In this document: in pieces, positions 1 to 64,000 of the stretch
How positions within the stretch are numbered: position 1 is the first letter of the stretch
Layout: each line of letters begins with the position of its first letter
IMG/VR virus record: IMGVR_UViG_3300019487_000029
Span: 1,621-65,620 of that record
Strand: one strand, 5' to 3'
From: a virus
Lineage: Duplodnaviria; Caudoviricetes
Length of the DNA: 64,000 nucleotides
Notes under the pieces: generated by a model
The model's input: only the letters and a program-made list of their open reading frames with translations
The model's database searches: none
What the model was told of the DNA's origin: nothing
Made by a program: the position numbers and the translations under genes

Positions 1-163
1 TGTCAAATTCATCCCCCTTCACACACTCACTCAAATGATCACGCTCCACTACCCGATCACCTAAGTCAATCCCACTAATCACTCCCCTCTTCACATCATT
101 CAATAAAAACGTATGCACACACGTTCCTATTTGCCCACGTATTCCAATTATTATATGCTTCAT
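1..163 (-). CDS. Partial NAD(P)-binding Rossmann-fold protein (runs off window start)
   Basis: Manual translation MKHIIIGIRGQIGTCVH..., GxxGxxG after a beta-strand; not in the ORF track. Confidence 0.6.
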   Translation of the reverse strand, partial: MKHIIIGIRGQIGTCVHTFLLNDVKRGVISGIDLGDRVVERDHLSECVKGDEFD

Positions 164-261
164 CACACACCCACGCTTTGTCGTCTGTTTTGGATTCTTC
201 ATGGTAAGTCTCTTGTCTCCCTCTTCGGTGCTCGGCAATCCTTCAATGCTCAAACCACACC

Positions 262-666
262 ATGCAGAATAACTATCATCAAAACATATCATACTCACTC
301 CCCCATCACAACAGCCAGTGTGATTGTGGTAAAATGAAGGTTGCATTTCGTAGTAGATTGCTTAGTGGAGCAATTAAATCATGCGGGTGTTACCGAGGGG
401 AGAATGTAAGATTAAAAAATCCACCTTACTATTGGATATATGGTAAACTCTTACATTCAGCAAATAATGCGGGAAGAGAATGTTCTTTGACATTTGAAGA
501 TTTTTTGACATTTATAAATATATCTCAATGCCATTATTGTAATTCAAAAATAGAATGGTTTCCTTATTCCACATCTCGCAATTTTTCATATTATTTAGAT
601 CGAGTAAATAATGAATTAGGATATTCAATCGAAAATTGTGTCGTCTGTTGTACGTTTCATTTTTAG
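262..666 (+). CDS. HNH-type endonuclease, possibly degraded
   Basis: IKSCGC, CHYC, DRVNNELGYSIENCVVCC motifs; C-terminus looks truncated. Confidence 0.6.
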   Translation: MQNNYHQNISYSLPHHNSQCDCGKMKVAFRSRLLSGAIKSCGCYRGENVRLKNPPYYWIYGKLLHSANNAGRECSLTFEDFLTFINISQCHYCNSKIEWFPYSTSRNFSYYLDRVNNELGYSIENCVVCCTFHF

Positions 667-733
667 ATATTCATAGATATAATAAATTTGTTTCTATAAG
701 GTCAAGTAACGTATAAAAAGAAATCCACATTGC

Positions 734-787
734 CCCACAAAGACCCACAAAGACCCACAAAGACCCACGAGGATATTATACCTCGTG
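734..787. repeat. Tandem repeat (CCCACAAAGA)x3.5 followed by hairpin CACGAGG-N8-CCTCGTG
   Basis: Directly visible. Confidence 0.9.
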
Positions 788-1072
788 TACGTGATACAGA
801 TACAAATCTTTTTTCATGGGCGGCGATACGTATTCATATATGATACAACTTATTTGGTTTGCTATTCGGCCTTATCTGATACCGATAGGGATACCTTTGC
901 TTATTACTTTGGGCATGGTGTATTGGTATTTCTATGATGAGATATAGACGAAGCTGGGTGAGAAGCAATTGGAGGATATAGAGGAGCCTGACGATGATGA
1001 AGATGAAGATAATATTCTTAATCCATAAATACATACATACGTATTTACGTGTTTCACCGAATAGGTATTTAT

Positions 1073-1591
1073 TTATATTTTACCCATTGTTTTGGATGAT
1101 TCGTATAGAAGTTTAAGTGTATCATAAAAAGTATTTGCTGAGTGGTATCCTTTGAGAGCATTAACTCCCCAACAACAGAATACAGTGTTTTCTTTTGTAT
1201 AGCCGAGGGTGGAGGAGTAACGGTCGAGGGAAATAAGAAGTGGGTCACGGTCTAAATGATGAATGGTACGAAGTGCCATAGGAATGCCTGTATAGAAACA
1301 TTTCCCTTCTTGATTTTTATAAATGTCACGTAAATTTTGAATTGATAGAGAATATTCAATTCTTTTTGTTTTAGCATTAGAGCGAGATGATTGTGATATT
1401 TTGTAAAAAGTAGCTTCTAGCATGTCTTTTGGGTTAGTGCTATAAAAGAGTTTTTCTTGCCATTTTTTTGTATTGTGAGATGTACATGATTTACATTTGG
1501 TAGCATATCTGTTTTTGTGTTGATTGTAATAAAATTCAGTTAATGATTTTTCTTGACTGCACCGAGGGCATAGTTTAGTTTCAATATTCAT
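1073..1591 (-). CDS. HNH homing endonuclease with N-terminal Zn finger
   Basis: CPRC..CKSC; GKCFYTG; SLDR...GYTKENTVFCCWGVN. Confidence 0.85.
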   Translation of the reverse strand: MNIETKLCPRCSQEKSLTEFYYNQHKNRYATKCKSCTSHNTKKWQEKLFYSTNPKDMLEATFYKISQSSRSNAKTKRIEYSLSIQNLRDIYKNQEGKCFYTGIPMALRTIHHLDRDPLLISLDRYSSTLGYTKENTVFCCWGVNALKGYHSANTFYDTLKLLYESSKTMGKI

Positions 1592-1708
1592 AACAATAGA
1601 TATTATGAAATAAGTGTAAAAATACTTATTTTAGATATTTCTTGAAAAATGGTCATTTTCACCGAATAGATATTTTTATATTCTTTTTCTCACCGATTCG
1701 GAGCAAGT

Positions 1709-1730
1709 GTAATTTAAGTCCTGTAATTAG
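1709..1730 (+). repeat. 22-bp palindrome, site 1
   Basis: GTAATTTAAG-TC-CTGTAATTAG. Confidence 0.9.
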
Positions 1731-1919
1731 TCCCAAAAGCCAATTTTCGCAAAATACCTATATCCCATATGGAGCATATTGGTATGTGCTATTGGGGATA
1801 TAGGTATGGAGGATGGAAATAAAATCAGGGCAGGGGAGGCACATAGTTATTATAACATACTTAAAAACAGATGTCAAATAAAAAGTGAAGAAATATATTT
1901 CTTCACATATTTATGGGAT

Positions 1920-2372
1920 ATGAAGAATTGCAAGTATTGTGGAAATCCGTGTAAGAGTATGATAACTTGTCCTTGTGGGAAATGGGTAGAAGAGCGTGGA
2001 AAGTATCAGAGGTCTAAGGCGAAGCGGTTATATTGGAAACAGCCATTTCGGAGGATGCTCAAGGTAATGGTTACGAATAATCGCCAGAGGTCGCTTAGAG
2101 ACCTTCCATTTGCCATTAGAGCGGTTGACTTGGCATTATTGGCCAAGAGGCAGAAAATGCTTTGTGCATTGACCGGGAGGCGTCTGACGAACGAGAACAT
2201 ATCTCCTGACCATATCATACCGATTTCCAAGGGCGGGACACATGACATAGGGAATATCCGTTTAGTGGACAGGGATGCCAACATTGCTCGAGCATCATTA
2301 TCTGATGAGGATTTCTTGAGGTTATGTAGGGATGTTGTAAAAACTCTTGACAAAGGGGATGGGGGTTGGTAA
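1920..2372 (+). CDS. HNH endonuclease
   Basis: CALTG; PDHIIPISKGGTHDIGNIRLV; TATTTAT just upstream of ATG. Confidence 0.85.
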   Translation: MKNCKYCGNPCKSMITCPCGKWVEERGKYQRSKAKRLYWKQPFRRMLKVMVTNNRQRSLRDLPFAIRAVDLALLAKRQKMLCALTGRRLTNENISPDHIIPISKGGTHDIGNIRLVDRDANIARASLSDEDFLRLCRDVVKTLDKGDGGW

Positions 2373-2453
2373 AGTGAAGATGGAATAAGTCATAATAAAA
2401 ACATTGTTGATAAAATAACGGAAGTTGCTTCCAAAGTTGCCGATGCTCAAAAA

Positions 2454-2762
2454 ATGATGGGAGATTATGACCATGTATTTGAGATGGTATGTGATCCCAA
2501 ATCCATACCTGTAGAGCCTTTGGTTTTCTTTACTAGCGATTCTCATATAGGACAATCAGTTGACCATATTCAACCTATAAAAACGGTTGTACGGCATCCG
2601 GGGGTTAAGGTGGAGTATCCTTGTGTATTTCAGTCGAAGCCTAATGGGGTGATGTACAAGTTGAAGATTCCCAAGTCATTTCCGCCAGCGATAGAGTTGC
2701 CGAGTTCGGCGTTTGGGAAGATGGTGATGAAAAAGATTCAGGACTTAAAAAAAGTCTCTTGA
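2454..2762 (+). CDS. Hypothetical protein
   Basis: ORF downstream of TTGACA promoter at about 2347. Confidence 0.5.
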   Translation: MMGDYDHVFEMVCDPKSIPVEPLVFFTSDSHIGQSVDHIQPIKTVVRHPGVKVEYPCVFQSKPNGVMYKLKIPKSFPPAIELPSSAFGKMVMKKIQDLKKVS

Positions 2763-2965
2763 CACTTTCTATAGAGTAGGTAAGGTAAGATGTGGATATA
2801 TGGATACGTTTCATGTAACAATGAAAAGCCCGAAGGGGATTGAGAAGTTGTTTACTGGTGTGGCTGATTCTTTTGAAGAGATTCGGAAGGATGCCGAGCG
2901 GGAGTATCCACGTCATGTGATTACGGAGATTGAGAATGCTACCACGGGTGAGACAAAGGAATTTC

Positions 2966-3772
2966 GTGAATAAATCATTTTTGAAGTGGGCGGGAGGCAA
3001 GAGTTTGCTATTCCCTCAGATTATGGCTTTGGTGCCGCCCGATGAACGCAAGGGGGCATTCATTGAGCCTTTTGTGGGGTCGGGTGTGGTAGCCTTGAAT
3101 GCACCATTTGAGCGAATCGTCATCAATGACACCAATGAGGGATTGATGCTTCTGTGGACTGAACTCAAATGGGGTCAAGAGGACTTCATCGAAGAGTGCC
3201 GTGAGTTATTCACCGGCGAGTTCAATAATCAGGTTTCTTTCCAAACCATTCGGGCATCCTTCAACAAGCAGCCATGTGGCAAGTACTTTTTATACCTCAA
3301 CCGTCATTGTTTCAATGGGTTATGTCGCTTTAACCTGAAGGGTGAATTCAATGTCCCCTTCGGCAAGTATGACAAGCCCTATTTCCCGGAGAAGGAACTG
3401 AGGGAAGCTCTTTTGGTCTTGAAGAAGACCAGAATGTACCAATTGGACTTTGGGGATATGATGAACATGGCGGAAGAGGGCGACGTGGTTTACTGTGACC
3501 CGCCTTACTTGCCGCTGTCGGACACTTCCAACTTCACGGCTTATTCCAAGGGTGGGTTCTCTATGGATGATCAAGTGAGATTGGTTGACCGTGCTTTGCG
3601 GTTGCGTGACCGTGGGGCAACTGTGATTATTTCCAACAATGACACGCCTTTGGCACGGAATCTGTATAAAAAGGCTGATCACATTCATTTTCTTCAGGTC
3701 GCCAAGCGGATTTCCTGCAAGGCTGATGGACGGAAGAAGTCGGGGGAATTGATGGCGGTGTACCGTCCTTGA
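2966..3772 (+). CDS. dam: DNA adenine methyltransferase (Dam/D12 family)
   Basis: KWAGGK, EPFVGSG, FNGLCRFN..GEFNVPFG, DPPY. Confidence 0.92.
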   Translation: MNKSFLKWAGGKSLLFPQIMALVPPDERKGAFIEPFVGSGVVALNAPFERIVINDTNEGLMLLWTELKWGQEDFIEECRELFTGEFNNQVSFQTIRASFNKQPCGKYFLYLNRHCFNGLCRFNLKGEFNVPFGKYDKPYFPEKELREALLVLKKTRMYQLDFGDMMNMAEEGDVVYCDPPYLPLSDTSNFTAYSKGGFSMDDQVRLVDRALRLRDRGATVIISNNDTPLARNLYKKADHIHFLQVAKRISCKADGRKKSGELMAVYRP

Positions 3773-3996
3773 AGCTTATGTTGTGCCAAGATGATAGTTG
3801 TGACATGAGTCACTGCACGGGTTGTGGTGCTCACATGATGGGTGCCCATTTACCGTTGGGTTCTATTTGCGACAGTTGCAAGGAATCCATTGGGAGTGAG
3901 ATGGACCGCTATTCAGAGGCGGCATCTGTCATTATGCAGTATGAAAAAGGTTTAGAAAAAGCCTTGACTACTCGTTCGGGTAGTGTAAGGTAAGAC

Positions 3997-4230
3997 ATGA
4001 ACGCAACAACTGAACCGCCTCGTCAAACGAATTTCAAATGCCCGATCTGCGATCACTTGATGGTCGCCCGTGATGGGCAAGTCTTGGACCCGAAGGATGG
4101 AGTCACTGTCTGGTGTGGGAATACGCATGGCTCCGCACCCGGTCAATGTTCAGCACAAGAAGTTGCTGGGCACGGCAACAATGAAAAAGCTGCTTACGAA
4201 ATCATTACTCAGAAATACAAGAAAGGCTGA
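3997..4230 (+). CDS. Small Zn-finger protein (Lar-like layout)
   Basis: CPIC...VWC...C..EKAA; own sigma70 promoter at about 3964. Confidence 0.5.
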   Translation: MNATTEPPRQTNFKCPICDHLMVARDGQVLDPKDGVTVWCGNTHGSAPGQCSAQEVAGHGNNEKAAYEIITQKYKKG

Positions 4231-4468
4231 ACTATGACCCCACTCCCTGTCAATCCAAACGTCCTTATCCTCGTTGATAAGGAAGGCAAAGTCCTTGAAG
4301 CTGCAACCAATGTGGCTCCCGACTTGAAGGTTACTGTCACGTCGGATTTGGCTGTTTTCAATGAGGAAGCCAAAGGCAAGACTTTCCGGCAGACCACACG
4401 GTCCAACTGATTCACCCCGCAGCGACCTCCACACGCAAGCCTCGGACGCAAGTCCGAGGCTTGTTGCT

Positions 4469-4963
4469 TTATATCTTGTGATTGGATTTAGCTCCCTCAT
4501 AGAAGAGTTTTAGTGCATTAAACATTGTAGTTTCGTCATGGATATTTTTTAACCAATTCATTCCTAAACAGCAAAGCACAATGTTGGTTTCATCATATCC
4601 AATTTTATAATCTATTCGATCAATTGACATAAGTAATGGGTCTTTAGAATAACTTGCTAATTTCATAGGAATTCCTGTGTAATAACATTTTCCGGCTTGA
4701 GATTCGTATATTTTTCTCAGTTCGGTCATTCCTATACTTTTAGTGCAGTTATTTCTATTTCGACAAGACACATGAAGTATTTTTGCCAATCGTGTTAAAC
4801 CTCCCGTCACAGATGTTTCATCCTTCAATGCATTTTTGGTCCATCTTTTAGATTCTAATTTGGAACATTTTTTACACCAAGAATATAATGTCCCTCGTCT
4901 TTTATTAACGTAAAATTCTGTAGAGTCTTTGTTGGTTTTACATTTGGCACAAATTTTCATCAA
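4469..4963 (-). CDS. HNH homing endonuclease
   Basis: CAKC..CKKC; GKCYYTG; SIDRID..GY..NIVLCC; paralog of 1073-1591. Confidence 0.85.
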   Translation of the reverse strand: MMKICAKCKTNKDSTEFYVNKRRGTLYSWCKKCSKLESKRWTKNALKDETSVTGGLTRLAKILHVSCRNRNNCTKSIGMTELRKIYESQAGKCYYTGIPMKLASYSKDPLLMSIDRIDYKIGYDETNIVLCCLGMNWLKNIHDETTMFNALKLFYEGAKSNHKI

Positions 4964-5079
4964 AGTATAAGTACATTCAGGATACTATAATGTACTCATA
5001 TAAAAACAAATAATTTTTGGTTTTTTAGATTTTCAAGTTTGTAATCTCTAATTCGATTATGATCATTTCGATTCGATTA

Positions 5080-5101
5080 CTAAATCTAGTCCTGTAATTA
5101 G
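5080..5101 (+). repeat. 22-bp palindrome, site 2
   Basis: CTAAATCTAG-TC-CTGTAATTAG; arms extend (TCGATTAC/GTAATTCGA). Confidence 0.9.
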
Positions 5102-5152
5102 TAATTCGAGATCAGGGAGAAATTCGAAATAAGTATTAAAAAGGGATGCGTA

Positions 5153-5392
5153 CAAAAAGAAGCGGCGGTTGAAGCAACCGAGTTTCGTATTTCTACGTCT
5201 CGGCTGGTATTCAACCGCCGTTATCTCTGTCGTCTGATTCCGTTGCCCGTTTTGGTATCGGTATGCTTTATACGGATTCTTCAGCAGCTACCGGGTCTGC
5301 TAAGGCTTCTCTTACAGAGATTCGTTAAATCTGGCTCACGTTTGCTTGCTGGTTTCCCAACGTCGCTACTTGGGTTTTGCCAAACTTAACTT
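5153..5392 (-). ncRNA. Putative structured ncRNA, about 240 nt
   Basis: Own promoter TTGACA(5421-26)-N16-TAAGGT and a terminator (5154-5220); no ORF of 60 aa or more. Confidence 0.6.
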
Positions 5393-5558
5393 GCGACAAC
5401 CTTACCACTTTCATGGCAGATGTCAAATTATTTTTTCAAAAACTTTGACAGCATCGGATTCAATATGGCAGTTGATCCGACAGACTGGAGATTTATTTTA
5501 CTGATATTTTCTACCTTGTCAAATTAAATCCCTCTTTTTATTTCAAAGAGGGATATTT

Positions 5559-5930
5559 ATGGGCATGAAATGTTTGTATTGTCAAGAAGAGTTTTCGCCT
5601 CGTCGAAGAGATCAAATTTATTGTAGAAAGCGATGTGGTAGTAGAGCAAGTGCATTACGAACCGGATCAAAAGAAAGAGCCGACAGACGATGTAGTTGGA
5701 AAAAGCAAGGAATTATTTTTACTTTTGAAGAATATCTAAAAATGATGGCGGTTCAAAAGCAAAAATGTAAAATTTGTCAAGGTCAATTTTCATCTTTAGA
5801 AGTTGATCATGATCATGTGTCGGGCAAAGTCCGAGGATTGCTCTGTGGAAATTGTAATCGGGGAATTGGGCATTTCAAAGATAATACCAAATCTTTGCAA
5901 CGAGCAATTTATTATCTAAAAAAAGAATGA
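5559..5930 (+). CDS. Endonuclease VII-like HNH protein
   Basis: CKIC..VDHDHVSGKVRGLLCGNCNRGIG. Confidence 0.9.
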   Translation: MGMKCLYCQEEFSPRRRDQIYCRKRCGSRASALRTGSKERADRRCSWKKQGIIFTFEEYLKMMAVQKQKCKICQGQFSSLEVDHDHVSGKVRGLLCGNCNRGIGHFKDNTKSLQRAIYYLKKE

Positions 5931-5973
5931 AGGCGTCCTCAACGGACGCCTTCATTCCGGGTTGGCCGGTGAC

Positions 5974-6399
5974 TTAGGCAGTCACGGGAGCCGCTTCAGT
6001 GGCGGGAGCAGCTTCGGGAGCCTGGGCGATCACGGGAGCAGCGGGAGCAAGCAGAGCCGCTTTCGTCGCTTCATAGTCCGCCGTGGGCTTCGCCGGGGCG
6101 ATGGAAACGCTGACCTTGGACTTGATGGCAGTCTTCAGAGCGTTCATCTTGGACCGGCGGATGTACACGAACGTCTTGCGACCCAAGCCCTTCTTGGAAT
6201 TCGACTCACGGGTTTCGTCCTTCACGAGAACGATTTCCGACTTGCCTTTGCGGGCGAAATCCCGCTTGAGGAACTTGCGAAGCGTCAACGGTGTGACGTG
6301 CTCGTTCGCCTCGACCAGATCGGCGAAGGTGAACTTTCGGCTGGGGATGCTGATCTCAGCCATTGGACGACCGGGACCACGTTGCGATTTGTTTTTCAT
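5974..6399 (-). CDS. Basic, probable winged-HTH DNA-binding protein with Ala/Pro tail
   Basis: FTFADL..VTPLTLRKFL...GRKTFVY; two upstream TTGACA promoters. Confidence 0.6.
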   Translation of the reverse strand: MKNKSQRGPGRPMAEISIPSRKFTFADLVEANEHVTPLTLRKFLKRDFARKGKSEIVLVKDETRESNSKKGLGRKTFVYIRRSKMNALKTAIKSKVSVSIAPAKPTADYEATKAALLAPAAPVIAQAPEAAPATEAAPVTA

Positions 6400-6596
6400 G
6401 CTGTTTGTTGTGTTTGTTGTTTACTGACGTTACGAGATGAATATATCCGATCCCGTATGATTGTCAAATTCTTTTTGCACTTTTTTATCAGTTGCGAATT
6501 TAGACTTAATAATCACGGCGGGACTATATCTATCTACGCAAAAATGTCAACAAGTATTTTCAAAATCTTTTGAAGAGGAGACCACATCCGGCCAAG

Positions 6597-6618
6597 GTAA
6601 GTACAGCCCTGTAATTAG
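6597..6618 (+). repeat. 22-bp palindrome, site 3
   Basis: GTAAGTACAG-CC-CTGTAATTAG. Confidence 0.9.
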
Positions 6619-6714
6619 TCCGGCCAGCAGGACCACGGAGATGTGGATGTTGGGGTAGAAAAGCAAAAACCCCCGCAAAGCGAGGGTTCTTGACGAGATG
6701 TGAGGAGGACCAGC

Positions 6715-6957
6715 TTAGGTCTGGCTGGCTACGGGTGTCTTGGCCGGAAGCCCAATCTTGCCCATGAACTTCACTTCCTTGAAGAGAAAGGTCTTGATTG
6801 ATGTCCGATTGGAGGCTTGATCCCAATGTTCACCAACGACGTAGTTGGCAGCGGAGGTTGGGTCTTGACCATAGCCAATGCAGAGGAATTGGGTATTGGC
6901 GTCGATTTGGGTGACGAAGCATTGACCGATGATGGTGTTTGGATCGATGTGCAGCAT
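6715..6957 (-). CDS. Hypothetical protein
   Basis: Last ORF of a minus-strand operon, terminator at about 6660-6690. Confidence 0.6.
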   Translation of the reverse strand: MLHIDPNTIIGQCFVTQIDANTQFLCIGYGQDPTSAANYVVGEHWDQASNRTSIKTFLFKEVKFMGKIGLPAKTPVASQT

Positions 6958-6978
6958 AACTGTTCTTCTTGTTGTTGT

Positions 6979-7440
6979 TTAGGGGTTGGGGAGACCGTCG
7001 CCGATTTTTGCTACCTCGGCAACGAAATCACTATAAATCTTGTTGTTGGTGTTCCCATTCTTCTCCATCTCTTCAATCTCTTTGCGTCGCCATGTGGGGA
7101 GTTTGTCCAATACGATTTGGCGGGCACGCACGTATGGATTCTTGTCAGTGGAAGCCAACTTATCCTTCAGCTTCTCGGAATCATCCTTCTTGGGGACCGA
7201 TGTCTTCTTGGCTTTCTTGGCGGCTTCTTCGGCTAGGATTTCAAATCCTTCAGCACAGAGAGCTTGAATCAGTTTGTCAACGGGGAGGTCGGGTGGACCA
7301 ACCATACCGCCTTCTTTCCGCAGTTGAGCCATGCGGTCAGTGTACTTCTTGAAATTGTCCTCGTTCTCCTCAGTTTTCTTCATAGACTTTCCCATAGCGT
7401 CCTCGCCGCCTATACCCACGACCCTTCGCCGGCCTCTCAA
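6979..7440 (-). CDS. Hypothetical protein
   Basis: ORF in operon, charged composition. Confidence 0.6.
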   Translation of the reverse strand: MRGRRRVVGIGGEDAMGKSMKKTEENEDNFKKYTDRMAQLRKEGGMVGPPDLPVDKLIQALCAEGFEILAEEAAKKAKKTSVPKKDDSEKLKDKLASTDKNPYVRARQIVLDKLPTWRRKEIEEMEKNGNTNNKIYSDFVAEVAKIGDGLPNP

Positions 7441-7534
7441 TCTTTGTCGGAGGAGGCGTAGGTTTGCGGATCGATTTGTAGATGGCGAGTTGCCCTTTCA
7501 TACTGAATAAATATCGCAGAGTTTACCCGAATTG

Positions 7535-8014
7535 TCAAACCTTCTTTAGAAATGAATTTCTTTCCGAGACTGCTTTTTTCAATGTTTCAAAAGTTCCAAC
7601 ATTGATTAAATCTCCCCGAATTGAAATTTGTACACGGTACTTTTTGTAAAAAGGATATTTTTTGGAATTGGTTGCGATGATGTATCGTGGAAGACCGCTT
7701 TTCTTTCCACGAATTCCACGGTTTTGATTACTCACCAAACGGGTTACAAACCGACAATTTGAGGGAGAATAATCACCGTCATTGTTAATACGGTCAATAC
7801 ATAGTGATTGTCTGTACCCGTTTAGAAGTGCCCATTTGATAAAGGATGTTGGTGAGATTGTCCATTGATGGCAAACGGCTATTCCTCGTTTTCCGTAATT
7901 GCGGAAATCCTTATCATCTTTGTTATAACAACGAGATAACATTCGTATCCATTTAACAAGTAGCGGATGCCACTTAAACTTTGATGTATAATTTTGTTGG
8001 TTTCCCTTTGACAT
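7535..8014 (-). CDS. HNH-AP2 type homing endonuclease
   Basis: MLSRCYN..YGKRGIAVC..W; IDRINNDGDYSPSNCRF; AP2-like C-terminus. Confidence 0.85.
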   Translation of the reverse strand: MSKGNQQNYTSKFKWHPLLVKWIRMLSRCYNKDDKDFRNYGKRGIAVCHQWTISPTSFIKWALLNGYRQSLCIDRINNDGDYSPSNCRFVTRLVSNQNRGIRGKKSGLPRYIIATNSKKYPFYKKYRVQISIRGDLINVGTFETLKKAVSERNSFLKKV

Positions 8015-8492
8015 TTCGTCTTTCCTCCCTTACAAATTTGATTTTGTTAGTACTCAAAGCATCTTTCATAAAAATAGATGCTGTAGCATATTGTATGCCA
8101 TTTTTTTCAGCCAGTTCGATGGTACTGAATTCACCGACTGGAACAACAACTGCCTTGGCTGGCTTGGCTTCCTCTTCCGCCGCACCGGCAGCTTCCTTGG
8201 TCAAGTCTTCATACGCCTTCATCGCACGAGCACGGTTATTATAGGACCATGCGATGAATCCGAACTGACTTGTCCCCGGATACTTTTCTTGATCATCCTC
8301 GGTGACAGTCTGGAAAACCTTGGTGCCCTTGGGGAGAATCTTGATGCGAAAGACTTCATAGTCCTTTGGAACCCCATTACGGGACCGCTCATAGATGGCG
8401 GTGGTTTCGCTTCGGGCAAGCTGAGTGTATGTGAGAGGGTCTGTTGAGAATCCACCCTCACCTGATACGAAAGTCTTTTCGAGTTTAATCAT
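7974..8492 (-). CDS. Hypothetical protein with C-terminal winged-HTH-like domain
   Basis: FSTIELAEKNGIQYATA...GKPTKLY. Confidence 0.55.
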   Translation of the reverse strand: MIKLEKTFVSGEGGFSTDPLTYTQLARSETTAIYERSRNGVPKDYEVFRIKILPKGTKVFQTVTEDDQEKYPGTSQFGFIAWSYNNRARAMKAYEDLTKEAAGAAEEEAKPAKAVVVPVGEFSTIELAEKNGIQYATASIFMKDALSTNKIKFVREERRNVKGKPTKLYIKV

Positions 8493-9012
8493 GTGTCCAT
8501 TCACCGAGGCACTTCAGAGTCTTCGGGTTGAAGTATGCAATCAGTTTACGATTACCGTGGCATTTGTCAAATACTACTTTCACATTGATTGGAGCACTGA
8601 CAGACCCCCATGCTTTCACCGAAGGATTGCGGCGATGTTCATTGAGCACGAGATCGATAAACCCCGCAACTTTAGTCTTGAGTTCCCGCACAAGGAACAT
8701 CCGTATTTTCCCCGTGCGATCCTTTACGAGATAGTACTCAGCCTTGCACCGCATATCCCTACCTGTAATTCCCCGATCAATGTCCTTCATGCACTCAAAG
8801 AGGACATCATCTCCACTCTCACGGAACTTGACCTGTACAGCAACCGTTGTGCCATCCCATTCCATCCACCCATCAATTTTGTCCTTGATGTCTTCCTCAT
8901 CTGTGGGTTCAGCAATCTTGATGCCAGCCTTCCGCAACACATCAAGTATTTGCTTCTCACCAAGTTTTCCTTGGATGACTCTGGCGTCGTAATCTTCACC
9001 ATTTAGCATCAT
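8485..9012 (-). CDS. PD-(D/E)XK-like nuclease
   Basis: GEKQI..DKIDGW..VQVKFR. Confidence 0.55.
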   Translation of the reverse strand: MMLNGEDYDARVIQGKLGEKQILDVLRKAGIKIAEPTDEEDIKDKIDGWMEWDGTTVAVQVKFRESGDDVLFECMKDIDRGITGRDMRCKAEYYLVKDRTGKIRMFLVRELKTKVAGFIDLVLNEHRRNPSVKAWGSVSAPINVKVVFDKCHGNRKLIAYFNPKTLKCLGEWTHD

Positions 9013-9039
9013 CCATACGCTACTCTCCTTTATTCAATT

Positions 9040-9100
9040 GTCAACAGTTAAAAAAAGATTTTTTGTCCATTGACATCTCTATAATAAAGGCTAGAGTGTG
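9040..9100. promoter_or_regulatory. Divergent sigma70 promoters
   Basis: TGTCAA at about 9040 (minus strand) and TTGACA at 9070 with TAGAGT. Confidence 0.7.
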
Positions 9101-9106
9101 TATGTT

Positions 9107-9313
9107 ATGATGAAGACTGAATTTACCGTTGATGTGCCGAGCATCGGCAAAGTTGATGTGGTTCGTCAAGACAATGGCGAGGGCGAAGACGGTAAGACAG
9201 AGTACTTCTGGGACTTGTTCGATTCGGATGGTAGCTGCCTCAATGAAGGGGCTTGCTTCTGGACTAAGCCGACGAAAAAAGAAGTGCTTGACTTCTTCAA
9301 ACAAACTGCCTAA
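9107..9313 (+). CDS. Hypothetical protein
   Basis: First ORF after promoter. Confidence 0.6.
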   Translation: MMKTEFTVDVPSIGKVDVVRQDNGEGEDGKTEYFWDLFDSDGSCLNEGACFWTKPTKKEVLDFFKQTA

Positions 9314-9635
9314 GTTGTCGCCATGAACGCTATCAAGAGCAGCTATCCTAACGGTGAGTGCCCCGATTGCGGGGAAGAAATTCCTAGCGACGTTTGCACC
9401 GGCGATGCGTGCTCCAACTGTGAACATGTTTTCTCTGAACAGCGGAAGTCCGATGACCCGAAGCCGAGCTTTGCGGAGATTACGGAGCGGCTTCTGAAAA
9501 CCATCGCCCGCAGCGATGACGAATTTCAACAACAGATTGCCAATGGAATCGGCATTGAACTCGATGAGTTGCAAGACTATCTTTTTTTGATCGTGTCGAG
9601 TTTCCCGTCGTTGGCGAGAAGAACAAACACGAAGT

Positions 9636-9881
9636 ATGAGCAAGATCGCAACAGTCAATGTCATTCAGCTTGACGACAACGGCAACGTCTCTTCGGTTCG
9701 CTCGTGGGAAGATACTCCCGAAGGCAACAAGGAAGCTGAAAAGGTTTTCACCCGAATCATCAAGGAGCATACGAGTGAGACAGCGTACGCCCCGGAGGAA
9801 CTCCAAGCCATGCTTGATGAAGGTGTGTGCGATGACCCCTCGGTGGGCACAAAGCTCTTTCTCGCTCACAGCGAGCAGTGA
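9636..9881 (+). CDS. Hypothetical protein
   Basis: ORF in operon. Confidence 0.6.
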   Translation: MSKIATVNVIQLDDNGNVSSVRSWEDTPEGNKEAEKVFTRIIKEHTSETAYAPEELQAMLDEGVCDDPSVGTKLFLAHSEQ

Positions 9882-9884
9882 TTT

Positions 9885-10136
9885 ATGACCAAGCGTGCGA
9901 AAGCTATTCGTGGGTTCGTTATAGAACTTCAAACGCTTGCCCTAGACGGAACGCCGCTAAGGATGGCACTGCAAGGGCACAGCACAACTTGCACTGCACA
10001 GGAAGCAGAGGAAAGGCTTCACCAAAGCACTCTCAACCTTCAAGCTTATCTCGTTGACATGCTTGAGAACAACGAAGAGCAAGCAGAAGCCTTGATGAAA
10101 GAGCTTGGGGTTCGTTGGAACAAACCACCCCAATAA
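9885..10136 (+). CDS. Hypothetical protein
   Basis: ORF in operon. Confidence 0.6.
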   Translation: MTKRAKAIRGFVIELQTLALDGTPLRMALQGHSTTCTAQEAEERLHQSTLNLQAYLVDMLENNEEQAEALMKELGVRWNKPPQ

Positions 10137-10161
10137 CGATTTACCTTCTCATTGCGAGATC

Positions 10162-10190
10162 AAGCCCGGAGAAATCCGGGCTTTTTCTTT
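10162..10190 (+). terminator. Intrinsic terminator (family also at about 15497 and 17676)
   Basis: AAGCCCGGA-gaaa-TCCGGGCTTTTT. Confidence 0.85.
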
Positions 10191-10231
10191 TCCCATGATC
10201 CAGAATTCCAGAGATCGCCCGGACATCCGAA

Positions 10232-10253
10232 GTAAGTACAGCCCTGTAATTGC
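10232..10253 (+). repeat. 22-bp palindrome, site 4
   Basis: GTAAGTACAG-CC-CTGTAATTGC. Confidence 0.9.
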
Positions 10254-10360
10254 TCCTGCCAGCCGGGGTCCGAGATGTGAGTTCGATTATCTCTAAATTG
10301 CTGATCCAATTAGCATGTAAATATACTAGGCTATTTACTGGTTAGTGAGTATTTATCTTT

Positions 10361-11062
10361 ATGCAATGTGGGATTTACAAAATAATCAATAGATTAAATG
10401 GAAATTATTATATTGGCTCGACCAATAATTTCTCAGGTAGATGTGGTAGGAAATATACCCATCGCTACAATCTTACATTAGGAATCCATCCAAACTGTCA
10501 TCTACAAAATGCGTGGAACAAATATGGAGAATCCAATTTTGATTTTGTTTTTATAGAATCAATTGAAGAAGAAAACCTTCTTATTGTCGAGCAACAGTAT
10601 CTTCACATTGCTCAACAGGAGAGTCGTAAATGCTATAATAAGAAGTTTATTGCCGGTGGTGGAGCGTATGGAGAAGTCAGCGAAGCTACTCGCCAGAAGC
10701 AAAGCAAACGTAAACAAGGTCAAAAGAACCCTCGATACAAATCACGCAACTACATGCTTAGACATAAAATGAGCGGGCAACTTTTTAATGGCACACTTTA
10801 TGATTTCGTTCAACTGACAGGTTCATGTAGAAAAGATGTCAACGAACTATTACTATGGGGAATGGCGGATAGTGTGAAGGGATGGATTCCATTGGATGAG
10901 GATGTTAAAGAGAAACGAAGAATAAATAAGAAGCCTCGTAAAAATACTTATGTATTCACCGAAGAGCACAGAAAAAACCTTCGAGAAAATTGGAAGTCTC
11001 GGAAAGTTACTTCTTATTCTCCGGGTGACACTTACACGAACAATCTCGCTTACACCATTTGA
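10361..11062 (+). CDS. GIY-YIG homing endonuclease with NUMOD3-like motifs
   Basis: GIYKIIN..YYIGST; HLQNAWNKYG; SEATRQKQS. Confidence 0.9.
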   Translation: MQCGIYKIINRLNGNYYIGSTNNFSGRCGRKYTHRYNLTLGIHPNCHLQNAWNKYGESNFDFVFIESIEEENLLIVEQQYLHIAQQESRKCYNKKFIAGGGAYGEVSEATRQKQSKRKQGQKNPRYKSRNYMLRHKMSGQLFNGTLYDFVQLTGSCRKDVNELLLWGMADSVKGWIPLDEDVKEKRRINKKPRKNTYVFTEEHRKNLRENWKSRKVTSYSPGDTYTNNLAYTI

Positions 11063-11169
11063 ATTTACGTTTCAACCACAGTCCGAATGCGGGTGAAAGT
11101 AAGATCAATAACCAAAGAATGATGTCATCAAATGGGCAAAGTCCGGGGATAATCGCAATCATGGGATTA

Positions 11170-11658
11170 CTATACAATCTCCGTTTTCTTTGTCAACCAG
11201 TAAATGCGAAAACCTGCACATTCATGGTACAGCGGCAGACCGAGCTTTCTCACACGTCCTTGATACGTTCCTCGGCTACTTCTTCCCCACCCGTTCTTGG
11301 GACGATCATTGCGGACGGAGATGTAAGCCAATCCTTTGGGTTTGAGGCGTTTCTGGATGTCCCGCAAGACTTTCAATCGCTCTTCTTGGGGGAGCACGCA
11401 GAGGACGTAATTGCAAATGATGATGTCATATTGGCGTTTGTGCCAAATGGACCACGGGCGATAATGGGGGTCGTAATTGTCCCATGTTCGGAAGTTGATT
11501 GGACCACAGCGACCACAGCCATAATCCAACACTTGAATCCCTAGCTCCTCAAACTGAGCCTCGGTGTAATTGAGGGCGGGGCAGTGTTTCAGCAACCATC
11601 GGGTCGGCACTGGCTTTGTCTTGCGGACGATGGCGGTGAGATGTGACTTATCACTCAT
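11170..11658 (-). CDS. Class I SAM-dependent methyltransferase
   Basis: VLDYGCGR, YDPHY, YDIIICNYVL. Confidence 0.8.
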   Translation of the reverse strand: MSDKSHLTAIVRKTKPVPTRWLLKHCPALNYTEAQFEELGIQVLDYGCGRCGPINFRTWDNYDPHYRPWSIWHKRQYDIIICNYVLCVLPQEERLKVLRDIQKRLKPKGLAYISVRNDRPKNGWGRSSRGTYQGRVRKLGLPLYHECAGFRIYWLTKKTEIV

Positions 11659-11858
11659 CGGAATTTATCCTTCCTTTCACCGAAGACGCCTTATCCCGCC
11701 TCTCTTCACGGTGAGCGTCCAGTTCATGAACTTCCTCTTCAACTTCCCTTCCAGACAGAGGAATCGTACCAAGGGCAAGGAGTTCTTGTTCTTGATGCCG
11801 TTTGGCGATTTCACGAATCATCTTGAGTCTTGCAGCTTTGTCCATAGTAGTTTTTGTT

Positions 11859-12101
11859 TCAGATTGGGTGACACACACCAGAAATTTCACAGGTCCATTG
11901 ATCCTTGTAAGGGTCCACGTCAATGAAGCCTTCAGTCAGCAAATACTTCACGGCATACTGAACCCTTCGAGTCATGTGATCATGCACTTCCGGCGATGCC
12001 ATTTGCATTGGAGCAGCTTTGACATGGACTAGCAAGGAGAAACTTTTCAGAACAGGATTGATGTTAGTCACTTCAACATCTCCTAGAATAAAAGAATTCA
12101 T
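11859..12101 (-). CDS. Hypothetical protein
   Basis: Downstream of minus-strand promoter at about 12135. Confidence 0.55.
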   Translation of the reverse strand: MNSFILGDVEVTNINPVLKSFSLLVHVKAAPMQMASPEVHDHMTRRVQYAVKYLLTEGFIDVDPYKDQWTCEISGVCHPI

Positions 12102-12297
12102 AGCTTTTTATATTGTACGGATTTCACCGAATGGTGTCAAGCTTAAAAGAACGTCCTTTCACCGAATTCCTTCAGTTTTTCTTTGACCGCCTCAATGCCG
12201 ACCTCTTCAATCAATTGAAGCAAGAGTTGTGCCTTCTTGGGTCGTCCTCACCCATCAATCGTTAGCACTCGCTCAAGCTCTTTGACCAAGGTGTCCA

Positions 12298-12516
12298 TTA
12301 TGGAAAGGCAATAATTTCGTAGTCCTGCTTGAATGTCAAGCCTTCGAGACAAACAGTACCGTTCAACACAAAGTTTTCTTTGAATGGGATAGCCTCGACT
12401 TCAGTTCCCGCCGGAAACCAATCCTTGTTCCATTCATCGTATGTGCAGCACCCATCGCCGCAAGTGCGGGTGGACTTCACTTCTGGCTCAACATTTTTTA
12501 GGAATCTTACTATCAC
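12298..12516 (-). CDS. Hypothetical protein
   Basis: Downstream of minus-strand TTGACA at 12546-12551. Confidence 0.55.
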   Translation of the reverse strand: MIVRFLKNVEPEVKSTRTCGDGCCTYDEWNKDWFPAGTEVEAIPFKENFVLNGTVCLEGLTFKQDYEIIAFP

Positions 12517-12606
12517 GAGATGACTATGCAGTCATTGTTGAACAATGTCAATAAAAAAGTATTACTATGTTTCGAGCACGAGGGCTTGCCGGACTTCTCT
12601 CGAAGA

Positions 12607-12628
12607 GTAAGTACATTCCTGTAATTAC
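12607..12628 (+). repeat. 22-bp palindrome, site 5
   Basis: GTAAGTACAT-TC-CTGTAATTAC. Confidence 0.9.
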
Positions 12629-12658
12629 TTTTGATGCTTAAACTTAATATGTATAAAC

Positions 12659-13117
12659 ATGAATTGTAAAAAATGTAATGCACAAATTCCGTATAAGTTA
12701 TTGATAAATGGGAAGATGCGAGTGCTGAATCGGGTTTATTGTTTAATATGTCATCCGTGGAGATCATTTAATAATGTTCCACGAAATAAGTCAGGGAAGA
12801 TATGTGAACGGTGTAATCGGTTAGTGGGAAATGTCCGAGGTCGTTATTGTGCAAGTTGCATAGCAATAATGCACAAACAAAAGAAGAAGCGAACGCTGGT
12901 AGAATACAAAGGAGGGAAGTGTCAGGTATGTGGTTATGATAAATGCATTTCTAATTTATCATTTCACCATAAAAACCCTCACGAGAAAGAAATGAGTATT
13001 TCTACTGCACTTCCATCTCGTGGGATGGATTATCTAAAAAAAGAAGCCGATAAATGCGTTTTGCTTTGTTGTCGGTGCCACGGAGAAGTCCACGACGGAC
13101 TAATTATCTTTTCTTAA
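12659..13117 (+). CDS. HNH endonuclease
   Basis: GGKCQVCGY..FHH..KCVLLCCRCHGEVH. Confidence 0.88.
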   Translation: MNCKKCNAQIPYKLLINGKMRVLNRVYCLICHPWRSFNNVPRNKSGKICERCNRLVGNVRGRYCASCIAIMHKQKKKRTLVEYKGGKCQVCGYDKCISNLSFHHKNPHEKEMSISTALPSRGMDYLKKEADKCVLLCCRCHGEVHDGLIIFS

Positions 13118-13373
13118 ATTCCCTTGAATTGATTTGACCATCAATAGTCAGAAGTCCCTGCTCCTTTGCCAGTTGCGTTGCCGCAAGGTAAGAGTAGGTG
13201 GTGCGATCACCGAATGAATTGCGTACGGGACCGAGGATCGCAAGCTTGTTCGTGTCCACTGGCTTCTTGTCCGTGACGCCCTTTCGCACGACGTTGAACA
13301 TGGTGCGGAAGGCATAAGGGAAGCTCGTGCAGTCAACTTTCTGCACACCGTTTTGAAAAATCCAATTGCTCAT
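13104..13373 (-). CDS. Hypothetical protein
   Basis: ORF with upstream promoter. Confidence 0.6.
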   Translation of the reverse strand: MSNWIFQNGVQKVDCTSFPYAFRTMFNVVRKGVTDKKPVDTNKLAILGPVRNSFGDRTTYSYLAATQLAKEQGLLTIDGQINSREFKKR

Positions 13374-13858
13374 GGAGGATACATTAGCAGAGTTGTCTCA
13401 CCGAGTCAACCATGATTTTTTCGCAAGTTGCTCCAAGAGCCGATTGTTGGCTTCCCATTGTTCAATGGTGATGCCCGTGATGATTTCAATGACGATTTCT
13501 TTCATGGTTTTCATAGTTGTTTCACCGAAGAACTTCTTTGGCCGGGGCATCCACGAATGTAAGGGAATCTCTGCCCTCGTCGAACCCTTCCGTTTTGATC
13601 AGACGGGCATGAACCCGCTCAATAGTGATCGGACGATTGGATTGGAAGACTGTTACGGTTGGTCCGCAGTTGTCAAAGTGAATAATGACGGTCTGCTTGA
13701 ACTTAAATCGTTTTCGTTTCATAATCCCCACGTTACATCTTTATAGAAACTCTGTCAAATGTTTTTTTCTTGTTGACAAAAGAATATGGAAGTGTAAATT
13801 GATTTCGTAACGAGAAGACACTTGACATTCTCCGAAGAACACGTAAAGTAACAACACT

Positions 13859-14098
13859 ATGAGCAAACAAAAGTACCCTCAAACGGCATCAGCTTCAACC
13901 ACTGGTGGGGTCGCACGGTCAACCAAGCGGCAACACTACTCACACGCCAAGGCGGATGCGAGAAAAGATCGCAAGCGTCTGGAAGCCCAGCTTGCCAGTG
14001 AAAAGGCGGCTCAGGTCAAGACCGCCCCGCTGACCAGTGAGCAGAAGGGTGCTAAGGTCGTGAAGAACGCCAAGGCTGCCGTCGCTGCGGCACACTAA
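13859..14098 (+). CDS. Small basic Ala/Lys-rich protein
   Basis: Downstream of tandem TTGACA promoters. Confidence 0.6.
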   Translation: MSKQKYPQTASASTTGGVARSTKRQHYSHAKADARKDRKRLEAQLASEKAAQVKTAPLTSEQKGAKVVKNAKAAVAAAH

Positions 14099-14200
14099 CA
14101 ACAATTTTGCCTCTCGTTCCCATTGCGACTACGTATCGAGGGAGCGGGCGTCTCTGAAAGACGTAACTGCGAAGGGTTTGGCAAACAGCTTTCAAACAAC

Positions 14201-14551
14201 ATGAAGATCACTATCAGCAAAGCCGAAATGCTCCGAGTCATGTCGGAACACTTTCGTATCGAAGTCACCGAAGTTGTTATCTCCAAAAACAACAGTGCCG
14301 TGGTGGATAACTTCCTCACCAAGATGGCAAAGGAGATGGGAACTACCAACATCACCGAAGGAATGTTGGGTGGTGCGAACAAAATCCCCGCTATCAAAGC
14401 CCTCCGCACTGTCACCAGCTACGGACTGGCTGAGGCAAAGTGGGCGGTGGAGAATTGGGGTGCCTACATCAAGGCATACACCAAATTCGGACGCCAGCCC
14501 AAGATTGAAGGGAACTGCATGTCCTACGGAGAAGGACCGAAGCTCCTGTAA
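14201..14551 (+). CDS. Protein with ribosomal bL12 C-terminal-domain-like motif
   Basis: NKIPAIKALRTVTSYGLAEAKWAVE resembles the L7/L12 CTD. Confidence 0.7.
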   Translation: MKITISKAEMLRVMSEHFRIEVTEVVISKNNSAVVDNFLTKMAKEMGTTNITEGMLGGANKIPAIKALRTVTSYGLAEAKWAVENWGAYIKAYTKFGRQPKIEGNCMSYGEGPKLL

Positions 14552-14691
14552 ATTTGGCTGTCAAGTCGTTGTAGCCTAAAGGCTCCGCTTCAGTCATAAG
14601 ACGCCCTCGCTCGACCGTTTCGAGCGGGGGTTTCTGCTTTTCACCGATCATCTTTCCCAATCACCGAACTCCCATCCATTGCCCGGCCTAA

Positions 14692-14713
14692 GTAATTGTA
14701 GTGCTGTAATTAG
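14692..14713 (+). repeat. 22-bp palindrome, site 6
   Basis: GTAATTGTAG-TG-CTGTAATTAG. Confidence 0.9.
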
Positions 14714-14793
14714 TAATGGCCGGGAGGTCCAGACATCTCGGCTCTTCAGAAAATTTCCTCTTGACTTTTTTCTGCCTAACATATAGTTCAGCA

Positions 14794-15030
14794 ATGAATA
14801 AATGGAAATTCGTATCTTTGACGGAAGGCTTTCAGCCGATCCCCGTTGACTCCTTCATGGAGGCTTGGGATGCGATGTTCAAGTGGATCAAGGATGCCGT
14901 TGCCCAAGGTCAGCTTGATTGGCAAATCTTGGAGACTGCCATTTGGATTGAACAACCAAACAGCAAACCACTGTTCTTTTATGACGCTCGTGATCGGGCG
15001 ATTGACAACGGATGGACTGAACCCAAATAA
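14794..15030 (+). CDS. Hypothetical protein
   Basis: After TTGACT promoter at 14761. Confidence 0.6.
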   Translation: MNKWKFVSLTEGFQPIPVDSFMEAWDAMFKWIKDAVAQGQLDWQILETAIWIEQPNSKPLFFYDARDRAIDNGWTEPK

Positions 15031-15039
15031 CTTTTCAAC

Positions 15040-15459
15040 ATGAAATACACCTACCGCTACGACATTCAAGGCAATGGAGATAGCCATTACCTTCACATGT
15101 ATTTTGATCGCCCACTCGCCGCCTCGTCTTTCTATCGTCACAACGATGATGTCAGTCCGAAGGATCGGGAACTCAGCGACGCCATTGCTCACACTCCCAA
15201 TGTCCTCTGCAACGACCAGTTCGCAGGTACGGGTGAGTTGAGTGGGGCTTCTGCGGAACTCATTCACGTTGATGGCACGGCGTTGACGGTCAAAATCGTT
15301 CCTCACCGAAACGTACCCGAAATTGCCAAACAGATTGTCAAGAAGGTGCAGCGTCGTTTGGCTCCCAAAGAATCTCGCCGCCGAGTCCTCAAAGCGACGT
15401 TGGACGCTTATGTGAAGCGTCTCAACGAACGCACTTACGGCAAACCCCGTAATACGTAA
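15040..15459 (+). CDS. Hypothetical protein
   Basis: ORF followed by terminator. Confidence 0.65.
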   Translation: MKYTYRYDIQGNGDSHYLHMYFDRPLAASSFYRHNDDVSPKDRELSDAIAHTPNVLCNDQFAGTGELSGASAELIHVDGTALTVKIVPHRNVPEIAKQIVKKVQRRLAPKESRRRVLKATLDAYVKRLNERTYGKPRNT

Positions 15460-15568
15460 GCCTCTCCGTCAGGAGTTAAGGCAAGTCGTATCCACGAAAG
15501 CCCGGAGCAATCCGGGCTTTTTGCTTTTCACCGATCATCACCGAACTCGTGGTCCTCTTCCGGGCAGG

Positions 15569-15590
15569 GGAATTATAGTCCTGTAATTAG
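15569..15590 (+). repeat. 22-bp palindrome, site 7
   Basis: GGAATTATAG-TC-CTGTAATTAG. Confidence 0.9.
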
Positions 15591-15672
15591 TCTCCTGAAA
15601 AGCCGGGTGATGTCGAGGTCTCGAAGTGAAATAGTTGTTGACAAAAGTATAATAAAGACTAGAGTGAAATAC

Positions 15673-16632
15673 ATGAGTCATGCTATTTTAAGAATGTTTC
15701 AAGGGGCAATCGCCTTTATCGGACCTGAAACGGAGGTTCGTCGGGCAGACTTACTTGTCAACAAGTGGGATGCCATTCACACCAAGGTACAAACCATCTT
15801 TGATGATGGGCTGACCTATTGCAATCACTGCATGAGTCTGTACATCCAACACGATGCTTCGTGCTGGCGTGATATGGAAGACTTGTTTCGTCGCACCAAA
15901 CTTCAAGGCAAGACTGCGAAGACTATTCGGAAGAAAGCCGATTACTTCACCAAGCACTTTTGGAAAGTCCTTCATCGTCACCCCGATCTCGCCAAGATCG
16001 AGCGAGAAAACGATTTCAAGAATGGCACGCCTTGGGATGAACAGTTTCGGGTTGACTCTTCGCTCTGCATCTGGTGGATGAATTACTACTTCGCCACACA
16101 CGATGCGGAACTCAACGTCCCTCCCTTTCCTCTCTACACGGTGGAGGAAGATCATGCAAAAATCCTCGCTAATGCCAAGAAACTTGAACGGAGGATGAAA
16201 GGGAATCGCAAGGAACCCAAGTTCACCATCAAGGCAAGTGAGGTAAAGTTGGAAGTTCAAGCTCGTGATGACTGTTGGATCAAGTTTGAATGGGATGACC
16301 TTTCCAATGCGTGTGAATTGATGGGCTTGTTTGAAACGAGCGGGTGGACTGCACGGGATGGAACTCATTACGACCATACCAAAGCTCCTCGGAAGAAACT
16401 CAACAAGATGTTTCCTCATGCCGAGATTGAGTGCATGGATACGCCCTCAAATCTTTACGGGGACACGAACAATTGGTTTTACGTGTACTTCCATTGGAAG
16501 CCCGAACACTTCTCGTGGGCACAAGTCCGTAAAGCTGAACGGGCTATGAAAGAACTCGTGGTGCCCCGCCTCGGCACGTTTCGTCCGGCAGACAAGCCCA
16601 AGAAATATCAAGTGGTGACGTTGAAATTCTAA
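15673..16632 (+). CDS. Hypothetical protein
   Basis: Long ORF after TTGACA(15638)-N16-TAGAGT. Confidence 0.75.
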   Translation: MSHAILRMFQGAIAFIGPETEVRRADLLVNKWDAIHTKVQTIFDDGLTYCNHCMSLYIQHDASCWRDMEDLFRRTKLQGKTAKTIRKKADYFTKHFWKVLHRHPDLAKIERENDFKNGTPWDEQFRVDSSLCIWWMNYYFATHDAELNVPPFPLYTVEEDHAKILANAKKLERRMKGNRKEPKFTIKASEVKLEVQARDDCWIKFEWDDLSNACELMGLFETSGWTARDGTHYDHTKAPRKKLNKMFPHAEIECMDTPSNLYGDTNNWFYVYFHWKPEHFSWAQVRKAERAMKELVVPRLGTFRPADKPKKYQVVTLKF

Positions 16633-16667
16633 TTGACAAAAGGATACAAAAGGCATACTGTCACTCC

Positions 16668-16967
16668 ATGAACGCAGCCAAAAAAGCAAAGATGGATAAA
16701 GAGCTTGAGGTAGTGGCTTTGGAAGCCGTGTTGAAGCACAAGAAGTCCAAGCTCTACGCCAAAGTTAATCACGAGGACAATTTCTCCTTGGTCATGGCTC
16801 CGGTGGCTCGTGATGCCATTATGGAGGAACTCGGCTTGCTGGATACCGCCGATGACGTGGACTGGATCAATGAAATGTGCCGCAAGCCGTATGGCAAGTC
16901 CGTTGACTATCTCGATGCTTTCGCCCGCAATGTCAGTCGCACTGCATATCAACAACTCAGAGCATGA
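16668..16967 (+). CDS. Hypothetical protein
   Basis: After TTGACA at 16633. Confidence 0.65.
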   Translation: MNAAKKAKMDKELEVVALEAVLKHKKSKLYAKVNHEDNFSLVMAPVARDAIMEELGLLDTADDVDWINEMCRKPYGKSVDYLDAFARNVSRTAYQQLRA

Positions 16968-17653
16968 AACTTTCCTTCAAACAACTTGAAAAGCGGTTCA
17001 CCCCAATGCCAACGTATCGGGTGAACATCCCGTGGGATCACCTTGAGGAGAATTTGCAGCGGTACATTGACCGTGGTTCGAACGGCACTGCTGCACTTGA
17101 TTTGGAACCCGACTTCCAACGTGAGCACGTATGGACTCCTGAGCAGCAAGTCAAGTATGTGGAGTACATCCTTTCGGGCGGCATGAGCGGAAGGGAAATC
17201 TACTTCAATTGCGTGGGGTGGATGAAGGATTGGAAGGGACCATTCGTGATTGTGGATGGGAAGCAGCGGCTTCATGCGGCTCGGCTCTTCATGGATAACA
17301 AACTTCAAGTGTTTGGAAAAAAGGTTGAAGTTAAACCTTGCATGTTAGCCCCGATGGGAGGAGAAGAAATCCAAGATGGGTACTTCCGCAAGGACATTGA
17401 GGGTCGCCTCTCACTCAACGCCCAATTCATCTTTGCGGTGAACGACCTGAAGACTCGTGCTGAAGTCCTCAAATGGTATTTGGAGATGAACACGGGTGGA
17501 ACTCCTCACACGGCAACGGAAATCGCACGGGTCAAGAATCTTCTCACGAGTGAAGCTCCTCAAATGCCTCACTGCCCCATGTGCAAAGGCGAAGTGGAAT
17601 TAGATGGAAGTGGTGGATACAACTGCTTCTTCTGCGGTCACTCCTTCAAGTAA
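16964..17653 (+). CDS. DUF262 (ParB/Srx-like, GmrSD N-terminal) protein with C-terminal Zn ribbon
   Basis: PDFQREHVW, IVDGKQRL; CPMC..CFFC. Confidence 0.8.
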   Translation: MKLSFKQLEKRFTPMPTYRVNIPWDHLEENLQRYIDRGSNGTAALDLEPDFQREHVWTPEQQVKYVEYILSGGMSGREIYFNCVGWMKDWKGPFVIVDGKQRLHAARLFMDNKLQVFGKKVEVKPCMLAPMGGEEIQDGYFRKDIEGRLSLNAQFIFAVNDLKTRAEVLKWYLEMNTGGTPHTATEIARVKNLLTSEAPQMPHCPMCKGEVELDGSGGYNCFFCGHSFK

Positions 17654-17746
17654 AATCACCGAATTCACCGATCAGAAGCCCGGATTTCTCCGGGCTTTTT
17701 TGTTTTTCACCGACCAGAAAGCCCGGACATTTGATGTCCGGCTGGA

Positions 17747-17768
17747 GGAATTACAGGACTAGAATTAG
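17747..17768 (-). repeat. 22-bp palindrome, site 8 (inverted)
   Basis: Reverse complement CTAATTCTAG-TC-CTGTAATTCC. Confidence 0.9.
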
Positions 17769-17793
17769 TATCGAGATGGCCGGCTCTTCGAAA

Positions 17794-18372
17794 TCACAAG
17801 AACATGTTGGGCAACTTGCCAAGGAAGTTCTCCAGACTTTGGAATGGACCGAGTGGCTGACCCTTTTTCTCTTTCTTATCAACCTTCGGCTCTCCCGAAG
17901 AGAGCTTGTAAGTCACTACACCATCTTGAATTACGAAGAGTGCTCGGAACGACCATCCTGTTATGTGGGTATTCTTCTTGAACCCCATTGCATCCATAGG
18001 AAGAGAACCAAACCTCTTCTTGTTGGTGGACTCAATGATCAGTTCGTATCCCTTGCAACAGTCCTTGGCTTTCAAGCACTCCAAGATGTCGCTCGGCAAA
18101 TCTTCTTTGGTAATGGATTGGCTTGGGAAGAACCTCTGAAGCACATCAAGGTATGTGAGAACTTTGATGTTGGGACTATGAAGTGGATCGAACCCCATCA
18201 CCGAAAGGTTACTGACAGTGGTCACATGAGGAATGACTTGCTCGAACGACGCCAACGCCTCCTCATAACTCCTCCATTTGTTGTCGGGGGAGACTCGTTC
18301 AGTTGGGAGGAGAGACTGACAGCCGGTGGTCAGAAGGACCAAGAGCATGAGGAGCGATAAAAGCGTCTTCAT
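17794..18372 (-). CDS. Putative lipoprotein
   Basis: Signal peptide with lipobox-like LTTGC. Confidence 0.75.
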   Translation of the reverse strand: MKTLLSLLMLLVLLTTGCQSLLPTERVSPDNKWRSYEEALASFEQVIPHVTTVSNLSVMGFDPLHSPNIKVLTYLDVLQRFFPSQSITKEDLPSDILECLKAKDCCKGYELIIESTNKKRFGSLPMDAMGFKKNTHITGWSFRALFVIQDGVVTYKLSSGEPKVDKKEKKGQPLGPFQSLENFLGKLPNMFL

Positions 18373-18443
18373 AGAATGGATTACCCCTAATAAATATAGT
18401 GAAATCAACCGTTTCACCGATCACCCGGCCTCCTGAAGAGCGA

Positions 18444-18465
18444 GTTTTTATAGTCCTGTAAATAC
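18444..18465 (+). repeat. 22-bp palindrome, site 9
   Basis: GTTTTTATAG-TC-CTGTAAATAC. Confidence 0.8.
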
Positions 18466-18657
18466 TAGCCGGGCGTGCTCTTCGGATGTCGGTCTCGAAC
18501 AGCCAGTTGTGAATGAATCTTTTAGGGGACTTCCCTAATACCTTGGGTAGTAGTGAGTACGAATAAAATAACTTTTGACTTTGTGAACACGAAAGGATAC
18601 AGTAATGACGTAACACTGAAACAGTGAACCGACAATAACAACCAAGAAACAAATCGA

Positions 18658-19242
18658 ATGAAATACACTCAAAAGTTCGCATGGCTCGCCGTGCTCGCCC
18701 TCACCCTCCTCGCCCTCCCCGCTTTCGCTGACAACGACAAGCATGACAAGTGTCACAAGAACCATCGTTGCGACAATCGTTGCCACGGCAACCATCACAA
18801 CAACCACGTCTGCAATGCTCAATGCCACTCGTGCTGCACCGTGACCTTCACCGTGACCAACACCGTCGTTCAGTTCCGCACGAACACGATTCACGTTCCC
18901 GTGTACGAAACGAACATCGTGACGGAAGTCGTGACCAACATCGTTGAGGCGTCTTTGGACGATGCGTCCGTCAACTACACGCTGCTTGAACGTCATCGCT
19001 ACGGCTTTTATGTGTGGAATGGCAAGCGTTGGGCGGCTAATGGTGCCATCATCAGTGCTTCCAATCAAGTCGTTCGCATCAGCGTTCCCGGTTATTTGGT
19101 CCGCCCCACTCCGCTCATTTGGCAGCTTGTGGACGTGACTGCGGGATTCCCTCGTACGGCAGTGCCCGCTGAGGAACCCGTTGCTCTACCGAACCTTTCC
19201 TTCGTGGCGATGAACGGTCGCCTCTATCGGGTGCTCCGCTGA
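18658..19242 (+). CDS. Secreted protein with His/Cys-rich segment and TN repeats
   Basis: Signal peptide ...LPAFA; HDKCHKNHRC...; VTNTVV/ETNIVT. Confidence 0.7.
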   Translation: MKYTQKFAWLAVLALTLLALPAFADNDKHDKCHKNHRCDNRCHGNHHNNHVCNAQCHSCCTVTFTVTNTVVQFRTNTIHVPVYETNIVTEVVTNIVEASLDDASVNYTLLERHRYGFYVWNGKRWAANGAIISASNQVVRISVPGYLVRPTPLIWQLVDVTAGFPRTAVPAEEPVALPNLSFVAMNGRLYRVLR

Positions 19243-19338
19243 TTCACCGATTCCCCTCCCCGCCCCCCCGCTCGCAAGAGTCGGGGGTTTTTTGTTTTTA
19301 TCCCTTGACATTATTATACAAAAGAGTAGATTGCTCAC

Positions 19339-19593
19339 ATGGCACAAGTAAAAATCAATTTCCCTAGTGACGCAGCGGCAAAGGAGTTTTGCACTTGGCT
19401 CTGTGAGCAAGGCGAGCAAGACTATTGGGGTTGGATGGAAATCTGCGATCCATCCAAGGAGAAGACGGTTGTCTTCAAGTATCACGCTCCATTGGACATG
19501 AGCTTCCCGCAAGACGACAAACGCAGATACAAAAACGCCACGTTCTGCCCTAACTTTGAAATCGGCACTAACCTTTACAACTTCACTGAATGA
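19339..19593 (+). CDS. Hypothetical protein
   Basis: After TTGACA at about 19305. Confidence 0.65.
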   Translation: MAQVKINFPSDAAAKEFCTWLCEQGEQDYWGWMEICDPSKEKTVVFKYHAPLDMSFPQDDKRRYKNATFCPNFEIGTNLYNFTE

Positions 19594-19784
19594 AAACCGC
19601 CCTTGCACTAACGGCTCAACGATTTGAATCTGCGAGTCATCGCACTGAAGAATACCTTTCATGGCATCGCAATTTCAAGCGAGCCTTCACCAAGTTCCTC
19701 ACCGAGAAAGGAGCCAAGGACATCTTCCGGGCAAGTAATTATAGTCCTGTAATTCCCTTGGCCGGACATCAGCCCGGTCAATGA
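19590..19784 (+). CDS. Hypothetical protein, possibly truncated at palindrome site 10
   Basis: ORF reads through the palindrome and its GC-rich flanks. Confidence 0.5.
   Translation: MKTALALTAQRFESASHRTEEYLSWHRNFKRAFTKFLTEKGAKDIFRASNYSPVIPLAGHQPGQ
19735..19756 (+). repeat. 22-bp palindrome, site 10
   Basis: GTAATTATAG-TC-CTGTAATTCC. Confidence 0.9.
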
Positions 19785-19817
19785 GGAACTCCTCCCCGAA
19801 CCAAGCGGATGGGACTT

Positions 19818-20408
19818 TTATCCCATAAAGCGATTCCCTTTTAGAATGTTTTCAATCTTCAGTTTCGGTTGAAGGTTTTTTAGTGCCCAACATTCTTTGA
19901 ATTGAGGGTCATCCGTGTCATCATATTTGAACCAAGACTTAGGAATTACGTGGTCAACCTGCCAATGACTACCATAATTTTCCCATGACATATCTCCGGA
20001 GAAGTGACTTTCAAGATGAGATGCTAATTCACCGATTGTATATCCAACCAAAGCTTCCCATTTCCTAAATCCCTTCATGGCTCTTAAAGCATGATACATA
20101 TTACCACGTAGATTATTGCTCAAGCGGTGCATCGGGTCTTCCATTGCCTTCCGATCCCACTTACGCTTCCATAAACGACGCTTCAATTTCATTTCGGGCG
20201 TATTCAAATATGCCTTAAACTTCATAGCGTTCTTTCGCTTCCATTGCTTACTTCTTTCGGCAATGTCTTTTTTTCTTATGGGATACTTACTTTTGGAGTA
20301 ATCACTACAACATGCTCTGCACCATACATGCAGACCATCTTTACCCCTCCCCCTGTAGAAATCAGTAGTCAATTTATCTAGTTGACACTTATTACATCGT
20401 CGATTCAT
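19818..20408 (-). CDS. HNH endonuclease
   Basis: CNKC..CRAC; MSWENYG.HWQVDHVIP..NLQP. Confidence 0.85.
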   Translation of the reverse strand: MNRRCNKCQLDKLTTDFYRGRGKDGLHVWCRACCSDYSKSKYPIRKKDIAERSKQWKRKNAMKFKAYLNTPEMKLKRRLWKRKWDRKAMEDPMHRLSNNLRGNMYHALRAMKGFRKWEALVGYTIGELASHLESHFSGDMSWENYGSHWQVDHVIPKSWFKYDDTDDPQFKECWALKNLQPKLKIENILKGNRFMG

Positions 20409-20443
20409 TCACTATAAATATACTCGTCTTCACCGAAACGAGA

Positions 20444-20465
20444 GTAATTACAGGACTAGAATTAG
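20444..20465 (-). repeat. 22-bp palindrome, site 11 (inverted)
   Basis: Reverse complement CTAATTCTAG-TC-CTGTAATTAC. Confidence 0.9.
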
Positions 20466-20659
20466 TCGATGGGCTTACTCTTCGAAGGAACAAGTTAATC
20501 ATGGGTTGTTTCACCGAACCTAATTATAGAAACTCCCTCGGCATCCTAGCATCAAGTATGCCAAGCTAACCAGAAATCTACTCTAGGGGTTTCCCTTAAT
20601 TTCAATCTTTTTATACTTTTCCGCTTGCGTGTAATTACAGGCAATGCGATAGTATCGGC

Positions 20660-21169
20660 ATGATGAATAACGAAACAACGCAAGCCGAAACAAAGGGCGG
20701 AATTCCCTTTCCCTCTCACGTCCATTCGCCCGCCCCTAATACGGACGTGCAAGCCGTTTCCCGTGAAATCGTGGACACTGCACGGGACAAAAACAACTTG
20801 CTAGACTCCGCTGGCAATGTCCATTACCTAGTCCGTGATCATTACGTTGACACTCAAACGGGAACGTACGGCATTGAATCCCTCATTGCCTCAATTCTCA
20901 AAGCTTCCGGTGCCGTATTCCCGAAAGGTATTGAAGAAACGGAATTCCGCAATGTCACAATTGCCGCTTCGCTCTTTACAACGCAAGTGATTGAAGCCGT
21001 GCGGGATACGTTTGGAAACGAGCGTTATCCCGATGCAACGATTCTCTCTTACTTGGCACACTTCATGCTAAAGAATGGCAAAGTCGGCAAGCTCAAACTC
21101 AAAGGGCATGAAGATACGGATCGCAAAAGCGACAAGCCCCGTGTCAAGTACTACTTGATTGAACAATAA
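20660..21169 (+). CDS. Hypothetical protein with C-terminal winged-HTH-like domain
   Basis: VIEAVRDTF..YPDATILSYL..GKVGK..PRVKYYL; palindrome half-site lies in its promoter spacer. Confidence 0.65.
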   Translation: MMNNETTQAETKGGIPFPSHVHSPAPNTDVQAVSREIVDTARDKNNLLDSAGNVHYLVRDHYVDTQTGTYGIESLIASILKASGAVFPKGIEETEFRNVTIAASLFTTQVIEAVRDTFGNERYPDATILSYLAHFMLKNGKVGKLKLKGHEDTDRKSDKPRVKYYLIEQ

Positions 21170-21170
21170 C

Positions 21171-21540
21171 GACAAAGGGGATAGGGAAATCCCCTATCCC
21201 TTTCCTTCCCGAAACGCACCCTACGTAACCCCCTATCCCTACGGGGGTTAGGGTGCTTCTGAACAGGGCAAAAAGGCACCCCCAGCACCCCCCCGCCCCT
21301 ACCTGTTTAACTATCGGACCTCACTTTTCAGAAAGATCGATAAGTACTTCCGTATCAGGCTCTTGTTCTTCTTTTGTGCTCCCAAAAATTGGGGGACTGA
21401 TACGTTTTTATGTAGTTTACTGTATAAAGTGGGTTTATACAGTTTACGTCATATTTTCCGTTTACGTAGAGAACCGTTGTACGGTCTTTTGGGAAAATGA
21501 CTTTTTGGTTGGAGGGAGTGGCGAGAAAAAAATTCCGGGG
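21171..21540. other. Non-coding hairpin- and G/C-run-rich region, possible genome terminus or packaging site
   Basis: Several inverted repeats, C-runs at 21275-21303, change in composition and gene orientation. Confidence 0.4.
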
Positions 21541-22609
21541 GAATCAGGAATTGGGGACATGTTTTCCGTCTATGAAACCTCCGGTCAGAATGGTGGCAGT
21601 CACTTCGGGCGGGTTTGGATATTCGGATAGGGCATATCCCCATCGTTTGCGGCATTCTTGGTTGACTTCGGACATAGGCATCCATCCCCAATCGTACATG
21701 TCATTGCCATCTAGGATGAAGGTTCCTTGGCATCTTTTTATAGCGTCTTTGAGTTGGGCAAGTTCGGCTTTGAGGCTTTCGTTTTCTTTTTTGAGACGTT
21801 CTTCCTCTAAGTTGATATAAATTTGCGGCATATGGGTGTTCAGCGTATGAAGGATTTGGGGTTTTGCTTCAAGGTGCATATCTCGTGTCGCCAATAGGCA
21901 ATTTCGTCTTTCATGATTTGGGCACATTGGTCTCCTTCGGTACAGGCAGCTATTTCCGATTTTAAGCGTTGTATATTGCTTTCAAGTTCGGATAGACGCT
22001 CTTGGACTCTTGGGTGGAGATATGTGCTCATATCATGGGTTCTTTTTCTTTTGACGATATTCTTTTATGGCATCTTTCAAGTTGCCGAGGAGGGAAATAA
22101 CAGCGGGGAGGATTACCAAGAAAAACACGGCTATCCAGAAGATTAGCCAGATACAGAACTTTCCGTCATTGTAGTTCATAGGATGATTAGTTTTTATAGA
22201 GTTGACACTCCTGATCCTGAGCCTGCGGCAAAATGTGAATGTTGAGTTACATATGTGCGGTGGTATTGATATTATAAAATTGAGAGTCCTGATCGTAAGC
22301 CTGCGGCAAGGTTATTTTATATGTAGTGTAACAGTTCAGCAAAGGCACGATTGAGTTCACCTTGGTCTTGGGCGGAAGGGTAATCAGAAGTCTTTGAAAG
22401 AATTTCTTTTACACGTTGCCGAGCGGGAAGATTGATGAACTTCTCATGGGTGTCACGATTGATGTTTGCCTTTTGAGTTGCATCTTGGGCAGTGAGTCCG
22501 ATGCCGCAAACGACTTTGTTATCGGAGCAAAAGAGGAATTGACGCCAGTATTGCTCTGGTCGTCCCATGCAATCCTCTCCTTGGACAAAATGTGCTGGTT
22601 CGTCTTTTC

Positions 22610-22975
22610 TCATACAGTGATAGCTTCTAGATCAGCGGCGGTGAGCCGCACACGGGAATCTCCTGTTTGGGAGAGTTTTGCCATTTGGATCAATTGTTTT
22701 GCTACTTTTTCTTGATTGGCATACCGACAATGATAGCTCAAAGATGCTTCACAGCCCAAGAAAGCCTTTTTATACTCTTCATCTGTGAGAGTGATTAGTT
22801 TGGCTCCGAAGAATCTGCGAAAACGACCGGGTTGAAGAGATTTCTTGAAGAAGTCCACTTCACGCCGCAAATCTCTTTCTCGTGCCGCCAAGATAGCATT
22901 CAGGCAATTTTGAGCCATGTTGATAACGGCTTCTGCGGGGCAGAGAATGGTTGAAGATGCGTTTGGATTGATCAT
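22610..22975 (-). CDS. Hypothetical protein
   Basis: Member of a packed minus-strand run of small ORFs (21.5-27 kb). Confidence 0.6.
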   Translation of the reverse strand: MINPNASSTILCPAEAVINMAQNCLNAILAARERDLRREVDFFKKSLQPGRFRRFFGAKLITLTDEEYKKAFLGCEASLSYHCRYANQEKVAKQLIQMAKLSQTGDSRVRLTAADLEAITV

Positions 22976-23337
22976 ACAATCGGTGTTCTTGGGAATGCGT
23001 TATCTATGCCGGTGACATCGCATACGAGTTCGTAGCAAGCATGGCACAAGTGAGATTTTTTGGTGTAGAGTCCTTGATCATAGGACAATCCCACGGCAGA
23101 ATCTCTTGGAGGAGAGAATACCAAGGCTGCGGGCTTAGTAATGGGTTTTTGGCAACAGTCACAAGAAAGTTGAAGACCTGTGCGTTCGGTAGATTTTGGT
23201 GCCGACTTCTCTTCTGCCAACAGTCTGTTGAGCGTGGAGCCGGGGTTGGCGACACATTCTTGAGCAGAATGGTACGAGACATTGTTGTACCATTGATGGC
23301 AAAAACTACATTCTCCTCTTCCTCCCATAAGGTTCAT
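22972..23337 (-). CDS. Cys-rich hypothetical protein
   Basis: CxxC pairs, ATGA overlaps with neighbours. Confidence 0.6.
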   Translation of the reverse strand: MNLMGGRGECSFCHQWYNNVSYHSAQECVANPGSTLNRLLAEEKSAPKSTERTGLQLSCDCCQKPITKPAALVFSPPRDSAVGLSYDQGLYTKKSHLCHACYELVCDVTGIDNAFPRTPIV

Positions 23338-23941
23338 AGGCTTTTTTTGATAGCAATGTCAATTGCTTTGCGTAAATCTGTGTGACATCCGTCTCCTGCT
23401 CCGAGAGAATTTTTTGGGGTATAGACGACCCAAGCGGTGTCTTCTCCATCGGGAGCATCCAAATCGGCTTGATTATCGATCAGCCATTGGAGTCTTTGTG
23501 TATCGGTGTTTTCCATGTTATTGATCGTTGTCCATTGCAAACCTTAGACGTGCTGCCGCAATGTTTGCTTTTGTTGGACGTTCGCATTGGCAGACGGGAC
23601 ATACTTTCCATTGTTTGGTGATGTATCGTCCTTCAAAAATCCATCCCTTTCGGTAGTTATGTTCGTTGTACCAAGTGATATGCTGACACCAAGTTTTGGT
23701 GGACTTTCTTTTTGGCTTACCAGTTGATACAATGTAATCCATTTACAACTTCGGGTTAACTTGCTCTACAATCTTCATTCCGGTGAGTTGCTTGCAATTC
23801 GGACATTCATGATATGCATCGCCCCCGAAGAATTTGTGAAGCTCTTTGTATTCGCATTCAAATTTGCATTTGCAACGAGAACAGTTTCCGACGAAGGTAT
23901 CGTCGTTCAGATTGCGTCCTTGTTCAAGTATTTTCATAGAG

Positions 23942-24217
23942 TTAGCCGCCTGCGATGGAGGGAATAAGGGTGATAACGTCTCCGTCTTTGAGTTGGGTGT
24001 TTACTCCATTAAGAAAGCGAATATCTTCGTCATTGATGAAGAAGAGAATGAACTTGTTGGGTGTTCCGTCTTGGGCAAGAAGACGAGCCTTTACGTTGTT
24101 ATATCTCTGCTCCAATTCTTCCACGACTTCGCCGATGGTATTTCCATTGACCTGTAGGGTCTCTTGGTTATCAAGGCATTTTCGTAGTTGAACGGGAACA
24201 TTGAGTGTCTTAGGCAT
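23942..24217 (-). CDS. MoaD/ThiS-family ubiquitin-like protein
   Basis: FINDEDIRFLNG..LKDGDVITLIPSIAGG, C-terminal GG. Confidence 0.9.
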   Translation of the reverse strand: MPKTLNVPVQLRKCLDNQETLQVNGNTIGEVVEELEQRYNNVKARLLAQDGTPNKFILFFINDEDIRFLNGVNTQLKDGDVITLIPSIAGG

Positions 24218-24660
24218 TTTCGTATTTTGATTTCTCCATTGAAGAGTCTGACTTCAAGGTAACTGCCGCAACCAATTGATTGGTCGGGTGGGGAACGATC
24301 TTGTGAACGTCTTGAGCTTGAAAGGAGATTGCGGCATCAGGATAGAATCCGATCTCATAGGAGATTGTATGGTTTACCCAATCGTGGTTGATGTGCAGTT
24401 CTCCGAAGAACACCTGACAGACGGTCCCACGAATGGGAATAGCAACAGAGATAGTCTGATGCTCAAATTCCGCCATTTGTCCTTCTACTTGTTCCAAGTT
24501 CATTTTGCTTCGTTGTTTTCTTCTTGAAAGCGTTTGTACAGTGCCTCAAGAATCTTCTCTTTGTCTTCCATGCGAAGGAATGGATTTCTCAATTCCTTGG
24601 CTTCAGGTTGGGTATTGTACCAAACCTGAAACCGTTTTAGTTCCCGCCTACCGACGTTCA

Positions 24661-25470
24661 TCATAGAATGTTGTGTTCTTCTTTGTATGCCTTGACGCCC
24701 TGCATAGCAATGTCAGCATATCCTTTGCGTTCCCAAAACCAACCATTAGAAATCAATTGCAAGGCATTGCCTTGAAGACGTATGACTTCTTTCAAGTGAC
24801 GTATTTCGGATTGCAACGCCTTACGGAGTTCCGTTTCACGAGTCAAATCGGTTTCAATGCAGTTTTTGACAGTCAAATCGGCTTGTGCGGCGGACTTAAC
24901 TGCTTGATTCTCACGAGTTAGTTTCTGAAAGTTCTCAACCGTTTGATTCAGAACGCTCTTGCTGAACTGAACTTCTTTCAGAGCAGCGTCTCGTTCTTTT
25001 TCCAACTTAGCGACGCTGGCGGTTATACGTTCAATGATTCCATTAGCAGATTCCAATTGGCAAGCCGTGCATTTTCCACAACCGAGAAAATCACCATGAA
25101 TCCCGCCCTGTTTTCGATACCCACAGCGTTCAGAATCTCCTTGAAGGGTCAACTTGTTGTTGAGTTCAACGACTTTCTTTGCCAGATGAGCGGCTTGAGT
25201 TTTGTTTCCTTCGTTCTCGCTGCGGAGAGTTTCAAACGCATGTTTGGCATCACGAATCAATTGATTTTGTTGACTGATGTGGTCGCAAGCGTACTTCTTG
25301 TTGGCTTCAACCGTTTCCAAATCACGAAGGAGTTTGGCAACACGAGACTCAAGGTCTGCCTTCTCTCGTGAGTTAAGAAGCTTGACACCATTCAGTTCGG
25401 CACGAACAATTCCAAAATCACCGAGCAATTGGGAGTGTCGTTCCTTCAAATCCGTCAACTGCAAATCCAA
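24661..25470 (-). CDS. Coiled-coil protein with internal Cys motif
   Basis: Heptad-rich; CGKCTAC. Confidence 0.6.
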   Translation of the reverse strand: MDLQLTDLKERHSQLLGDFGIVRAELNGVKLLNSREKADLESRVAKLLRDLETVEANKKYACDHISQQNQLIRDAKHAFETLRSENEGNKTQAAHLAKKVVELNNKLTLQGDSERCGYRKQGGIHGDFLGCGKCTACQLESANGIIERITASVAKLEKERDAALKEVQFSKSVLNQTVENFQKLTRENQAVKSAAQADLTVKNCIETDLTRETELRKALQSEIRHLKEVIRLQGNALQLISNGWFWERKGYADIAMQGVKAYKEEHNIL

Positions 25471-26066
25471 TTCCTCGGCATAGTCTTAAAGATGTTCAAG
25501 GTTGGCTTCGGCATTCACGCAATCACGGATCACGTCTTCCCATTGTTTCTTTTGCACAACAATGGTTTCCGGTGTTGGAAACGAAAGAACTCCGAGAGTG
25601 GCTTTGGTGATTTTCTTAGACGATTTCATTTTTCTTTTTTGGCCAAGGGTCATCTACTGTGATTGCGATTGGTGGTGAGGTTCTGCCGCTTTGGACATAA
25701 ACCCATACAGGACCACCAAAAACGAGTTTAAGCCATTCCTTGAAGGATGGCTTCCAACATGAAATGCAATAGGTTCCATCGTTGTAAACGGAAAGGCTGC
25801 TGCATGTTTCTTCTTGTCCTTTTGGAGCAAGAAGTGTCTTGTTGGATTCTGGAAAGTGAATTGGTTTCATCGGTATCCTCGGTCGCCGCCACAAGTTGAA
25901 CTATCATGTTGGTCTTGAGCTTTACCAATTCTACAGTTTTCTTTGTGACCCACTTGATAAAATTCATCACACCTTGAACAGTAAGAGTTGCTGATGGTAT
26001 TCTTACACACCGTACACTTACGTTCGTTGGCGTATTTGTCTCTGTCTTCTCCGCTTAGAAATGGCA

Positions 26067-26681
26067 TTATTTTACCTCCTGCCCGTCAACCATGTTTTCG
26101 GCATGGGTGAGCTTGGCTTCTTCAACTTCCCGTGGCTTCACTTCTTTGTGATGGTCAACGGGCTTCCATTGTTTCTTTGCCATGATTGCTCCGACTTCAT
26201 CAAAACTGATTGGTCGGTAATTATGACAATCAACTCCACAATCAAACGACCTTGCATTTGGGTCATCTGGCAGACTCCCATGTGAGTGCCCATACAGATG
26301 CCATGTTCCGTGATGGCTTCGGTTCCACACCCGCATTGCGTAATGGCACATGGTAATACCTTGTCCATTGATCTCCGTCTCGTAATACGAGTCGTGAGCA
26401 GCGTAGAACTTCTTCCTGTTCCGCCATGCGAGGCGATCATGGTTTCCCTTGATAAAGATGATTGAGCCTTGCAGACGTTTGAAGTAAACGTCAAACATGT
26501 AATCCTCTTTGCCGAGGCAGAAATCTCCCAAGTGAAACACCAAGTCTTCGGGTTTGACCACGGCGTTCCAGTTGTTAATCAACGCTTCGTTCATTTCAAC
26601 CGAATCTTTGAACGGGCGATGACAGTACTTGATAATGTTTGCGTGTCCGAAATGTGTGTCGGACGTAAACCAATAGTTCAT
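26067..26681 (-). CDS. Calcineurin-like metallophosphoesterase
   Basis: SDTHFGH, HLGDF, GNHD, HLYGHSH. Confidence 0.92.
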   Translation of the reverse strand: MNYWFTSDTHFGHANIIKYCHRPFKDSVEMNEALINNWNAVVKPEDLVFHLGDFCLGKEDYMFDVYFKRLQGSIIFIKGNHDRLAWRNRKKFYAAHDSYYETEINGQGITMCHYAMRVWNRSHHGTWHLYGHSHGSLPDDPNARSFDCGVDCHNYRPISFDEVGAIMAKKQWKPVDHHKEVKPREVEEAKLTHAENMVDGQEVK

Positions 26682-26803
26682 TTTTTCTTTCTTTGTTTTC
26701 TACCACCTTCTTGTTTGGTGGACTTATTTTTTCTTTTGTTGGCAGAACTGTACCAAAAAAGACCCCATTTGTCAAGAAGTTACTTTGGGGATTTTTACGA
26801 CCA

Positions 26804-27079
26804 TTACTGCAAGGTTTTTCCAACGGAGGGATGGCTTTTGATGCGGGATTGGATGAAGTTGCGGAGATTGGCTTCACAAGCAATCAGAAACTCTTCACTG
26901 ACTCTTGTAAACTTATGAGAACGATTTGCCTTGGCAAATTCAAGAGCAAATGTCTTGCATTTGGAGCGGCAAAGGTACTTGAATTTGTGCGGGATTCGCC
27001 TTGAAGGTTCAGGTGTCGGTTCTGTGAACGATGTTGATGAAATATCTTCAGTCATGATCCGAATATAACAGAATGTCAT
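26804..27079 (-). CDS. Small basic hypothetical protein
   Basis: ORF after minus-strand TTGACA. Confidence 0.5.
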   Translation of the reverse strand: MTFCYIRIMTEDISSTSFTEPTPEPSRRIPHKFKYLCRSKCKTFALEFAKANRSHKFTRVSEEFLIACEANLRNFIQSRIKSHPSVGKTLQ

Positions 27080-27383
27080 TTTTTTGTCAACTGTGAATGT
27101 TTTTTCGACGAGATTCTGCTATGTATTGGAGGTATCAGCAACGTGTTATGCTCAAGTTTAGAAAAAGCCGAGTATTGCTTCTCAAAGAATTGCGTGAACT
27201 TGTCACGCACGGCTTAGAACATTCCGAAGATCGTCGTTCTTCCCGCAGGTATCGCTTGATGCGACGAGAAGTGGATAAGTGGATTTCCGAACTCAAAGAA
27301 GCTGCACAAAAGGACGAAAATGTGGTTATCTCTTCTCCAAATTCTTAATCATTACTCAACATTCCACCCGGAACTGTTGGCGT

Positions 27384-27719
27384 TCATTCTATACCGGCTA
27401 GTCTCTTGACTTGCCCAAGAACGTTGAGTTGGTTTTCCAACCTAAGCGATTTCACCACGATTGTATGAGGGTAAACTCCAATCGTATCAATTCTCACTCC
27501 CTCTTCCCATTCTCTCTCGTTTAGAATGTACGCCACGTAGTCCATCAGACCACGGGTTTTCATCCAATGATAGTACAAGTCCTTCATATCCTGCGTGGTA
27601 TGAAGAAGGATGTTCATGTCCAAATCGGAGTGACAAATGAGGGTGATGGTGCGAAAGACCATCGGTTCGGAAGGCGGCTCAAGTAATGCATCGGAGATAG
27701 TTAAAATATCTCTTTTCAT
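27384..27719 (-). CDS. Hypothetical protein
   Basis: TATTTAT motif upstream. Confidence 0.6.
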   Translation of the reverse strand: MKRDILTISDALLEPPSEPMVFRTITLICHSDLDMNILLHTTQDMKDLYYHWMKTRGLMDYVAYILNEREWEEGVRIDTIGVYPHTIVVKSLRLENQLNVLGQVKRLAGIE

Positions 27720-27741
27720 ACATCAATAAATATGTATCACC

Positions 27742-28143
27742 ATGAGGTTCAACTCTAAAAGTGTGTTATTAAATGACGGGGTTAACATGAAAGTCATGGT
27801 TGACATTCCCGAAGTGTTCTCAAAACTCGATTTCCCGGAGTGCATTTGGACGACCGCAATCCGAGAATTCAACAACCGGCTCAACGAACGAGCATCAGTT
27901 ACCGAAGAAGTACTCGGCAAGCCAGTAGATGTTCTTCAACTTGAACGTGGCGAATCATCCATCAAAGTTTCCCTTGGAGTCAAGCGGGACGATGTTGAAG
28001 CATTTGAGGACGTATGGTTCAAACTCAAAGGACAGATTGTTTTCAGAGACCATACCTGTGGAATCGTGGAAGAAGTCTTGATTAAAGACCTTACATACAC
28101 AGATTCCACCGGCACCGTTCGGGGTGTGTTAAATAAAACTTGA
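27742..28143 (+). CDS. Hypothetical protein
   Basis: TATGTAT motif upstream. Confidence 0.6.
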   Translation: MRFNSKSVLLNDGVNMKVMVDIPEVFSKLDFPECIWTTAIREFNNRLNERASVTEEVLGKPVDVLQLERGESSIKVSLGVKRDDVEAFEDVWFKLKGQIVFRDHTCGIVEEVLIKDLTYTDSTGTVRGVLNKT

Positions 28144-28181
28144 CATCTTACCCCCGTTCTGTCATATTTATTGTCAATAGT

Positions 28182-28588
28182 GGGGCCGTAATGGTCTCGA
28201 CTGTGATCTTTGACTGTGGAGAGCATGTAGGAGTTGGTCAGATGGCTCCTTAAAAATCAGACCAAAAATCAAATGCTAATCGTCTTGCACAATTGGCCTC
28301 TCTCGATTTCTCGTTCGAAATGAACGAAGCCGAGACCGAACTGGCTGTGGCTTAATCGCCCCCACTCGGAGATAAGGAAGAGATTCTCGCTATTGACCTT
28401 ATCGGAGCTTGCAGCGAGGAAGACCCGTCAATGTCCTAATGTTGGCACTGTTGATTGACCAGTTGTCAGTCTATATCGGCGACTTTTAGTTTGTTTATAT
28501 TGCCGAAAGAAACTCAAACAGACTAAACATGTAGTGCTTCTCAGAATAAGGCCATAGGACAGGGGTTCAACTCCCCTCGGCTCCACCA
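28182..28588 (+). ncRNA. ssrA: tmRNA; predicted tag ANRLAQLASLDFSFEMNEAETELAVA* (28275-28355)
   Basis: 5' GGGGCCG..TCGAC; 3' GGTTCAACTCCCCTCGGCTCCACCA with G3:U pair; tag ORF ends LAVA. Confidence 0.93.
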
Positions 28589-28636
28589 CTTCTTTTTATC
28601 GGGCTTCCTCCGGTTCTCCATATTTATCTATGTACT

Positions 28637-31600
28637 ATGGCGATTTCTCTTAAAGAACAACTGACTCAGGTTCAACAACTGAATGAAGTTACGTACCATG
28701 TGCCTCTCTTCGACGACACTTATTATGGAAAGGCGGATCATTCCGAGGGTCGTAAAGCGGGAAGAAGCATGTTTTACGACTTCTATGCAATGGAATTCCT
28801 GTGGTCATTTCTTGGTAGTGGTCAGATTCCAAAAGCCGAGCGTGAAAAGCTTGTTGGATTGGATTTGGACGATCCCCGCCGAGACATCATCTTAAACAAG
28901 TCTCACCGTTTTCTTCCTCATGCCGCTGTCAAAACCATTGACAGCATGTACGAACAAGTTACCAATACTGTTGCCGAGAATTTGATTGGTTACGTTGAGC
29001 GGGCAGTTGTTCAAGAGTTTCAATACTTGGTAAGCATGTCAAATGGTTGGAAGGGATTTCGTCAAGAAATTATTTCCAAGTATAACAAAGCAAAGCAAAG
29101 CAACAGTCCATTTACCAAATCGGAGTTTGATTCTATTATCAAAAAGCACATCCCGGAAATGCAACCATATCCGGAGCTTGTGAAGCGTTTATTGAAGTAT
29201 TCCAAGTACTTCAGTGAAATGCATTCAATGGATGACAAAGACCCGTTTGATCTTACTCGTGATTTCTCCAAGAAGCCGAGAGATACAAAAGAACCAGAAG
29301 AATTTCCAAATGGTCCTGCACCCGAAGAACCTGCTAAACCAGAAGAGCCAGATGATACTGATTATGGTGCAGAAATTCCCGGACGTGAGTTCGGAAAGTA
29401 TGGTGGACCGGGACAACCCGAATATCCCGACAAACAAGATTGGTCGGGCATGTCTGCATTCAAAGATGCGGGCGATCTTCCACAAATTCCTGCCGATGAC
29501 GACGAGGATGAAGATGAAAAGGATAAGGGTGATGTAAAAGAACGTGTTGGTCGTCTTCTCAAAGAAGAGTACATCAACCCAAGCAAAATCAAAAAGGTAA
29601 GAGCCGCAATGGAGAAAGCGGGTATTACGCTTGATGACATTGAAAAGGCATATAATTTAATTCCGTGGGGTGGAGGTTATGGTGGACCTAAATGGGGTGC
29701 TGGTGCTGTTGCTCTGCTGAAACTGACGCACGCAAAGACAAAGCTTTCAACCGAAGATATGAATCATATCATTGATCATATCTATGACTTACAACACAAC
29801 ACTGGTTCTTTGTTAAACAAAGGACCGATGTTCATTGATGACACTGATCTTAATCGTCGTTACAAAATTACTGACGTGTCACGTTTCCTTCCGTTTGTAT
29901 CGCCGGTAATCAAGAACATGATTCTTCGTTACTACAGGTATCTTTCCAACGATCCTGCTAAAGCCGAATTGGAAGCCAACATGGAGACACTTACTAAGTC
30001 TCCAAAAGTTGCATTGACTCCTGAAGAAATCAAGAAGCTCACCGACCTTGGATTCAAGAGCATGAACGATAATTCTTACCGAGTTGGAATCAAGTTCAAG
30101 AACAAAAAAGGAGAGTCTGTTGGTGGAGTTTACTATCAATTTAGCAAAAACGAGGTAGGAAGCTTTGATAGCAAGGGACAATTTGTAAAGAAGCCCGAAA
30201 CAAATCCGCTGTATGTTGTTGCTGATAATCTCAAGGCAGATGTAAAAGCATTTCCTACATTTGAACAAGCGTTTTCTTATGTCAATGGCTATAAGAATGA
30301 CATGCAACCAAGTGGAAGTGTTGCTGATCCATACGCACCAACGCCGATGGTCAAGTCCGAGAAGGACATGTATATTGATGCTCATACAAAGATCAAACTT
30401 CCACCAGATAAGGAACAAAAACTTCTTGACATAAACATCGGATGGAGAACGAAAAGTGGAAGCAAGTATTACAAAGGATACTATGCCGCTGGACATCGCC
30501 TCTTGCTTTACGCTTTCAGTGATGGATCGTTTTTGATTACTCACAATAACACCACCGCATACAACACTTATCTCAGTTGGGATCAAGCATATGCGGCGGC
30601 AAAGTTGTATTTCCCGCAATTGCAAGAGTATCCTGAAAAGGCTCAGGCTCAGGCAGACATTTTGGCTGCACAAGGAAAGGCACCGGCTCCAACTACTTCC
30701 GCCGCTGGTCCGGGAGCACCCCCACTGTCCAATAAGGATTACTATCTTCCATCAAGTGATCTCGCCGAATTGACTGCTCTTGTTAATACCGAACTTCCTC
30801 AGTTTCAATACGACAAATATATCCTCGGAACAGCATCCGATGGTATGACTGTTATTTCCAAGGCAAAGTATCATAAGACTACGGTACTGTTTGCAGTAGG
30901 AAAGCACATGGATGCTTCCGGTAAGCCATACAAAGTAGCCCATCATTTGAATCATGGGAACAAAGAAGCTTGGCCATTCGGTTCATGGGCGGATACTTTG
31001 AAGTTCATCAAAACCAATTTGAAGGCATTGGTGAATACGGGTCTATCCAGTCCTACTCCTATTTCTATGCAAAAGGCGACGGTTACGCCAACTGCATATT
31101 CTCAGCCAAGTGGAAAATCGTTGCCTCCAAACTCTACTTCCAAGGCATCTTACTCTGTTCATACAGGAATCGCCAAAGCTCCGACGAGCACCATTCGTCT
31201 TACAAAAGAAGATGAAAATGGATTGATTGGTATAGGATTTGAACCACGTCTTGTTGGTGATGATGTTTGGTACATTCACAAGACCACAGGAGACACGGTA
31301 AAATTCTTCCCAAACAACCAAGCAAAAGTGTTGTTTACTAGCAAGGGAAGTGGAATGAAGGTTCCCGGAATCAATGGATCGATTGACAAGATTCTTGCTT
31401 GGTTGCCAACTAAGTACTCTGCAACCACCACCAAATCTCCAATTGATACTGGTGCATCTGTTGTTCCTCCATCGGCGGCTCTTGGTGGAACTCCAACCCC
31501 AAGTCCAGAACCGGGCATCAAGGCGGGAGTCATGTTTGAGAAGACCTTTACGGATGCAGGATTCATTTGGGATGACATGGGTAAGGATTATATTGACTAT

Positions 31601-31765
31601 CCTAACAAAATTCCCGGAGAAGCAGCTAACATTCTCAAGATTGCTCCCAACCGTTCTTCAACTCTGACTTTTGTGGATGGAACAAGTAGGAACTTTAAGG
31701 ATTTGGCTTCTCTCGTTTCCTACATCAAGACCGAGTATCCGGCTCAAAAAAAAGTAGTTCCTTAA
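28637..31765 (+). CDS. Large multidomain repeat protein (probable virion-internal), N-terminal part
   Basis: 1042 aa; TATTTAT promoter; repeated L..xGF modules. Confidence 0.8.
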   Translation: MAISLKEQLTQVQQLNEVTYHVPLFDDTYYGKADHSEGRKAGRSMFYDFYAMEFLWSFLGSGQIPKAEREKLVGLDLDDPRRDIILNKSHRFLPHAAVKTIDSMYEQVTNTVAENLIGYVERAVVQEFQYLVSMSNGWKGFRQEIISKYNKAKQSNSPFTKSEFDSIIKKHIPEMQPYPELVKRLLKYSKYFSEMHSMDDKDPFDLTRDFSKKPRDTKEPEEFPNGPAPEEPAKPEEPDDTDYGAEIPGREFGKYGGPGQPEYPDKQDWSGMSAFKDAGDLPQIPADDDEDEDEKDKGDVKERVGRLLKEEYINPSKIKKVRAAMEKAGITLDDIEKAYNLIPWGGGYGGPKWGAGAVALLKLTHAKTKLSTEDMNHIIDHIYDLQHNTGSLLNKGPMFIDDTDLNRRYKITDVSRFLPFVSPVIKNMILRYYRYLSNDPAKAELEANMETLTKSPKVALTPEEIKKLTDLGFKSMNDNSYRVGIKFKNKKGESVGGVYYQFSKNEVGSFDSKGQFVKKPETNPLYVVADNLKADVKAFPTFEQAFSYVNGYKNDMQPSGSVADPYAPTPMVKSEKDMYIDAHTKIKLPPDKEQKLLDINIGWRTKSGSKYYKGYYAAGHRLLLYAFSDGSFLITHNNTTAYNTYLSWDQAYAAAKLYFPQLQEYPEKAQAQADILAAQGKAPAPTTSAAGPGAPPLSNKDYYLPSSDLAELTALVNTELPQFQYDKYILGTASDGMTVISKAKYHKTTVLFAVGKHMDASGKPYKVAHHLNHGNKEAWPFGSWADTLKFIKTNLKALVNTGLSSPTPISMQKATVTPTAYSQPSGKSLPPNSTSKASYSVHTGIAKAPTSTIRLTKEDENGLIGIGFEPRLVGDDVWYIHKTTGDTVKFFPNNQAKVLFTSKGSGMKVPGINGSIDKILAWLPTKYSATTTKSPIDTGASVVPPSAALGGTPTPSPEPGIKAGVMFEKTFTDAGFIWDDMGKDYIDYPNKIPGEAANILKIAPNRSSTLTFVDGTSRNFKDLASLVSYIKTEYPAQKKVVP

Positions 31766-31803
31766 CTAACGCTTCTAAAGCCATCAAGGTATATCCTTCT
31801 TGG

Positions 31804-34800
31804 ATGCCTCCTAAGATGCTTGAACTCCTCGAAAAAGGACAGTACAAGTATTTTGGAGCCAATAACGGAAAAGCATATGGTTATAAAAATGCTGCGGGCG
31901 ATGAAATAGTCATTGATCCAGATACTAAGAAGTCCACGGTCAAAGACTCCAAAACTCCCGGATATTCCGAACCCTATGATACTCTTGAAGAAGTAATCCA
32001 ATATCTCCAAGAGAAATTTGGAAGTCTTCCTACTACAAACATTCATTTTGAAAAAGCTCTCCATAATGCAGGGTTTGGTGCGGGACATTCGTTACCCGAC
32101 AAAACTGTTCAATTCTTGAATAACAAGACGGGAGAGGCAGTTTACTATAGTCCAGATGGGAGTGTAAAATACGTTCAACCTAACGGGAACGACACCACCA
32201 AGACGACCAACTTCAAGAATCCCTATGATGCAACTAGCTTCTTCAATGGAGTAGCATTTGGAACCCCAAGTTCGGACATCATGACCAAGGATGAAGAAGA
32301 TGCAATCGCACAGATTGTGTCTTCGGTTTCGGGGCTGAAATTCAAGAAGGGATATTTGACGGAAGCCAAGAAGAAACCTCAGATTCAATACGTTTCCATT
32401 TCCGATGCCAAGGGAAAGCCTTTGTTTGCCGTTACCAAACGCCGTGGAAAGTATCGTATTTACAAAGTGATTGATAACACTTGGGATTTGGCATATGAAG
32501 ACGAACAATTTGGTGGAATCAAAGTCTATCTTCAAAGCGTTCTTCAATCTCATGTAGTCAATACAGATTCTCGTAAACTGACGGAAGAAGAAATGGATTG
32601 GGTGGAAGCATACGTAAAAACACGATTGCCATCTGATGATGTAAAGGTTATTAAACAAACAGATAACAGCGTAGCTGTCATGAATGAGGGTGGAGACATC
32701 TTCCGTGTAATGAAGGATAAGTCTGGTGGATATGTTGTTCGTTACAGTGTGAATGAATATCTACCGGGATATGGATGGAAATTTTCACTTGATAACTACA
32801 AGACATTCCCCGAACTTGCTGCGGGAGTAGAATCAAAGTTTGAGACATACACTCAGACTGTAAATGCAAAAGCCGACCCATCAACGACAGGAATTGTATT
32901 GCTTGACATTAAGCTCAAAGAGTACGGATTCAAATTTGCCGGACCAACAACGGATGGTGGAAATGGAACCAAAAACGACGGCAATGTCTATGATGATGCG
33001 AAGAAGAATAGGGTCATCTATTACTTCGATGGAAAATCCAACACATATGTCAACGATTCCCTTTCTTCAAAGTTCGGTGCTCATATTCAATTGGATGACG
33101 TTCATTCATTGATTGAGACACTGGATAGTTTGTTTGGAAAAGTCAATCCCAATACTCCTAAGAGAAAATCCATGTCAATATGGGCGGGATACCACCATCA
33201 ATTAGACGTTGCGGGATTTGTTGAAAAGCCAGATGCTAATGGAAATGTTGGATATATTCACGGAACATATTTCAGTTTCATGGTTTTTGAAAAGAAGGAT
33301 GGTGTAGCAGTTAGATGGTCAACTGAAAAGGGAATGAAAGAGTTCACAATGCCCGCAGATAAACTTTCCGAATTCTTGATGGTACTGGAGAAAGTATCCC
33401 CCGGAATGGATGGAGATTCTGTTGATAATCTTTTCAGCCGTCAAACCAAAAGCCGAGAGGACAAGGCATTTGACGACCTTTTGAATGAAGCTGCGGATTT
33501 GAATGGTGTGGGCGGATACCTTGAGATGGGTGCGGAGTTTGAAGCAAGCATCGGAAATAAAGGATTCTTGTGGAGTTCCGACTATACTTGTTATATCAAT
33601 GATGAAATTCAACAGGCACTTGTTATTCGCATCGTTACCAATCAAGTTGGAAATCAAATGTATCAATACATCTTGTTCTACCTAGATGCAAATACGATTA
33701 TGCAACAAGCAACTATCAATGCCAATGGAATCTTTTATAGTATTGGTAAGGATGGAACATACAATAAGCAAAAGAGAAGCCAAAAGTCCAAAGCTATTGT
33801 CGAACCTAGTGGGGAAACTTACAAGACGCATGATAATGCCGCCAATGCTTCGTTGGTAACTCTAAACGAGCACGATACAAAACTGATGGAGTACTGTGGG
33901 TTCAAATATACACCTTCGGAAAACAAGTACTATAAGAATCCACAAGGAAGCAGGATTAGTTTCTATGACACTGGCAAAGCTGAATTTTATGATGCAGAGT
34001 CGGGCGATGCAATACCATTTGACAACATCCCACACGCTCTCAAGTTCGCAGTAGCTAAGTACATTGGACAAACTGATCCAAACCCTGTAGGATATGGTTC
34101 TTCCTTGGAGAGCAAGTTGGCTCCGCTTGGCTTTGTGAAACAATCTCCTGTAACTTTGTCGGGATGGTTTGGAGTTTTGGTATCAGAAGTCTATTACAAC
34201 AAAGACACTGATCAAGTCATTCAGATAAGAAAGGGTGGAGATTCTTCTCTGTATGGGCATACAGAAGATAAGACGGCGTGGAAGCCTATACTGAATGATC
34301 GTCCAATTGGTGAGATTTTAGCATACCTGATTCAGAATCAATCAAAAAGTTCCAAAGATGATTCTCGTGGACCACTGACTGAATATGGACCCCAACTAAA
34401 GAAAAAGGGATTCCGATGGAATCCAGACTTGGCATCCTATGTTAAGAAATCCAAGGGAGGAGAACAAGAAAAAGTAGTAGTAACCGAAGAAGGATTGGAG
34501 TATTACTATGTAAATCCGAATGGAGAGACAAAAGTCTTTCAATCCACAAGTACTTCTGCGGTGATAAACATGATTACCGCAAACACTTTCAATAAGAACG
34601 TAGCTCGATTGCATGGATTGGGATATGTTCCGACCGATAAGCCAATAGGTCCGGGAAATAAGAAAGTAAAGACCAATGCAGATTTTTACAAGGCATCTAC
34701 CAAAGAAATCGTAGAATACTTCGTAAATGGGTCTGCCAAGTATGGTGCATTTGACAAGACCACGGGCAATTACATTCCATACATGACGTTTGACACCTTG

Positions 34801-35628
34801 GAAGATGCTGTTGATTATCTTTCACCATCGGGTTCCTTGACACATGAAGGAACGCCGGTGATGGCGTCTCCCAACATAGACGACAATCTTCAATTCACGT
34901 TCGGATTCAAGTGGAAAGGTGGAAATTATCACAAAGGAAACCAGAAAATCAATTTTGATAAGGGTGGATTGATTAACTATCATTATGTCGGAAACATGGG
35001 AGAAATGGTCACGTATTCGTCCAACTGGAAGACTGCCGATGGAATTGAGAATTTTATCAATCGCCTAGAACTCAACAATACCGGAAATCCTCCATTCAAG
35101 TACTCGGAGATGGGTAAAACTCCCGTTAGAGTAAAGGCTGTTATACCAGTTGATCATAACTTACAGGCTAAGTATGGATACAAGTGGGATGATTCGTCAA
35201 AGCAATATGTAAAGAAAACCGATGCATTAAATAGTATCATCTTCACAAGTAATGGAGCAATATACTACTATCCAACTGGAGGTTCGGGACAAAATCATAA
35301 GTTTGAAGATGTAGTTCAATTATTCAATATATTGGATAAAGAGCAGGGAACCCAGATAGAACCCGGAGTTGTTGAAGCCATAGCCAACAGACTTAAAGAA
35401 CATGGATTCGAGAAGACATTTGGTGATGCTTTACATGACAAGTTCAAGCACAAGTCCAATGGACAATGGATAGTCTTTAATAAGCAGGACGGAAAGTCGG
35501 CATTGTATAATGATGACAATCTTATCATATGGAACTATGATACTCCCGAAAAACTTATGAAGGAATTTCCAAAGAAATCGGTGAATGAGATCAATTACAA
35601 AAGCATGATGAAAATCATGCTTCAGTAA
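31804..35628 (+). CDS. Large repeat protein, likely -1 frameshift continuation of the previous ORF
   Basis: 1274 aa; same repeat module; frame open back to 31699. Confidence 0.8.
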   Translation: MPPKMLELLEKGQYKYFGANNGKAYGYKNAAGDEIVIDPDTKKSTVKDSKTPGYSEPYDTLEEVIQYLQEKFGSLPTTNIHFEKALHNAGFGAGHSLPDKTVQFLNNKTGEAVYYSPDGSVKYVQPNGNDTTKTTNFKNPYDATSFFNGVAFGTPSSDIMTKDEEDAIAQIVSSVSGLKFKKGYLTEAKKKPQIQYVSISDAKGKPLFAVTKRRGKYRIYKVIDNTWDLAYEDEQFGGIKVYLQSVLQSHVVNTDSRKLTEEEMDWVEAYVKTRLPSDDVKVIKQTDNSVAVMNEGGDIFRVMKDKSGGYVVRYSVNEYLPGYGWKFSLDNYKTFPELAAGVESKFETYTQTVNAKADPSTTGIVLLDIKLKEYGFKFAGPTTDGGNGTKNDGNVYDDAKKNRVIYYFDGKSNTYVNDSLSSKFGAHIQLDDVHSLIETLDSLFGKVNPNTPKRKSMSIWAGYHHQLDVAGFVEKPDANGNVGYIHGTYFSFMVFEKKDGVAVRWSTEKGMKEFTMPADKLSEFLMVLEKVSPGMDGDSVDNLFSRQTKSREDKAFDDLLNEAADLNGVGGYLEMGAEFEASIGNKGFLWSSDYTCYINDEIQQALVIRIVTNQVGNQMYQYILFYLDANTIMQQATINANGIFYSIGKDGTYNKQKRSQKSKAIVEPSGETYKTHDNAANASLVTLNEHDTKLMEYCGFKYTPSENKYYKNPQGSRISFYDTGKAEFYDAESGDAIPFDNIPHALKFAVAKYIGQTDPNPVGYGSSLESKLAPLGFVKQSPVTLSGWFGVLVSEVYYNKDTDQVIQIRKGGDSSLYGHTEDKTAWKPILNDRPIGEILAYLIQNQSKSSKDDSRGPLTEYGPQLKKKGFRWNPDLASYVKKSKGGEQEKVVVTEEGLEYYYVNPNGETKVFQSTSTSAVINMITANTFNKNVARLHGLGYVPTDKPIGPGNKKVKTNADFYKASTKEIVEYFVNGSAKYGAFDKTTGNYIPYMTFDTLEDAVDYLSPSGSLTHEGTPVMASPNIDDNLQFTFGFKWKGGNYHKGNQKINFDKGGLINYHYVGNMGEMVTYSSNWKTADGIENFINRLELNNTGNPPFKYSEMGKTPVRVKAVIPVDHNLQAKYGYKWDDSSKQYVKKTDALNSIIFTSNGAIYYYPTGGSGQNHKFEDVVQLFNILDKEQGTQIEPGVVEAIANRLKEHGFEKTFGDALHDKFKHKSNGQWIVFNKQDGKSALYNDDNLIIWNYDTPEKLMKEFPKKSVNEINYKSMMKIMLQ

Positions 35629-35629
35629 G

Positions 35630-37261
35630 TTAAGCCGTTGGTTGCTCTGCTTGTGGAGGAGCCGTAGGGTTCTGGAAATCTTTCAAGATGCGAACACGAT
35701 TGATTCTCGTTTGAGGACGATTGGTGTATTTGTTAATAGCCTCATATCCCACGATAGTTCCATCAATGATGTACTTTCCGTTCTCAGCGAATCCATCGGC
35801 ATTTGAAGAGAACCACAAAAAATCGTTTCCATAATCGTCTCGGAAAGAGATACGATAACCAATGCCAGAATCTCCATATCCAAAGGTTTGGGTCTTTTCG
35901 TATTCGGTAATCTTTTTGACGGTGACTTCCCATCCCCATTCCTTGCCACGGATAGCCTTTTTGATGGCTTTCTCGTCCATTCCCCCAGCCGCCAGCCGCT
36001 TGACTTCGGTTTCTTTAGCAACGTCACGAAGACGTTTCTTTTCAAGTGTTGCATCAAATTTGACGGGAGATGCAGGAAGTGCTGCCATTTGTTTTTCGGC
36101 ATCGGCTTTCTTTTCGGCGTCTCGTTTGTCTCGGATGAACAATTGAACAAGGGCAGCGTAGAACCCGAAGTGGTTTCCACGGAGATATTCTTGTCCCGAA
36201 ACCAGTTTTAGATTGTGAAAGAAGTCGGCGAAGTCTGGCTTCTCTTTCGCCATTGCGTCAAAGTCCTTGGTTTTTAGCCAAGCATGAAACTCTTCCATGA
36301 ATGCTTCAACCTTCTTGAGAAATTCTTCGTCGTGGTGTATTCTCCAGTAAACTGGATAGCGGTGTTCAGGATTTTTGACTTGAGGAGAGGGACGCATTTC
36401 TTCTAAGGCACGGTTTAGAGTAGATTGAGTAGTCTTCCCTATTTCCGCATCGGCGTTGGCTTGCTTTTTGGAAATATATGTTCCAGTGTAGAGATACGTG
36501 GCGAGCAAAAATTTCAACAGATGGTCAGTATCTTCATAATACTTTCCTCCCCCTCCACCCATTCCTCCTTCGGAGTCTTGATCCATTTCGCCCGCTTGGG
36601 AAATATCATCACGAAGATTCTCAATCATCTTTGTGTAGGCAACGAGACTCGCAATGGAGATACCGGGCATGAAACGTGCTAGGCAGTTGCGTCCGACAAT
36701 CAGTAAATCTCCTGCCTTCTTGGTCGGAAATCTCTTAGGGTCATCTTGCTCCATCTTGATGATGAAGGTGTCATTCCGGTCTCGGTTCGTATTGCAAACG
36801 TCGCAGCGTTGATTCATTGATTTGAACTCTGCGGGAAGGTTTGATACTGAGGAGTTGGGATTGGTGTAAACGAAATTTCCTTCGGGAGTATGCTCAAGGC
36901 GAGCAACAAACTCGTAACCTTCAACTTGAGGAGCTTTGCCCTCAATTCTCACGGTATATTCTTTGACGTTAACCCATGAATTGGGGTCGTCAAGAATCGC
37001 CTTATCTAACGCAAACACAACTGGTTGTGACATCTGCATCTTCTTGATGTCGGGGTGGATTTCCTTGACCATTTCCTCCTTTAAGATGCGGATTGCCATA
37101 GGAGGAACTTTGTATTTGGCAGCTTTCTTATTGAGAGCATCTACACGAGACTTCAAGAATGCAAGACCAACATCCCTAACTTTGAATTCCTCTGGCAAGT
37201 TAGCGTCCTTGGTTTCAAGGACAAGAACTTGTGGGCTGACGAGATCGAGCAGTTTTACCAT
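35630..37261 (-). CDS. Phage protein with Cys motif and C-terminal OB-fold-like domain
   Basis: CDVC..VGRNC; C-terminal ..FRDDYGNDFLWFSS..QTRINR. Confidence 0.7.
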   Translation of the reverse strand: MVKLLDLVSPQVLVLETKDANLPEEFKVRDVGLAFLKSRVDALNKKAAKYKVPPMAIRILKEEMVKEIHPDIKKMQMSQPVVFALDKAILDDPNSWVNVKEYTVRIEGKAPQVEGYEFVARLEHTPEGNFVYTNPNSSVSNLPAEFKSMNQRCDVCNTNRDRNDTFIIKMEQDDPKRFPTKKAGDLLIVGRNCLARFMPGISIASLVAYTKMIENLRDDISQAGEMDQDSEGGMGGGGGKYYEDTDHLLKFLLATYLYTGTYISKKQANADAEIGKTTQSTLNRALEEMRPSPQVKNPEHRYPVYWRIHHDEEFLKKVEAFMEEFHAWLKTKDFDAMAKEKPDFADFFHNLKLVSGQEYLRGNHFGFYAALVQLFIRDKRDAEKKADAEKQMAALPASPVKFDATLEKKRLRDVAKETEVKRLAAGGMDEKAIKKAIRGKEWGWEVTVKKITEYEKTQTFGYGDSGIGYRISFRDDYGNDFLWFSSNADGFAENGKYIIDGTIVGYEAINKYTNRPQTRINRVRILKDFQNPTAPPQAEQPTA

Positions 37262-37275
37262 ACTGGTATAAATAT

Positions 37276-37767
37276 CTACGGATTATCAAATCTTCGTATT
37301 TTGGAAAATGTAGCAATGGTTTGGCACAACGTCAAGAAACTTTTTTCGGAATGTTCTCGCTTCATTTGATTAACGTCCCAACAACACAATACAAAGTTGT
37401 CTTTCAAATATCCTTTGGAAGAATCTATTCGATCAATACTCATAAGGGTAGAATCTCCAGTTTTCCATGTCATCGAAACTCCACTATAATAACATCGTCC
37501 GTTTTGTTTTTCGTATTGTTGTATGACATCATATTGGTTTATTTCAAATGACAAATTTCTCTTTTTACCATTACTTTTTGCCGCATTACATAGAATTGCC
37601 GAACGCCGTTTATAAGAAGAGCTAGAGCGACGTTGATTTTCGATAATATCACATTTTTTACAACGTGAGGAATACACACCTGTTTTTTTAGCCATGTAAA
37701 AATTTGAGTGTGGTAATTCAGATAAACATCCAATACACGTTTTGGTAATTTTTAACTGTTGTGTCAT
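37276..37767 (-). CDS. HNH homing endonuclease
   Basis: GRCYYSG; SIDRIDSSKGY..NFVLCC. Confidence 0.85.
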   Translation of the reverse strand: MTQQLKITKTCIGCLSELPHSNFYMAKKTGVYSSRCKKCDIIENQRRSSSSYKRRSAILCNAAKSNGKKRNLSFEINQYDVIQQYEKQNGRCYYSGVSMTWKTGDSTLMSIDRIDSSKGYLKDNFVLCCWDVNQMKREHSEKSFLTLCQTIATFSKIRRFDNP

Positions 37768-37911
37768 AAAAATATGTATGTCATGTTTTTCTAAAAACAC
37801 ATATTATATTACAAAATGTTTTCATTTTTGTTTGGATAATAGCTATGTACGTTATGAACACACTTGTCAACTATTTTGTTAACAGACAACACATACACAG
37901 AAAGGTCACAT

Positions 37912-38808
37912 ATGAGTGCAATCCTCGAAGAAGGCATTGGTTTTGGTGGAAATGACAACCAAGACAATTCCAAAACATCCCCCGATAAGAAAGTCCAGAC
38001 TAATTCCATTCTCAATGGAATCAAAGAGGAACGACCCAATGCTCTTCAAAATGCTAAAGAAGCTTTGGAAAAATCTTTCCCACGGGCTTGTAAAGTTATT
38101 ACTGATTCAACCGAGTCAAAAGTTCAAGAATTAGTTACACCTAAAGAACCCTATGTCAAATCTCAAGTTGTTCTTGAAACCGAAAAACTAATCACCACGT
38201 TCCGCAAGAAAATGGCGGACTATCCAAAGCACATGTCGTATGAAGGTTCGATGGTGCTTTGTGTATTGCTTTCCATGAAGAGGGTCGCCGCAGTAAGTAT
38301 GCGAAACATTCCCTCCGTGGACCAAACCTTGATTCGTAGTCTTCTTCCCAAAGATGCCGAAGTATCAAGCTTTGATGTCAAATTTGATGATGCAAAAGAT
38401 TTTGTCCTTATCTTCAATCCTACCACAAGCAACAATCTCACATTGACTTTGTTCAATACCGTTGCTCATCCCCGCCCAGAAGACTTGGTTGTCAATGCCG
38501 ACGTTCAGGTTGAGAGTCAAGGCGATAATATCGCTGTTGGAGGCGGGAAAATCAAAATGAATCGTAAGACGATTCAACGCCTGTTTGGAAACGAAACACC
38601 CGAACCAGACCGAGAAGAACGAGAAGAGACTCCGAAAAAGCCAGTTGCTACGAATCGAAATGCATATGAAATTCGTGCCGACGTTCTTCAAATGGCAATT
38701 GATTGGGCAAAGGTTGAAGACTCCAGTGGCGATTACAAGAAACCCACCGAAGAACAGTTATTGAGTCTCGCAAGAAAGTTTTACTCGTTTGTCGAAAACA
38801 GACGGTAA
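37912..38808 (+). CDS. Hypothetical protein
   Basis: Long ORF; C-terminal NAYEIRADVL..ARKFYSFVE segment. Confidence 0.7.
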   Translation: MSAILEEGIGFGGNDNQDNSKTSPDKKVQTNSILNGIKEERPNALQNAKEALEKSFPRACKVITDSTESKVQELVTPKEPYVKSQVVLETEKLITTFRKKMADYPKHMSYEGSMVLCVLLSMKRVAAVSMRNIPSVDQTLIRSLLPKDAEVSSFDVKFDDAKDFVLIFNPTTSNNLTLTLFNTVAHPRPEDLVVNADVQVESQGDNIAVGGGKIKMNRKTIQRLFGNETPEPDREEREETPKKPVATNRNAYEIRADVLQMAIDWAKVEDSSGDYKKPTEEQLLSLARKFYSFVENRR

Positions 38809-38811
38809 GTT

Positions 38812-39108
38812 ATGCCAACGCCCGAACAACTGCGAGAATGGCATTCTGCGTTCAGTGCAATTGAACGTGTGGATGATTATCGTAAATTGAAGGAGCACTT
38901 CCATTCGGTCTGTGCTCAGATTGACCGACTAAATGAAGAAATCCCTCTCTTCAAACGACCAACCAATCCTCGTCAAGATGTTCAGCAATGGCAAGAGAAG
39001 CACAATCTCAGTATGCTTATTAAACAAAAATCTCGGCTTGAAAAACAGCTAAGTTTGATGGAAGAGCAGATCAAAATAGAGATTGAAGCTTCAAAAAAAG
39101 AGTTATAA
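38812..39108 (+). CDS. Coiled-coil hypothetical protein
   Basis: ORF in operon. Confidence 0.6.
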   Translation: MPTPEQLREWHSAFSAIERVDDYRKLKEHFHSVCAQIDRLNEEIPLFKRPTNPRQDVQQWQEKHNLSMLIKQKSRLEKQLSLMEEQIKIEIEASKKEL

Positions 39109-39131
39109 CTAACCCTTAACACACACAGCAT

Positions 39132-39926
39132 ATGGTCAACGAATACACGAAAAAATCCCTCGAAGGAGTATGGATTGGGGATTGCATTGGCAATCTCGGT
39201 CAACTATACTACGTTCACGACATCCTTGCTGCACTTGAAAACGGTGTAGCAAAGTTTGGTTCTCAATTGAATCAGTTCTCCAAACAGTTTCAATACTCAA
39301 TGCAGGATGTAAATTCCACATTGTCTAAACAGCGTCAAGAACAACTTGGGAAGACCAAAGAAGGTTCTTGTGGAAATGGTTCGGCTATGCGAATTGCTCC
39401 GCTCGGAGCGTTCTTTGCTGGCACCAAGAACTTGAATGAGTTGGGAGAACTTGCCCGTTTATCTGCCGAAGTTACTCATTGTCATCCTGAAGGCATTGCC
39501 GGTGCAGTGGCAATTGCTGCGGCATCATACTATGTCACAACCCTTGCACAATGTCAAACTCCATTGGATGATAGTAACTTGTTGAGCACGGTGTATTTCT
39601 TTATACCCGATGGACAAGTGCGAGAAGGCATTAAACGTGCAATTGATATGCCTCTCAATACACCCATTGGAAAGGCAAGAGAAATCTTGGGCAATGGAAC
39701 CCATGTTACATGTCAAGATACGGTTCCTCTGTGTTGCTGGCTTGCTCATAAAGCATTGTTGGCATATCCTGCGGAGAACATGTATCAGAGATCAATCGTC
39801 GAAACCTCAATGGCATTTGGCGACGTTGATACAAATTGTGCCATTGTTGGAGGAATCGTTGGGATTGTTAGTCCTCCTCCCGAAAAATGGGTGAAATTCT
39901 GTCAAGAAATGGAAGGAGTCTTATGA
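39132..39926 (+). CDS. ADP-ribosylglycohydrolase (DraG/ARH family), apparent internal deletion
   Basis: GDCIG, GNGSAMRIAP, THCHPEG, GDVDT; TDD motif absent. Confidence 0.82.
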   Translation: MVNEYTKKSLEGVWIGDCIGNLGQLYYVHDILAALENGVAKFGSQLNQFSKQFQYSMQDVNSTLSKQRQEQLGKTKEGSCGNGSAMRIAPLGAFFAGTKNLNELGELARLSAEVTHCHPEGIAGAVAIAAASYYVTTLAQCQTPLDDSNLLSTVYFFIPDGQVREGIKRAIDMPLNTPIGKAREILGNGTHVTCQDTVPLCCWLAHKALLAYPAENMYQRSIVETSMAFGDVDTNCAIVGGIVGIVSPPPEKWVKFCQEMEGVL

Positions 39927-40645
39927 GTAGCTTATCTCTAATTTCAATCATGCGTGACGACCCCGATTTCGGGAAGCGTCTTACCAAAAAAGTTGAAGAA
40001 GTCAAAAAGAACAAAGAAGACTTGTTGACTGCCGCCGATGAATACGCTTCAAAGTATCGGGAAGAAATCATTGAGGGCACAGAACTCAGAGCAAAACTTC
40101 TTACTGAAGGGACATCCAAAGGTTTGTCAGAAGACCAAATTATGGCGACCTATGGTAAGTTCGTCCCCACAGTTTACACTCCGATCCTGAACATGCTGTA
40201 TTTCTTGCTCCGAGAATCTGAGCCAAGAGATGCAATGAAGTATCGCCAGCGAGACGCCATCAATGAGGTTCTTCTCAAGACAAAACAACTGAGTCATGAC
40301 GACAAAGAGCAAGATTTGTCTGCCGAGGAACTAACCGCTATTCTCGATGAGAAGCTGAAAGAGCTTCATAGTCAAACAGTTGCAGAGGACCGACGAAAGA
40401 AAGTCAATCAACAGTTTGCTACCGAAGACCGTGAAGAAGCCCACCTGAAAGAACCAGAAGACATGGAGTCTTTTCTCTTCGGGCATTTGACATTGGATCA
40501 ATTCAATACGTTGAAGAAGTTGAAGGCACTGACGCATTCAAGTAATGTCTCCGAAGCTTCCACGGCATTTGAGACGGGCAAGAAATTGTCCTTGAAATAC
40601 AAGGTGGATTGGGATAAGATACCCGATTACTACAACAAGAAGTAA
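39923..40645 (+). CDS. Hypothetical protein with DUF2786-like C-terminus
   Basis: LKKLKALTHSSNVSEASTAF..L.LKY. Confidence 0.55.
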   Translation: MSSLSLISIMRDDPDFGKRLTKKVEEVKKNKEDLLTAADEYASKYREEIIEGTELRAKLLTEGTSKGLSEDQIMATYGKFVPTVYTPILNMLYFLLRESEPRDAMKYRQRDAINEVLLKTKQLSHDDKEQDLSAEELTAILDEKLKELHSQTVAEDRRKKVNQQFATEDREEAHLKEPEDMESFLFGHLTLDQFNTLKKLKALTHSSNVSEASTAFETGKKLSLKYKVDWDKIPDYYNKK

Positions 40646-40651
40646 CATCAT

Positions 40652-41386
40652 ATGAAAGCATTTGTAAAAACACGCAAGGGAAACTTTCCAGATGTCAACT
40701 ATTATGTGGCATGGAAAGGGTTTGATGAAATCGGGTATGAAGTCATTAAATTTGAAGAAGATTTTGAGGCTACCATTCCAGTAACCGAACAGACACCCGT
40801 CTTTGCGGGCGTAGGCTCCTGCCGAAAAATCATCAAGCGGGTCTTTGCATGGGACTACGTTGGTATCAATCCATATCCAACGGAGCTTATTCCTTTCATG
40901 CATAGAAAATTTGAAAGAAAGAAATGGATAGATGCACGAGACGAAGCCCTTGAAGGACATAAGTTTATCAAGTCCGTTATTCAAAAACAATTTAATGGAA
41001 AGGTCTTGTCCACGCTTCTGGACACAATTCGGACTGCCAAAATGGAATCAGACCATGAAGTTTTTGTGTGTGATCCAGTTGAATTTCTATCTGAATATAG
41101 GGTATATGTTCATGAAAATGAAATTGTTGGAGTCAAACATTATCATGGTGATTGGTCGTTGCCACTGAATGTGGAGATTATTAAGGAAGCAATCAATGCC
41201 TATAAACCTTCCGCCCCTGTTGCATATGGGTTGGATTTGGGAGTTTTGAATGATTCCAATCGAAACATAGCATTGGTTGAAATTAACGATGGCATTTGTC
41301 TTGGGAACTATGGATTGGACTCTATTCATTATGCTGAAATGATTTCGGCAAGATGGTTAGAACTGACGACCAATGGCAGTAGTTAA
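40652..41386 (+). CDS. ATP-grasp domain protein (R2K/DUF4343-like)
   Basis: KFIKS, EYRVYV, YGLDLG, LVEIND. Confidence 0.8.
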   Translation: MKAFVKTRKGNFPDVNYYVAWKGFDEIGYEVIKFEEDFEATIPVTEQTPVFAGVGSCRKIIKRVFAWDYVGINPYPTELIPFMHRKFERKKWIDARDEALEGHKFIKSVIQKQFNGKVLSTLLDTIRTAKMESDHEVFVCDPVEFLSEYRVYVHENEIVGVKHYHGDWSLPLNVEIIKEAINAYKPSAPVAYGLDLGVLNDSNRNIALVEINDGICLGNYGLDSIHYAEMISARWLELTTNGSS

Positions 41387-41428
41387 AATAACTTGAACTT
41401 TTGCTAAAAAAGATTACAATAACACGTT

Positions 41429-42373
41429 ATGATGGATAAAGACAGCAAGATATTCGTTACAGGTCACACGGGACTGGTCGGCAGTGCCCTTGTTCGCAGA
41501 CTCAGAAGCAATGGATATTGGAACATCGTCACGGTTCCCCATAGCCAGCTTGATCTGACAGACAAAGAACAGGTAGAGCATTTTTTCTATGTCAAACAAC
41601 CAGAGTATGTCATCAATGCGGCGGCACGAGTTGGAGGAATTCATGCGAATGACAAGTATTCCGCCGAATTCATCTATCAAAACTTGGCAATCCAAACAAA
41701 CGTCATTGATGCGTGCCATAGGCATGGCGTCAAGAAGTTGATGTTCCTTGGGAGTGTCTGTATTTATCCAAAATTTGCTCCGGTTCCCGTCAAAGAAGAG
41801 TATTTGCTCACAGGAGAATTGGAGCCAACGAATCAGTGGTATGCTACCGCAAAAATCGCCGGTATCAAAATGTGTCAAGCATACCGAAAACAATACGGAC
41901 ATGACTATGTTTCCGCAATGCCGTGTAATTTGTACGGTGAGGGCGACAATTTCCATCCCGAAAACTCTCACGTCATTCCTGCCCTTCTTCGCAAGTTTTT
42001 GGAAGCAAAAGCCACCAATTCTCCATCGGTTACGTGTTGGGGGACCGGCACAGCCCGCAGAGAATTTCTGTATGTTGATGACATGGCTGATGCTTGTGAA
42101 TTTCTGATGCATAATTATAGTGATGGACAAATCATCAATATCGGCTTCGGCGAAGATTTCACCATCAAGGAATTGGTTGAACAGATTGCAGAAGTCACCG
42201 AATACAAAGGAGAAATCGTTTGGGATACAAGTAAACCCGATGGAACTCCAAAAAGAATTTTAGACACAACTCGCCTATTTGGATTGGGTTGGAAACCAAA
42301 AATATCACTCCGAGAAGGCTTGACAAAAACGCTCAATTGGTATAGGCTTCAAGAGCAAAGAAGAGAAAAATGA
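41429..42373 (+). CDS. fcl: GDP-L-fucose synthase
   Basis: GHTGLVG, AARVGGI, CIYPK, YATAK, HVIPAL, WGTG..RREF, KPDGTP. Confidence 0.95.
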   Translation: MMDKDSKIFVTGHTGLVGSALVRRLRSNGYWNIVTVPHSQLDLTDKEQVEHFFYVKQPEYVINAAARVGGIHANDKYSAEFIYQNLAIQTNVIDACHRHGVKKLMFLGSVCIYPKFAPVPVKEEYLLTGELEPTNQWYATAKIAGIKMCQAYRKQYGHDYVSAMPCNLYGEGDNFHPENSHVIPALLRKFLEAKATNSPSVTCWGTGTARREFLYVDDMADACEFLMHNYSDGQIINIGFGEDFTIKELVEQIAEVTEYKGEIVWDTSKPDGTPKRILDTTRLFGLGWKPKISLREGLTKTLNWYRLQEQRREK

Positions 42374-42810
42374 ACGACAACACAGAAAAAACCCTAGATT
42401 ACTGGATCAATCTTGCCAAGAAAATTGCAACTGAGGCACACACTGGTCAGTTCCGCAATGACAAGACAACCCCGTATATTAAACATCCCGAAGCAGTTGC
42501 AAATGCTGTTGACTCCCGCCTAAAGCCAATTGCATGGCTCCATGACGTAGTGGAAGACACCCACGTCTCTATTCAAGATTTGCGTGATGCAGGATTCCCC
42601 AATTACATTGTGGATGCGGTGGATGCTATTACCCACCGAAAGAATGATACCAACGTCGTGTATTGGCAACAAGTTCTGAGAAATGCGGATGCCGTGGAAG
42701 TCAAGATTGCCGACATTAAGACCAATCTCGGCGACGCCCCGAATGATTATCAGAAAATGAAATACGCTCGTGCGTTAAAGATTTTCGCCGATGCTGGTTA
42801 TACAGTTTGA
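42370..42810 (+). CDS. HD-domain hydrolase (small alarmone hydrolase/Mesh1-like)
   Basis: AHTGQFR..PYIKHP; WLHDVVEDT; VKIAD. Confidence 0.85.
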   Translation: MNDNTEKTLDYWINLAKKIATEAHTGQFRNDKTTPYIKHPEAVANAVDSRLKPIAWLHDVVEDTHVSIQDLRDAGFPNYIVDAVDAITHRKNDTNVVYWQQVLRNADAVEVKIADIKTNLGDAPNDYQKMKYARALKIFADAGYTV

Positions 42811-42929
42811 GAATTTACCGAGCAATTGGTAAATGGTGGAGGGCTTAACCCGCCCCCGAAGCGAGGAATCACTTCCTCGCTTTTTTGTTTTCTTGACAAA
42901 TCATGCCCAATCATGCTAAAGTACTTGTC

Positions 42930-43181
42930 ATGAGCACTAAATACGTCGATCCTGCGACGGTAAAAATCATCGATCTCGTCAAGGGAGATAAGAAAGTTCG
43001 CTTTGCTTATTACCGTGACCGTGAGTTTTGGTATCAACATGAAGACGGTCTTCTTTTCCCTGTAGCATTGAAAGATGTGGATGATCCCGCATCAAAAGCT
43101 ACGCTACCAGCCGAAGAGAAAGCTATGCTTTTTATGCGATGGATGCGAAAGTATATTGAAGCTGCAAAGGAAGCGTCATGA
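42930..43181 (+). CDS. Hypothetical protein
   Basis: After TTGACA at 42893. Confidence 0.65.
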   Translation: MSTKYVDPATVKIIDLVKGDKKVRFAYYRDREFWYQHEDGLLFPVALKDVDDPASKATLPAEEKAMLFMRWMRKYIEAAKEAS

Positions 43182-43335
43182 CTTGGTACTACATTTGGTA
43201 CATGCTGCACAAAATTCCTGCTTACGAGCGAACCTGCGGCACAAAAGAAGCGGCTGATGAACGAGTTTCTAAACTTCGTTCACAAGGCAAAGAAGCGTGG
43301 TGGACAACCACTGTGTTCAAACATTTCTGGTACTA

Positions 43336-43632
43336 ATGGCTGCACAAATGGACAATTGCGTGTTCTGTGGGTTCTATACATGGACTCGTGGGCATCATAT
43401 TATCCCCAAGTGCAAAGGAGGCACGGAGATCGTTGCCACTTGCCAAACATGCGAGGATTACATACACAAAACATGGTCCCACAACGAACTTCGTGACGTT
43501 TACAATAACGTTGACATCATTCTCGCCAATGAAGGATTCCAAAAGTTTCTCAAGTGGCGTAGAAAACAATCGCCCAACACTCTTTTCAAATCTGATGCCG
43601 GAAAACACCGAGACCGAAGAAAGTTCTCGTGA
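43336..43632 (+). CDS. Small HNH protein
   Basis: [20 protein letters not shown]. Confidence 0.8.
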
Positions 43633-43900
43633 GAGACATTTTGTCTATATTCTAAAATGTGTTGACAATTCCCTTTACACGGGCTACACTACTGATATAG
43701 AGCGGCGGTGTGTCGTACACAACAAAGGCAAGGGTGCTAAATACACCCGAACCAGATTACCCGTGGTGCTCGTGTATTTTGAAGAGTTTGATACAAAGTC
43801 GGATGCAATGAGGCGAGAGTATCAAATCAAGCAGTTATCACGAAGCCAAAAACTGAAACTTATTTATGGACATCAAAAACCTAAAACTTCACGAGCTTGA
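43595..43900 (+). CDS. GIY-YIG nuclease (UPF0213/SLX1-like)
   Basis: [27 protein letters not shown]. Confidence 0.85.
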
Positions 43901-44210
43901 AGAATTGCAAGAAGATGTTGAGGATCAAATCAACAAACTGAAACGTGCCGCAAAGCTTGCCAAGAAGCACACCAAGGAGGAAATCCTTGCCATGTTCTCT
44001 CATTGGGGATACATCGTTCCCAAGGGAGCAAAAATTTGGCGACTGCATGATTCAAAGCATGAAGGAGCATACGGCATGGAAGTCGGTGGGTATGAACACT
44101 CATGCCACATTGAATCCACCGATTTTCTTGTGTTGCTGGTTGTTGATGGCGACTATCATGGGGTTGAAAGCTATGGAGATTTGTGGCTCGGTGAATTGAC
44201 TGTTGTATGA
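43866..44210 (+). CDS. Hypothetical protein
   Basis: ORF in operon. Confidence 0.6.
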
Positions 44211-44417
44211 ACAGCACTCTTTTTGAACAGTATATTTCCTTGAATGATCAGCTTCTTTGCTACATCATGCAAGGAGGGTCGGAATCCAAGCAAGCCAACG
44301 AAATCCGTTCCAATATGGACCGAGTATGGAAGCAGTTGAGCTTGATTGAGCAACAGTTGGCGAAAGAGAAACTTGAAGGTCCAATTTCAAAGCGATGAAA
44401 ATCCTCTTACTCATGAT

Positions 44418-45158
44418 TTATGAGAACAGTTCTGTTCTGAGTGTCTCTTCTACTTTCTTAATTTCTGTATGTGGAATGCGTCGCAATTTTATTCCCTTTT
44501 GTTTGCAAAACTCAGTTTTGATGGAGTCATTTTCTTGAATTGATGGCGACCAATACTTACTTGTTTTATCAAAGTGATGTCGTCCATCGTATTCAATACA
44601 CATGTTTTGTTTTGGCAAATAAAAATCAAATCGTAATGCAACTCCGTGCTTTCCTACACATCCTTTGAATTTGTGTTCACTATGAAATGGAATGTTTAAT
44701 AAGCGAAGAAGCAAGGTGATTTTTTCTTCACCGTGAGATTGGCGGCAATAAGGACACCCACTTTCTTCATATAAATGTCCTCGTGGCAATTGAAGAAATG
44801 ATTGATCACACATGTTGCATTTGATTTTAACCTTGGTTTTAGCATTGACATAAGTGGTATTGGTATAGTCGTAGTTGTCTCCGTGGATTGCCGTTGCTAA
44901 AGCAATGAATTCTTTGGAACTCTTTCGCTGTGATGTAATTGTACAGGTCGGACAGTTCTTACAATTAAGGAAATTGTACGGGTTTGGATAGAACGTGTTC
45001 CGACATTGGTTACATAGGATTTCAATCGGAGTTCTATTGTTGGCATATTTGACTTTAGAATAATCAAATTTCTTGCCATGTTTGGTGATTGCTTGCTTTA
45101 TAAAATCATCTTGACTTTTTAGGTTGGTTCGCATACACTTATACATATTGGGATTCAT
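44418..45158 (-). CDS. Homing endonuclease, DUF723-like repeats plus Vsr/PD-(D/E)XK domain
   Basis: HG..YDYS.V.Y repeats; RFDFYLP..IEYDGRHH. Confidence 0.85.
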   Translation of the reverse strand: MNPNMYKCMRTNLKSQDDFIKQAITKHGKKFDYSKVKYANNRTPIEILCNQCRNTFYPNPYNFLNCKNCPTCTITSQRKSSKEFIALATAIHGDNYDYTNTTYVNAKTKVKIKCNMCDQSFLQLPRGHLYEESGCPYCRQSHGEEKITLLLRLLNIPFHSEHKFKGCVGKHGVALRFDFYLPKQNMCIEYDGRHHFDKTSKYWSPSIQENDSIKTEFCKQKGIKLRRIPHTEIKKVEETLRTELFS

Positions 45159-45316
45159 CGGAAAAGATGAATGGATTTATGCATCATGACTAAAATAGTA
45201 TCTCTGTGGACTCGGCAACATTCCCGACCTTTTGATGAATTCTCGGAATCGTCCCGAACGTCTTCTTCTCTAAAATCGTGGGCATCTTTCTTTAGTACAG
45301 TGATATTTATACCTGT

Positions 45317-45808
45317 ATGAATGAAAAGATTCAAGCTATTCTGCTCAAAATTGTCCTCGGAATGAAGAAGGAACATTGGGCAGTCGCTCCTGATTGGGAA
45401 GTGACATTGAAGAGCGAGGGTCATGTTCCCCTATCCAAAAGTATTCGGGTTCAAGGAAACTTTAATGATGACGAATGGAGTGACTCAATCGAAACCACAA
45501 TTGATTTGAGACTTACATCCACCGACGAATTGACTTATTTTCCAGAATACACCATCTACGCCAGCATTTTAATTCAAGGTGGTCAAATTCATGACATCGC
45601 ATATAAACTAGATGCCGATGTTGCATTTACTGACCAAGATGTTCGGGACGAAGAAAAAGCAACTGCGTCGGCAAAAAAGATTTCTCGATTAGTGGAAGAT
45701 CACATTGAATCTGAGTACAGCGATTACGTTGATCAGAACGCCCAAGACATTCAAGCATATGAACAGGGTGGTTGGAAGGCAGACGACGATTCCGTAGATG
45801 ATCGATAA
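45317..45808 (+). CDS. Acidic hypothetical protein
   Basis: TATTTAT upstream. Confidence 0.7.
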   Translation: MNEKIQAILLKIVLGMKKEHWAVAPDWEVTLKSEGHVPLSKSIRVQGNFNDDEWSDSIETTIDLRLTSTDELTYFPEYTIYASILIQGGQIHDIAYKLDADVAFTDQDVRDEEKATASAKKISRLVEDHIESEYSDYVDQNAQDIQAYEQGGWKADDDSVDDR

Positions 45809-45849
45809 TCCGTAGTTTTTCGGATTATTAGTAGATATTTATTAGTGTT

Positions 45850-46794
45850 GTGAAGGCACTACAGTTTATTATACTGTTAGTAGTGCTGCTAAGTATGAAC
45901 GGACTTCGGGCAGCTAACCCAACAACTGTCCCCGACTACCTCTCCTCCATCTCTGTCAGAGTAAAAACCCCAATCGGCTCATCTGGTTCGGGTATTGCTT
46001 TCACTAGAAAAGATGCATATGGAAAAGATGTAACTTATGTATGGACCGCTGGACATGTATGTCTTCACCGAGAGACTATACCATTTGTGTATATTGGACC
46101 AAAAATCCCTATGTCCAAAATCCGCTCGGTGGTTCCAACAGAAATCACATATTACACCAATCTCACAGTCTCTCAGGATGTTGTAATCAATGGGAAGTTT
46201 GCATATACAACCAATCTCTCAGCCACTTTAATCAAATGCAGCCCCGACGACGAGGGCAATGATTTGGCGGTTCTCCGAGTGAATGGTAAATTTTTCAATA
46301 ACAACAAAGTCGAATTTGATCTGTCCGGACGAATTCCAAAACTCGGAGAGCCGCTGTACGCTTTCGCATTTCCCTATGGTGAACCAATGTTTACCACAGG
46401 AATGTTTTCTTATGTCGGTCGTGTTTACGATGATTATGTCTATGACCAAAGTTCGTTGATTGTCTATCCGGGTTCAAGCGGTGGTGGTGTTTTCAATGAA
46501 AATCAGAAGTGCGTAGGACTTGTCATGAGAATGAGGGGTGCCGGTCTCAATTATATTGCTCCAATTCGTAGAATGCAAGAATGGGCAAAGGAAGAAGGAA
46601 TTGAATGGGCGTTAAATTCTTCTAAACCAATGCCTTCGGCAGAAGAACTGAAGAAAATTCCACTTCTTGACAAAGAGACAGATGAATGCGAAGATGAAGT
46701 AATTCTGCCAAATCCGTTTAAGCCATTCATGAAGGACTTCAAGCTTAAACCGCCCGCTCTCAAGCCTGACGAAGATAAAAAGCTGGCAAAGTAA
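45850..46794 (+). CDS. Secreted trypsin-like serine protease
   Basis: Signal peptide; TAGH, DLAVL, PGSSGG triad motifs. Confidence 0.88.
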   Translation: MKALQFIILLVVLLSMNGLRAANPTTVPDYLSSISVRVKTPIGSSGSGIAFTRKDAYGKDVTYVWTAGHVCLHRETIPFVYIGPKIPMSKIRSVVPTEITYYTNLTVSQDVVINGKFAYTTNLSATLIKCSPDDEGNDLAVLRVNGKFFNNNKVEFDLSGRIPKLGEPLYAFAFPYGEPMFTTGMFSYVGRVYDDYVYDQSSLIVYPGSSGGGVFNENQKCVGLVMRMRGAGLNYIAPIRRMQEWAKEEGIEWALNSSKPMPSAEELKKIPLLDKETDECEDEVILPNPFKPFMKDFKLKPPALKPDEDKKLAK

Positions 46795-46921
46795 ACTTTC
46801 CACTTGACAATTTCAAGGGATGGGATATACTTCACCCACGCTACTCGTAAAGGGTTTCACCAAAAAAGTGACATTTTTTGTTGACATGACCATATTTATG
46901 CAGTAGAGTGTCGGTATAAAT

Positions 46922-46995
46922 GCCAGATTGATGTAATAGTAGCCTAACGCTCTCATAAGGCGAATGCACTGGGGCAGAACCAGTATCTGGCACCA
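46922..46995 (+). tRNA. tRNA-Met/Ile2 (CAT)
   Basis: Cloverleaf, loop CTCATAA, CCA. Confidence 0.8.
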
Positions 46996-47110
46996 ATTTT
47001 GGGTTAGTTGCACTTTCCCTAGATTAAAAAGGCAACGGTTGTTTGTACTTACGTTTTGGACCTAACATGAAAAACGTGAACGTCGGTTGGAGTAATTTAC
47101 CAATCGTCAT

Positions 47111-47184
47111 GCGGGTGTGGTGTAGTGGTAGCCCACGACATTGCCAATGTTGAAGTGAGGGTTCGATTCCCTTCACCCGCTCCA
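47111..47184 (+). tRNA. tRNA-Gly (GCC)
   Basis: Canonical, U73, CCA. Confidence 0.95.
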
Positions 47185-47189
47185 ATTTT

Positions 47190-47263
47190 GCACCATTGAC
47201 ATAGTGGCTGTGTGTCAGCCTTCCAAGCTGAATAGGTCGGTTCGATCCCGACATGGTGCTCCA
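47190..47263 (+). tRNA. tRNA-Gly (TCC)
   Basis: Loop CTTCCAA, CCA. Confidence 0.9.
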
Positions 47264-47267
47264 ATTT

Positions 47268-47417
47268 TTGCTAGAGTTGGTGTTGTCGAAGGAAGAAGCA
47301 GACAACGAATATGCTTCGCCAAAGCCTTCTATGGAGCCGCAGAGTGAGTCAGAGTCGGTCGTTACATTCCCTCACTATCAGACAACAACACAGCCCCTCG
47401 GTCAAAGGCTATAGCAA
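47268..47417 (+). ncRNA. Y-RNA-like structured RNA
   Basis: GTTGTC/GACAAC stem with GTCGAAG on the 5' strand. Confidence 0.45.
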
Positions 47418-47420
47418 GAT

Positions 47421-47498
47421 GCGTTAGTGGTGTTTTGAACGGCAGCATGATGGGCTTCCAACTCATAGGTGAGGATTCGACTTCCTCCTAACGCTCCA
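47421..47498 (+). tRNA. tRNA-Gly (TCC)
   Basis: Loop CTTCCAA, CCA. Confidence 0.8.
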
Positions 47499-47567
47499 AA
47501 TTTTGTCAGTGGAAATGCCGAGTCAGCGGAAATAATTCTGACCATAGATAAATGAAACTGACAGATT

Positions 47568-47641
47568 GCCGCATTAGTATAAAAGCATTACACGGCTTTG
47601 GTAAAGCTGAGACGACGGGGCAGTACCGTCATGTGGCTCCA
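47568..47641 (+). tRNA. tRNA-Thr (GGT)
   Basis: Loop TTGGTAA, non-canonical T-loop. Confidence 0.85.
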
Positions 47642-47645
47642 ATTT

Positions 47646-47735
47646 GGTCCTGACCCTTGGAGGGACGTTCGACTTATGATCGAATTCGCACTAGATTAGT
47701 GCCGGGATAGGGTTCGATTCCCTACGGGACTACCA
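47646..47735 (+). tRNA. Atypical tRNA, anticodon TAT, long variable arm
   Basis: TTCGA-CTTATGA-TCGAA; tiny D-loop; CCA. Confidence 0.7.
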
Positions 47736-47741
47736 TTTTAT

Positions 47742-47817
47742 TGCGGGGTACAGTTCTGGTGAACTGGGATGTCTCATAAGCATCTTCAGAAAAGTTCGAT
47801 TCTTTTCTCCGCTACCA
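47742..47817 (+). tRNA. tRNA-Met (CAT), 1:72 mismatch
   Basis: Loop CTCATAA, CCA. Confidence 0.75.
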
Positions 47818-47867
47818 TTTTGTGAGATGCAAAGCAACTCATGCGGGGACGCAAAGCGACCTCAGAG

Positions 47868-48020
47868 ATGAAAAAAACTCAGTCCTATAAAAACGAAAAA
47901 GTTAAGGTGATCAAGGAATTGAACATCAAGGACAAAGAAGGAGAATGGGTTCAGATTGAGTTTTTGACAGGAGACAAAAAAGGATGTAGAGTTCCTGTAT
48001 CGTTGAAAGATTTAGAATAA
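47868..48020 (+). CDS. 50-aa hypothetical protein
   Basis: Manual ORF MKKTQSY...KDLE. Confidence 0.5.
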   Translation: MKKTQSYKNEKVKVIKELNIKDKEGEWVQIEFLTGDKKGCRVPVSLKDLE

Positions 48021-48022
48021 TT

Positions 48023-48150
48023 TGTTCAGTGTCATTGAGGGCGGCTACAGATACCGATTTGACATCATACCCCGAAAGGGATTGATACGGGACGCTTGCG
48101 ACAGGGCGACTGTTGGCTGCTGGATGCCGAGTGACCTGAAACACTGAACA
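48023..48150 (+). ncRNA. Rod-like structured RNA
   Basis: TGTTCAGTGT/ACACTGAACA terminal stem. Confidence 0.5.
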
Positions 48151-48154
48151 TTTT

Positions 48155-48239
48155 GCCCATGTGGATAAGCGAAGCTGGAACAAGCAATGTGCTCAAAACA
48201 CGTCATCCTTTATCCGTTCGAATCGGTTCGTGGGCACCA
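48155..48239 (+). tRNA. Atypical tRNA-Leu (CAA)
   Basis: Loop CTCAAAA; expanded D region; CCA. Confidence 0.7.
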
Positions 48240-48244
48240 ATTTC

Positions 48245-48329
48245 CGTCGTGTGGATAAGCGAAGCTGGCACAAGCAACTTACTTAAAATAAGTCATCCTC
48301 TATCGGTTCGAATCCGTTCACGACGACCA
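48245..48329 (+). tRNA. Atypical tRNA-Leu (TAA)
   Basis: Loop CTTAAAA; same expanded D region; CCA. Confidence 0.7.
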
Positions 48330-48341
48330 ATTTGATACCAA

Positions 48342-48719
48342 ATGGAAAATAGTTACGCCAACGAATCAACGGTGTATGACCAATCACCGGCAGTTGAAAA
48401 ACAACAAATTGATTTTATGCACGAGCTTGGGTTTCGTGCAGTCGCCCGAAAGGATACGTGGGTTTTGTGGGAGATGCAAGGTTGGCCGGAAGTCTCTGTG
48501 TGGCTTCAAGGATTTCAAGTGGATTTGAGTCATCGGTATATTCTGATGCAAGTCTATAAGTCGGGAGTGAACAGTGGAAAGGAATTTCAAGCAAATGAAA
48601 TTCGTTTATCGTTGGGACTGTCACCGATGAAGAAGGATGACCTTCTCCGACTGTCCTCATTCGATCATCCGTGGCTTGCGATTGAAATGAATCCAAGACA
48701 CGGGCGACACGAATCATGA
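48342..48719 (+). CDS. Hypothetical protein
   Basis: ORF within tRNA array. Confidence 0.55.
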   Translation: MENSYANESTVYDQSPAVEKQQIDFMHELGFRAVARKDTWVLWEMQGWPEVSVWLQGFQVDLSHRYILMQVYKSGVNSGKEFQANEIRLSLGLSPMKKDDLLRLSSFDHPWLAIEMNPRHGRHES

Positions 48720-48899
48720 CAACTTGTAGCAATTGTAAGCAAGAACGTGAATTGCCCGATGGCATTTCTTGTGAAGAATGTTTGATCTACAAACAATATC
48801 TTGACAAGGAAGACGAGTATGTTATAGTGACTCGTGAAATGGCAAAAGACGCAGGCGACCTTCAATTGGAAGGTCAACTGTGGAAGTGGAATTGATTTT

Positions 48900-48964
48900 T
48901 TCTCGTTGGTGTAGTGATAGCACACTCCGTAAGGAGAAGCGTTGGCTCTAATCCAATACGAGGA
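48900..48964 (+). ncRNA. tRNA-like RNA with GTAA tetraloop replacing the anticodon loop
   Basis: Acceptor, D and T arms recognisable; CTCC-GTAA-GGAG. Confidence 0.55.
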
Positions 48965-48967
48965 TAT

Positions 48968-49042
48968 GTACCGTTCGTAGAGTGGCACATGCGATTGGCT
49001 GCAACCCTTTAGACGTTGGTTCGATTCCAACACGGTACTCCA
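48968..49042 (+). tRNA. tRNA-Cys (GCA)
   Basis: Loop CTGCAAC, U73, CCA. Confidence 0.85.
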
Positions 49043-49108
49043 AATTTGAGTCTAAAACACTCAGTTTCAAGCACTTGTGAAAAAAGTGCAAGAAAGATGA
49101 AAAAGTAG

Positions 49109-49136
49109 TTGACATTTGCCGTGGATGCGGTATAAT
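49109..49136 (+). promoter_or_regulatory. Consensus sigma70 promoter
   Basis: TTGACA-N16-TATAAT. Confidence 0.9.
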
Positions 49137-49147
49137 GTCTCTCGTAA

Positions 49148-49399
49148 ATGAAAGTTCGGAACTGTTTTCCGAGCGAAAAGAAAACTAGCACGCTATTTAT
49201 TAGCAAGCAAATGAGAACAATGCGATCACAACATAAACAATGGTTTAGCCCCTTGGCAATCAAGGGAGAGAACCTCTCTGTTCAGATTAGTCTGACAAAG
49301 AATGTTTATCTCAATGATCGCCCAGAAGGATTCGGCTCATGATGTAACGTACTCACATACCTTACACCAAGAGCCGAGGAAAAAATCCTCGGCTTTTTT
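49148..49399 (+). promoter_or_regulatory. Leader ORF (49148/49211-49342) plus terminator/antiterminator (attenuator)
   Basis: TCGGCTC 49332-38 is complementary to GAGCCGA 49371-77 in the terminator 5' arm. Confidence 0.65.
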
Positions 49400-49434
49400 G
49401 TTGCCCGAAAACAACAAAGAAGAGAAAGAACGCT

Positions 49435-49623
49435 GTGAAAGAAAAAGTTGAATTTGTCGGTGTGGTTTTGAAGGTCAATGGAAAAGAAGTGACCTTCCCG
49501 AAGGAAAAGGTATCCTTTTCTGCTTCGGAAAGTGAGTGCGACTTGTGCGGCTCACATGGCTCAGTGAACTTGAGCGTGGTTGATGGAAAGAAAGTTCTTG
49601 ACGTAGAAGTTCACGAGTGGTAA
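49435..49623 (+). CDS. Hypothetical protein
   Basis: GTG start, CDLC motif. Confidence 0.55.
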   Translation: MKEKVEFVGVVLKVNGKEVTFPKEKVSFSASESECDLCGSHGSVNLSVVDGKKVLDVEVHEW

Positions 49624-49767
49624 GTTGAGAAAGTAGATTTTGATAGGTTTACATGGTGTTGTTCAACCTAGAAAAAGCACCCGTAGAGGCGAGCCGTGGG
49701 AAATCGGAGACGCCGGTATCAGTGGGGACACTGATGCTACCAACGAAGGTTCACAAATCCCTTTAAT

Positions 49768-50154
49768 TTAGGGAACAAATGCAATACCTGCATGAACTTC
49801 CCGATGGCAATTAGCACAAAGAAGATTGCATTTTTTAATCTCTTCCTTTGCCACATCAATGGATGCAAGTCGCAACAGTTCGGAAACTGATTCTAACTTG
49901 GTTGTCATATCTTTGTGATGAAATTCCAATGCGTTTAGACAACGGTTGTAGCCACAAATTTGGCATTTACCTCCACCAAGTTCTTTTAACAATGTCAAGT
50001 TGTTACGGCGACTTTTTGATTTTCGTTTTTGGGCACATTCTTTGTAATGTGGAGAGCAATGATAGCGGATCGTGCTCATGGATGCTCCCGTTATTTTTTC
50101 AATGGCAGAATATGATTTGCCTTCGCCTCTCAATTTCAAAATTTGTTCTTTCAT
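49768..50154 (-). CDS. HTH-HNH endonuclease
   Basis: GGKCQICGY..EFHH..LLCANCHREVH. Confidence 0.88.
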   Translation of the reverse strand: MKEQILKLRGEGKSYSAIEKITGASMSTIRYHCSPHYKECAQKRKSKSRRNNLTLLKELGGGKCQICGYNRCLNALEFHHKDMTTKLESVSELLRLASIDVAKEEIKKCNLLCANCHREVHAGIAFVP

Positions 50155-50217
50155 AAGTGTTGTGGCGAGTCTTATGTTGTCTCGCCATACATAAATAGTT
50201 TTCAAAAAACATAAAAT

Positions 50218-50294
50218 GGGATGCAAGCTCTAATAGTGGTAAGCTACCGGCTTTTAACCGGAAGGACACGGGGCAGTACCGTGGCGTCCTACCA
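50218..50294 (+). tRNA. tRNA-Lys (TTT)
   Basis: Loop CTTTTAA, CCA. Confidence 0.88.
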
Positions 50295-50345
50295 ATTTTC
50301 AAACCCTTTAACGTGTTTTGGAGACTATAAGAAATATGTAGTCTT

Positions 50346-50690
50346 ATGCCAACAGAACAATGGAGAAAAGAACATGTTAAAAAATTGCGACAATATCGTC
50401 GCCAGTGGTATGCTTCTAACAAAAGACATGCCAAGAAAAAGATTATTCAACGTAAGGAAGAATTAAAGCGATGGATGGATACTCTCAAAGAAACTCTTCA
50501 ATGTAATTGTGGAGCATCACACGTTGCTGTTCTTACGTTTCATCATCGTGATCCTAAGAAAAAAGAAATAGAAGTATCACGAGCAGTTGCCGATGGATGG
50601 AGCAAAGAACGAATTTTGAAAGAGATTGAAAAGTGTGATGTTCTTTGTAGAAATTGTCATGCAATTATTCATTGGGAAGAAAACAAATAG
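50346..50690 (+). CDS. HNH endonuclease
   Basis: TFHHRDP..KCDVLCRNCHAIIH. Confidence 0.85.
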   Translation: MPTEQWRKEHVKKLRQYRRQWYASNKRHAKKKIIQRKEELKRWMDTLKETLQCNCGASHVAVLTFHHRDPKKKEIEVSRAVADGWSKERILKEIEKCDVLCRNCHAIIHWEENK

Positions 50691-50761
50691 GCGGGGTGCC
50701 AGCAGCACAGTAGAGTCTCCAAAACTCAGCTTGGTCGGGGCAGCACCGACTCCGCTTGCCA
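50689..50761 (+). tRNA. tRNA-Trp (CCA)
   Basis: Loop CTCCAAA, G73. Confidence 0.8.
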
Positions 50762-50817
50762 ATTTGCGGAAACAGCGTGCGTCTGAAAAGACGAGGGTCG
50801 CTACCGCCACAATTTAT

Positions 50818-50888
50818 AGGCAGTTGCTTTAGAAGCAGACCGAACTCCAAATCCGGTTAAGTGGGAGCGTAACCTACACTGCCTGCCA
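50818..50888 (+). tRNA. tRNA-Trp (CCA)
   Basis: Loop CTCCAAA, G73, short D arm. Confidence 0.75.
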
Positions 50889-50890
50889 AT

Positions 50891-51147
50891 TTCTCGTTTA
50901 GTGTATATTAACACTTCAAGGTAACTGAGGATATACGTAAAGGCTACATATAAATCCTTAACGCAACAATGCGATGGGCAACCATAAAAAACGTGAGCCA
51001 GCAGAAAGGCAGAAAGGCTGGACAGGCGTTGCGGATGCTAAGGTAGCACAATATCGTAAAAAGTAGGGGAAGTAGATTTGCTTGTAGCACAGAAGGCACC
51101 CGCACATCGCATTTGAGCCTTCAGGAGTTGGAACGCCAACACGAGAA
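50891..51147 (+). ncRNA. tRNA-framed large ncRNA (about 255 nt)
   Basis: TTCTCGT/ACGAGAA terminal stem, D- and T-like arms, large insert. Confidence 0.55.
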
Positions 51148-51156
51148 AATTTTTAT

Positions 51157-51231
51157 GGTGATGTTGTTGTAATAGTAGCATCCTAGCTTGTGAAGCTTGT
51201 AGAGCGGGAGCGTAACCCGTACATCACCCCA
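51157..51231 (+). tRNA. tRNA-His (GTG)
   Basis: G-1, C73, loop TTGTGAA. Confidence 0.88.
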
Positions 51232-51240
51232 ATTTCAATT

Positions 51241-51314
51241 GCCTCGGTCGTATAATGGTATTATGCGACTTTCGTAAAGTTGAGACGGGGGTTCGATTCC
51301 CTTCCGAGGCTCCA
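51241..51314 (+). tRNA. tRNA-Thr (CGT)
   Basis: Canonical. Confidence 0.92.
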
Positions 51315-51357
51315 TTTAAGTTGTAGTTTTGAACCATTGAATCATATTTATTAGAAT

Positions 51358-51858
51358 ATGACAATACTTCGAGAATGCAACCAATGTGGTAATAGTTTAA
51401 CTAAACGGTGGCAAACGAAATTTTGCTCTTCAGAATGTTCTGCTACCTATAACAATTTACATCATAAAACTGGCAGATTCAAACATGGAATGTTTACAAA
51501 AAAATTGTGTAAAGAATGTGGCAATGAAACAAAAAACCGAAAATACTGTTCGTCTGAGTGTGCGAATAAAGGAAGAAAAAAAGAATGGGAGCAGAAACTC
51601 CAAACCGGAAAAATCACTTATTCATACACAAATGGACAAGTTCGAAAATGGTTGTTAAACAACAGAGAACATAAATGTGAAAGTTGTCATCTTACAGATT
51701 GGTTGGATAAACCAATAAATTTGACAATGGAACATAAAGATGGGAATGCTTGCAATAACATTCCTGAAAATTTAATGCTTTTGTGTTGGAATTGTCATAG
51801 TATGACGTTGACGTTTGGCCGTAAAAACATAAATGGCACACGACATTACAGAAAATAA
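51358..51858 (+). CDS. HNH endonuclease
   Basis: FCS..C repeats; EHKDGN..NN..ENL.LLCWNCH. Confidence 0.88.
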   Translation: MTILRECNQCGNSLTKRWQTKFCSSECSATYNNLHHKTGRFKHGMFTKKLCKECGNETKNRKYCSSECANKGRKKEWEQKLQTGKITYSYTNGQVRKWLLNNREHKCESCHLTDWLDKPINLTMEHKDGNACNNIPENLMLLCWNCHSMTLTFGRKNINGTRHYRK

Positions 51859-51950
51859 TCTCTGAAATAAATCAATTTGGTTCTTCATTCGGTGAACCAG
51901 AAGTAATGCCCTTTCCACAAGGTCATGTAAATCTTCAAAAACCGACTTCT

Positions 51951-52025
51951 GGTCTCTAAACTTTGATGGTGAAGCACTGGCTCTTAACCAGTTGGAACTC
52001 GGTTCGAGTCCGAGAGGGACCACCA
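51951..52025 (+). tRNA. tRNA-Lys (CTT)
   Basis: Loop CTCTTAA. Confidence 0.9.
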
Positions 52026-52168
52026 ATTTGATAGGTTAATCAATGTTCGGTTAACCTAGTGGAATGAGATAGATGTGAAAGCCGCAAGCTCCACAGAACA
52101 AGTGAGACATTTGCAAGACGGTGCAACTCCGTTGCGATCTCAGTGTGAAATCCTCAGAAAACTATTTC

Positions 52169-52244
52169 GGGCCAGTAGCATCAATGTAATGCGTCTCACT
52201 TGCAATGAGAAAATTGCGGGTTCAAGTCCCGCCTGTGTCCACCA
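52169..52244 (+). tRNA. tRNA-Ala (TGC)
   Basis: Loop CTTGCAA; bulged acceptor stem. Confidence 0.8.
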
Positions 52245-52339
52245 ATTTGTAAAGTGAAAGACAGAATATGTCAGAGAGCGAGTAAACACTCGGTCAACAT
52301 AGCAATGGCTCTTCATGTTGAGAACATGACACTTCACAT

Positions 52340-52417
52340 CTCTCCGTCGCCTAACTTGGTATGGCACTTGATTTGGGGTCAAGAATAATGTAGGTTCAAA
52401 TCCTATCGGGGAGACCA
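52340..52417 (+). tRNA. tRNA-Pro (TGG)
   Basis: Loop TTTGGGG, C1:G72, A73. Confidence 0.88.
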
Positions 52418-52423
52418 ATTTAT

Positions 52424-52504
52424 CGTCTGATCGTCTAAAACCTAAGACACCAACACTGTACTAACGTTGGAGATGCGTGGATGAAGTCATGACAACGACG
52501 ACCA
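52424..52504 (+). pseudogene. Degenerate tRNA-like gene (11-nt anticodon loop)
   Basis: CCAAC-N11-GTTGG; ends ACCA. Confidence 0.5.
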
Positions 52505-52609
52505 ATTTGAGCTAGTAGGTAAGTAAGCCCCGGAAGGGGACACTAGGAGCGAAACTCTGCTTAGACCCCCGTGTGAACGGTGTGGGAGGCTACCTTCGGT
52601 ATCTAATTT

Positions 52610-52667
52610 GAGATACTAACAGCAACCAAAAAACTTGTTTATTCAACAAACCAAAAAATGGTATCTC
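52610..52667 (+). ncRNA. Minimal ACAGCAA-stem RNA
   Basis: GAGATAC-taACAGCAA...GTATCTC. Confidence 0.55.
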
Positions 52668-52673
52668 GCTTTT

Positions 52674-52748
52674 GGGCATATAAAGTAAGAGGAACCTACC
52701 TGTCTGTCACACAGGAGTTCGTGAGTGCGATTCTCCGTATGCCCGCCA
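52674..52748 (+). tRNA. tRNA-Asp (GTC)
   Basis: Loop CTGTCAC, G73. Confidence 0.8.
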
Positions 52749-52791
52749 ATTTGAACTTGACATGTTTTTCCATTTATACGATAATGTGAAA

Positions 52792-53238
52792 ATGATATAT
52801 CAGGTTGTCTGTCCATATTGTAAAAATGAGTTTGCGTGTCCTAAAAATAAGGATACTAGATTCTGTTCAAAACGATGTTGGGGAAATTTTCAAGTCGAAG
52901 CTCGTCTCATTAAAAACTCTATCTATGATAAATCCATTCGTGGATGGTGTTATAGACATCTTGAACAAAAATGTTATGAATGTGGTCAAAGTACTCAATG
53001 GAATAATAAACCATTGAGATTACAAGTAAACCACAGAAATGGCAATACTCGTGACAATCGCCGCAGTAACTTGGGAATGATTTGCCCAAATTGCCACACT
53101 CAAACAGAAAATTGGGGTGTAAAGAATGCATCAGAAAAAGGAAAGCTGAAAATGGTTGAGGGAGCAGCACTGATGCGGAAATCAAATTTGGGGTCGAGGA
53201 AGAACAGCAGACTCGCCTGCCTGTCACGCAGGAGATAG
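52792..53238 (+). CDS. HNH endonuclease (3' end overlaps tRNA-Asp)
   Basis: HRNGNTRDN..NL..ICPNCHTQT. Confidence 0.85.
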   Translation: MIYQVVCPYCKNEFACPKNKDTRFCSKRCWGNFQVEARLIKNSIYDKSIRGWCYRHLEQKCYECGQSTQWNNKPLRLQVNHRNGNTRDNRRSNLGMICPNCHTQTENWGVKNASEKGKLKMVEGAALMRKSNLGSRKNSRLACLSRRR

Positions 53239-53265
53239 CGGGGGCAGCACCCGTCGATCCCGCCA
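53190..53265 (+). tRNA. tRNA-Asp (GTC)
   Basis: Loop CTGTCAC, G73. Confidence 0.85.
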
Positions 53266-53267
53266 TT

Positions 53268-53341
53268 CGTCATATAACTCAATAGTAGAGCAGCCGCCCG
53301 ATAAGCGGAAGACCGTGGAGCGTAACCACGTATGACGACCA
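53268..53341 (+). tRNA. tRNA-Ile (GAT)
   Basis: Loop CCGATAA. Confidence 0.8.
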
Positions 53342-53344
53342 TTT

Positions 53345-53420
53345 CGCTCCGTAGCTCATTCAGCAGAGCGTTCTCTTGATAAGGGAAGGGTGGTTGGAGC
53401 AAAGCCAACCGGAGCGACCA
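53345..53420 (+). tRNA. tRNA-Ile (GAT)
   Basis: Loop TTGATAA. Confidence 0.85.
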
Positions 53421-53503
53421 ATTTATGGGTTTACAGAGAGTACAAACTCTGTTAGTCAGCCTTGTCTTAAAAACGTTTGACGAGGCAAGCCATCCGATTT
53501 CAT

Positions 53504-53579
53504 TCCCGTTTCAAGTATAAAAGTAGTACGCATGGCTTTGAACCATGAGGCGGTGGGGCAGTACCATCAACGGGAGCCA
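53504..53579 (+). tRNA. tRNA-Gln (TTG)
   Basis: U1:A72, G73, loop CTTTGAA. Confidence 0.85.
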
Positions 53580-53717
53580 ATTTACGGGGGTGTCGGAGCA
53601 GCGGAGTTCTAAGAACCATTCATGAGTGGAGTATCTGACGTTGAAGCTGTGCCTATTCCCCATCTTAATTTCTGTCTCATATACAATAGGAAGACGGTGT
53701 GTTGATCCTTCGCATGT

Positions 53718-53792
53718 CGGGCGTGAGGAAGACAGCAATCCGCACCGTTTGGGACGGTGAGACACTGAGGGCAGCACTCAGACGCCCGACCA
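53718..53792 (+). tRNA. tRNA-Pro (TGG)
   Basis: Loop TTTGGGA. Confidence 0.85.
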
Positions 53793-53798
53793 CTTTTT

Positions 53799-53885
53799 GC
53801 ACTTGTCGTCAAATTGGATTGGCAGCAGCCTACGAAGCTGTGTAGCGAAAGCTCTATGAGAGTTCGAATCTCTCCAAGTGTACCA
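53799..53885 (+). tRNA. tRNA-Arg (ACG) with long variable arm
   Basis: Loop CTACGAA; V-arm AGC-GAAA-GCT. Confidence 0.8.
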
Positions 53886-53891
53886 TTTTAT

Positions 53892-53967
53892 GCTCTCGTG
53901 GTGAAATTGGACATCACGCAACCCTGCGAAGGTTGAGTTTCCAGTTCGACTCTGGACGTGAGCACCA
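53892..53967 (+). tRNA. tRNA-Arg (GCG)
   Basis: CAACC-CTGCGAA-GGTTG. Confidence 0.85.
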
Positions 53968-54067
53968 ATTTCAAACACAACCCCAGACGTGGGTGGACAA
54001 AACGCAAAAAACTGCGACCGCTTGAATAACATATAGATGAATACGTGGCATTGACGTGTTTGATTAT

Positions 54068-54142
54068 GGGGAGGATAGTGAAGTGGCATCACACAACTAT
54101 GACACAGTTGAAACATCCGTTCGATTCGGAACCACCCTACCA
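54068..54142 (+). tRNA. tRNA-Val (GAC)
   Basis: Loop ATGACAC. Confidence 0.75.
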
Positions 54143-54148
54143 ATTTAT

Positions 54149-54223
54149 GGCCCTGTAGTGCAAGAGAAGCACGGTTGGCTTTCAACCAACAAATCGTGAG
54201 TGCAACGCTCCGCAGGGCTACCA
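54149..54223 (+). tRNA. tRNA-Glu (TTC)
   Basis: Loop CTTTCAA. Confidence 0.8.
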
Positions 54224-54229
54224 ATTTCC

Positions 54230-54302
54230 GCTCCTGTAAGATAATGTAGTCCCTTCGCCTGATTAGCGTTGTATATCGGTTCAAGTCCGGTCGGGAGCAC
54301 CA
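54230..54302 (+). tRNA. Degenerate tRNA (GAT)
   Basis: Weak anticodon stem, loop CTGATTA. Confidence 0.55.
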
Positions 54303-54311
54303 ATTTCATAT

Positions 54312-54397
54312 GCCTCACTATACCTCTAAAGATGGGGTTCTGACTGTAAATCAGACGCCTTCGGGCTGGGTAGGTGCAATACCTACGTGGGGCACCA
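54312..54397 (+). tRNA. tRNA-Tyr (GTA)
   Basis: Loop CTGTAAA, long V-arm. Confidence 0.85.
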
Positions 54398-54402
54398 TTT
54401 TC

Positions 54403-54561
54403 GGGGATGTGGGCAAGAGTGACGAAAGCCATCGGCATTAGAAGCCGTGAACAACTCCTTAGTAAGTAACTGTGAGGTAGGGGATAAACTAGGATAAACC
54501 CCTTGCATAGATTGCTGATCAGGAGCGAACATCGCAGGTTCAAATCCTGCTGTCCCCACCA
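54403..54561 (+). tRNA. tRNA-Leu (TAG)-like with about 85-nt variable region
   Basis: Acceptor GGGGATG/TGTCCCC, loop ATTAGAA, canonical T arm. Confidence 0.65.
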
Positions 54562-54781
54562 CTTTCAGAAAACCAAACAAAAAACATATGAATCTAGGAC
54601 ACATTCTCGGCAAAAAGCGTAATCGTCTCAGTCGTTGTGGAAAGCGTCTCGCCTCCAAAGAGTTGACGGCAGACCAACGTTCTCGTATTACGCAACGAGC
54701 GGCAGACTTGGAGAAAGAACTTCGAGTTGCCAAAAAGTAAGCTTGGCATAACTTTCACTGTTATGCCAACTATGTATAGTC

Positions 54782-55141
54782 ATGGAAAAGATTATACAAA
54801 AAGAATGCGAATATCATGGAGTAACGGATTATATCCTTGAAGGAAGAGGAACCCATCGGTGCCGCAAATGCCGAAGTGAACGAGTAAGTCGATGGAGAAA
54901 AAATAATAAGGAAAGGTTGGTTGCGGAATTTGGGGGAGCGTGTAAAATTTGTGGTTACAACAAATGTGTGGGAAATATGGTGTTCCATCATATGGACCCA
55001 ATGCAAAAGGGGTTTTCAATTGCAGAAAAAGGAAACACCATTTCGTATGAGCGATTAAAAAAAGAAGCTCAAAAATGCACTTTACTTTGTTGTCGCTGTC
55101 ATGGAGAAGTTCATGCAGGTTTGACCTTTATTCCAGTGTGA
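54782..55141 (+). CDS. HNH endonuclease
   Basis: GGACKICGY..FHH..LLCCRCHGEVH. Confidence 0.88.
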   Translation: MEKIIQKECEYHGVTDYILEGRGTHRCRKCRSERVSRWRKNNKERLVAEFGGACKICGYNKCVGNMVFHHMDPMQKGFSIAEKGNTISYERLKKEAQKCTLLCCRCHGEVHAGLTFIPV

Positions 55142-55205
55142 TGAAACAGTATCATGCCAAGCTGTTACCTTGGACTTCTTCGGGCGGAACGAAGCACTAG
55201 AGCCA
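55132..55205 (+). tRNA. tRNA-Asn (GTT)
   Basis: Loop CTGTTAC, G73. Confidence 0.75.
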
Positions 55206-55233
55206 TTTCGCAGTTTGGATCATATTTATACGT

Positions 55234-55560
55234 ATGAATGAGTCTGATCTTCAAGCCCTAATCAAACAGGTTCGTAAAGAAACTCTCAACGAAGAGCTTA
55301 TGAACCTTGACAAACTTACCGATGGAATATCAACCGTCTCGTTGGTCGGTAAGGAATGGAACAAGTTGATTTCCGGGTTGGAAGGTCTTTTGAACGAGAC
55401 TAAGGATTTCAATCAAATGTATTCAGCAGCACTGCATGGTCCTCAACCAAATACCGGCGGGGCAATGGTGAACTTGGCAATGATTCTGAAGTTGTTAGGG
55501 GCTATCAAGCCCGTGGTCCTTGGTATGGATGACATTCAGAAAAAAGACATGTATTCATGA
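55234..55560 (+). CDS. Hypothetical protein
   Basis: TATTTAT upstream; LIKQVRKETLNEE. Confidence 0.7.
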   Translation: MNESDLQALIKQVRKETLNEELMNLDKLTDGISTVSLVGKEWNKLISGLEGLLNETKDFNQMYSAALHGPQPNTGGAMVNLAMILKLLGAIKPVVLGMDDIQKKDMYS

Positions 55561-55919
55561 TTAGACTGAGACAACTCGTTAAAGAAAACTCATACGAGCA
55601 GTTTTCATGGTTGGACCCCGATGGAAATTTCCACGTTGTTCCAACTGAAGGACATTCGGCGTTCGCCAAGGAAATGCTGAATAAACTGAGAATGCCGTCG
55701 TCAGATGTCTATGGAACCATGTACGATTTGGGATGGGTCCGAGTGACCATGTTTGGTTACATGGGTCAATACGGAGTGCATTTCAATCTTCGAAAAGGTA
55801 AGCGTCCTACGTCAATTCAAAAAGATGCTCTGATTGATCTTGCAAAACGGAACGGGGCGTATGAGATAATTGACGACACAAACGGAGGCGTCGCTTACAC
55901 AGATGAATTTTGGGAATAA
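55557..55919 (+). CDS. Hypothetical protein
   Basis: [11 protein letters not shown]-terminus. Confidence 0.7.
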
Positions 55920-55923
55920 CAAT

Positions 55924-56598
55924 ATGAAACGAAAAAATGGATTTACGTTGATCGAACTGTTGGTAGTGATTGCTATCATTGCAATCCTTGCCGCCATGTT
56001 ACTGCCCGCTTTGTCAAAGGCAAAGGGGTCTGCACAAAAGATTCAATGTGTGAACAACATCCGTCAACTCGGAATGTCTGCAAAGATGTATGCCGATGAA
56101 AACGATGACAAGTTCATGCCTCGCTTGGGTGGAGCACAGAACTTTTGGCCAGCACAGTTGAGCAATTACATTGCTACGCCTACGTTTTTGCGTTGTCCGT
56201 CCGATGTTTCAAAACCAGCTACGTTTGGGGCGGGTGATCCAAATGCATACATTTCGGCACCACGAAGTTTCATCTTCAATGGATTCAACGACTATTTCAA
56301 AAAAGACCTGACCGACAATTCTCCGCTTCCGCAAGGGGCTGAGATGCCAGAGTCCGCAATTCAACAGAGTAGCGAAACCATTCTCTTCGGAGAAAAGGAA
56401 TCAAACTCTGGTCACTATTGGATGGACTATTGGCAAGGCGATGACTACCGAGAAGTAGAACAGGTTCGTCACAACGGTAGTTCAAACTATGCGTTTGATG
56501 ACGGTAGTGCTAGGAGTCTCCGATTCGGCGAATCTTTCATACCAGTCAATCTCTGGTTCGTCAAAGAAGAATGGAGAAACTTGGGTGCTGCATTTTAA
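55924..56598 (+). CDS. Prepilin-type N-terminal methylation / H-X9-DG domain protein (PVC-type)
   Basis: [25 protein letters not shown]; [13 protein letters not shown]. Confidence 0.92.
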
Positions 56599-56600
56599 TT

Positions 56601-56684
56601 GGGAGTTAGGACTAATGATGGTCGCTTGGCTGTAAACCAAGTAACATGCATGTGTAGGTGGTTCGATTCCGCCAACTCCCACCA
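56601..56684 (+). tRNA. tRNA-Tyr (GTA)
   Basis: Loop CTGTAAA. Confidence 0.85.
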
Positions 56685-56872
56685 CTTTACATCCCTACTC
56701 CGAGGCAATCTATGTGTATGAAGTGCTTGAAACATTAGCCAGACGTAGTAATACACGAAGACGGAGAATGGTTGCAGCTACCATTCATTAAAAGATTGTT
56801 TGATGTATTTATGCCACGTAAAACTTGCAAGCTTTTCGTTTCATGAGCGAAAAGGAGTGGCACCACTTTCAT

Positions 56873-56967
56873 TGGCAGTTACTCTAATTGGTAAGAGATC
56901 AGGTTGTTACCCTGACGTAATCGGTAGAAATAACCGTATGGAGGTTCAAGTCCTTTGCTGCCAGCCA
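56873..56967 (+). tRNA. tRNA-Asn (GTT) with long variable arm
   Basis: TCAGG-TTGTTAC-CCTGA. Confidence 0.75.
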
Positions 56968-57015
56968 TTTTACTAAAATAAGTAATTAACCACTATTGGT
57001 TAACTATTTATTACC

Positions 57016-57582
57016 ATGTCAAAACAAAGTCAAAGAGTCATTGATTGGAGACGCAGAACCAAAGAACGTATAATTCAAGCATTTGGAGGTTCCTGTGGAA
57101 TTTGTGGCTATAACAAATGCCAACGGTCGTTAGACATTCATCATCTTAACCCTTTGCAGAAAGAGTTTTCGTTGGCAAGTATTCGGGCTTGGCCAAAAGC
57201 ATGGACATCAATTGTAGTTGAGTTACGTAAGTGTGTGTTGCTTTGTAAAAATTGTCACGGAGAAGTTCATGATAATGTAACACAGATTCCTTTTAGCATA
57301 TCAAAATTTGATGAATCATTTTCCGATTACAAAACGCTTCGATCTCTTGACAAAAAAAGCAAAACAACTAAAAATTGCCCTGTTTGTAAAGCCGAAATGT
57401 TTGCAGCGTCAAAGACATGTTCCAAATCCTGTGCAGCAACCTTGTCGTGGTCAATAGATTGGGATAAAATTGACTTATATGATTTGATTGTCAATCAAAA
57501 GAAATCTCAATATTCAGTTGCAAAAATGTTAGGATGTTCACCCGCAGCGGTGTGGAAGCGTATAAAAAAGTTAATTCCATAG
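57016..57582 (+). CDS. HNH endonuclease with C-terminal HTH
   Basis: GGSCGICGY..IHH..LLCKNCHGEVH. Confidence 0.88.
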   Translation: MSKQSQRVIDWRRRTKERIIQAFGGSCGICGYNKCQRSLDIHHLNPLQKEFSLASIRAWPKAWTSIVVELRKCVLLCKNCHGEVHDNVTQIPFSISKFDESFSDYKTLRSLDKKSKTTKNCPVCKAEMFAASKTCSKSCAATLSWSIDWDKIDLYDLIVNQKKSQYSVAKMLGCSPAAVWKRIKKLIP

Positions 57583-57648
57583 TAGCTCAATGGTAGAGCT
57601 TGGCTGTTAACCGAATGGTTCTTGGTTCGAGTCCAGTTGTTAGGGCCA
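57576..57648 (+). tRNA. tRNA-Asn (GTT), degenerate acceptor stem
   Basis: TAGCTCAATGGTAGAGC, loop CTGTTAA. Confidence 0.6.
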
Positions 57649-57875
57649 AATTAAATCGCCGTGGATGGTATCGCCCATCCGTAGAAATAATAAGTTCTTA
57701 GTGTTAAGATGCGGCGTAAATCATTTCTAGTTTTCAACACCGAAAAATATCACTGCTCGCAAGAAGTAGTGAATTCACACAGGCATGATGTCTGTGTGAC
57801 GCATGTTGACTTGTTACGGCTGAAATCGAACATGAATATGGGACGACGTTAGCCATATTAAAAACCGTCTTTAAT

Positions 57876-57952
57876 GCTATCGTGGTGATAATGGAATCAT
57901 GCTTGGCTTCGAACCAAGAGAATAGGGGGTTCGATTCCCTCCGGTAGCACCA
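57876..57952 (+). tRNA. tRNA-Arg (TCG)
   Basis: Loop CTTCGAA. Confidence 0.88.
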
Positions 57953-57956
57953 ATTT

Positions 57957-58054
57957 GGAAAAGGTAGTGTCAGAGTGGTTTATTGTGCCGTCGTGCAGAC
58001 GGGCGAAATGGTAAAACATTTCCGTGGGTTCGAATCCCACTTATCTTTTCCGCA
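57957..58054 (+). tRNA. Ser-type tRNA-like RNA with about 11-bp acceptor stem and aberrant anticodon loop
   Basis: GGAAAAGGTAG/TTATCTTTTCC; CCGTC-GTGCA-GACGG. Confidence 0.55.
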
Positions 58055-58055
58055 C

Positions 58056-58133
58056 CCCGCTTGAGCTAGTGCGGTCATTCAGCACTCGCCTGAAGAGCGA
58101 GACAACTCGGTTCGACTCCGAGAGGCGGGACCA
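58056..58133 (+). tRNA. tRNA-Phe (GAA)
   Basis: Loop CTGAAGA. Confidence 0.85.
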
Positions 58134-58137
58134 ATTT

Positions 58138-58353
58138 ATGAAATTCATCTGCGATACCAAACGACATCTTGTGTGTGAGCCATATTCGCTTGACAATTTG
58201 CACAAGATGGCGGATACTCTTGGAATCAAAAAATGTTGGTTTCACAAGGATCATTACGACATTCCTAAGAAACGGATTGTCGAAATCACCGCAAAATGCG
58301 AAGTAGTTTCAAGCAAAGAGATTGTGAAACTAATCAAAACCGGAAATAGCTGA
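58138..58353 (+). CDS. DUF4031-like protein
   Basis: LHKMADTLGIKKCWF..HYDI. Confidence 0.7.
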   Translation: MKFICDTKRHLVCEPYSLDNLHKMADTLGIKKCWFHKDHYDIPKKRIVEITAKCEVVSSKEIVKLIKTGNS

Positions 58354-58414
58354 GATAGATTAGCGTTAGTCTGAAAAACTAAAGAGGTCGGAGCGTTACC
58401 GACATTCCGGGCCA
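58340..58414 (+). tRNA. tRNA-Phe (GAA)
   Basis: Loop CTGAAAA. Confidence 0.75.
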
Positions 58415-58603
58415 ATTTATGGAAGATGAAAAGCCACATGTAGAGCTTACTCCTGAAGAGGAACTTTACTATGCAAATCACGCATTGATTGATCTGTGTG
58501 ATGACTGTGGAGATTTCACTCCTATTCACAACAATCGTGACGGAAGCAATTACTTGACGTGGGTCAATGGAAAGCTTATCTGTCAAGCTTGTTTGAAATG
58601 ATT

Positions 58604-58727
58604 AAGATGCGGACAGCGAACCAAATGCTATGAAGAACCCTGTGTCGGTGTGTTCGAATCCACCCTCCACGACCAATACCGTGGGGTAGCTCAGTGGTAG
58701 AGCAGGGGTATGCAAAAAACGCATCTT
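58604..58727 (+). ncRNA. Circularly permuted tRNA-Phe-like RNA in a closing stem (YrlA/Y-RNA-like)
   Basis: 3' tRNA half with ACCA precedes the 5' half; AAGATGCG/CGCATCTT. Confidence 0.8.
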
Positions 58728-58733
58728 GTTTTT

Positions 58734-58853
58734 GTGTTGATAAATATAGGAACTAAATGCGGTTCGATTCCGCTTAATCTCTGGAGAGCGTGTGGGTGCG
58801 ACTCCCACTTTAAGGAAAAGCATCCGGCGTGGTTCAAATCCATGTATTAACAC
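58734..58853 (+). ncRNA. RNA with three T-arm hairpins
   Basis: GCGG-TTCGATT-CCGC, GTGGG-TGCGACT-CCCAC, CGTGG-TTCAAAT-CCATG in a closing stem. Confidence 0.65.
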
Positions 58854-58859
58854 GTTTAT

Positions 58860-58934
58860 GGCCCTGTCGTCTAAGAGAAGGACATATGCCTCTCAAGCAT
58901 AAGGTCGTGAGTGCGACGCTCCGCAGGGCTACCA
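58860..58934 (+). tRNA. tRNA-Glu (CTC)
   Basis: Loop CTCTCAA; paralog of 54149. Confidence 0.85.
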
Positions 58935-58942
58935 ATTTCAGT

Positions 58943-59028
58943 GCCGAAGTGCCTCAGTGGACGACAGGATTAGTTTTGTAAACTAACGGAGAAATCCCTC
59001 GTGGGTTCGAATCCCACCTTCGGCTCCA
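58943..59028 (+). tRNA. tRNA-Thr (TGT) with long variable arm
   Basis: TTAGT-TTTGTAA-ACTAA. Confidence 0.8.
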
Positions 59029-59031
59029 ATT

Positions 59032-59163
59032 TAGATACGGACAGCAAGAAAAACTCTTATGTCAAACCGCTAATGTGGGTGAAAATCCCGCCTGAGCCGC
59101 CAGATGGCTCGGTCGTCTAATTTAGGACAGCGGTCCCGAAAGGGAAGAAAAAAACCGTATCTA
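59032..59163 (+). ncRNA. Circularly permuted tRNA-Asp-like RNA in a closing stem (YrlA/Y-RNA-like)
   Basis: 3' half ending GCCA precedes the 5' half; TAGATACGG/CCGTATCTA. Confidence 0.8.
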
Positions 59164-59170
59164 GTTTTTT

Positions 59171-59247
59171 GCAGTCGAAGCTACAGTGGACCGGCACCCG
59201 GCTCTTACCCGGATATGGTTGGGTTTCAACTACCCACGGCTGCACCA
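59171..59247 (+). tRNA. tRNA-Lys (CTT)
   Basis: Loop CTCTTAC. Confidence 0.7.
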
Positions 59248-59254
59248 ATTTAAT

Positions 59255-59376
59255 GCCACTTATGCATACGGGTGCGATCCCCGTACGGTCCACCAAACGG
59301 GCTGTCCTAGCGGAACAAATAGCTACAGCAACGGGTTTAGCTGACCTAGACGGTGCGATTCCGTCAAGTGGCTCCA
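59255..59376 (+). ncRNA. Double-headed tRNA mimic
   Basis: Outer acceptor plus T arm plus CCA; inner T arm plus closed acceptor with ACCA. Confidence 0.6.
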
Positions 59377-59379
59377 ATT

Positions 59380-59485
59380 TAGGTGCCCGTTTCTACAGCA
59401 AATCCCAAAAGGAAAAGTAATCCACTTGTAATGGAAAACCAGTTGGGTTCAAACCCCGACACCCTCGGAAGAGGTTGGGCATCTA
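59380..59485 (+). ncRNA. ACAGCAA-stem RNA holding an anticodon arm (TGT) and a T arm
   Basis: TAGGTGCCC/GGGCATCTA; TCCA-CTTGTAA-TGGA. Confidence 0.6.
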
Positions 59486-59495
59486 GTTTTCATAT

Positions 59496-59629
59496 GGGCG
59501 TGTGGCGGAATAGCAGACGCACCGAGTTGAGTTCGGCGTTGAGTAAGTTGACATATTGGATGTGACGACCACTTTGATGATATGTCTAGTCTCAACATTA
59601 CAGGTGTCAAATCCTGTCGTAGCCCACCA
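59496..59629 (+). tRNA. Leu-type tRNA-like RNA, shortened anticodon loop, huge V-arm
   Basis: GGCGGAATAGCAGACGC D arm; CCA. Confidence 0.55.
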
Positions 59630-59633
59630 TTTT

Positions 59634-59710
59634 GCTGCCTTAGACCAATGGAAGGAGTCGTTCCCCTGAGAAGGGAAAATGTATCGGTTCGAATCCGATA
59701 GGCAGCACCA
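59634..59710 (+). tRNA. tRNA with Leu anticodon (GAG) but short variable arm
   Basis: TTCCC-CTGAGAA-GGGAA. Confidence 0.8.
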
Positions 59711-59769
59711 ATTTATGGAAGACGTGTAAGATTCGTATGTTTTCACGTCTTCCATTACTATGTATGTTC

Positions 59770-60276
59770 ATGCGAACTGATGGAAAAATCTATAAGGACA
59801 TTGACAATTTCAAGAAAATTGTATCGGAATCTTTTAGTATTCGAGATGTTTACACAAAACTCGGCTACAAAGAATCGGGTGGTATTTACAAATATATCCG
59901 AATTGCAATACAAAAACTTGAACTAGACACGTCACACTTTACAGGATCATTGTGGAGTAAAGGTAAGACGGCAAAATCAGATGATCGAGTGGCAGCGGCA
60001 GCAAAGCGTCAACGACTTCCATTCACTCTCATATTTTGTAAAGATTCCACATATCGTGGACACAATCAAAATCTTTTGAAACGTCTAGTAAATGAAGGAT
60101 TGAAAACGTATCATTGTGAAGAATGTGGTATTTCTGAATGGCAATCAAAACCACTTACATTACATCTTGACCATATTGATGGTGATAATGTGAACAATTC
60201 ACTTGACAATTTGAGGATATTATGTCCAAATTGTCACACTCAAACTCCAACATTTTCGATTGGATTGAGAAAATAA
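59770..60276 (+). CDS. HNH endonuclease
   Basis: LDHIDGDNVNNSLDNLRILCPNCHTQT. Confidence 0.9.
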   Translation: MRTDGKIYKDIDNFKKIVSESFSIRDVYTKLGYKESGGIYKYIRIAIQKLELDTSHFTGSLWSKGKTAKSDDRVAAAAKRQRLPFTLIFCKDSTYRGHNQNLLKRLVNEGLKTYHCEECGISEWQSKPLTLHLDHIDGDNVNNSLDNLRILCPNCHTQTPTFSIGLRK

Positions 60277-60281
60277 TTTAA

Positions 60282-60430
60282 CGCACTGTAGTTGGTCGTA
60301 GGGCTGAGGCGTACCTCAGAGGTATCGACAAGTAATCAACGCCATGATTCGGGGTCACGCCCGATGAGGATCAGAAATGATTCGCAGACGGGTGTGGAGA
60401 AGGTAGGTGAAAATCCTATTGGTGCGACCG
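60282..60430 (+). tRNA. tRNA-Pro (CGG)-like with two hairpin insertions
   Basis: CGCACTG/TGGTGCG, loop TTCGGGG, T arm GTAGG/CCTAT. Confidence 0.55.
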
Positions 60431-61034
60431 ATTTCAATAATCCATTGTGTAATTTGCGGTGGCAATTAGAACATACGACAATACATTTTTCAATTTCCGA
60501 TTGAACATCTTCAAGGGTATATTGTTTTTGCTTTGTCATGTTACCTATGGTATCAATTTTGTCTTTCAAATGATGAAAGTCAAGACACGCATAGTAGTTC
60601 TCCGAACAAAAATGACATCCACGTTCACATTTTATTTTGTATGCTAATTTGAATTTAAGCATACGATTTTGGGAAGGTTTATTACAATGTATTTTCCTAT
60701 GGCAATTAGAACAGACAATTTTACATTTAGAAATTTCAGATTGTAGTTTTTCAGTGGAAACAGCATTAGACACCAATCGAGCAATAAGGGCATCTTTATC
60801 TCGCAGATGATGGAACTCCAAACAACATGTAGCAGTTTCTCCACATGAACATGCCGAATTATATTTGATTTCTTGGATAAGTTCACGTAGTTTGGTTTTT
60901 TGAGTGTCTTTACATTTTTTCTTGTAACTGCGAACTTTTTCCTTGTTTTCTTTTTGCCATTGTGATATGTTCTCTTTCAGAGATACCTTGTTTTTTTGAT
61001 AATAATCTTTGAAATAAGCCTGTTTTTCAGTCAT
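60336..61034 (-). CDS. Tandem double-HNH endonuclease
   Basis: Two FHH..KC.(I/V)VCSNCHRK.H units. Confidence 0.85.
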   Translation of the reverse strand: MTEKQAYFKDYYQKNKVSLKENISQWQKENKEKVRSYKKKCKDTQKTKLRELIQEIKYNSACSCGETATCCLEFHHLRDKDALIARLVSNAVSTEKLQSEISKCKIVCSNCHRKIHCNKPSQNRMLKFKLAYKIKCERGCHFCSENYYACLDFHHLKDKIDTIGNMTKQKQYTLEDVQSEIEKCIVVCSNCHRKLHNGLLKSVAPIGFSPTFSTPVCESFLILIGRDPESWR

Positions 61035-61052
61035 ATATTAAAATCTCCTACA

Positions 61053-61613
61053 ATGAATACATCAATAAATAGTTTCAATGTGCATGATAATCTCAAAAAT
61101 CTCACGGAAAATGAGATACAAAAACATTACGCTAAACATAGTTGTTCAGCAGCGGTTGGTGGTATGCACATTCAAGGGGATTTCAATTTGGGCAACGTAA
61201 TTCGTTCAGCAAACTTTTTCGGCTTCAAGGAAGTCTTCTATGTCGGTGGAAAGAAGAGCTATGACCGCCGTAGTACTGTGGGAACGCATCACTACATTCC
61301 AGTTAATTTCCTTCGTACCGAAGAAGAGTTTCTGGCTTCTATCAAGGATAAGTATTCTTTGGTGTGTGTTGAAAACAACACCCCAAAGTATTCGTGGAAG
61401 ACGATTTCACTCTATGACAAGGATGCGTTTGGTGAACTCATTTTACCACCACTCTTTTTGTTTGGAGAAGAACAGCTTGGAATTCCAGAATCAATGTTGG
61501 ATGCGTGTGGATACGTCCTCACCATTCCCCCGTTTGGTTCTGTACGATCCATGAACGTAGGTTCATGTGCATCAATCATCATGGCAATGTATCGCCAGTC
61601 AATCAGCGTATAG
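61053..61613 (+). CDS. SpoU/TrmH-family RNA 2'-O-methyltransferase
   Basis: NLGNVIRSA; LFGEEQLGI; IP.FGSVRSMNV. Confidence 0.9.
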   Translation: MNTSINSFNVHDNLKNLTENEIQKHYAKHSCSAAVGGMHIQGDFNLGNVIRSANFFGFKEVFYVGGKKSYDRRSTVGTHHYIPVNFLRTEEEFLASIKDKYSLVCVENNTPKYSWKTISLYDKDAFGELILPPLFLFGEEQLGIPESMLDACGYVLTIPPFGSVRSMNVGSCASIIMAMYRQSISV

Positions 61614-61681
61614 GATAGCTTGGTTATTCCGCAAGTCTGGGGGACTTGAGATCGGGAGTTCAAATCTCCCTACGCTGACCA
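61604..61681 (+). tRNA. tRNA-Pro (GGG)
   Basis: Loop CTGGGGG. Confidence 0.88.
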
Positions 61682-61685
61682 ATTT

Positions 61686-61887
61686 GGAATAGGAACGTCA
61701 GAGATAGACATCCCGTCGATAGTTTATGTGGTAAAACGTCGCTTTCACAGCGAAGAAGCGGTATTCAAGCTCCGCAAGACCTTGTGTGGATGGAACTCAA
61801 AGTCGCAGACGTGCGACCCCGTGGAATCCTCTGATGGAGATAGACGGTAATGCTAGTATGTGGGTTCGAATCCCACCTTCCCCACCA
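61686..61887 (+). ncRNA. Composite tRNA-like RNA (internal Glu-TTC-like cloverleaf; terminal T arm plus CCA)
   Basis: Loop CTTTCAC inside; GTGGGTTCGAATCCCAC..ACCA end. Confidence 0.45.
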
Positions 61888-61998
61888 TTTACGGGGAAGT
61901 CAGCATAAATGGCTAATGCTCGGCACGCTGGAACACGATTGAAATCCTCCCCTACTCTATTTTCTTGACAAAATGGAAATCCAAGGTAGAATGGAGTA

Positions 61999-62862
61999 AT
62001 GTCCGTACAAGTCTTGAATTCTCAAATTGACCGCTCGGTGAACTTCGTTGAAGAACAACTGGTCGGCTTCCTTGAATCTCGGTTCGTTCGTAAGTGCGAC
62101 GAGTATTTCATTGCATATCTCTCTTCTCAAACCGGCTGCAATCGTGGTTGTGAATTCTGCCATCTTACGGCAACAGGACAAACGTCCTTCGTGGATTCAA
62201 GTCACAATGATTTCATGGCTCAAGCCATTCAAGTCTTCAAGCATTATCGCAAGCAAAGTAAGCCTGCGAAGTATATGCATTACAATTTCATGGCTCGTGG
62301 AGAGGCTTTAGCAAACAAAATCATTTTGGATTCCGGTGACGAACTTCTTTTGAAGCTCGGTCAAGTTGCCAAAGATGAAGGATTACCCGCCAAGTTCAAT
62401 GTCTCCACCATCATGCCGATGACTTTGAACAAGCCGTTGAGCCAAGTTTTCAACTATGTCAGTCCGACGATTTACTATTCGCTTTACTCCACCAGTGCAG
62501 AATGGAGAAAGAAATGGATGCCTTCGGCAATGAATCCATACAAGGCATTGGAAATATTGAAAGAGTATCAAGACTTCTCCAAGAAAATCGTCAAGATACA
62601 TTTTCCGTTCATTGCGGGCGAAAACGACTCCGAAGAGGACATTATTAGCATCTGTGACGGCATTGATCGTTTCGGACTTCTATGTGAATTCAACTTGGTC
62701 CGCTACAATCCTGCCTCGCCAAATCAAGGTGTGGAGAGTTCCGAGGAAGTGATTACAAGAAACATTCGGCTCATTCAAGCCCGATTTTTGTTCAACACGA
62801 AGGTTCAGGTCATTCCTCGTGTTGGATTTGATGTCAAAGCATCGTGTGGAATGTTTGTCTGA
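61999..62862 (+). CDS. RlmN/Cfr-like radical SAM RNA methyltransferase
   Basis: SSQTGCNRGCEFC, FMARGEAL, ASCG. Confidence 0.85.
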   Translation: MSVQVLNSQIDRSVNFVEEQLVGFLESRFVRKCDEYFIAYLSSQTGCNRGCEFCHLTATGQTSFVDSSHNDFMAQAIQVFKHYRKQSKPAKYMHYNFMARGEALANKIILDSGDELLLKLGQVAKDEGLPAKFNVSTIMPMTLNKPLSQVFNYVSPTIYYSLYSTSAEWRKKWMPSAMNPYKALEILKEYQDFSKKIVKIHFPFIAGENDSEEDIISICDGIDRFGLLCEFNLVRYNPASPNQGVESSEEVITRNIRLIQARFLFNTKVQVIPRVGFDVKASCGMFV

Positions 62863-62902
62863 TTCCACTTGACATTTTTTAAGCATCGTGTATAGTTGGT
62901 CA

Positions 62903-63169
62903 ATGATCAAGCGATACACCTTGGAAGACAAGCCAACGTTCAAAGATGGCGATGTCGTGATAGTTGACATGTCCGTGTTGGGTTCTGATCTCGGCGTAGT
63001 TTCGGGGGAAATCGTCGGGAAAGCATCGGAACATATCGTTGACATGTGGTTGGTGAAGTTCCAAACAGATTTTGGTCCCACCTATCCATTCAAAGTCGTT
63101 CCAGTAATTCATACTGCACTGGTTAAGACGTTGACAACCAAGGAAATGATTGATGCATTGAGGCAGTGA
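62903..63169 (+). CDS. Hypothetical protein
   Basis: After TTGACA at 62869. Confidence 0.6.
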   Translation: MIKRYTLEDKPTFKDGDVVIVDMSVLGSDLGVVSGEIVGKASEHIVDMWLVKFQTDFGPTYPFKVVPVIHTALVKTLTTKEMIDALRQ

Positions 63170-63972
63170 GATTTATCCAAGACGCCTACGGACGCTGAAC
63201 CAAGGGCTTAAACTCCTATCCCCTGTGGAGTCGCCGCTTACGAAATTCTTGGCTCATGGCGTTTAGCAAAGCACTCTAATTTATGAAAATCAGAACTCAT
63301 TTTGTGTCGGGAAAGAAGCAAAAGGTTGCTTGTGGTAAGAAGGGTGTGTTCGTGACAACGAACTTCCGAGAAATTACTTGCAAGGCTTGTCTCAAGACCC
63401 ATCAACACAAAAACGTGGCAGCAACGCCCGTCGTTGCATGAAGCGGCGTACGGCTAAAGACCGAGCCATTGTGAAAGATTTTGTTGCTGTACTGAAAAAG
63501 TATAAACATCTCGGTCCACTTAAACTGGCGGCACTTGCTCGCTATGCTTATGAAACTACACTTAACATTTCAACCCGCTGATTTCGAGTCAATGCGTGCT
63601 TTTGATAAAGCCGTGAAGCGACAGCTTGGTCCGAATGTTTATGTGGGAACCGATTCACTTTGTTTCTACTTTGATTTTCCAAACGAACTTCGGGCGATGC
63701 TAAGACCGCATCCTGCACAAGTTCAACTTGAATTTGACCTTGAGTCGTCGTTGCCCGACGCCAAGCGATAAAGATTCCTCACGGGTGAAAGTTGTCTATA
63801 CACTGTGAGGCTGACAACAACACACGTAATCGTGTTGCAATGGTGGATTAAGACTAGGATTCCCGAAAGGCTCCACTCCGTATCGGGTGAATAGTGGGCT
63901 ATACAAATAGCTCGGTAAGAGATAAATACCTTTTCGCCGGTCCTCCCCACTCAGGACTGGCGATTCTTCAAT

Positions 63973-64000
63973 GCGTCGGTAGCTCAGTTGGTAGAGCAGG
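63973..64000 (+). tRNA. Partial tRNA (5' end)
   Basis: GCGTCGGTAGCTCAGTTGGTAGAGC. Confidence 0.75.

What the first reader, a model, noticed from the sequence alone, without database searches (positions are those of the whole stretch)
1054..20517. Strand-polarised heptamer TCACCGA: about 30 copies on +, about 1 on -, confined to the same region
Seen (manual count): + strand copies at 1054, 1659, 1690, 8131, 8501, 8616, 10956, 11677, 12124, 12159, 13207, 13398, 13522, 14265, 14352, 14641, 14661, 15303, 15528, 15538, 17656, 17665, 17707, 18198, 18414, 19244, 19699, 20029, 20430 and 20511. I found one reverse copy (about 8299). Chance expectation is about 1-2 per strand in 21 kb, and I saw only about 4 on + in the other 43 kb. 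Copies occur in genes of both orientations and cluster just left of several palindromes, getting denser toward 20.5 kb, so this is a DNA-level directional signal rather than a codon effect. Inference: a KOPS/Chi-like polar cue for a translocase or helicase (genome entry, packaging or segregation) working with the palindromes.
Basis: partly seen in the sequence, partly recalled or inferred. Interest (0 to 1): 0.85.

Follow-up and report, generated by a model that had tools for sequence, protein, structure and literature searches.

The report
One-way seven-letter word in phage early region
A group of large uncultured phages writes the exact word TCACCGA dozens of times on one DNA strand across one block of early genes, mostly next to transcription stop and start signals, which marks a real, selected one-directional control signal whose reader is still unknown.

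Summary
About 2 copies are expected in that region by a Markov-2 model, and TCACCGA is both the most enriched and the most strand-skewed 7-mer there.

The window is a fragment (CheckV 19%) of a large, distantly T4-like phage. TCACCGA is the top 7-mer in four related contigs as well. The five contigs together carry 129 copies on one strand and 22 on the other. In 19 metagenome loci there are 55 copies upstream and 2 downstream of a conserved winged-helix gene that ends the array.

- The word is exact: one-mismatch variants are at background.
- 70% of copies are intergenic.
- It flanks co-oriented terminators only.
- It is helically phased.
- It is absent from + promoter cores but present in - promoter cores.
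- It is about 3-5 times denser in - genes than in + genes.

My best reading (0.4) is a stoperator-like one-way punctuation signal for rightward early transcription. A Chi- or KOPS-type translocase cue fits worse but is not excluded. The scan has noted analogous polar heptamers, with other words, in other phages.

The parts
1054..20517 (+). The word array: 30 exact TCACCGA copies on the + strand within a promoter-rich block of small early-type genes
1054..1696 (+). Left-boundary cluster: 3 copies (1054, 1659, 1690) in the most AT-rich part of the window. Two 30-nt direct repeats that include the word (1052-1081, 1657-1686) flank an inserted HNH/EndoVII-like gene (1073-1591, - strand). Relatives carry 3-4 iteron-like units here.
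   Evidence: (family D20)
14603..14714 (+). Junction module: terminator hairpin 14603-14631, words at 14641 and 14661, 25-nt spacer, quasi-palindrome 14693-14714
15496..15591 (+). Junction module: terminator 15496-15521, tandem words at 15528 and 15538 (10 nt apart), 25-nt spacer, quasi-palindrome 15570-15591. A sigma70-like leaderless promoter follows at 15638.
17656..17770 (+). Junction module: tandem words at 17656 and 17665 right after a stop codon, terminator 17674-17699, word at 17707, second hairpin 17723-17741, reversed quasi-palindrome 17749-17770
19244..19299 (+). Word at 19244 just after a stop codon and before a terminator T-run (19281-19299). A sigma70-like promoter follows at 19305.
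   Evidence: (D8)
12124..12165 (+). Two words in a - strand leaderless promoter: 12124 lies in the spacer between -35 (12140) and -10, and 12159 lies about 19 nt upstream of -35. The same arrangement occurs at the homologous place in G003.
13398..13404 (+). Word overlapping the -35/spacer of the - strand promoter at 13409, which drives the conserved gene 13104-13373
8131..8622 (+). Three words (8131, 8501, 8616) inside conserved - strand genes 7974-8504 and 8485-9012
13207..13213 (+). Word inside the conserved - strand gene 13104-13373. It is spelt by F-G-D, where the four aligned relatives have H, M or R in place of F and so cannot spell it.
20029..20035 (+). Word inside the - strand EndoVII/HNH-like gene 19818-20408
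10956..10962 (+). Word inside the + strand GIY-YIG endonuclease gene 10361-11062. This is one of the few sense-strand genic copies; the others are at 14265, 14352, 15303, 18198 and 19699.
20430..20517 (+). The last two words (20430, 20511), 230 and 149 nt upstream of the boundary gene. Two or three words sit at similar distances in relatives.
20660..21169 (+). Boundary gene (169 aa, no Pfam or PHROG family; the model shows weak winged-helix matches). The array stops here in the window and in most relatives. It is transcribed from a leaderless promoter with a palindrome half-site in the spacer.
8299..8305 (-). The only reverse-orientation copy in the region

Best explanation
TCACCGA (weak flanks: T before, A after) is a cis-acting, orientation-dependent punctuation word for rightward transcription of the early-gene domain. 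This domain is rich in sigma70-like promoters and belongs to a large, distantly T4-like phage.

Proposed mechanism (inferred): a conserved sequence-specific reader recognises the word in one orientation only. Alternatively, a factor reads UCACCGA on the nascent rightward RNA.
- just after, and sometimes just before, each rightward terminator at cassette junctions;
- inside leftward genes and leftward promoters embedded in the domain.

The word is kept out of rightward promoter cores and is rare in rightward coding sequence.

Shown: the word's exactness, polarity, domain limits, conservation and placement statistics. Inferred: that it acts on transcription, and what reads it.
For: (1) Real and selected. 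The count is 31 against 2.0 expected, with 31 on + and 1 on -. TCACCGA is the top Markov-2 7-mer in each of five non-redundant contigs of 36-45% GC (z 12.7-21.4), with 129 copies on one strand and 22 on the other (no shared 31-mers). Within the five word-bearing domains the split is 115 to 11.

(2) Confined to the early domain. In 19 metagenome loci there are 55 + copies in 34.9 kb upstream of the boundary gene and 2 in 35.9 kb downstream (p 5e-15). Sigma70-like promoters are enriched in window 1-20,000 (52 found, 31.7 expected in shuffles) but not in 20,000-29,000 (14 found, 13.8 expected).

(3) Tied to co-oriented terminators. Of 32 + strand terminators, 14 have a word starting 7-40 nt after the stem, and 7 words lie 31-45 nt before a stem end. 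None of 9 - strand terminators has a word within 60 nt (Fisher p 0.017).

(4) Placement follows the sense of transcription.
- Density is 2.81/kb in intergenic DNA, 1.39/kb in - genes and 0.29/kb in + genes.
- In conservation-validated coding segments, - genes hold 14 words in 13.5 kb and + genes 11 in 31.9 kb (p 0.0055).
- In - genes, 24 of 40 peptide contexts that could spell the word on the map + strand do so. The same contexts in + genes do so in 2 of 34 cases (p 6e-7).
- In - genes, 10 of 14 words lie in the 3' 40%, where a rightward polymerase would enter.
- The word is in the core of 0 of 46 + leaderless promoters and 5 of 23 - ones (p 0.003).

(5) DNA-level reading is favoured. There are tandem copies 8-12 nt apart (14 of 66 close spacings), phasing at 10.5 nt (R 0.31), and phased distances to the palindrome cores (11, 14-15, 24-25, 35-37, 45-47 nt).

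(6) Precedent. L5-type repressors bind more than twenty asymmetric sites in promoters and short intergenic spaces. Site orientation follows the direction of transcription, and reversing a site abolishes repression (PMC9283540, Introduction).
Against: - No reader has been identified. The boundary winged-helix protein's putative recognition helix co-varies with the phage-specific palindromes, not with the invariant word. A conserved 89-aa protein gave only weak ERH-like fold matches.
- No RNA data exist.
- A roadblock placed 7-20 nt after a terminator hairpin would stall polymerase before the terminator is fully transcribed, so the pairing with terminators is not obviously mechanistic.
- No words follow the boundary gene, although it converges on a - gene block.
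- Every contig has a 2.5-6.4 kb word-free gap in the domain, in four of five just after the left cluster. In the window this gap contains a + terminator converging on a - gene.
- + genes still carry the word 11 to 1 in the map + orientation, so selection is not purely against the sense strand.
- Complete absence of one-mismatch variants is unusual for a regulatory protein site.
- Many junction modules are paralogous or orthologous, so the counts are not fully independent. The pooled-domain gene calls are from my own crude caller.
Confidence: 0.4

Rival explanations
1. Upstream activator or architectural site. A phage or host protein binds TCACCGA in phased arrays upstream of the palindrome-containing promoters of rightward cassettes and helps or gates their transcription. 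This would be a functional analogue of the Mot box in the promoter-middle stem-loops (PmSLs) of T4-like phages.
For: - The words lie after terminators and upstream of the quasi-palindromes at phased distances (35-37 nt in 13 cases, plus 11, 14-15, 24-25 and 45-47 nt).
- Tandem copies are about one helical turn apart.
- The spacer length (25 nt) is kept between paralogous modules while the spacer sequence differs.
- Two or three words sit 130-370 nt upstream of the boundary gene in 13 of 15 loci that have upstream sequence.
- T4-like phages are known to combine a stem-loop with a Mot box and a -10 element (PMC4122927, passage).
Against: - There is no -10-like TAnnnT at Mot-like spacing: 8 of 79 intergenic words against 14% background, 0 of 11 in + genes and 1 of 25 in - genes. 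There is no fixed partner at any offset.
- Only 3 of 46 + sigma70-like promoters have a word within 120 nt.
- It does not explain the roughly 12-15-fold enrichment inside - genes, nor the words inside - promoter spacers in the 'wrong' orientation.
- About a third of palindrome cores have no word within 120 nt upstream.
Confidence: 0.2
2. Chi-like or other tracking-enzyme cue. A helicase-nuclease or translocase moving along the DNA recognises the word in one orientation. The dense array protects or processes the DNA next to an end or entry point near the right boundary.
For: - The word is exact, with no degenerate copies.
- It shows extreme polarity and over-representation in genic and non-genic DNA.
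- It is strong enough to shape codons and even residues in - genes.
- The array ends sharply at the same conserved gene in all relatives.
- Chi-rich phages are known: LLS has 20 of 23 Chi sites in the active orientation, clustered near one end, and MD8 has 32 to 0 (PMC12315714, section 6).
Against: - Placement follows transcription signals, which a tracking nuclease should ignore. This covers terminator association (14/32 against 0/9), promoter-core asymmetry (0/46 against 5/23), and the 3-5-fold difference between - and + genes after allowing for coding opportunity.
- Helical phasing is present.
- All contigs run through the boundary, and no end has been mapped.
- No opposite-polarity array lies on the other side.
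- The host is unknown, so the key test could not be run.
Confidence: 0.15
3. Strand-specific nick site. A phage HNH-type nickase cuts one strand at each word, giving T5-like single-strand interruptions in the early domain. Downstream roles could be clamp loading, recombination or DNA entry.
For: - The word contains ACCGA, and its complement contains TCGGT. These match the published site of phage HNH nickase N.phiGamma, YCG^GT / AC^CGR (PMC4027164 abstract in the listing; PMC3592412 passages). Relatives cut CSG^GT, HSSG^GT and YG^GTY.
- An enzyme-type reader would explain the exact-match specificity.
- The region carries six HNH/EndoVII-like genes and one GIY-YIG gene.
- One-strand nicks in phage T5 are a precedent (recalled, not checked here).
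Against: - There is no evidence of nicking. The only run that holds this DNA is kept as contigs.
- ACCG is a 4-base core, so the match could be chance.
- Similarity of the window's HNH proteins to N.phiGamma was not tested, and only one has a weak Pfam HNH hit.
- This reading does not by itself explain the helical phasing or the transcription-linked placement.
Confidence: 0.1
4. Recombination core of mobile regulatory cassettes. The word is the conserved crossover point of PeSL-like terminator/promoter junctions, or an integron-like core site. It is kept in one orientation because cassettes are exchanged in register.
For: - The words sit at cassette junctions beside terminators.
- 30-nt direct repeats containing the word flank an inserted endonuclease gene (D20).
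- Relative to syntenic L140, the window has extra cassettes bounded by word-bearing junctions.
- PeSLs are proposed to mediate such shuffling in T4-like phages (PMC4122927, abstract and part 1).
Against: - 35 of 115 domain copies are inside genes.
- The word is invariant while the flanking junction sequence is not. Seven bases is too short for homologous exchange, and no site-specific recombinase was seen in the fragments.
- + sigma70-like promoters, the PeSL promoter type, mostly lack the word (3 of 46 within 120 nt).
Confidence: 0.1

Closest known systems
Stoperators of cluster A mycobacteriophages (L5 gp71-type repressor sites)
   Same: Both are asymmetric sites present in dozens of copies, lying in promoters and short intergenic spaces, with a striking one-way orientation. 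Function depends on orientation relative to transcription (PMC9283540, Introduction).
   Different: Stoperators are 13-mers with some degeneracy. They are specific to immunity groups and belong to temperate phages. Here the site is an exact 7-mer, invariant across relatives with 35-77% protein identity. It is limited to one 16-22 kb domain of a large T4-like, apparently lytic-style genome. It keeps its orientation inside oppositely transcribed genes and promoters. No gp71-like reader was identified; I ran no homology search for one.
Chi-rich phages (E. coli phage LLS, P. aeruginosa phage MD8)
   Same: Both show an exact short word, many copies, nearly all in one orientation, and clustering in one part of the genome (PMC12315714, abstract and section 6).
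   Different: Chi is the host's word, and it clusters at a mapped DNA end. Here the host and the ends are unknown. The placement tracks terminators, promoters and gene sense, and neighbouring copies are helically phased.
PeSL / PmSL composite terminator-promoter motifs of T4-like phages
   Same: Both are repeated intergenic modules made of a stem-loop followed by regulatory boxes, in hyperplastic regions full of small ORFs. PmSLs carry an asymmetric Mot box (PMC4122927). The phage here is distantly T4-like.
   Different: The word has no -10 partner at Mot-like spacing. It is rare near sigma70-type promoters. It also occurs before terminators, in genes and in opposite-strand promoters. It is paired with phage-specific quasi-palindromes.
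Phage HNH nickase sites (N.phiGamma, AC^CGR) and one-strand nicks of phage T5
   Same: Both are strand-specific exact short sites read by small phage HNH enzymes. The word contains ACCGA. T5 nicks lie on one strand only (recalled, not checked).
   Different: No nicking is shown here. Known HNH nickases of that family sit beside terminase genes and act at cos/packaging (PMC3592412 abstract). Their sites are not reported as locally over-represented arrays.

Membership tests
Chi site (RecBCD/AddAB-type) | Exact short oligomer, over-represented and strand-polar | tested here: met
Chi site (RecBCD/AddAB-type) | Same word over-represented and replication-skewed in the host chromosome | not testable with these tools
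   The host is unknown.
Chi site (RecBCD/AddAB-type) | Active orientation faces a double-strand end where the enzyme enters | not testable with these tools
   The contigs are linear fragments (17-23% complete; 6% for G004) with unmapped termini. The only run is kept as contigs.
Chi site (RecBCD/AddAB-type) | Placement indifferent to transcription signals (my expectation for a tracking nuclease, not a formal criterion) | tested here: not met
KOPS/SRS (FtsK/SpoIIIE guidance) | Two arrays of opposite polarity converging on a target site | tested here: not met
   Only background - strand copies lie right of the boundary in the window and relatives.
Stoperator system (L5 gp71-type) | Asymmetric multi-copy site in promoters and short intergenic spaces | tested here: met
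Stoperator system (L5 gp71-type) | Site orientation follows the direction of local transcription | tested here: inconclusive
   The word is co-oriented with the majority (rightward) transcription and with the boundary gene in all contigs. It does not flip in leftward genes or promoters.
Stoperator system (L5 gp71-type) | Two-domain HTH monomeric repressor that binds the site | not tested
   No candidate was found among the proteins scanned.
MotA box / T4 middle promoter (PmSL) | Box followed 11-13 bp later by a sigma70 -10 (TAnnnT) | tested here: not met
   (8/79, 0/11 and 1/25, at or below background)
PeSL (promoter-early stem-loop) | Stem-loop immediately followed by a sigma70-type early promoter, repeated in hyperplastic regions | tested here: inconclusive
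   Stem-loops followed by the word are common. However, only 3 of 46 + sigma70-like promoters have a word within 120 nt, so the word belongs to a separate palindrome-type module.
HNH nickase site (N.phiGamma type) | Contains the AC^CGR / YCG^GT core | tested here: met
   TCACCGA contains ACCGA. The site is as given.
HNH nickase site (N.phiGamma type) | DNA is nicked at the site by a cognate HNH enzyme | not testable with these tools
   No raw reads or virion DNA are available. HNH-like genes are present, but their kinship to N.phiGamma was not tested.

The most novel reading that the evidence does not exclude
A clade of large T4-like phages uses an exact 7-nt word as a domain-wide, one-way DNA signal read by an enzyme-like reader and not by an ordinary transcription factor. 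For example, a strand-specific HNH nickase could cut at the ACCG core. The resulting one-strand marks or bound complexes would then impose direction on the whole early region, by stopping rightward polymerases or by loading tracking proteins in one orientation. With the other polar heptamers this scan has noted in unrelated phage early arms, this would point to a general, undescribed class of 'early-region direction words' in phages.
Probability: 0.15. Interest if true: 0.85.

Novelty: new variant of a known kind. Interest (0 to 1): 0.68.

Why it matters
Polar words such as Chi, KOPS and stoperators are among the few DNA signals that give a genome a direction. Here an exact heptamer is conserved across a diverse, uncultured clade of large phages from several habitats. 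It is confined to the host-polymerase-transcribed early domain, and its placement statistics point to transcription and not to recombination.

If it is a one-way stop signal, it shows how a lytic giant phage insulates dozens of small early cassettes and protects embedded opposite-strand genes. It would extend the stoperator principle beyond temperate actinophages.

The word is also a practical marker. It delimits the early domain and its orientation in fragmentary metagenomic contigs of this clade.

Tried and rejected
**Codon effect.** Rejected: frames are mixed, genes run in both orientations, and 70% of copies are intergenic.

**Alternative genetic code as a cause of the short ORFs.** No clear gain from any reassignment.

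**Sigma-type -35 element or MotA box.** No fixed -10 partner.

**T4 late promoter link (TATAAATA).** Seen next to words only in G003 and once each in G000 and G002. Not general.

**Dam/GATC overlap.** Only 8 of 115 words are followed by TC. The methyltransferase at 2936-3772 is D12/Dam-like.

**Tandem-pattern scan of viral contigs.** It returned more than 118 single chance hits, mostly in high-GC contigs, and found no new relatives.

**Finding relatives and cultured phages.**
- Megablast of the region against cultured phages: no match.
- tblastn of the boundary protein against cultured phages: no match.
- The search for related loci with the 319-aa protein found nothing.
- The genome-contig scan found no relative.

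**Reader candidates.**
- The boundary protein gives weak PadR/LmrR/RTP-type winged-helix matches (E 0.03-0.1). Its helix co-varies with palindrome type, so it more likely reads the palindromes.
- The conserved 89-aa protein (13104-13373): no Pfam family with a significant match (best E 0.021 in one of five members) and weak ERH-like fold matches. Uninformative.
- Conserved proteins right of the boundary: one phosphoesterase, the rest unknown.

**The two giant proteins (1042 and 1274 aa).** No PDB, Atlas or RNA-polymerase-motif signal. PDB sequence search with two HNH-like proteins gave nothing useful.

**Literature.** A whole-word search for TCACCGA or TCGGTGA found 0 papers.

**Expression.** No RNA holder is listed. 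One DNA run holds the stretch and may be its source. Read laying was not used because that run is kept as contigs and cannot show ends or nicks. Complex prediction was not used because no protein pair is claimed.

**Supplementary files.** Supplementary site lists for stoperators and Chi-rich phages could refine the comparison.

Full report
**1.

The remaining 43 kb holds 5 + and 4 - copies. The window is bases 1621-65620 of a 65,620-bp virus record, which has one more + copy further left.

In the first 22.2 kb of the contig the word occurs 31 times against 2.0 expected under a Markov-2 model. It ranks first among all 7-mers for both enrichment and strand asymmetry (31 to 1). The motif is compact. 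Only the base before it (T in 19 of 30) and the base after it (A in 18 of 30) carry weak information, and no partner sits at a fixed distance.

**2. What the DNA is**

The record is a linear fragment with CheckV completeness 19%. It carries 22 tRNA genes and a D12/Dam-like methyltransferase. It also has one GIY-YIG and six HNH/EndoVII-like endonuclease genes within 20 kb, and many small ORFs.

A 543-aa protein has distant relatives (21-29% identity) in T4-like giant phages of Vibrio and Aeromonas and in other very large phages. I therefore treat it as a fragment of a large, distantly T4-like phage.

The word-bearing region is rich in sigma70-like promoters of the form TTGACA-N16/17-TAnnnT. These are followed 4-10 nt later by ATG, so the mRNAs are leaderless. 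The next 9 kb has no such excess. The region looks like the host-polymerase-transcribed early domain.

**3. Conservation**

One relative was found with the 543-aa protein. Three more viral contigs were found with the family of the 169-aa gene at 20660-21169.

Counts on the strand of that gene against the other strand are 26:5, 15:4, 27:6 and 25:2. In an unbiased scan TCACCGA is the top Markov-2 7-mer in every one of the five contigs, which range from 35.6 to 45.3% GC. The contigs share no long exact words and almost no nucleotide similarity in this region.

In 19 further metagenome loci that hold the same gene, 13 of the 15 with at least 290 nt of upstream sequence carry the word upstream. In total there are 55 + copies in 34.9 kb upstream and 2 in 35.9 kb downstream, with none inside the gene. 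The array therefore always points the same way as this gene and ends 130-370 nt before it.

At its other end the array starts with an AT-rich cluster of 2-4 word-bearing, iteron-like units. It is followed in four of the five contigs by a word-free gap of 4.8-6.4 kb; G002's largest gap (2.5 kb) lies mid-domain.

**4. The word is exact**

Pooled over the five domains there are 115 exact + copies, 11 - copies and 6.1 expected. All 21 one-mismatch variants are at background.

**5. Placement**

By gene class, using my own gene calls:
- 80 of 115 copies are intergenic (2.81/kb).
- 24 are in - genes (1.39/kb).
- 11 are in + genes (0.29/kb).

Restricting to coding segments validated by cross-contig conservation gives 14 words in 13.5 kb of - genes and 11 in 31.9 kb of + genes. 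Reverse-orientation words number 2 and 1. The leftward genes are real: five of them keep their orientation in relatives.

A codon-opportunity test controls for amino-acid content. In - genes, 24 of 40 peptide contexts that could spell the word on the map + strand do so. The same contexts in + genes do so in 2 of 34 cases, and about 6% do so outside the domain (Fisher p 6e-7). One word inside a conserved - gene is spelt through a residue that the four aligned relatives lack, which shows turnover and not inheritance.

Relative to transcription signals:
- 14 of 32 + strand terminators have a word 7-40 nt after the stem.
- 7 words lie 31-45 nt before a stem end.
- None of 9 - strand terminators has a word within 60 nt.
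- The word is in the core of 0 of 46 + leaderless promoters but of 5 of 23 - promoters. Five more copies lie at -50 to -64 of - promoters.

The recurring junction module in all contigs runs in this order:
1. stop codon;
2. word;
3. about 12 nt;
4. hairpin;
5. T-run;
6. one to three words, 9-11 nt apart;
7. about 25 nt;
8. a phage-specific quasi-palindrome.

Close neighbour spacings are phased at about 10.5 nt (R 0.31, n 66). Distances to the palindrome cores cluster at 11, 14-15, 24-25, 35-37 and 45-47 nt.

**6. Interpretation**

Three features point to a sequence-specific reader that senses direction: exactness, polarity irrespective of local gene orientation, and conservation across divergent genomes. 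The placement statistics tie that direction to rightward transcription:
- The word is common where a rightward polymerase should stop or should not be (after and before rightward terminators, inside leftward genes and promoters).
- It is rare where a rightward polymerase must work (rightward promoter cores and coding sequence).

The closest described system is the stoperator network of cluster A mycobacteriophages. There, a monomeric repressor binds more than twenty asymmetric sites in promoters and intergenic spaces and blocks elongation only in one orientation (PMC9283540, Introduction).

Helical phasing favours a DNA-bound reader. A factor that reads the nascent RNA would explain the polarity equally well.

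I put this reading at 0.4 for four reasons:
- No reader was found.
- No RNA data exist.
- Words are missing after the boundary gene and in the word-free gap.
- + genes still show an 11 to 1 orientation bias.

**7. Rivals**

- **Upstream-activator reading (0.2).** It fits the phased geometry to the palindromes and has a T4-like precedent in Mot-box stem-loops (PMC4122927). It fails the -10 spacing test and does not explain the genic and leftward-promoter copies.
- **Chi-like reading (0.15).** It fits exactness and polarity and has phage precedents (PMC12315714). It does not predict the transcription-linked placement or the phasing. Its key tests (host chromosome, genome ends) could not be run.
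- **Nick-site reading (0.1).** It rests on the ACCGA core shared with the published N.phiGamma site and on the abundance of HNH genes. It is untested.
- **Recombination-core reading (0.1).** It fits the junction position and an endonuclease gene flanked by word-bearing repeats. It does not fit the genic copies.

KOPS-type convergence is not met, because there is no opposite array.

**8. Candidate readers examined**

The boundary protein models confidently (pLDDT 85) and gives only weak winged-helix matches. Its putative recognition helix falls into three classes that match the three palindrome types of the five contigs. It is therefore a better candidate for the palindromes than for the invariant word.

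A widely conserved 89-aa leftward gene has the word in or near its promoter in three contigs. It gave an uninformative fold.

**9. Limits**

- The pooled-domain gene calls come from a simple codon-bias caller.
- Modules within and between contigs are related, so the tests overstate independence.
- All contigs are fragments.

Statements about T5 nicks, T4 MotA, KOPS and RecBCD polarity that carry no call number are recalled from general knowledge.

Noticed in passing
window 1-21200, both strands (e.g. 9070-9109, 15638-15675, 19305-19341; - strand 9044, 11196, 12140): Sigma70-like promoters TTGACA-N16/17-TAnnnT are followed 4-10 nt later by ATG, so most genes of the domain appear to be leaderless. 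This suggests a host that translates leaderless mRNA efficiently.
   Followed up: partly
window 1710, 5081, 6598, 10233, 12608, 14693, 15570, 17749, 18441, 19736, 20446, 20633: A roughly 22-bp quasi-palindrome (TAATTATAGTCCTGTAATTAGT type) occurs in both orientations. Relatives have their own versions. The putative recognition helix of the boundary winged-helix protein falls into three classes that match the three palindrome types, which suggests that this protein reads them.
   Followed up: partly
window 46993-61685 (tRNA region): CCAATTT occurs 36 times on + and 5 on - in the contig. About 30 copies directly follow tRNA or tRNA-like 3' ends (CCA plus ATTT). That is more than the 22 tRNAs ARAGORN calls, so extra tRNA-like elements share a common 3' processing context.
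   Followed up: partly
window 1052-1686: An HNH/EndoVII-like gene (1073-1591, - strand) sits between two 30-nt direct repeats (83% identical) that each contain the word. It looks like an endonuclease cassette inserted into the left-boundary repeat cluster.
   Followed up: partly
window 10162-10200: A terminator almost identical to those at 15496 and 17674 is followed by TTTTCCCATGATC where the others have TTTTCACCGATC. This looks like a decayed copy of the word at a junction.
   Followed up: no
window 21177-21310: Directly after the boundary gene lies a perfect hairpin (GGGGATAGGGAAATCCCCTATCCC) and a C-rich, repeat-like stretch with no clear ORF. It could be a structured RNA or another boundary element.
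   Followed up: no
G004 (L134/L135), whole 21-kb contig: GATC is almost absent (0.25/kb in the domain), against 2.0-2.9/kb in the other four contigs. The window encodes a Dam-like methyltransferase.
   Followed up: no
L001 18314-18715 (G001): ARAGORN calls a 402-nt tmRNA-like gene with a 29-residue tag on the - strand of the relative's contig. It was not checked and may be a false call.
   Followed up: no
window 1700-8100; the same relative position in G001, G003 and G004 (G002's largest gap lies mid-domain): A word-free gap of 4.8-6.4 kb follows the left-boundary cluster in four of five contigs (2.5 kb, mid-domain, in G002), although it contains promoters, terminators and genes of both orientations. 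No reading I considered explains it.
   Followed up: no

Follow-up and report, generated by a model that had tools for sequence, protein, structure and literature searches.

Dispersed 22-bp Dyads in an Accessory Region of an Uncultured Jumbo Phage: Predicted Dimer-Binding Sites within Regulatory Cassettes

RESULTS

A repeated 22-bp dyad in the accessory region of a jumbo phage

In an uncultured jumbo phage sampled in a cave metagenome, a 22-bp near-palindrome occurs at 11 sites in an accessory region. With belief and doubt about evenly balanced, we take this dyad to be the predicted binding site of a dimeric protein, located within PeSL-like mobile regulatory cassettes. Composite regulatory cassettes would punctuate the intergenic stretches of this region, with the dyads as their best-conserved core; the region is hyperplastic and contains many small genes and homing-endonuclease genes. 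The window, i.e., the whole stretch of DNA analyzed, is 64,000 nucleotides long and belongs to a 65.6-kb record that is a partial genome (CheckV completeness, ~19%). Because the record is a fragment, the confinement of the sites to 19 kb applies to the fragment alone. The gene set used combined codon-usage calls with PHROG-supported genes.

All 11 sites lie at the coordinates given in a preliminary description of this DNA (Table 1). A consensus search allowing up to 3 mismatches returned 15 strand-matches, which collapse to 10 of the 11 sites (1709, 5080, 6597, 10232, 12607, 14692, 15569, 17747, 19735, and 20444); the expectation from shuffled sequence was 0.01 matches, and none of 100 shuffles reached 15. 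The eleventh site, at 18444, has 4 mismatches to the consensus by our own count and retains TATAGTCCTGTAAAT. There are 12 exact copies of CCTGTAATT, all within window positions 1720 to 20641, and none in the rest of the window or in the 1,620 bases to its left; one copy (8762-8770), situated within an ORF, lacks a left arm and seems to be due to chance. No full dyads were found elsewhere in the 65.6-kb record. The earlier statement that the remaining 43 kb has none is thus true of the window but says nothing genome-wide, given a record that is 19% complete.

Nine of the 11 full sites are in the + orientation, and the two described earlier as inverted, 17747 and 20444, indeed are; these two are identical at 21 of 22 positions. 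The center dinucleotide, previously said to be usually TC, is TC in 8 of 11 sites as read from the alignment. Both half-sites reported at 20521 and 20631 are real, the second being a collapsed copy, and 10 of the 11 sites are intergenic, as counted earlier, the exception in our gene set being 19735.

Table 1. Dyads and related elements of the array (window coordinates)
Feature	Coordinates	Strand	Context
Type-A dyad GTAATTTAAGTCCTGTAATTAG	1709..1730	+	Between divergent endonuclease-like genes 1073-1591 (-) and 1920-2372 (+); within the 537-bp segment 1541-2077, which an alternative contig of run X1 skips
Type-A dyad	5080..5101	+	Between divergent endonuclease-like genes 4469-4963 (-) and 5559-5930 (+)
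Type-A dyad	6597..6618	+	Minus-strand tandem junction; on the - strand, terminator 6692-6664, dyad, promoter 6550-6523 (TTGACA-16-TATAGT), gene 6399-5974
Type-A dyad	10232..10253	+	Plus-strand tandem junction; terminator 10162-10183 before, GIY-YIG gene 10361-11062 downstream
Type-B dyad GTAAATATACTAGGCTATTTAC	10317..10338	+	No other type-B dyad in the window; start codon of the GIY-YIG gene follows after 22 bp
Type-A dyad	12607..12628	+	Between divergent genes 12298-12516 (-) and 12659-13117 (+, HNH)
Type-A dyad	14692..14713	+	Plus-strand tandem junction; terminator 14603-14631, two TCACCGA boxes, dyad flanked by 7-bp GC stem CCCGGCC/GGCCGGG, TTGACT-15-TATAGT (14761-14787), ATG 14794
Type-A dyad	15569..15590	+	Plus-strand tandem junction; terminator 15496-15521, two TCACCGA boxes, dyad, promoter 15638-15665, ATG 15673 (319-aa gene)
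Type-A dyad, inverted	17747..17768	-	Between convergent DUF262 gene 16964-17653 (+) and gene 17794-18417 (-); adjoining terminators 17674-17699 (+) and 17741-17723 (-)
Degenerate type-A dyad GTTTTTATAGTCCTGTAAATAC	18444..18465	+	Between divergent genes; symmetric change, T4 paired with A19
Type-A dyad	19735..19756	+	Convergent junction; overlaps 3' end of ORF 19590-19784
Type-A dyad, inverted	20444..20465	-	35 bp upstream of start of endonuclease-like gene 19818-20408 (-)
Isolated half-site TAATTATAGA	20521..20530	+	
Collapsed copy GCGTGTAATTACAGGC	20626..20641	-	One TAATTA common to two arms; last element of the array

Conservation, symmetry, and folding of the dyad

Conservation totals 24 bits over a sharply bounded block of ~24 bp and drops to near zero on either side, which argues for selection on the core itself and not for general cassette homology. 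The palindrome as first described does have dyad symmetry, but its halves are unequally conserved: CCTGTAATTA, on the right, is nearly invariant (13.7 bits), and the left half is degenerate (10.3 bits). Positions pair across the dyad in 80% of cells, compared with 32 to 49% when the partner is slid. Changes on both sides occur in 4 of 10 dyad pairs, and the covariation score was 0.155 (reached in 9 of 500 shuffles), compared with 0.095 for shuffled data.

Retention of symmetry through two-sided changes is also what a folded nucleic acid would give, either as a read-through RNA hairpin (for processing or back-up termination) or as a DNA cruciform or single-strand hairpin (a hotspot for recombination or replication). 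GC-rich outer inverted repeats with site-specific sequences point the same way (the stem at 14692, with others at 19735, 6597, and position 980 of the relative L262 described below), and dyad 17747 lies within a 3' untranslated stretch, ahead of a minus-strand terminator. The symmetric changes and the outer repeats fit a hairpin or cruciform just as well as a dimer site and to that extent count against the latter. However, single-strand folds were weak (z, +1.1 to -2.0 over 15 stretches, with z ≤ -2 in 1 of 15; -2.7 to -12 kcal/mol as DNA), which favors recognition of the duplex over a hairpin. The fold predicted at 1709 has no dyad pairing, and that at 15569 makes poor use of the dyad. Also at odds with folding are the near-invariance of the right arm, with left-arm changes mostly uncompensated; a G-A mismatch at 3 sites of the G5 subfamily; outer repeats that, in our own reading, are crossed and non-nested at 10232 and 18444; and the location of tandem dyads in the gap from a terminator to the following promoter, a stretch expected to yield little RNA. 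We consider a folded form unlikely to be the functional one.

Dyads lie at transcription-unit boundaries

The 11 dyads occupy four tandem, five divergent, and two convergent junctions. Read along the transcribed strand, each of the four tandem junctions has an intrinsic terminator, then the dyad, then a sigma70-type promoter ~55 to 60 bp from the dyad center, and then the next gene; the three on the + strand also have, between terminator and dyad, a T-run accompanied by a TCACCGA box (degenerate at 10232). The earlier description, in which sites often separate a terminator from the following promoter, therefore holds for the tandem junctions but not for the divergent and convergent ones. A scan-positive sigma70-like promoter firing away from the dyad, with its -35 element starting 50 to 70 bp from the center, was present at 5 of 11 dyads, compared with 0.082 per random intergenic position (binomial P of ~0.001). 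For the convergent sites, 17747 and 19735, the promoter scan yielded no partner; a match at 19678 is inside an ORF. Since just 5 of 11 dyads have a promoter at the favored distance and the convergent sites have none, a simple operator-per-promoter picture fails.

At least one terminator-promoter junction, between 19242 and 19339, has no dyad, indicating that the dyad is a nonobligatory part of a cassette. Most of the intervals between sites (0.7 to 3.6 kb) are not the single, self-contained cassettes originally proposed, since an interval usually comprises several genes, encoded on both strands. Dyad orientation tracks the genome strand and not transcription, as illustrated by the minus-strand 6597 cassette, which carries a + dyad; such a bias is not expected of a symmetric dimer site and counts against our preferred reading. 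A second motif in the same region, TCACCGA / TTCACCGA, is strongly strand polar, extending on the + strand over 1053..20517. Its copies lie 8 to 33 bp to the left of 7 of 11 dyads, often in tandem after terminators, and L262 has six forward and no reverse copies.

A diverged dyad at the aligned position in a relative

We compared the window with a single 5.4-kb metagenomic relative, L262 (identity, 50% for the 319-aa protein and 66% for the DUF262 protein); breakpoints are not placeable to the base. No type-A dyad is present in its 5.4 kb. Instead, there are two 22-bp type-B dyads that have the 10-2-10 layout of type A and differ from it by a symmetric switch, T5/A18 to A5/T18, as expected if a dimer had changed its specificity. 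One (3851-3872) aligns column for column with window dyad 15569, both being preceded by a conserved terminator and by 17 consecutive identical bases, TTTTTGCTTTTCACCGA. The other lies in a cassette (around 880 to 1080) with which the entire window 6597 cassette aligns. The type-B dyad of the window is identical to L262 positions 980 to 1001 (1 match; 0 expected); blastn gave 96% identity over 26 bp there, the surrounding flanks being otherwise unaligned. An exact copy amid unrelated flanks points to selection as a recognition site or to recent transfer.

Gene order differs between the two sequences. The DUF262 and 319-aa genes are swapped, and one gene is relocated and inverted. The HNH gene beside dyad 12607 is found in the window only; the L262 interval between the homologues of 12298-12516 and 13104-13373 contains a type-B dyad and no HNH gene. 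At least one breakpoint, immediately upstream of the DUF262 gene, lies away from any dyad.

The permuted order and the window-only HNH gene bear on the earlier proposal that the dyads are crossover sites. In its strict form, a site-specific recombinase encoded elsewhere in the genome would excise, insert, and invert cassettes at the dyads, which would have a serine-type 2-bp core or be attC-like. The 10-2-10 layout with a mostly asymmetric TC center is consistent with this idea, as are the largely uniform orientation (9 to 2), independent of gene direction, and the near-identity of the two inverted copies. The dyad sequence type is also lineage specific, as is the case for the attC families of chromosomal integrons. 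In contrast, the search for recombinases suggested in the preliminary description turned up neither the tyrosine nor the serine type among the scanned ORFs of the 65.6-kb record (~19% of the complete genome). Among contigs of the likely source run, none connects one dyad to another, although this is weak evidence because contigs drop rare variants. The sole contig joint, 1540 to 2078, is a 537-bp indel that shows 4-bp microhomology and has both ends away from the dyads. Moreover, the left arm is far more degenerate than the right, several intervals comprise many genes and internal terminator-promoter junctions without dyads, and at least one breakpoint relative to L262 is off any dyad. Strict site-specific recombination thus seems improbable. 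A softer form of the proposal fares better: permuted order and a window-only endonuclease gene fit homology-driven shuffling at repeated, PeSL-like regulatory cassettes.

Association with endonuclease genes

The array contains eight endonuclease-like genes (Pfam and PHROG scans), and such a gene is the immediate neighbor of 6 of 11 dyads. The dyads could be targets or autoregulatory operators of the region's free-standing homing endonucleases and could spread with them; I-TevI, which autorepresses via an operator, is a precedent. Paralogues 1073-1591 and 4469-4963 (39% identity) each start 116 to 117 bp from a dyad, the HNH gene is inserted right by dyad 12607 relative to L262, and the type-B dyad closely precedes a GIY-YIG gene. 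However, 5 of 11 dyads have no such neighbor, and with 8 of these genes among ~40, we estimate that chance alone would place one beside ~4 of 11 sites. Seven endonuclease-like genes scanned elsewhere in the window (37276-37800, 44418-45158, and five in a tRNA cluster) are without a dyad, and neither L262 dyad adjoins an endonuclease gene within the 5.4 kb. We regard a primary role in endonuclease targeting or autoregulation as very unlikely.

Partition proteins and host regulators

Plasmid RK2 has ~12 KorB operator sites. KorB, a CTPase clamp of the ParB family, is described as loading at palindromic OB sites and as silencing distant promoters (PMC11790492). By analogy with parS/ParB or these operators, the dyads might be loading or nucleation sites through which a ParB/Srx-fold protein organizes or silences the region. 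The candidate is the DUF262 (GmrSD N-terminal) protein, whose gene lies within the array and, in L262, is conserved next to a type-B dyad. Its only matches are to the GmrSD N-terminal domain family and to weak zinc-ribbon models, and the orthologue in L262 has no zinc ribbon. Neither ParA nor an HTH-bearing ParB was found among the ORFs scanned. In 25 IMG/VR loci with DUF262 relatives, there was no comparable dispersed dyad, and the only 11-mers with at least 4 copies were a CRISPR array and a coding repeat. Partition would also not obviously be needed by a lytic jumbo phage. The parS model in the preliminary description is not sustained by these data, and even a looser loading role has very little probability.

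CRP-type regulator boxes are similar to the dyad in their 22-bp length and layout, and the promoters of the region are host sigma70-type, which implies that host factors act here. The dyad might then be a host global regulator box or a host-derived repeat captured by the phage. However, a degenerate dyad 20-mer gave 19 matches, never more than one per genome and in unrelated taxa, in 596 billion bases of species-representative genomes; our calculated chance expectation was ~17. In addition, L262 has a different dyad at the same position. We regard a host regulator box or a captured host repeat as very unlikely.

DISCUSSION

Of the three models in the preliminary description, the operator of a phage dimeric regulator fits the evidence best: conservation is limited to ~24 bp, hairpins are weak, symmetry survives two-sided changes, a diverged dyad occupies the aligned position in L262, and a promoter lies at a similar distance from 5 of 11 dyads. 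The regulator itself was not found, there being no HTH, RHH, or other regulator at an E value of ≤0.01 (Pfam, 97 ORFs; PHROGs, 68 queries). The cognate protein would be dimeric, sequence specific, and probably phage encoded, and its predicted site would consist of one strong half-site (TAATTACAGG) and one weaker. This factor is hypothetical, or is encoded in the unsampled ~80% of the genome, or is the host's. Bound at unit boundaries, it would co-regulate or insulate neighboring early-type promoters.

The recurrence of the cassettes between unrelated genes suggests that they may double as portable homology patches at which genes are exchanged, inserted, and reordered. PeSLs have been described from hyperplastic regions as stem-loop terminators that immediately precede sigma70-like promoters, and in T4-type phages they are associated with indels and exchanges (PMC4122927, PMC2839356). 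The terminator-promoter linkers of this jumbo phage resemble the PeSLs that let genes shuffle in T4-type phages.

Sequence, number and orientation of the dyads

The preliminary description listed eleven full copies of a 22-bp near-palindrome (type A, here read as a 10-2-10 layout; each site is named by its start), and the list held up: its consensus recovered 10 of the 11 at three or fewer mismatches (15 strand-matches, with 0.01 expected). Site 18444 is a weaker copy that retains TATAGTCCTGTAAAT. The exact sequence CCTGTAATT occurs 12 times, always within 1720-20641 and nowhere else in the 65.6-kb record; the copy at 8762, which lies in an ORF and has no left arm, is probably due to chance. 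No dyads were found outside the array in the remainder of the 65.6-kb record. An ungapped profile gave a conserved block of ~24 bp that totals 24 bits and drops to almost nothing in the flanks; conservation is stronger in the right half (13.7 bits) than in the left half (10.3 bits). The half-site TAATTAYAGG has 19 matches at one or no mismatch, against 5.5 expected, and the self-complementary hexamer TAATTA is present in each dyad arm. Of the full sites, nine lie on the plus strand and two are inverted. This orientation tracks the genome strand and not transcription, in that the minus-strand cassette at 6597 (an intergenic unit of terminator, dyad and promoter) has a plus-oriented site.

The phage fragment

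We took the window to be a piece of the genome of an uncultured jumbo phage. It spans bases 1621-65620 of a 65,620-base record, which is linear and 19% complete by CheckV, and every statement that a motif is absent is therefore limited to the 65.6-kb fragment. An identical sequence is contained in a cave-metagenome run, its possible source, and parts of it in a second run of another study; no RNA run is listed among those that contain the sequence. The distant relatives of one window protein (21 to 29% identity) belong to large phages of vibrio, aeromonas, and Salicola, with T4-like phages of the first two among them; no T4 core genes were found in the 65.6 kb scanned. The window encodes 22 tRNA genes and many homing-endonuclease-like genes. 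The tRNA cluster (47111-61681) is entirely on the plus strand with HNH endonuclease genes interspersed, and the right half of the window is ORF-poor because the cluster lies there. The record ends in bases that look like the beginning of a tRNA. In its right part, which is conserved, the window also has genes for a small ThiS/Urm1-like protein and for an ATP-grasp protein of the R2K clade (positions 23942-24217 and 40652-41386), an ADP-ribosylglycohydrolase-like gene, an epimerase, an HD phosphohydrolase, a SpoU methylase, and a radical-SAM gene. Stop-codon recoding was rejected as the source of the many short ORFs, since reassignment of TGA, TAG, or TAA gave no coherent gain of long ORFs. The two largest ORFs had no sequence match in the PDB.

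Genes, terminators and promoters around the dyads

Genes were called with a self-trained codon model combined with family matches. The first 20.7 kb of the window contain ~40 small ORFs, most of which match no family, and eight endonuclease-like genes. Five dyads lie between divergent genes, four in tandem junctions, and two between convergent genes. In the three plus-strand tandem junctions, the T-run of an intrinsic terminator leads into TTTTCACCGATC (degenerate at 10232) and is followed after ~30-40 bp by the dyad and, after a further ~55-60 bp, by a TTGAC-type -35 element and then the gene. The 6597 junction has the same order on the minus strand, with a degenerate box. The terminator-promoter gap in 4 of the 11 dyad junctions is ~110-130 bp, with the dyad inside it.

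Positions of dyads and of putative leaderless starts in the window and in its relative L262
Feature	Position	Strand	Setting or sequence
Type-A dyad	1709		between divergent genes
Type-A dyad	5080		between divergent genes
Type-A dyad	12607		between divergent genes
Type-A dyad	18444		between divergent genes
Type-A dyad	20444		between divergent genes
Type-A dyad	10232	+ (junction)	tandem junction
Type-A dyad	14692	+ (junction)	tandem junction
Type-A dyad	15569	+ (junction)	tandem junction
Type-A dyad	6597	- (junction)	tandem junction
Type-A dyad	17747		between convergent genes
Type-A dyad	19735		between convergent genes; overlaps end of 64-codon ORF
Type-B dyad, window	10317-10338
Type-B dyad, L262	980-1001		GTAAATATAC-TA-GGCTATTTAC
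Type-B dyad, L262	3851-3872		GCAAATATACTACGTTATTTAC
-10 to start	14782-14796		ATG 14794
-10 to start	15660-15675		ATG 15673
-10 to start	19327-19341		ATG 19339
-10 to start	12516-12528	-	GTG 12516
-10 to start, L262	3953-3967		ATG 3965

A scan-positive sigma70-like promoter that fires away from the dyad and has a -35 beginning 50-70 bp from its center accompanies 5 of the 11 sites (P ~0.001, given a null of 0.082 per random intergenic position). Near-miss promoters, which fail the scan rules and were read by eye, lie at 55.5 and 58.5 bp at two more sites, and four sites have no promoter at the favored distance. The promoters at 10232 and 14692 miss the scan criteria. At least one terminator-promoter junction (19242/19339) has no dyad. 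The dyad itself was rejected as a promoter: a -10-like TATAGT is present in three left arms only, and transcription from 6597 would run into a convergent terminator. The sequence TTTTGCTTTT, found after terminators, was likewise rejected as a T4 MotA box, there being by our reading no -10 at the needed distance. The start codons listed in the table lie 6 to 7 nt past a -10 hexamer without a Shine-Dalgarno sequence, which suggests that leaderless early mRNAs may be common to the window phage and the L262 phage.

The eight endonuclease-like genes of the array (HNH, endonuclease VII-like, and GIY-YIG) are free-standing and spread over 20 kb (1073-20408). Zinc-ribbon, endonuclease VII-like paralogues with 30 to 39% identity are encoded at 1073-1591, 4469-4963, and 37276-37800. 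An endonuclease-like gene is the neighbor of 6 of the 11 dyads; about 4 of 11 would be expected by chance on our estimate, so an association is not established, and we consider it very unlikely that the dyads belong to the endonuclease genes.

Symmetry and folding of the dyads

We folded 15 stretches as single-stranded DNA with 29-nt flanks: the 11 type-A sites, a collapsed copy, the window type-B copy, and two L262 stretches that were ~2 nt off center. The z-scores ranged from +1.1 to -2.0, with 1 of the 15 at or below -2, and at site 1709 the dyad was not folded at all. GC-rich outer inverted repeats are present at some sites (e.g., a 7-bp stem at 14692); at 10232 and 18444 we read them as crossed and not nested. 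A role of the dyad as folded nucleic acid, in a hairpin or cruciform, is improbable. In an alignment of 14 dyads, 80% of the cells pair in the 10-2-10 register, compared with 32 to 49% when the register is slid, and four of the position pairs have changes on both sides. The symmetry of the dyad appears to be selected, with stable folding not evident, and for this reason recognition of the duplex by a symmetric protein is favored.

Comparison with the relative L262

A metagenome search with the 319-aa protein identified L262, a 5,467-bp contig, at 50% identity. It is the single relative compared, it is distant (50 to 66% protein identity over 5.4 kb), and the breakpoints against it are approximate. 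Window genes with counterparts in L262 include 9323-9673, 11651-11923, 12298-12516, 13104-13373, 14716-15030, and 16964-17653. L262 has no type-A dyad in its 5,467 bp and carries two diverged 22-bp dyads (type B). In the alignment upstream of the 319-aa gene, window dyad 15569 and one L262 dyad share their columns; the L262 dyad follows a conserved terminator and a 17-base run that is identical in the two sequences, TTTTTGCTTTTCACCGA, and precedes a TTGACA promoter. The other belongs to a minus-strand cassette that aligns over its full length (promoter, dyad, and terminator) with the window 6597 cassette, and the flanking genes are nonhomologous. This second dyad lies between homologues of window genes 12298-12516 and 13104-13373, an interval that in the window holds dyad 12607 and an HNH gene that L262 does not have.

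Types A and B have the 22-bp length and the dyad axis in common; what sets them apart is the central 8 bp and a symmetric switch of T5/A18 to A5/T18. The single type-B copy in the window is identical to the L262 copy at 980-1001 at 22 of 22 bp, with flanks that otherwise do not align, and lies 22 bp 5' of a GIY-YIG gene. The order in L262 is DUF262 gene, dyad, and 319-aa gene; in the window it is dyad, 319-aa gene, 99-codon ORF, and DUF262 gene. The homologue of window 9323-9673 is moved and inverted in L262. At least one of the breakpoints between L262 and the window is away from any dyad.

A strand-polar second motif

The heptamer TCACCGA extends over the same region as the dyads (1053-20517). 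Between 1054 and 20511 it occurs 30 times on the plus strand and once on the minus strand, against ~1.3 per strand expected by our estimate; the rest of the window has background levels of 5 and 4. TTCACCGA occurs 19 times on the plus strand and not once on the minus strand of the array region (24 in all, with 2.85 expected). The bias of TCACCGA holds within genes of both orientations (~10 to 1 by hand count), and copies are often in tandem, 3' of terminators. L262 has six forward copies and no reverse copies (176-3818). Our guess for the 30-to-1 polarity would be a polar signal that acts at the level of DNA.

Recombination, partition and host-operator readings

According to the preliminary description, the dyads could be crossover sites of a recombination system. 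The permuted gene order relative to L262 agreed with this proposal, but neither a recombinase family nor a joint at a dyad was found in the ORFs and contigs scanned. Recombinase families had no match in Pfam (97 ORFs) or PHROGs (68 queries) in the record, which is ~19% complete. Contigs of the two metagenome runs, in which rare molecules are invisible, were aligned to 1301-21200 (19.9 kb), run X2 covering the stretch in parts only at a depth of 2 to 3; among these contigs, which rare events escape, no joint between two dyads was found. The sole joint in the 19.9 kb connects 1540 to 2078, skipping 537 bp, and neither end is at a dyad. It is present in an alternative contig of run X1, with a 4-base microhomology and a depth of 8.9, compared with 10.7 for the contig that has the segment. 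Without 1541-2077, the contig lacks dyad 1709, and two endonuclease genes are truncated at their 5' ends, endonuclease-like 1073-1591 by 17 codons and HNH gene 1920-2372 by 53 codons. Judged from the coordinates, the frame of 1073-1591 on the minus strand stays open across the junction into ORF 2006-2353. We regard site-specific recombination at the dyads as unlikely.

A broader version also appears doubtful. The dyads and TCACCGA boxes would be cis-sites of a phage-borne gene-cassette system. Its machinery, for attC-like or some other directional recombination or DNA transaction, would be encoded in the unsampled genome and would add, remove, and rearrange self-expressed accessory genes, with a lineage-specific dyad "code," A or B. 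Such a system would fit the polarity of the dyads (9 to 2) and boxes (30 to 1) regardless of gene direction, the permuted gene order of the relative, and the switch of dyad type at the aligned position.

A second proposal was parS-like sites. Neither ParA nor an HTH-bearing ParB was found among the ORFs scanned, and the sole ParB-fold match was the GmrSD_N (DUF262) domain encoded at 16964-17653, a gene inside the array. Loading of a ParB-type protein at the dyads is very unlikely. An integrase or a repressor was likewise not found.

We also considered a binding box for a host regulator. A degenerate 20-mer of the dyad gave 19 single matches in unrelated taxa among 596 billion bases of species-representative genomes, and ~17 were computed for chance; a host box is a most improbable reading.

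Searches in other phage genomes

Two type-A pattern scans of IMG/VR returned at least 117 and at least 118 stretches, with a single match per contig. Coding coincidences accounted for most of the 118 listed and for all 16 matches of a third scan; they fall in N-F/Y-S-P-V-I codons, many at a conserved ORF start, and are without TCACCGA boxes. The type-B scan of IMG/VR gave one match, in 30%-GC coding DNA of an unrelated, complete 59.6-kb phage (L263). A scan for the terminator tail together with the box gave 38 matches, none with terminator context and none with more than three boxes. Two relatives found via the 1042-aa ORF, L118 (50% identity) and L119 (37%), are fragments of 46 to 48 kb that are 21 to 23% complete; their whole records are without the type-A motif, and 23 kb of each has no obvious repeated dyad. 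The 341-aa ORF had no relative in IMG/VR. Among 25 IMG/VR loci of DUF262 relatives, no comparable dispersed dyad array was found. One viral contig of 411 kb that encodes a DUF262 relative (L330; IMGVR_UViG_3300033489_000001, 411,618 bases) has a CRISPR-like array at 16138-20493, in which a repeat of ~36 nt that ends in CTGTAATTGAAAC recurs at least 34 times, mostly at a spacing of ~70 bp. The likeness of this repeat to the dyad core is coincidental.

A possible role for the dyad

The reading that we prefer, on which we are evenly divided, is that the dyad would be the protein-binding, conserved core of portable regulatory cassettes that resemble the promoter-early stem-loops (PeSLs) of T4-type phages; the binder is hypothetical. 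The window has a PeSL-like terminator-promoter linker with an additional, sharply bounded 22-bp dyad, and the aligned dyad in the sole relative keeps the layout and differs in sequence. Regulation and reshuffling of the accessory regions of giant phages, with their small genes of unknown function, are poorly understood beyond the T4 group. Were a phage regulator to bind the dyad, the site would define a control circuit for accessory genes across the genome, the change from type A to type B would be a coordinated change of the sites and presumably also of the factor reading them, and the dyad would be a handle for fishing out the regulator. If instead it is a recombination site, it would point to a new phage cassette system. 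Under both readings the dyad is a practical marker of module boundaries in this lineage. The coextensive, strand-polar TCACCGA raises a separate question, on DNA-level polarity in a phage genome.

Comparison with known systems

Crossover sites of serine recombinases (hix/gix and res site I) and integron attC sites are imperfect inverted repeats with a 2-bp center. The dyads are like them in having inverted repeats around a 2-bp center and a largely uniform orientation in an array of small bidirectional genes. Unlike integron attC sites, they lack, by our reading, a GTTRRRY core, and no recombinase, attI, or Pc-like element was found. The operator of a generic dimeric regulator (a dyad of ~16 to 24 bp) matches in symmetry, in forming a discrete block, and in its position at boundaries; the cognate protein is hypothetical.

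The OB operators of KorB (IncP plasmid RK2) are shorter palindromes bound by an HTH-bearing ParB-family CTPase that acts with KorA (PMC11790492). Like these operators and parS, the dyad is a palindrome repeated on one replicon, at varying distance from promoters, with a ParB-fold gene in the region; unlike them, it is accompanied by no such protein, ParA, or HTH among the window ORFs scanned. The stoperators of cluster A mycobacteriophages are asymmetric sites bound by a monomeric repressor (L5 gp71) (PMC9283540), dispersed in many copies, mostly in short intergenic gaps, and predominantly in one orientation relative to transcription; the motif is lineage specific, and its divergence parallels that of the repressor (PMC6550527). 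The window likewise has many copies of one short, lineage-specific, mostly intergenic site, but this site is a dyad, and its orientation is independent of transcription. Stoperators serve lysogenic immunity, whereas the window sites come with no sign of a temperate lifestyle. Stoperators and KorB operators are functional analogies for dispersed sites of one protein; their defining features were not found here.

Close parallels exist with PeSLs, which are stem-loop terminators directly 5' of sigma70-like early promoters (Arbiol et al. 2010, PMC2839356; Comeau et al. 2014, PMC4122927). As far as the available text of these papers goes, PeSLs are concentrated in hyperplastic regions and linked to indels and exchanges among close relatives, and they can form mini-circles (PMC4122927, PMC2839356); a separate conserved palindrome is not reported in that text, where "palindrom" occurs 0 times in PMC2839356. 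The contigs compared, in which rare molecules are invisible, gave no evidence of mini-circles, and no T4 core gene in the 65.6 kb scanned marks the window phage as T4-like. The cassettes differ from PeSLs in their ~110-130-bp terminator-promoter spacer, which contains a discrete 22-bp dyad and TCACCGA boxes, and in that 7 of the 11 dyads are at divergent or convergent junctions. Like PeSLs, they appear to be small composites of a terminator and a sigma70 promoter between small nonessential genes in a hyperplastic region. The units also appear to be transcriptionally autonomous, to repeat between unrelated genes, and to coincide with differences in gene order. The tandem junctions would function as PeSLs do, and the comparison with L262 points to modularity of the same kind.

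What the first reader, a model, noticed from the sequence alone, without database searches (positions are those of the whole stretch)
49109..49399. Leader-peptide attenuator that could switch on the tRNA array when translation stalls
Seen: a perfect sigma70 promoter (49109-36, ATG at 49148) and a TATTTAT motif (49194-200, ATG at 49211) both feed the same reading frame, which stops at 49340-42. The last codons contain TCGGCTC, complementary to GAGCCGA in the 5' arm of a strong terminator (AGCCGAGGA-AAAAA-TCCTCGGCT-TTTTT). Inference by analogy with ribosome-mediated attenuation: a ribosome reaching the stop masks the antiterminator and transcription ends, while stalling upstream (tRNA depletion or cleavage by host defence) allows read-through into about 30 tRNAs. 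The leader has no run of one amino acid, so it could act as a general translation sensor.
Basis: partly seen in the sequence, partly recalled or inferred. Interest (0 to 1): 0.75.

Follow-up and report, generated by a model that had tools for sequence, protein, structure and literature searches.

The report
Translation-sensing terminator switch inside phage tRNA array
A giant uncultured phage has a tiny gene wired to a stop/go RNA switch in the middle of its tRNA gene cluster, so it probably transcribes the tRNA genes behind the switch more strongly when ribosomes lag; this is a known kind of control applied to an unusual target.

Summary
At the stated coordinates there is a 12/12 sigma-70 promoter, a TATTTAT gene-start motif, a short ORF ending at 49340-42, and a 7-nt strand (49332-38) complementary to the 5' arm of a strong terminator (49370-99).

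Comparative data support a ribosome-coupled attenuator:
- Five further distinct DNA-level homologues keep the unit at the same place in the array.
- The antiterminator helix shows compensatory changes.
- The stop codon always lies 0-4 nt from the antiterminator strand, or overlaps it.
- The antiterminator and terminator states are equal in energy within 1.7 kcal/mol.
- Masking a ribosome footprint at the stop gives the terminator.
- Unrelated short ORFs with the same switch precede the tRNA arrays of other phage clades.

- Only the 43-codon frame from 49211 is conserved. The frame from 49148 is not.
- The switch sits inside the array, with about 7-8 tRNAs upstream and about 25 downstream.
- It first gates a 62-aa ORF and a conserved structured RNA (49636-49765).
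- Downstream promoters also exist.
- A trigger by host defence is speculation.

Nothing has been tested experimentally. The same kind of element was noted earlier by this scan on other phage genomes. I found no published account.

The parts
49109..49136 (+). Sigma-70-type promoter (TTGACA, 16-nt spacer, TATAAT)
   Evidence: 12/12 match. A 12/12 site stands at the same place in L142 and a 10/12 site in L144. L003 has a TTGACA/TAGAAT site there.
49154..49174 (+). 5'-proximal hairpin of the sigma-70 transcript. It lies inside the non-conserved first ORF that starts at 49148.
   Evidence: MFE fold. Two pairs are changed on both sides in L003. Hairpins at the same place in L142-L146 were read by eye.
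49194..49200 (+). TATTTAT gene-start motif, 10 nt upstream of ATG 49211
   Evidence: 13 of 29 TATTTAT sites in the window lie 4-9 nt before the start of an ORF of 100 aa or more. The motif is kept 7-11 nt before the leader ATG in L003 and L142-L146 (by eye).
49211..49342 (+). Leader ORF: 43 codons plus TGA, with 19 of the 20 amino acids (no Cys)
   Evidence: Frame and ends are kept in P0001-P0004, L003 and L142-L146. No PHROG family matched.
49222..49321 (+). Structured core inside the ORF. Two invariant 7-bp long-range helices (49222-28 with 49315-21, and 49233-39 with 49303-09) enclose variable hairpins.
   Evidence: (z = -3.0 without the terminator). Its role is unknown; a pause or timing structure is an inference.
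49331..49338 (+). Antiterminator 5' strand. It pairs with 49371-49378 and ends 1 nt before the stop codon.
   Evidence: Covariation in relatives was read by eye.
49346..49366 (+). Small hairpin enclosed by the antiterminator helix
   Evidence: Folds. It is conserved in L003 and L142, with changes in the loop.
49370..49399 (+). Intrinsic terminator (9-11 bp stem, 5-nt loop, T-run). It is the only strong + strand terminator in 44000-64000.
   Evidence: (-17.5 kcal/mol). The stem covaries in L003, L143, L144 and L146.
49435..49623 (+). 62-aa ORF (GTG start) directly behind the terminator, with no promoter-like site of its own
   Evidence: A relative (51% identity over residues 28-62) lies in the tRNA array of another phage, L002. 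It is not conserved in L003, which has a different small Cys-rich ORF there.
49636..49765 (+). Conserved structured RNA ('element B'). In relatives it directly precedes the first tRNA of the downstream block.
   Evidence: No Rfam match at E <= 1 or E <= 5.

Best explanation
The unit 49109-49399 is a ribosome-coupled transcription attenuator placed inside the tRNA gene array of a jumbo phage.

Transcripts start at the sigma-70 promoter, and perhaps also at or near the TATTTAT signal. They carry a 43-codon ORF (49211-49342). Its last codons form the 5' strand of an antiterminator helix that pairs with the 5' arm of the only strong terminator in the array.

Inferred mechanism:
- If a ribosome follows the polymerase closely and reaches the stop codon, it covers this strand. 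The terminator then forms and transcription ends at 49399.
- If the ribosome lags, stalls or never loads, the antiterminator forms first. The polymerase then runs on into a small ORF, the conserved RNA at 49636-49765 and the downstream tRNA block (Trp, His, Thr, Lys, Pro, Asp and so on).

The leader holds nearly every amino acid and has no runs, so it would report general decoding speed rather than the supply of one amino acid.

Shown here: the anatomy, its conservation and covariation, and the energetics. Inferred: that the ORF is translated, the coupling, and the effect on tRNA output.
For: 1. **Anatomy.** All features are at the stated coordinates.

2. **Complementarity is not chance.** Shuffle p = 0.0085 for the window, 0.0135 for L003, 0.02 for L013, and 0.002-0.026 for the L004-type units. 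Control: of 23 other terminator-like hairpins in the same loci, none has a run of 7 and one has a run of 6. Of the 12 terminators upstream of element B, 7 have a run of 7 and 3 a run of 6; these 12 belong to about 7 lineages.

3. **Homologues keep the unit at the same syntenic place.** There are six distinct DNA-level members: window, L003, L142, L143, L144 (= L145) and L146. The order is tRNA-Ile/Cys, promoter, leader, switch, then tRNA-Lys/Trp.

4. **The antiterminator covaries** (by eye). A 5-bp core is invariant.
   - The next inner pair is U:A in four members, A:U in L144, and an A:A mismatch in the window.
   - The second inner pair is U:A in three members and C:G in two.
   - The window, L003 and L142 extend the helix on the other side.
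   - The helix is 7-10 bp in all six.
   - The terminator stems covary too.

5. **Stop codon position.** The stop begins 1-7 nt after the core, which is 0-4 nt from the end of the antiterminator strand or overlapping it, in all six (by eye).

6. **Order of folding.** Before the 3' arm is made, the 5' arm pairs upstream in every version folded.

7. **Energetics.** Antiterminator and terminator states differ by 0-1.7 kcal/mol in four sequence contexts. Masking 49325-49353 gives the terminator.

8. **Analogous units in other clades.** Non-homologous short ORFs of 17-36 codons, each with its own antiterminator and terminator, precede element B and tRNA arrays in L004-L013 and L134-L141. One of them has dN/dS of 0-0.4 in most of the 10 pairs (up to 0.68), with mostly third-position changes.

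9. **Gene-start signal.** TATTTAT lies 4-9 nt before 13 long ORFs, out of 29 sites. It is kept before the leader ATG in relatives.

10. **Leader composition.** The leader family holds 19, 19, 19, 20, 19 and 20 distinct amino acids.

11. **No intervening promoter.** No + strand promoter-like site lies between 49136 and 51329. None lies between the terminator and tRNA-Lys in L142 and L144. The scan of L146 lists none either, but there it also missed the unit's own promoter.
Against: - No RNA data are available, so translation of the ORF and regulated read-through are untested.
- The ORF has no Shine-Dalgarno sequence. Only 6 of 40 ORFs tested in this phage have one.
- Window versus L003 over 40 codons gives dN 0.34 and dS 0.81, with changes spread 12/12/15 over the three codon positions. 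Two blocks are identical at every position and are complementary to each other. This fits an RNA-structure constraint as well as coding.
- No classic '1:2' anti-antiterminator was found, so untranslated transcripts would read through by default.
- Amino-acid diversity is individually weak: p = 0.13 for the window. It is absent in two clades (11 of 26 and 9 of 17 distinct residues).
- In L012 the antiterminator needs G:U pairs (longest Watson-Crick run 4). In the L135 type it is weak, and my finder found no terminator there.
- In the more distant clades 1-3 strong TTGACA promoters lie between the terminator and the tRNAs. A conserved motif upstream of element B could be an unrecognised promoter.
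- tRNAs also lie upstream of the switch, and further promoter-like sites lie in the downstream array.
Confidence: 0.58

Rival explanations
1. An ordinary small phage gene (a 43-aa protein) with its own promoter and terminator. The upstream complementary strand would serve something other than regulation, such as refolding of the released 3' end for stability, or it would simply make the terminator leaky.
For: - The ORF frame and two peptide blocks are conserved in nine relatives.
- The gene-start motif is present.
- The L004-type peptide is under purifying selection.
- In distant clades the tRNA arrays have their own promoters behind the terminator.
Against: - The antiterminator is kept by compensatory changes and by different sequences in unrelated units. 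Of 23 other terminator-like hairpins, none has a run of 7.
- The two states are iso-energetic.
- Genes and tRNAs directly behind the terminator have no promoter of their own in the window or in the close relatives L142 and L144.
- The unit always sits in front of a tRNA block.
- No protein family matched.
Confidence: 0.17
2. A riboregulator that senses a ligand, a protein or a tRNA. The structured core (49222-49321) would be the sensor and the antiterminator/terminator the expression platform. The open frame would be incidental or secondary.
For: - Fold z = -5.0 with the terminator and -3.0 without it.
- Two invariant long-range 7-bp helices enclose hairpins that change on both sides in L003.
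- There are no synonymous changes across a 31-nt block.
- The location among tRNA genes recalls tRNA-sensing leaders.
Against: - No Rfam family (T-box included) matched at E <= 1 or E <= 5.
- The structured core is missing from the homologous 28-codon unit of L013 and from the analogous units of other clades, which keep only ORF plus switch.
- The 3' strand of the core helix does not overlap the antiterminator strand.
- The frame is kept through indels that are multiples of three, for example +10 codons in P0004.
- The stop codon sits at the antiterminator strand in all six members.
Confidence: 0.15
3. A stand-alone small non-coding RNA gene of about 250 nt, bounded by a promoter and a terminator, like the stable RNAs encoded in the T4 tRNA region (recalled, not checked).
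For: A promoter, a terminator and strong predicted structure. Element B shows that this array carries conserved non-tRNA RNAs.
Against: As for the riboregulator rival. In addition, this reading does not explain the conserved competition for the terminator 5' arm, the conserved frame, the gene-start motif or the stop position.
Confidence: 0.07

Closest known systems
Leader-peptide transcription attenuators of enterobacterial amino-acid operons (trp, his, leu, phe, thr, ilv). Textbook knowledge, recalled; modelling paper PMC1183508 seen in a search listing only.
   Same: A promoter-proximal short ORF. An intrinsic terminator whose 5' arm can pair instead with an upstream strand. A ribosome at the end of the leader favours the terminator, and a lagging ribosome favours read-through.
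   Different: There are no runs of regulatory codons and no 1:2 hairpin was found. The regulated genes are tRNA genes, a small ORF and a structured RNA, not biosynthetic enzymes. The context is a phage. The ORF is leaderless or lacks a Shine-Dalgarno sequence. There is no sequence homology.
whiB7 (wblC) uORF attenuator of mycobacteria and other actinobacteria (PMC10274678, abstract read)
   Same: Stalling in an upstream ORF leads to antitermination. It responds broadly to shortage of many amino acids, tRNAs and tRNA synthetases, and the uORF coding sequence sets what is sensed.
   Different: The whiB7 uORF is enriched for alanine and controls a transcription factor gene. Here the leader is close to one of each amino acid and controls tRNA genes of a phage. 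There is no homology.
Anabaena trn tRNA array induced by translational stress (PMC8421152, passages read; PMC10272220, search listing)
   Same: An accessory tRNA array whose expression rises when translation is impaired.
   Different: [quoted passage not shown] The words terminator, leader and attenuat- occur 0 times in the main text of PMC8421152. It is a cellular megaplasmid, not a phage.
T-box riboswitch (tRNA-sensing antiterminator)
   Same: An antiterminator/terminator decision linked to the state of tRNAs.
   Different: No Rfam T-box match. No specifier or T-box sequence was identified. Here sensing would go through the ribosome.
Earlier notes of this scan on other phage genomes (e1-6049458, e1-5618024, e1-6003573 and others)
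   Same: A tiny leader ORF rich in different amino acids, with an antiterminator/terminator, in front of phage tRNA arrays. One note also describes a small protein and a structured RNA behind the switch.
   Different: These are unchecked AI notes on other DNA, and I could not compare the sequences. By shared words, only e1-5870617 shares 3 of 91 words with this element.

Membership tests
Ribosome-mediated (leader-peptide) transcription attenuator | A short ORF close to the transcription start, with a plausible start signal | tested here: met
   The 43-codon ORF has TATTTAT 10 nt upstream, and this motif precedes 13 long ORFs out of 29 sites. The ORF is conserved in relatives. Translation itself is not shown.
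Ribosome-mediated (leader-peptide) transcription attenuator | An intrinsic terminator between the leader and the regulated genes | tested here: met
   49370-49399, -17.5 kcal/mol. No + strand promoter-like site follows until 51329.
Ribosome-mediated (leader-peptide) transcription attenuator | An antiterminator mutually exclusive with the terminator and conserved by covariation | tested here: met
   Compensatory changes in 6 homologues were read by eye.
Ribosome-mediated (leader-peptide) transcription attenuator | The antiterminator strand lies within the footprint of a ribosome at the end of the leader | tested here: met
   In 6 of 6 homologues the stop is 0-4 nt from the strand or overlaps it (by eye). 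In the analogous units of other clades it is within about 14 nt, except in L134, where the best pairing strand lies 63 nt upstream.
Ribosome-mediated (leader-peptide) transcription attenuator | Regulatory codons: runs of codons for the sensed amino acid | tested here: not met
   There are no runs. The leader has 19 different amino acids in 43 residues. This departs from the classic amino-acid-specific type and fits a general sensor.
Ribosome-mediated (leader-peptide) transcription attenuator | A pause or anti-antiterminator (1:2) hairpin that gives termination without translation | tested here: not met
   The folds show no conserved pairing that sequesters 49331-49338. A 5-bp pairing with the start region in the window is not kept in L003 (by eye).
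Ribosome-mediated (leader-peptide) transcription attenuator | Read-through depends on leader translation | not testable with these tools
   No RNA run holding this DNA was listed. This needs reporters or Term-seq.
T-box riboswitch | Match to the T-box covariance model (Stem I, specifier, T-box bulge) | tested here: not met
   No Rfam match at E <= 1 in 46000-64000 or at E <= 5 in four related loci.
whiB7-type uORF attenuator | Homology or the actinobacterial whiB7 context | tested here: not met
   The context is a phage tRNA array and the leader matches no family. The likeness is in mechanism only (abstract of PMC10274678).

The most novel reading that the evidence does not exclude
Large phages carry a pan-tRNA gauge: a tiny leader ORF kept stocked with almost every amino acid. 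Slow decoding of any codon, whether from codon-usage mismatch, tRNA depletion late in infection or host anticodon nucleases, would flip an iso-energetic RNA switch. That would raise transcription of the phage's own tRNA block together with a conserved leader RNA (element B), which may itself help long untranslated array transcripts to be completed or processed. This would be direct feedback from decoding speed to tRNA gene transcription, recurring with unrelated leader sequences in several phage clades.
Probability: 0.3. Interest if true: 0.85.

Novelty: new variant of a known kind. Interest (0 to 1): 0.7.

Why it matters
Why phages carry tRNA arrays, and how they are expressed, is debated. 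Control of tRNA genes by leader-peptide attenuation is not in the papers that my four searches reached.

If the switch works as inferred, tRNA supply in these phages is under feedback from decoding speed. That would link phage tRNA arrays to translation stress and possibly to host tRNA-targeting defences. It would also give a compact, portable sensor of general translation speed.

The comparative set assembled here makes the idea testable with simple reporter constructs. It consists of six homologues, several non-homologous analogues, and a conserved companion RNA.

Tried and rejected
**Searches that gave nothing or little**
- Protein-pattern scans of viral contigs with the 64-aa frame, and with a two-sequence alignment, found nothing.
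- An exact 22-nt block scan of viral contigs found nothing.
- The phage collection (blastn) matched only the neighbouring tRNA-Cys.
- PHROGs gave no family for the 43-aa, 62-aa, 59-aa or 125-aa ORFs.
- Rfam gave only tRNAs and sub-threshold noise.

**Sequencing runs**
- No RNA holder was listed.
- Laying contigs of X1 and X2 showed only the source assembly and an identical 211-nt piece. It gave no variant information.

**An uninformative scan**
- The genome-contig scan with a shortened element-B pattern returned at least 120 hits, mostly in GC-rich bacteria. I regard them as chance matches. I did not examine them, so this scan says nothing about hosts.
- L140 is a GC-rich chance hit and was dropped from all counts.

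**Amino-acid diversity as a general property**
- It is significant only for L012 (18 of 23 distinct, p about 0.002).
- The Fisher combination over 5 non-homologous families gives p = 0.006 and is driven by that one.
- Two clades are low in diversity.

**The idea that leader codons mirror the downstream tRNAs**
- The most conserved leader block holds His, Lys, Gln and Trp.
- The first downstream tRNAs in relatives are Lys, Trp and His. In the window Trp and His are the first found, with relaxed ARAGORN.
- Because the downstream block covers most amino acids, I judged the test powerless and ran no statistics.

**Other steps not taken**
- Shine-Dalgarno pairing was rejected as the start signal of the leader.
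- I did not fold or search the 62-aa protein. I made no structure or complex prediction.
- Supplementary files of papers were not opened. None bears on a claim here.
Full report
**What the window is.** The window is 64 kb of a 65.6-kb IMG/VR virus record that CheckV rates as 19% complete. Close relatives of the small ORF lie on contigs of 359 kb and 369 kb, so this is a fragment of a jumbo phage. Public runs that hold it are labelled cave metagenome. The last 17 kb of the window is a tRNA array on the + strand. ARAGORN finds 22 tRNAs. Rfam finds 27 at or above the tRNA gathering score. Relaxed ARAGORN adds, among others, tRNA-Trp at 50818-50888 and tRNA-His at 51158-51231.

**The observation.** Every stated feature is present.
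- TTGACA-16-TATAAT lies at 49109-49136. It is the only 12/12 site of 38 promoter-like sites in 45000-64000, and that total is no higher than in shuffles.
- ATG 49148, TATTTAT 49194-49200 and ATG 49211 are present, and the shared frame ends at TGA 49340-42.
- The 7-nt strand 49332-38 is complementary to 49371-77 in the 5' arm of the hairpin 49372-80/49386-94, which is followed by five T.
- The tool's terminator scan did not list this hairpin.
- My own scan finds it as the only strong + strand terminator in 44000-64000. One weak candidate stands at 55013.
- A complementary run of 7 or more within the 70 nt upstream occurs in 0.85% of dinucleotide shuffles.

**Context that changes the picture.**
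- The element is not at the head of the array. About 7-8 tRNAs (47111-49042) lie upstream and about 25 downstream.
- Behind the terminator come a 62-aa ORF (49435-49623), a conserved structured RNA (element B, 49636-49765) and two ORFs. One is on the - strand (49768-50226) and one on the + strand (50346-50690). Both look like HNH homing endonucleases by their Cys/His motifs; this was read by eye and not tested. Only then come the tRNAs.
- No + strand promoter-like site lies between 49136 and 51329. Others follow from 52757.

**Gene starts in this phage.** Only 6 of 40 ORFs tested pair with the anti-Shine-Dalgarno string at -5 kcal/mol or better (the string was recalled from memory). Instead, 13 of the 29 TATTTAT sites in the window lie 4-9 nt before the start of an ORF of 100 aa or more. 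The motif at 49194 is therefore a real gene-start signal of this phage. Whether it is a promoter or a translation signal is open. It marks ATG 49211 as a likely start.

**Relatives of the leader.**
- Protein searches found P0001 (42 aa, 83% identical) and, with a profile, P0002, P0003 and P0004.
- DNA-level relatives are L003 (metagenome contig) and L142-L146. L144 and L145 are identical over the unit.
- All have the same order: upstream tRNAs ending in tRNA-Ile/Cys, a TTGACA promoter, a 5' hairpin, an A-rich stretch, TATTTAT, the ORF, the switch, then (except L143) an element B variant, and tRNA-Lys and tRNA-Trp.
- In L142, L144 and L145 tRNA-Lys begins 174 nt after the T-run. No + strand promoter-like site lies between in L142 and L144. 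The scan of L146 found no promoter-like site at all, not even the unit's own promoter. In L003, tRNA-Lys begins about 290 nt after the T-run.
- The HNH-like ORFs of the window are absent from L003, L142 and L144-L146. They look like insertions.

**Which frame is conserved.**
- The frame from the first ATG is open into the leader only in the window and L144, and in the gene calls P0002 and P0003.
- It stops after 4-17 codons in L003, L142, L143 and L146 (by eye). It is read in three different frames across the TATTTAT motif.
- The hairpin inside it keeps its pairing through changes on both sides. That region is therefore a 5' untranslated structure, not coding.
- The frame that starts 7-11 nt after TATTTAT is kept in all members, with two conserved peptide blocks and a variable middle. 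Indels are multiples of three, for example +10 codons in P0004.

**The switch.**
- In the six distinct DNA-level members a 5-bp core of the antiterminator is invariant and the flanks covary (read by eye).
  - The first inner pair is U:A in L003, L142, L143 and L146, A:U in L144, and an A:A mismatch in the window.
  - The second inner pair is U:A in L003, L142 and L144, and C:G in L143 and L146.
  - L144 and L146 add one and two further pairs.
  - The window, L003 and L142 extend the helix on the outer side instead.
  - The helix is 8, 8, 10, 7, 8 and 9 bp long.
- The terminator stems differ and stay paired.
- The stop codon begins 1 nt (window, L003, L142), 6 nt (L143) or 7 nt (L144, L146) after the core. 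That is always within 4 nt of the end of the antiterminator strand, or overlapping it.
- Folding the transcript up to the end of the 5' arm pairs that arm with the upstream strand in every version.
- With the whole terminator present, the two states differ by 1.0, 0.1, 1.7 and 0.0 kcal/mol in four contexts of the window. Forbidding pairing of 49325-49353 (a ribosome with its A site on the stop) gives the terminator.

**Analogous units in other clades.**
- Scans for element B found 16 further viral loci. One more, L140, is a chance hit and was dropped.
- Upstream of B each has a short ORF, not homologous to the window's except in L013, followed by a terminator. The ORFs are:
  - 26 codons in L004-L011;
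  - 23 codons in L012;
  - 28 codons in L013;
  - 36 codons in L134;
  - 17 codons in L135, L138 and L141;
  - 23 codons in L136, L137 and L139.
- Perfect complementary runs of 7 occur in L013 and the L004 type (p about 0.02 each). L136 and L139 have a run of 6 next to a further 8 pairs, with the stop codon inside the strand.
- L012 and L134 need G:U pairs, and the L135 type is weak.
- Among 23 other terminator-like hairpins of the same loci, none has a run of 7.
- The L004-type ORF evolves mostly by third-position changes. dN/dS is 0-0.4 in most of the 10 pairs, and up to 0.68.
- In these clades 1-3 strong TTGACA promoters lie between the terminator and B. There, read-through can only add to array transcription.

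**Is the leader a general sensor?**
- The six family members hold 19, 19, 19, 20, 19 and 20 of the 20 amino acids in 42-53 residues.
- Single p values against windows of this phage's own proteins are 0.13, 0.11, 0.11, 0.018, 0.13 and 0.066. The six are not independent.
- L012 has 18 distinct in 23 residues (p about 0.002). The L004 and L135 types are low in diversity.
- The idea fits the window's family but is not a rule for all clades.

**Evidence that cuts the other way.**
- Between the window and L003 the two conserved blocks are identical at every codon position and are complementary to each other. They form two 7-bp long-range helices. The variable middle changes at all three positions (12/12/15), with dN 0.34 and dS 0.81.
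- The fold is unusually stable: z = -5.0, or -3.0 without the terminator.
- This would suit a structured sensor RNA. However, the core is absent from L013 and from all analogous units, and it does not overlap the antiterminator strand.
- I read the core as a structure within the leader (pausing or timing; an inference) rather than as the sensor.

**Comparison with what is known.**
- The design is that of leader-peptide attenuation (textbook knowledge, recalled). It lacks runs of regulatory codons and the 1:2 hairpin.
- In logic it is nearest to the whiB7 uORF attenuator, which answers to shortage of many amino acids, tRNAs and synthetases (PMC10274678, abstract).
- A tRNA array induced by translational stress is known in Anabaena. 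It is controlled at the promoter (PMC8421152, passages).
- Four full-text searches gave no account of a leader-peptide attenuator in front of phage tRNA genes.
- This scan has noted the same kind of element on other phage genomes. Those notes gave me the two papers and the amino-acid-count test. I did not see their sequences.

**Verdict.**
It needs corrections on the frame, the position in the array and the extent of what is gated. The host-defence trigger is unsupported.
- It is a new variant of a known kind of control.

Noticed in passing
window 49636-49765 (+); L003 557-680; L004-L013, L134-L139, L141, L142, L144-L146: Element B is a conserved RNA of about 90-130 nt. It has an invariant hairpin, a second hairpin that covaries (4 of 17 predicted pairs changed on both sides), and a conserved tail. 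In most loci it lies about 10-30 nt before the first tRNA of a block. It has no Rfam match. It was not seen in the 520 nt shown downstream in L143. Its function is unknown; a leader that aids processing or terminator resistance of long untranslated array transcripts is only a guess.
   Followed up: partly
window, 29 sites, e.g. 28621, 45304, 45836, 51345, 57005, 37274(-): (A/C)TATTTAT lies 4-9 nt before the start codon of 13 ORFs of 100 aa or more, while Shine-Dalgarno pairing is rare (6 of 40 ORFs). This is a phage-wide gene-start signal. Whether it is a promoter or a translation signal is undecided. The same motif precedes the short ORFs of the L004 and L136 clades.
   Followed up: partly
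window 49768-50226 (-) and 50346-50690 (+): Two ORFs with Cys/His motifs that look like HNH homing endonucleases (by eye, not searched) lie between element B and the next tRNAs. In L003, L142 and L144-L146, B abuts tRNA-Lys, so these ORFs look like insertions. A tRNA-Lys(ttt) expected here was not found in the window.
   Followed up: no
window 49435-49623 (+); L002 3001-3111: The 62-aa ORF behind the terminator shares a Cys-containing C-terminal half (51% identity) with a small ORF inside the tRNA array of an unrelated phage contig. L003 has a different small Cys-rich ORF at this place. No PHROG family matched.
   Followed up: partly
L004, L005, L008, L009, L011 (unit about 200 nt upstream of element B): A 26-codon hydrophobic ORF under purifying selection (dN/dS 0-0.4 in most of 10 pairs, up to 0.68). 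Its stop codon directly precedes the antiterminator strand. It is preceded by a Lys/Thr-rich small ORF.
   Followed up: partly
window 50818-50888, 51158-51231, 52674-52748, 54149-54302, 58340-58414, 58860-58934, 59171-59247: Relaxed ARAGORN calls further tRNAs (Trp, His, Asp, Glu, Phe, Glu, Lys) that the default run missed. Some carry insertions. Several implausible minus-strand 'intron' calls in the same output were ignored.
   Followed up: no
window 58618-58735 (+): A sub-threshold Rfam match to the Y RNA-like family YrlA (31.4 bits against a gathering score of 69, E = 0.002) overlaps an odd tRNA-Asp(atc) call.
   Followed up: no
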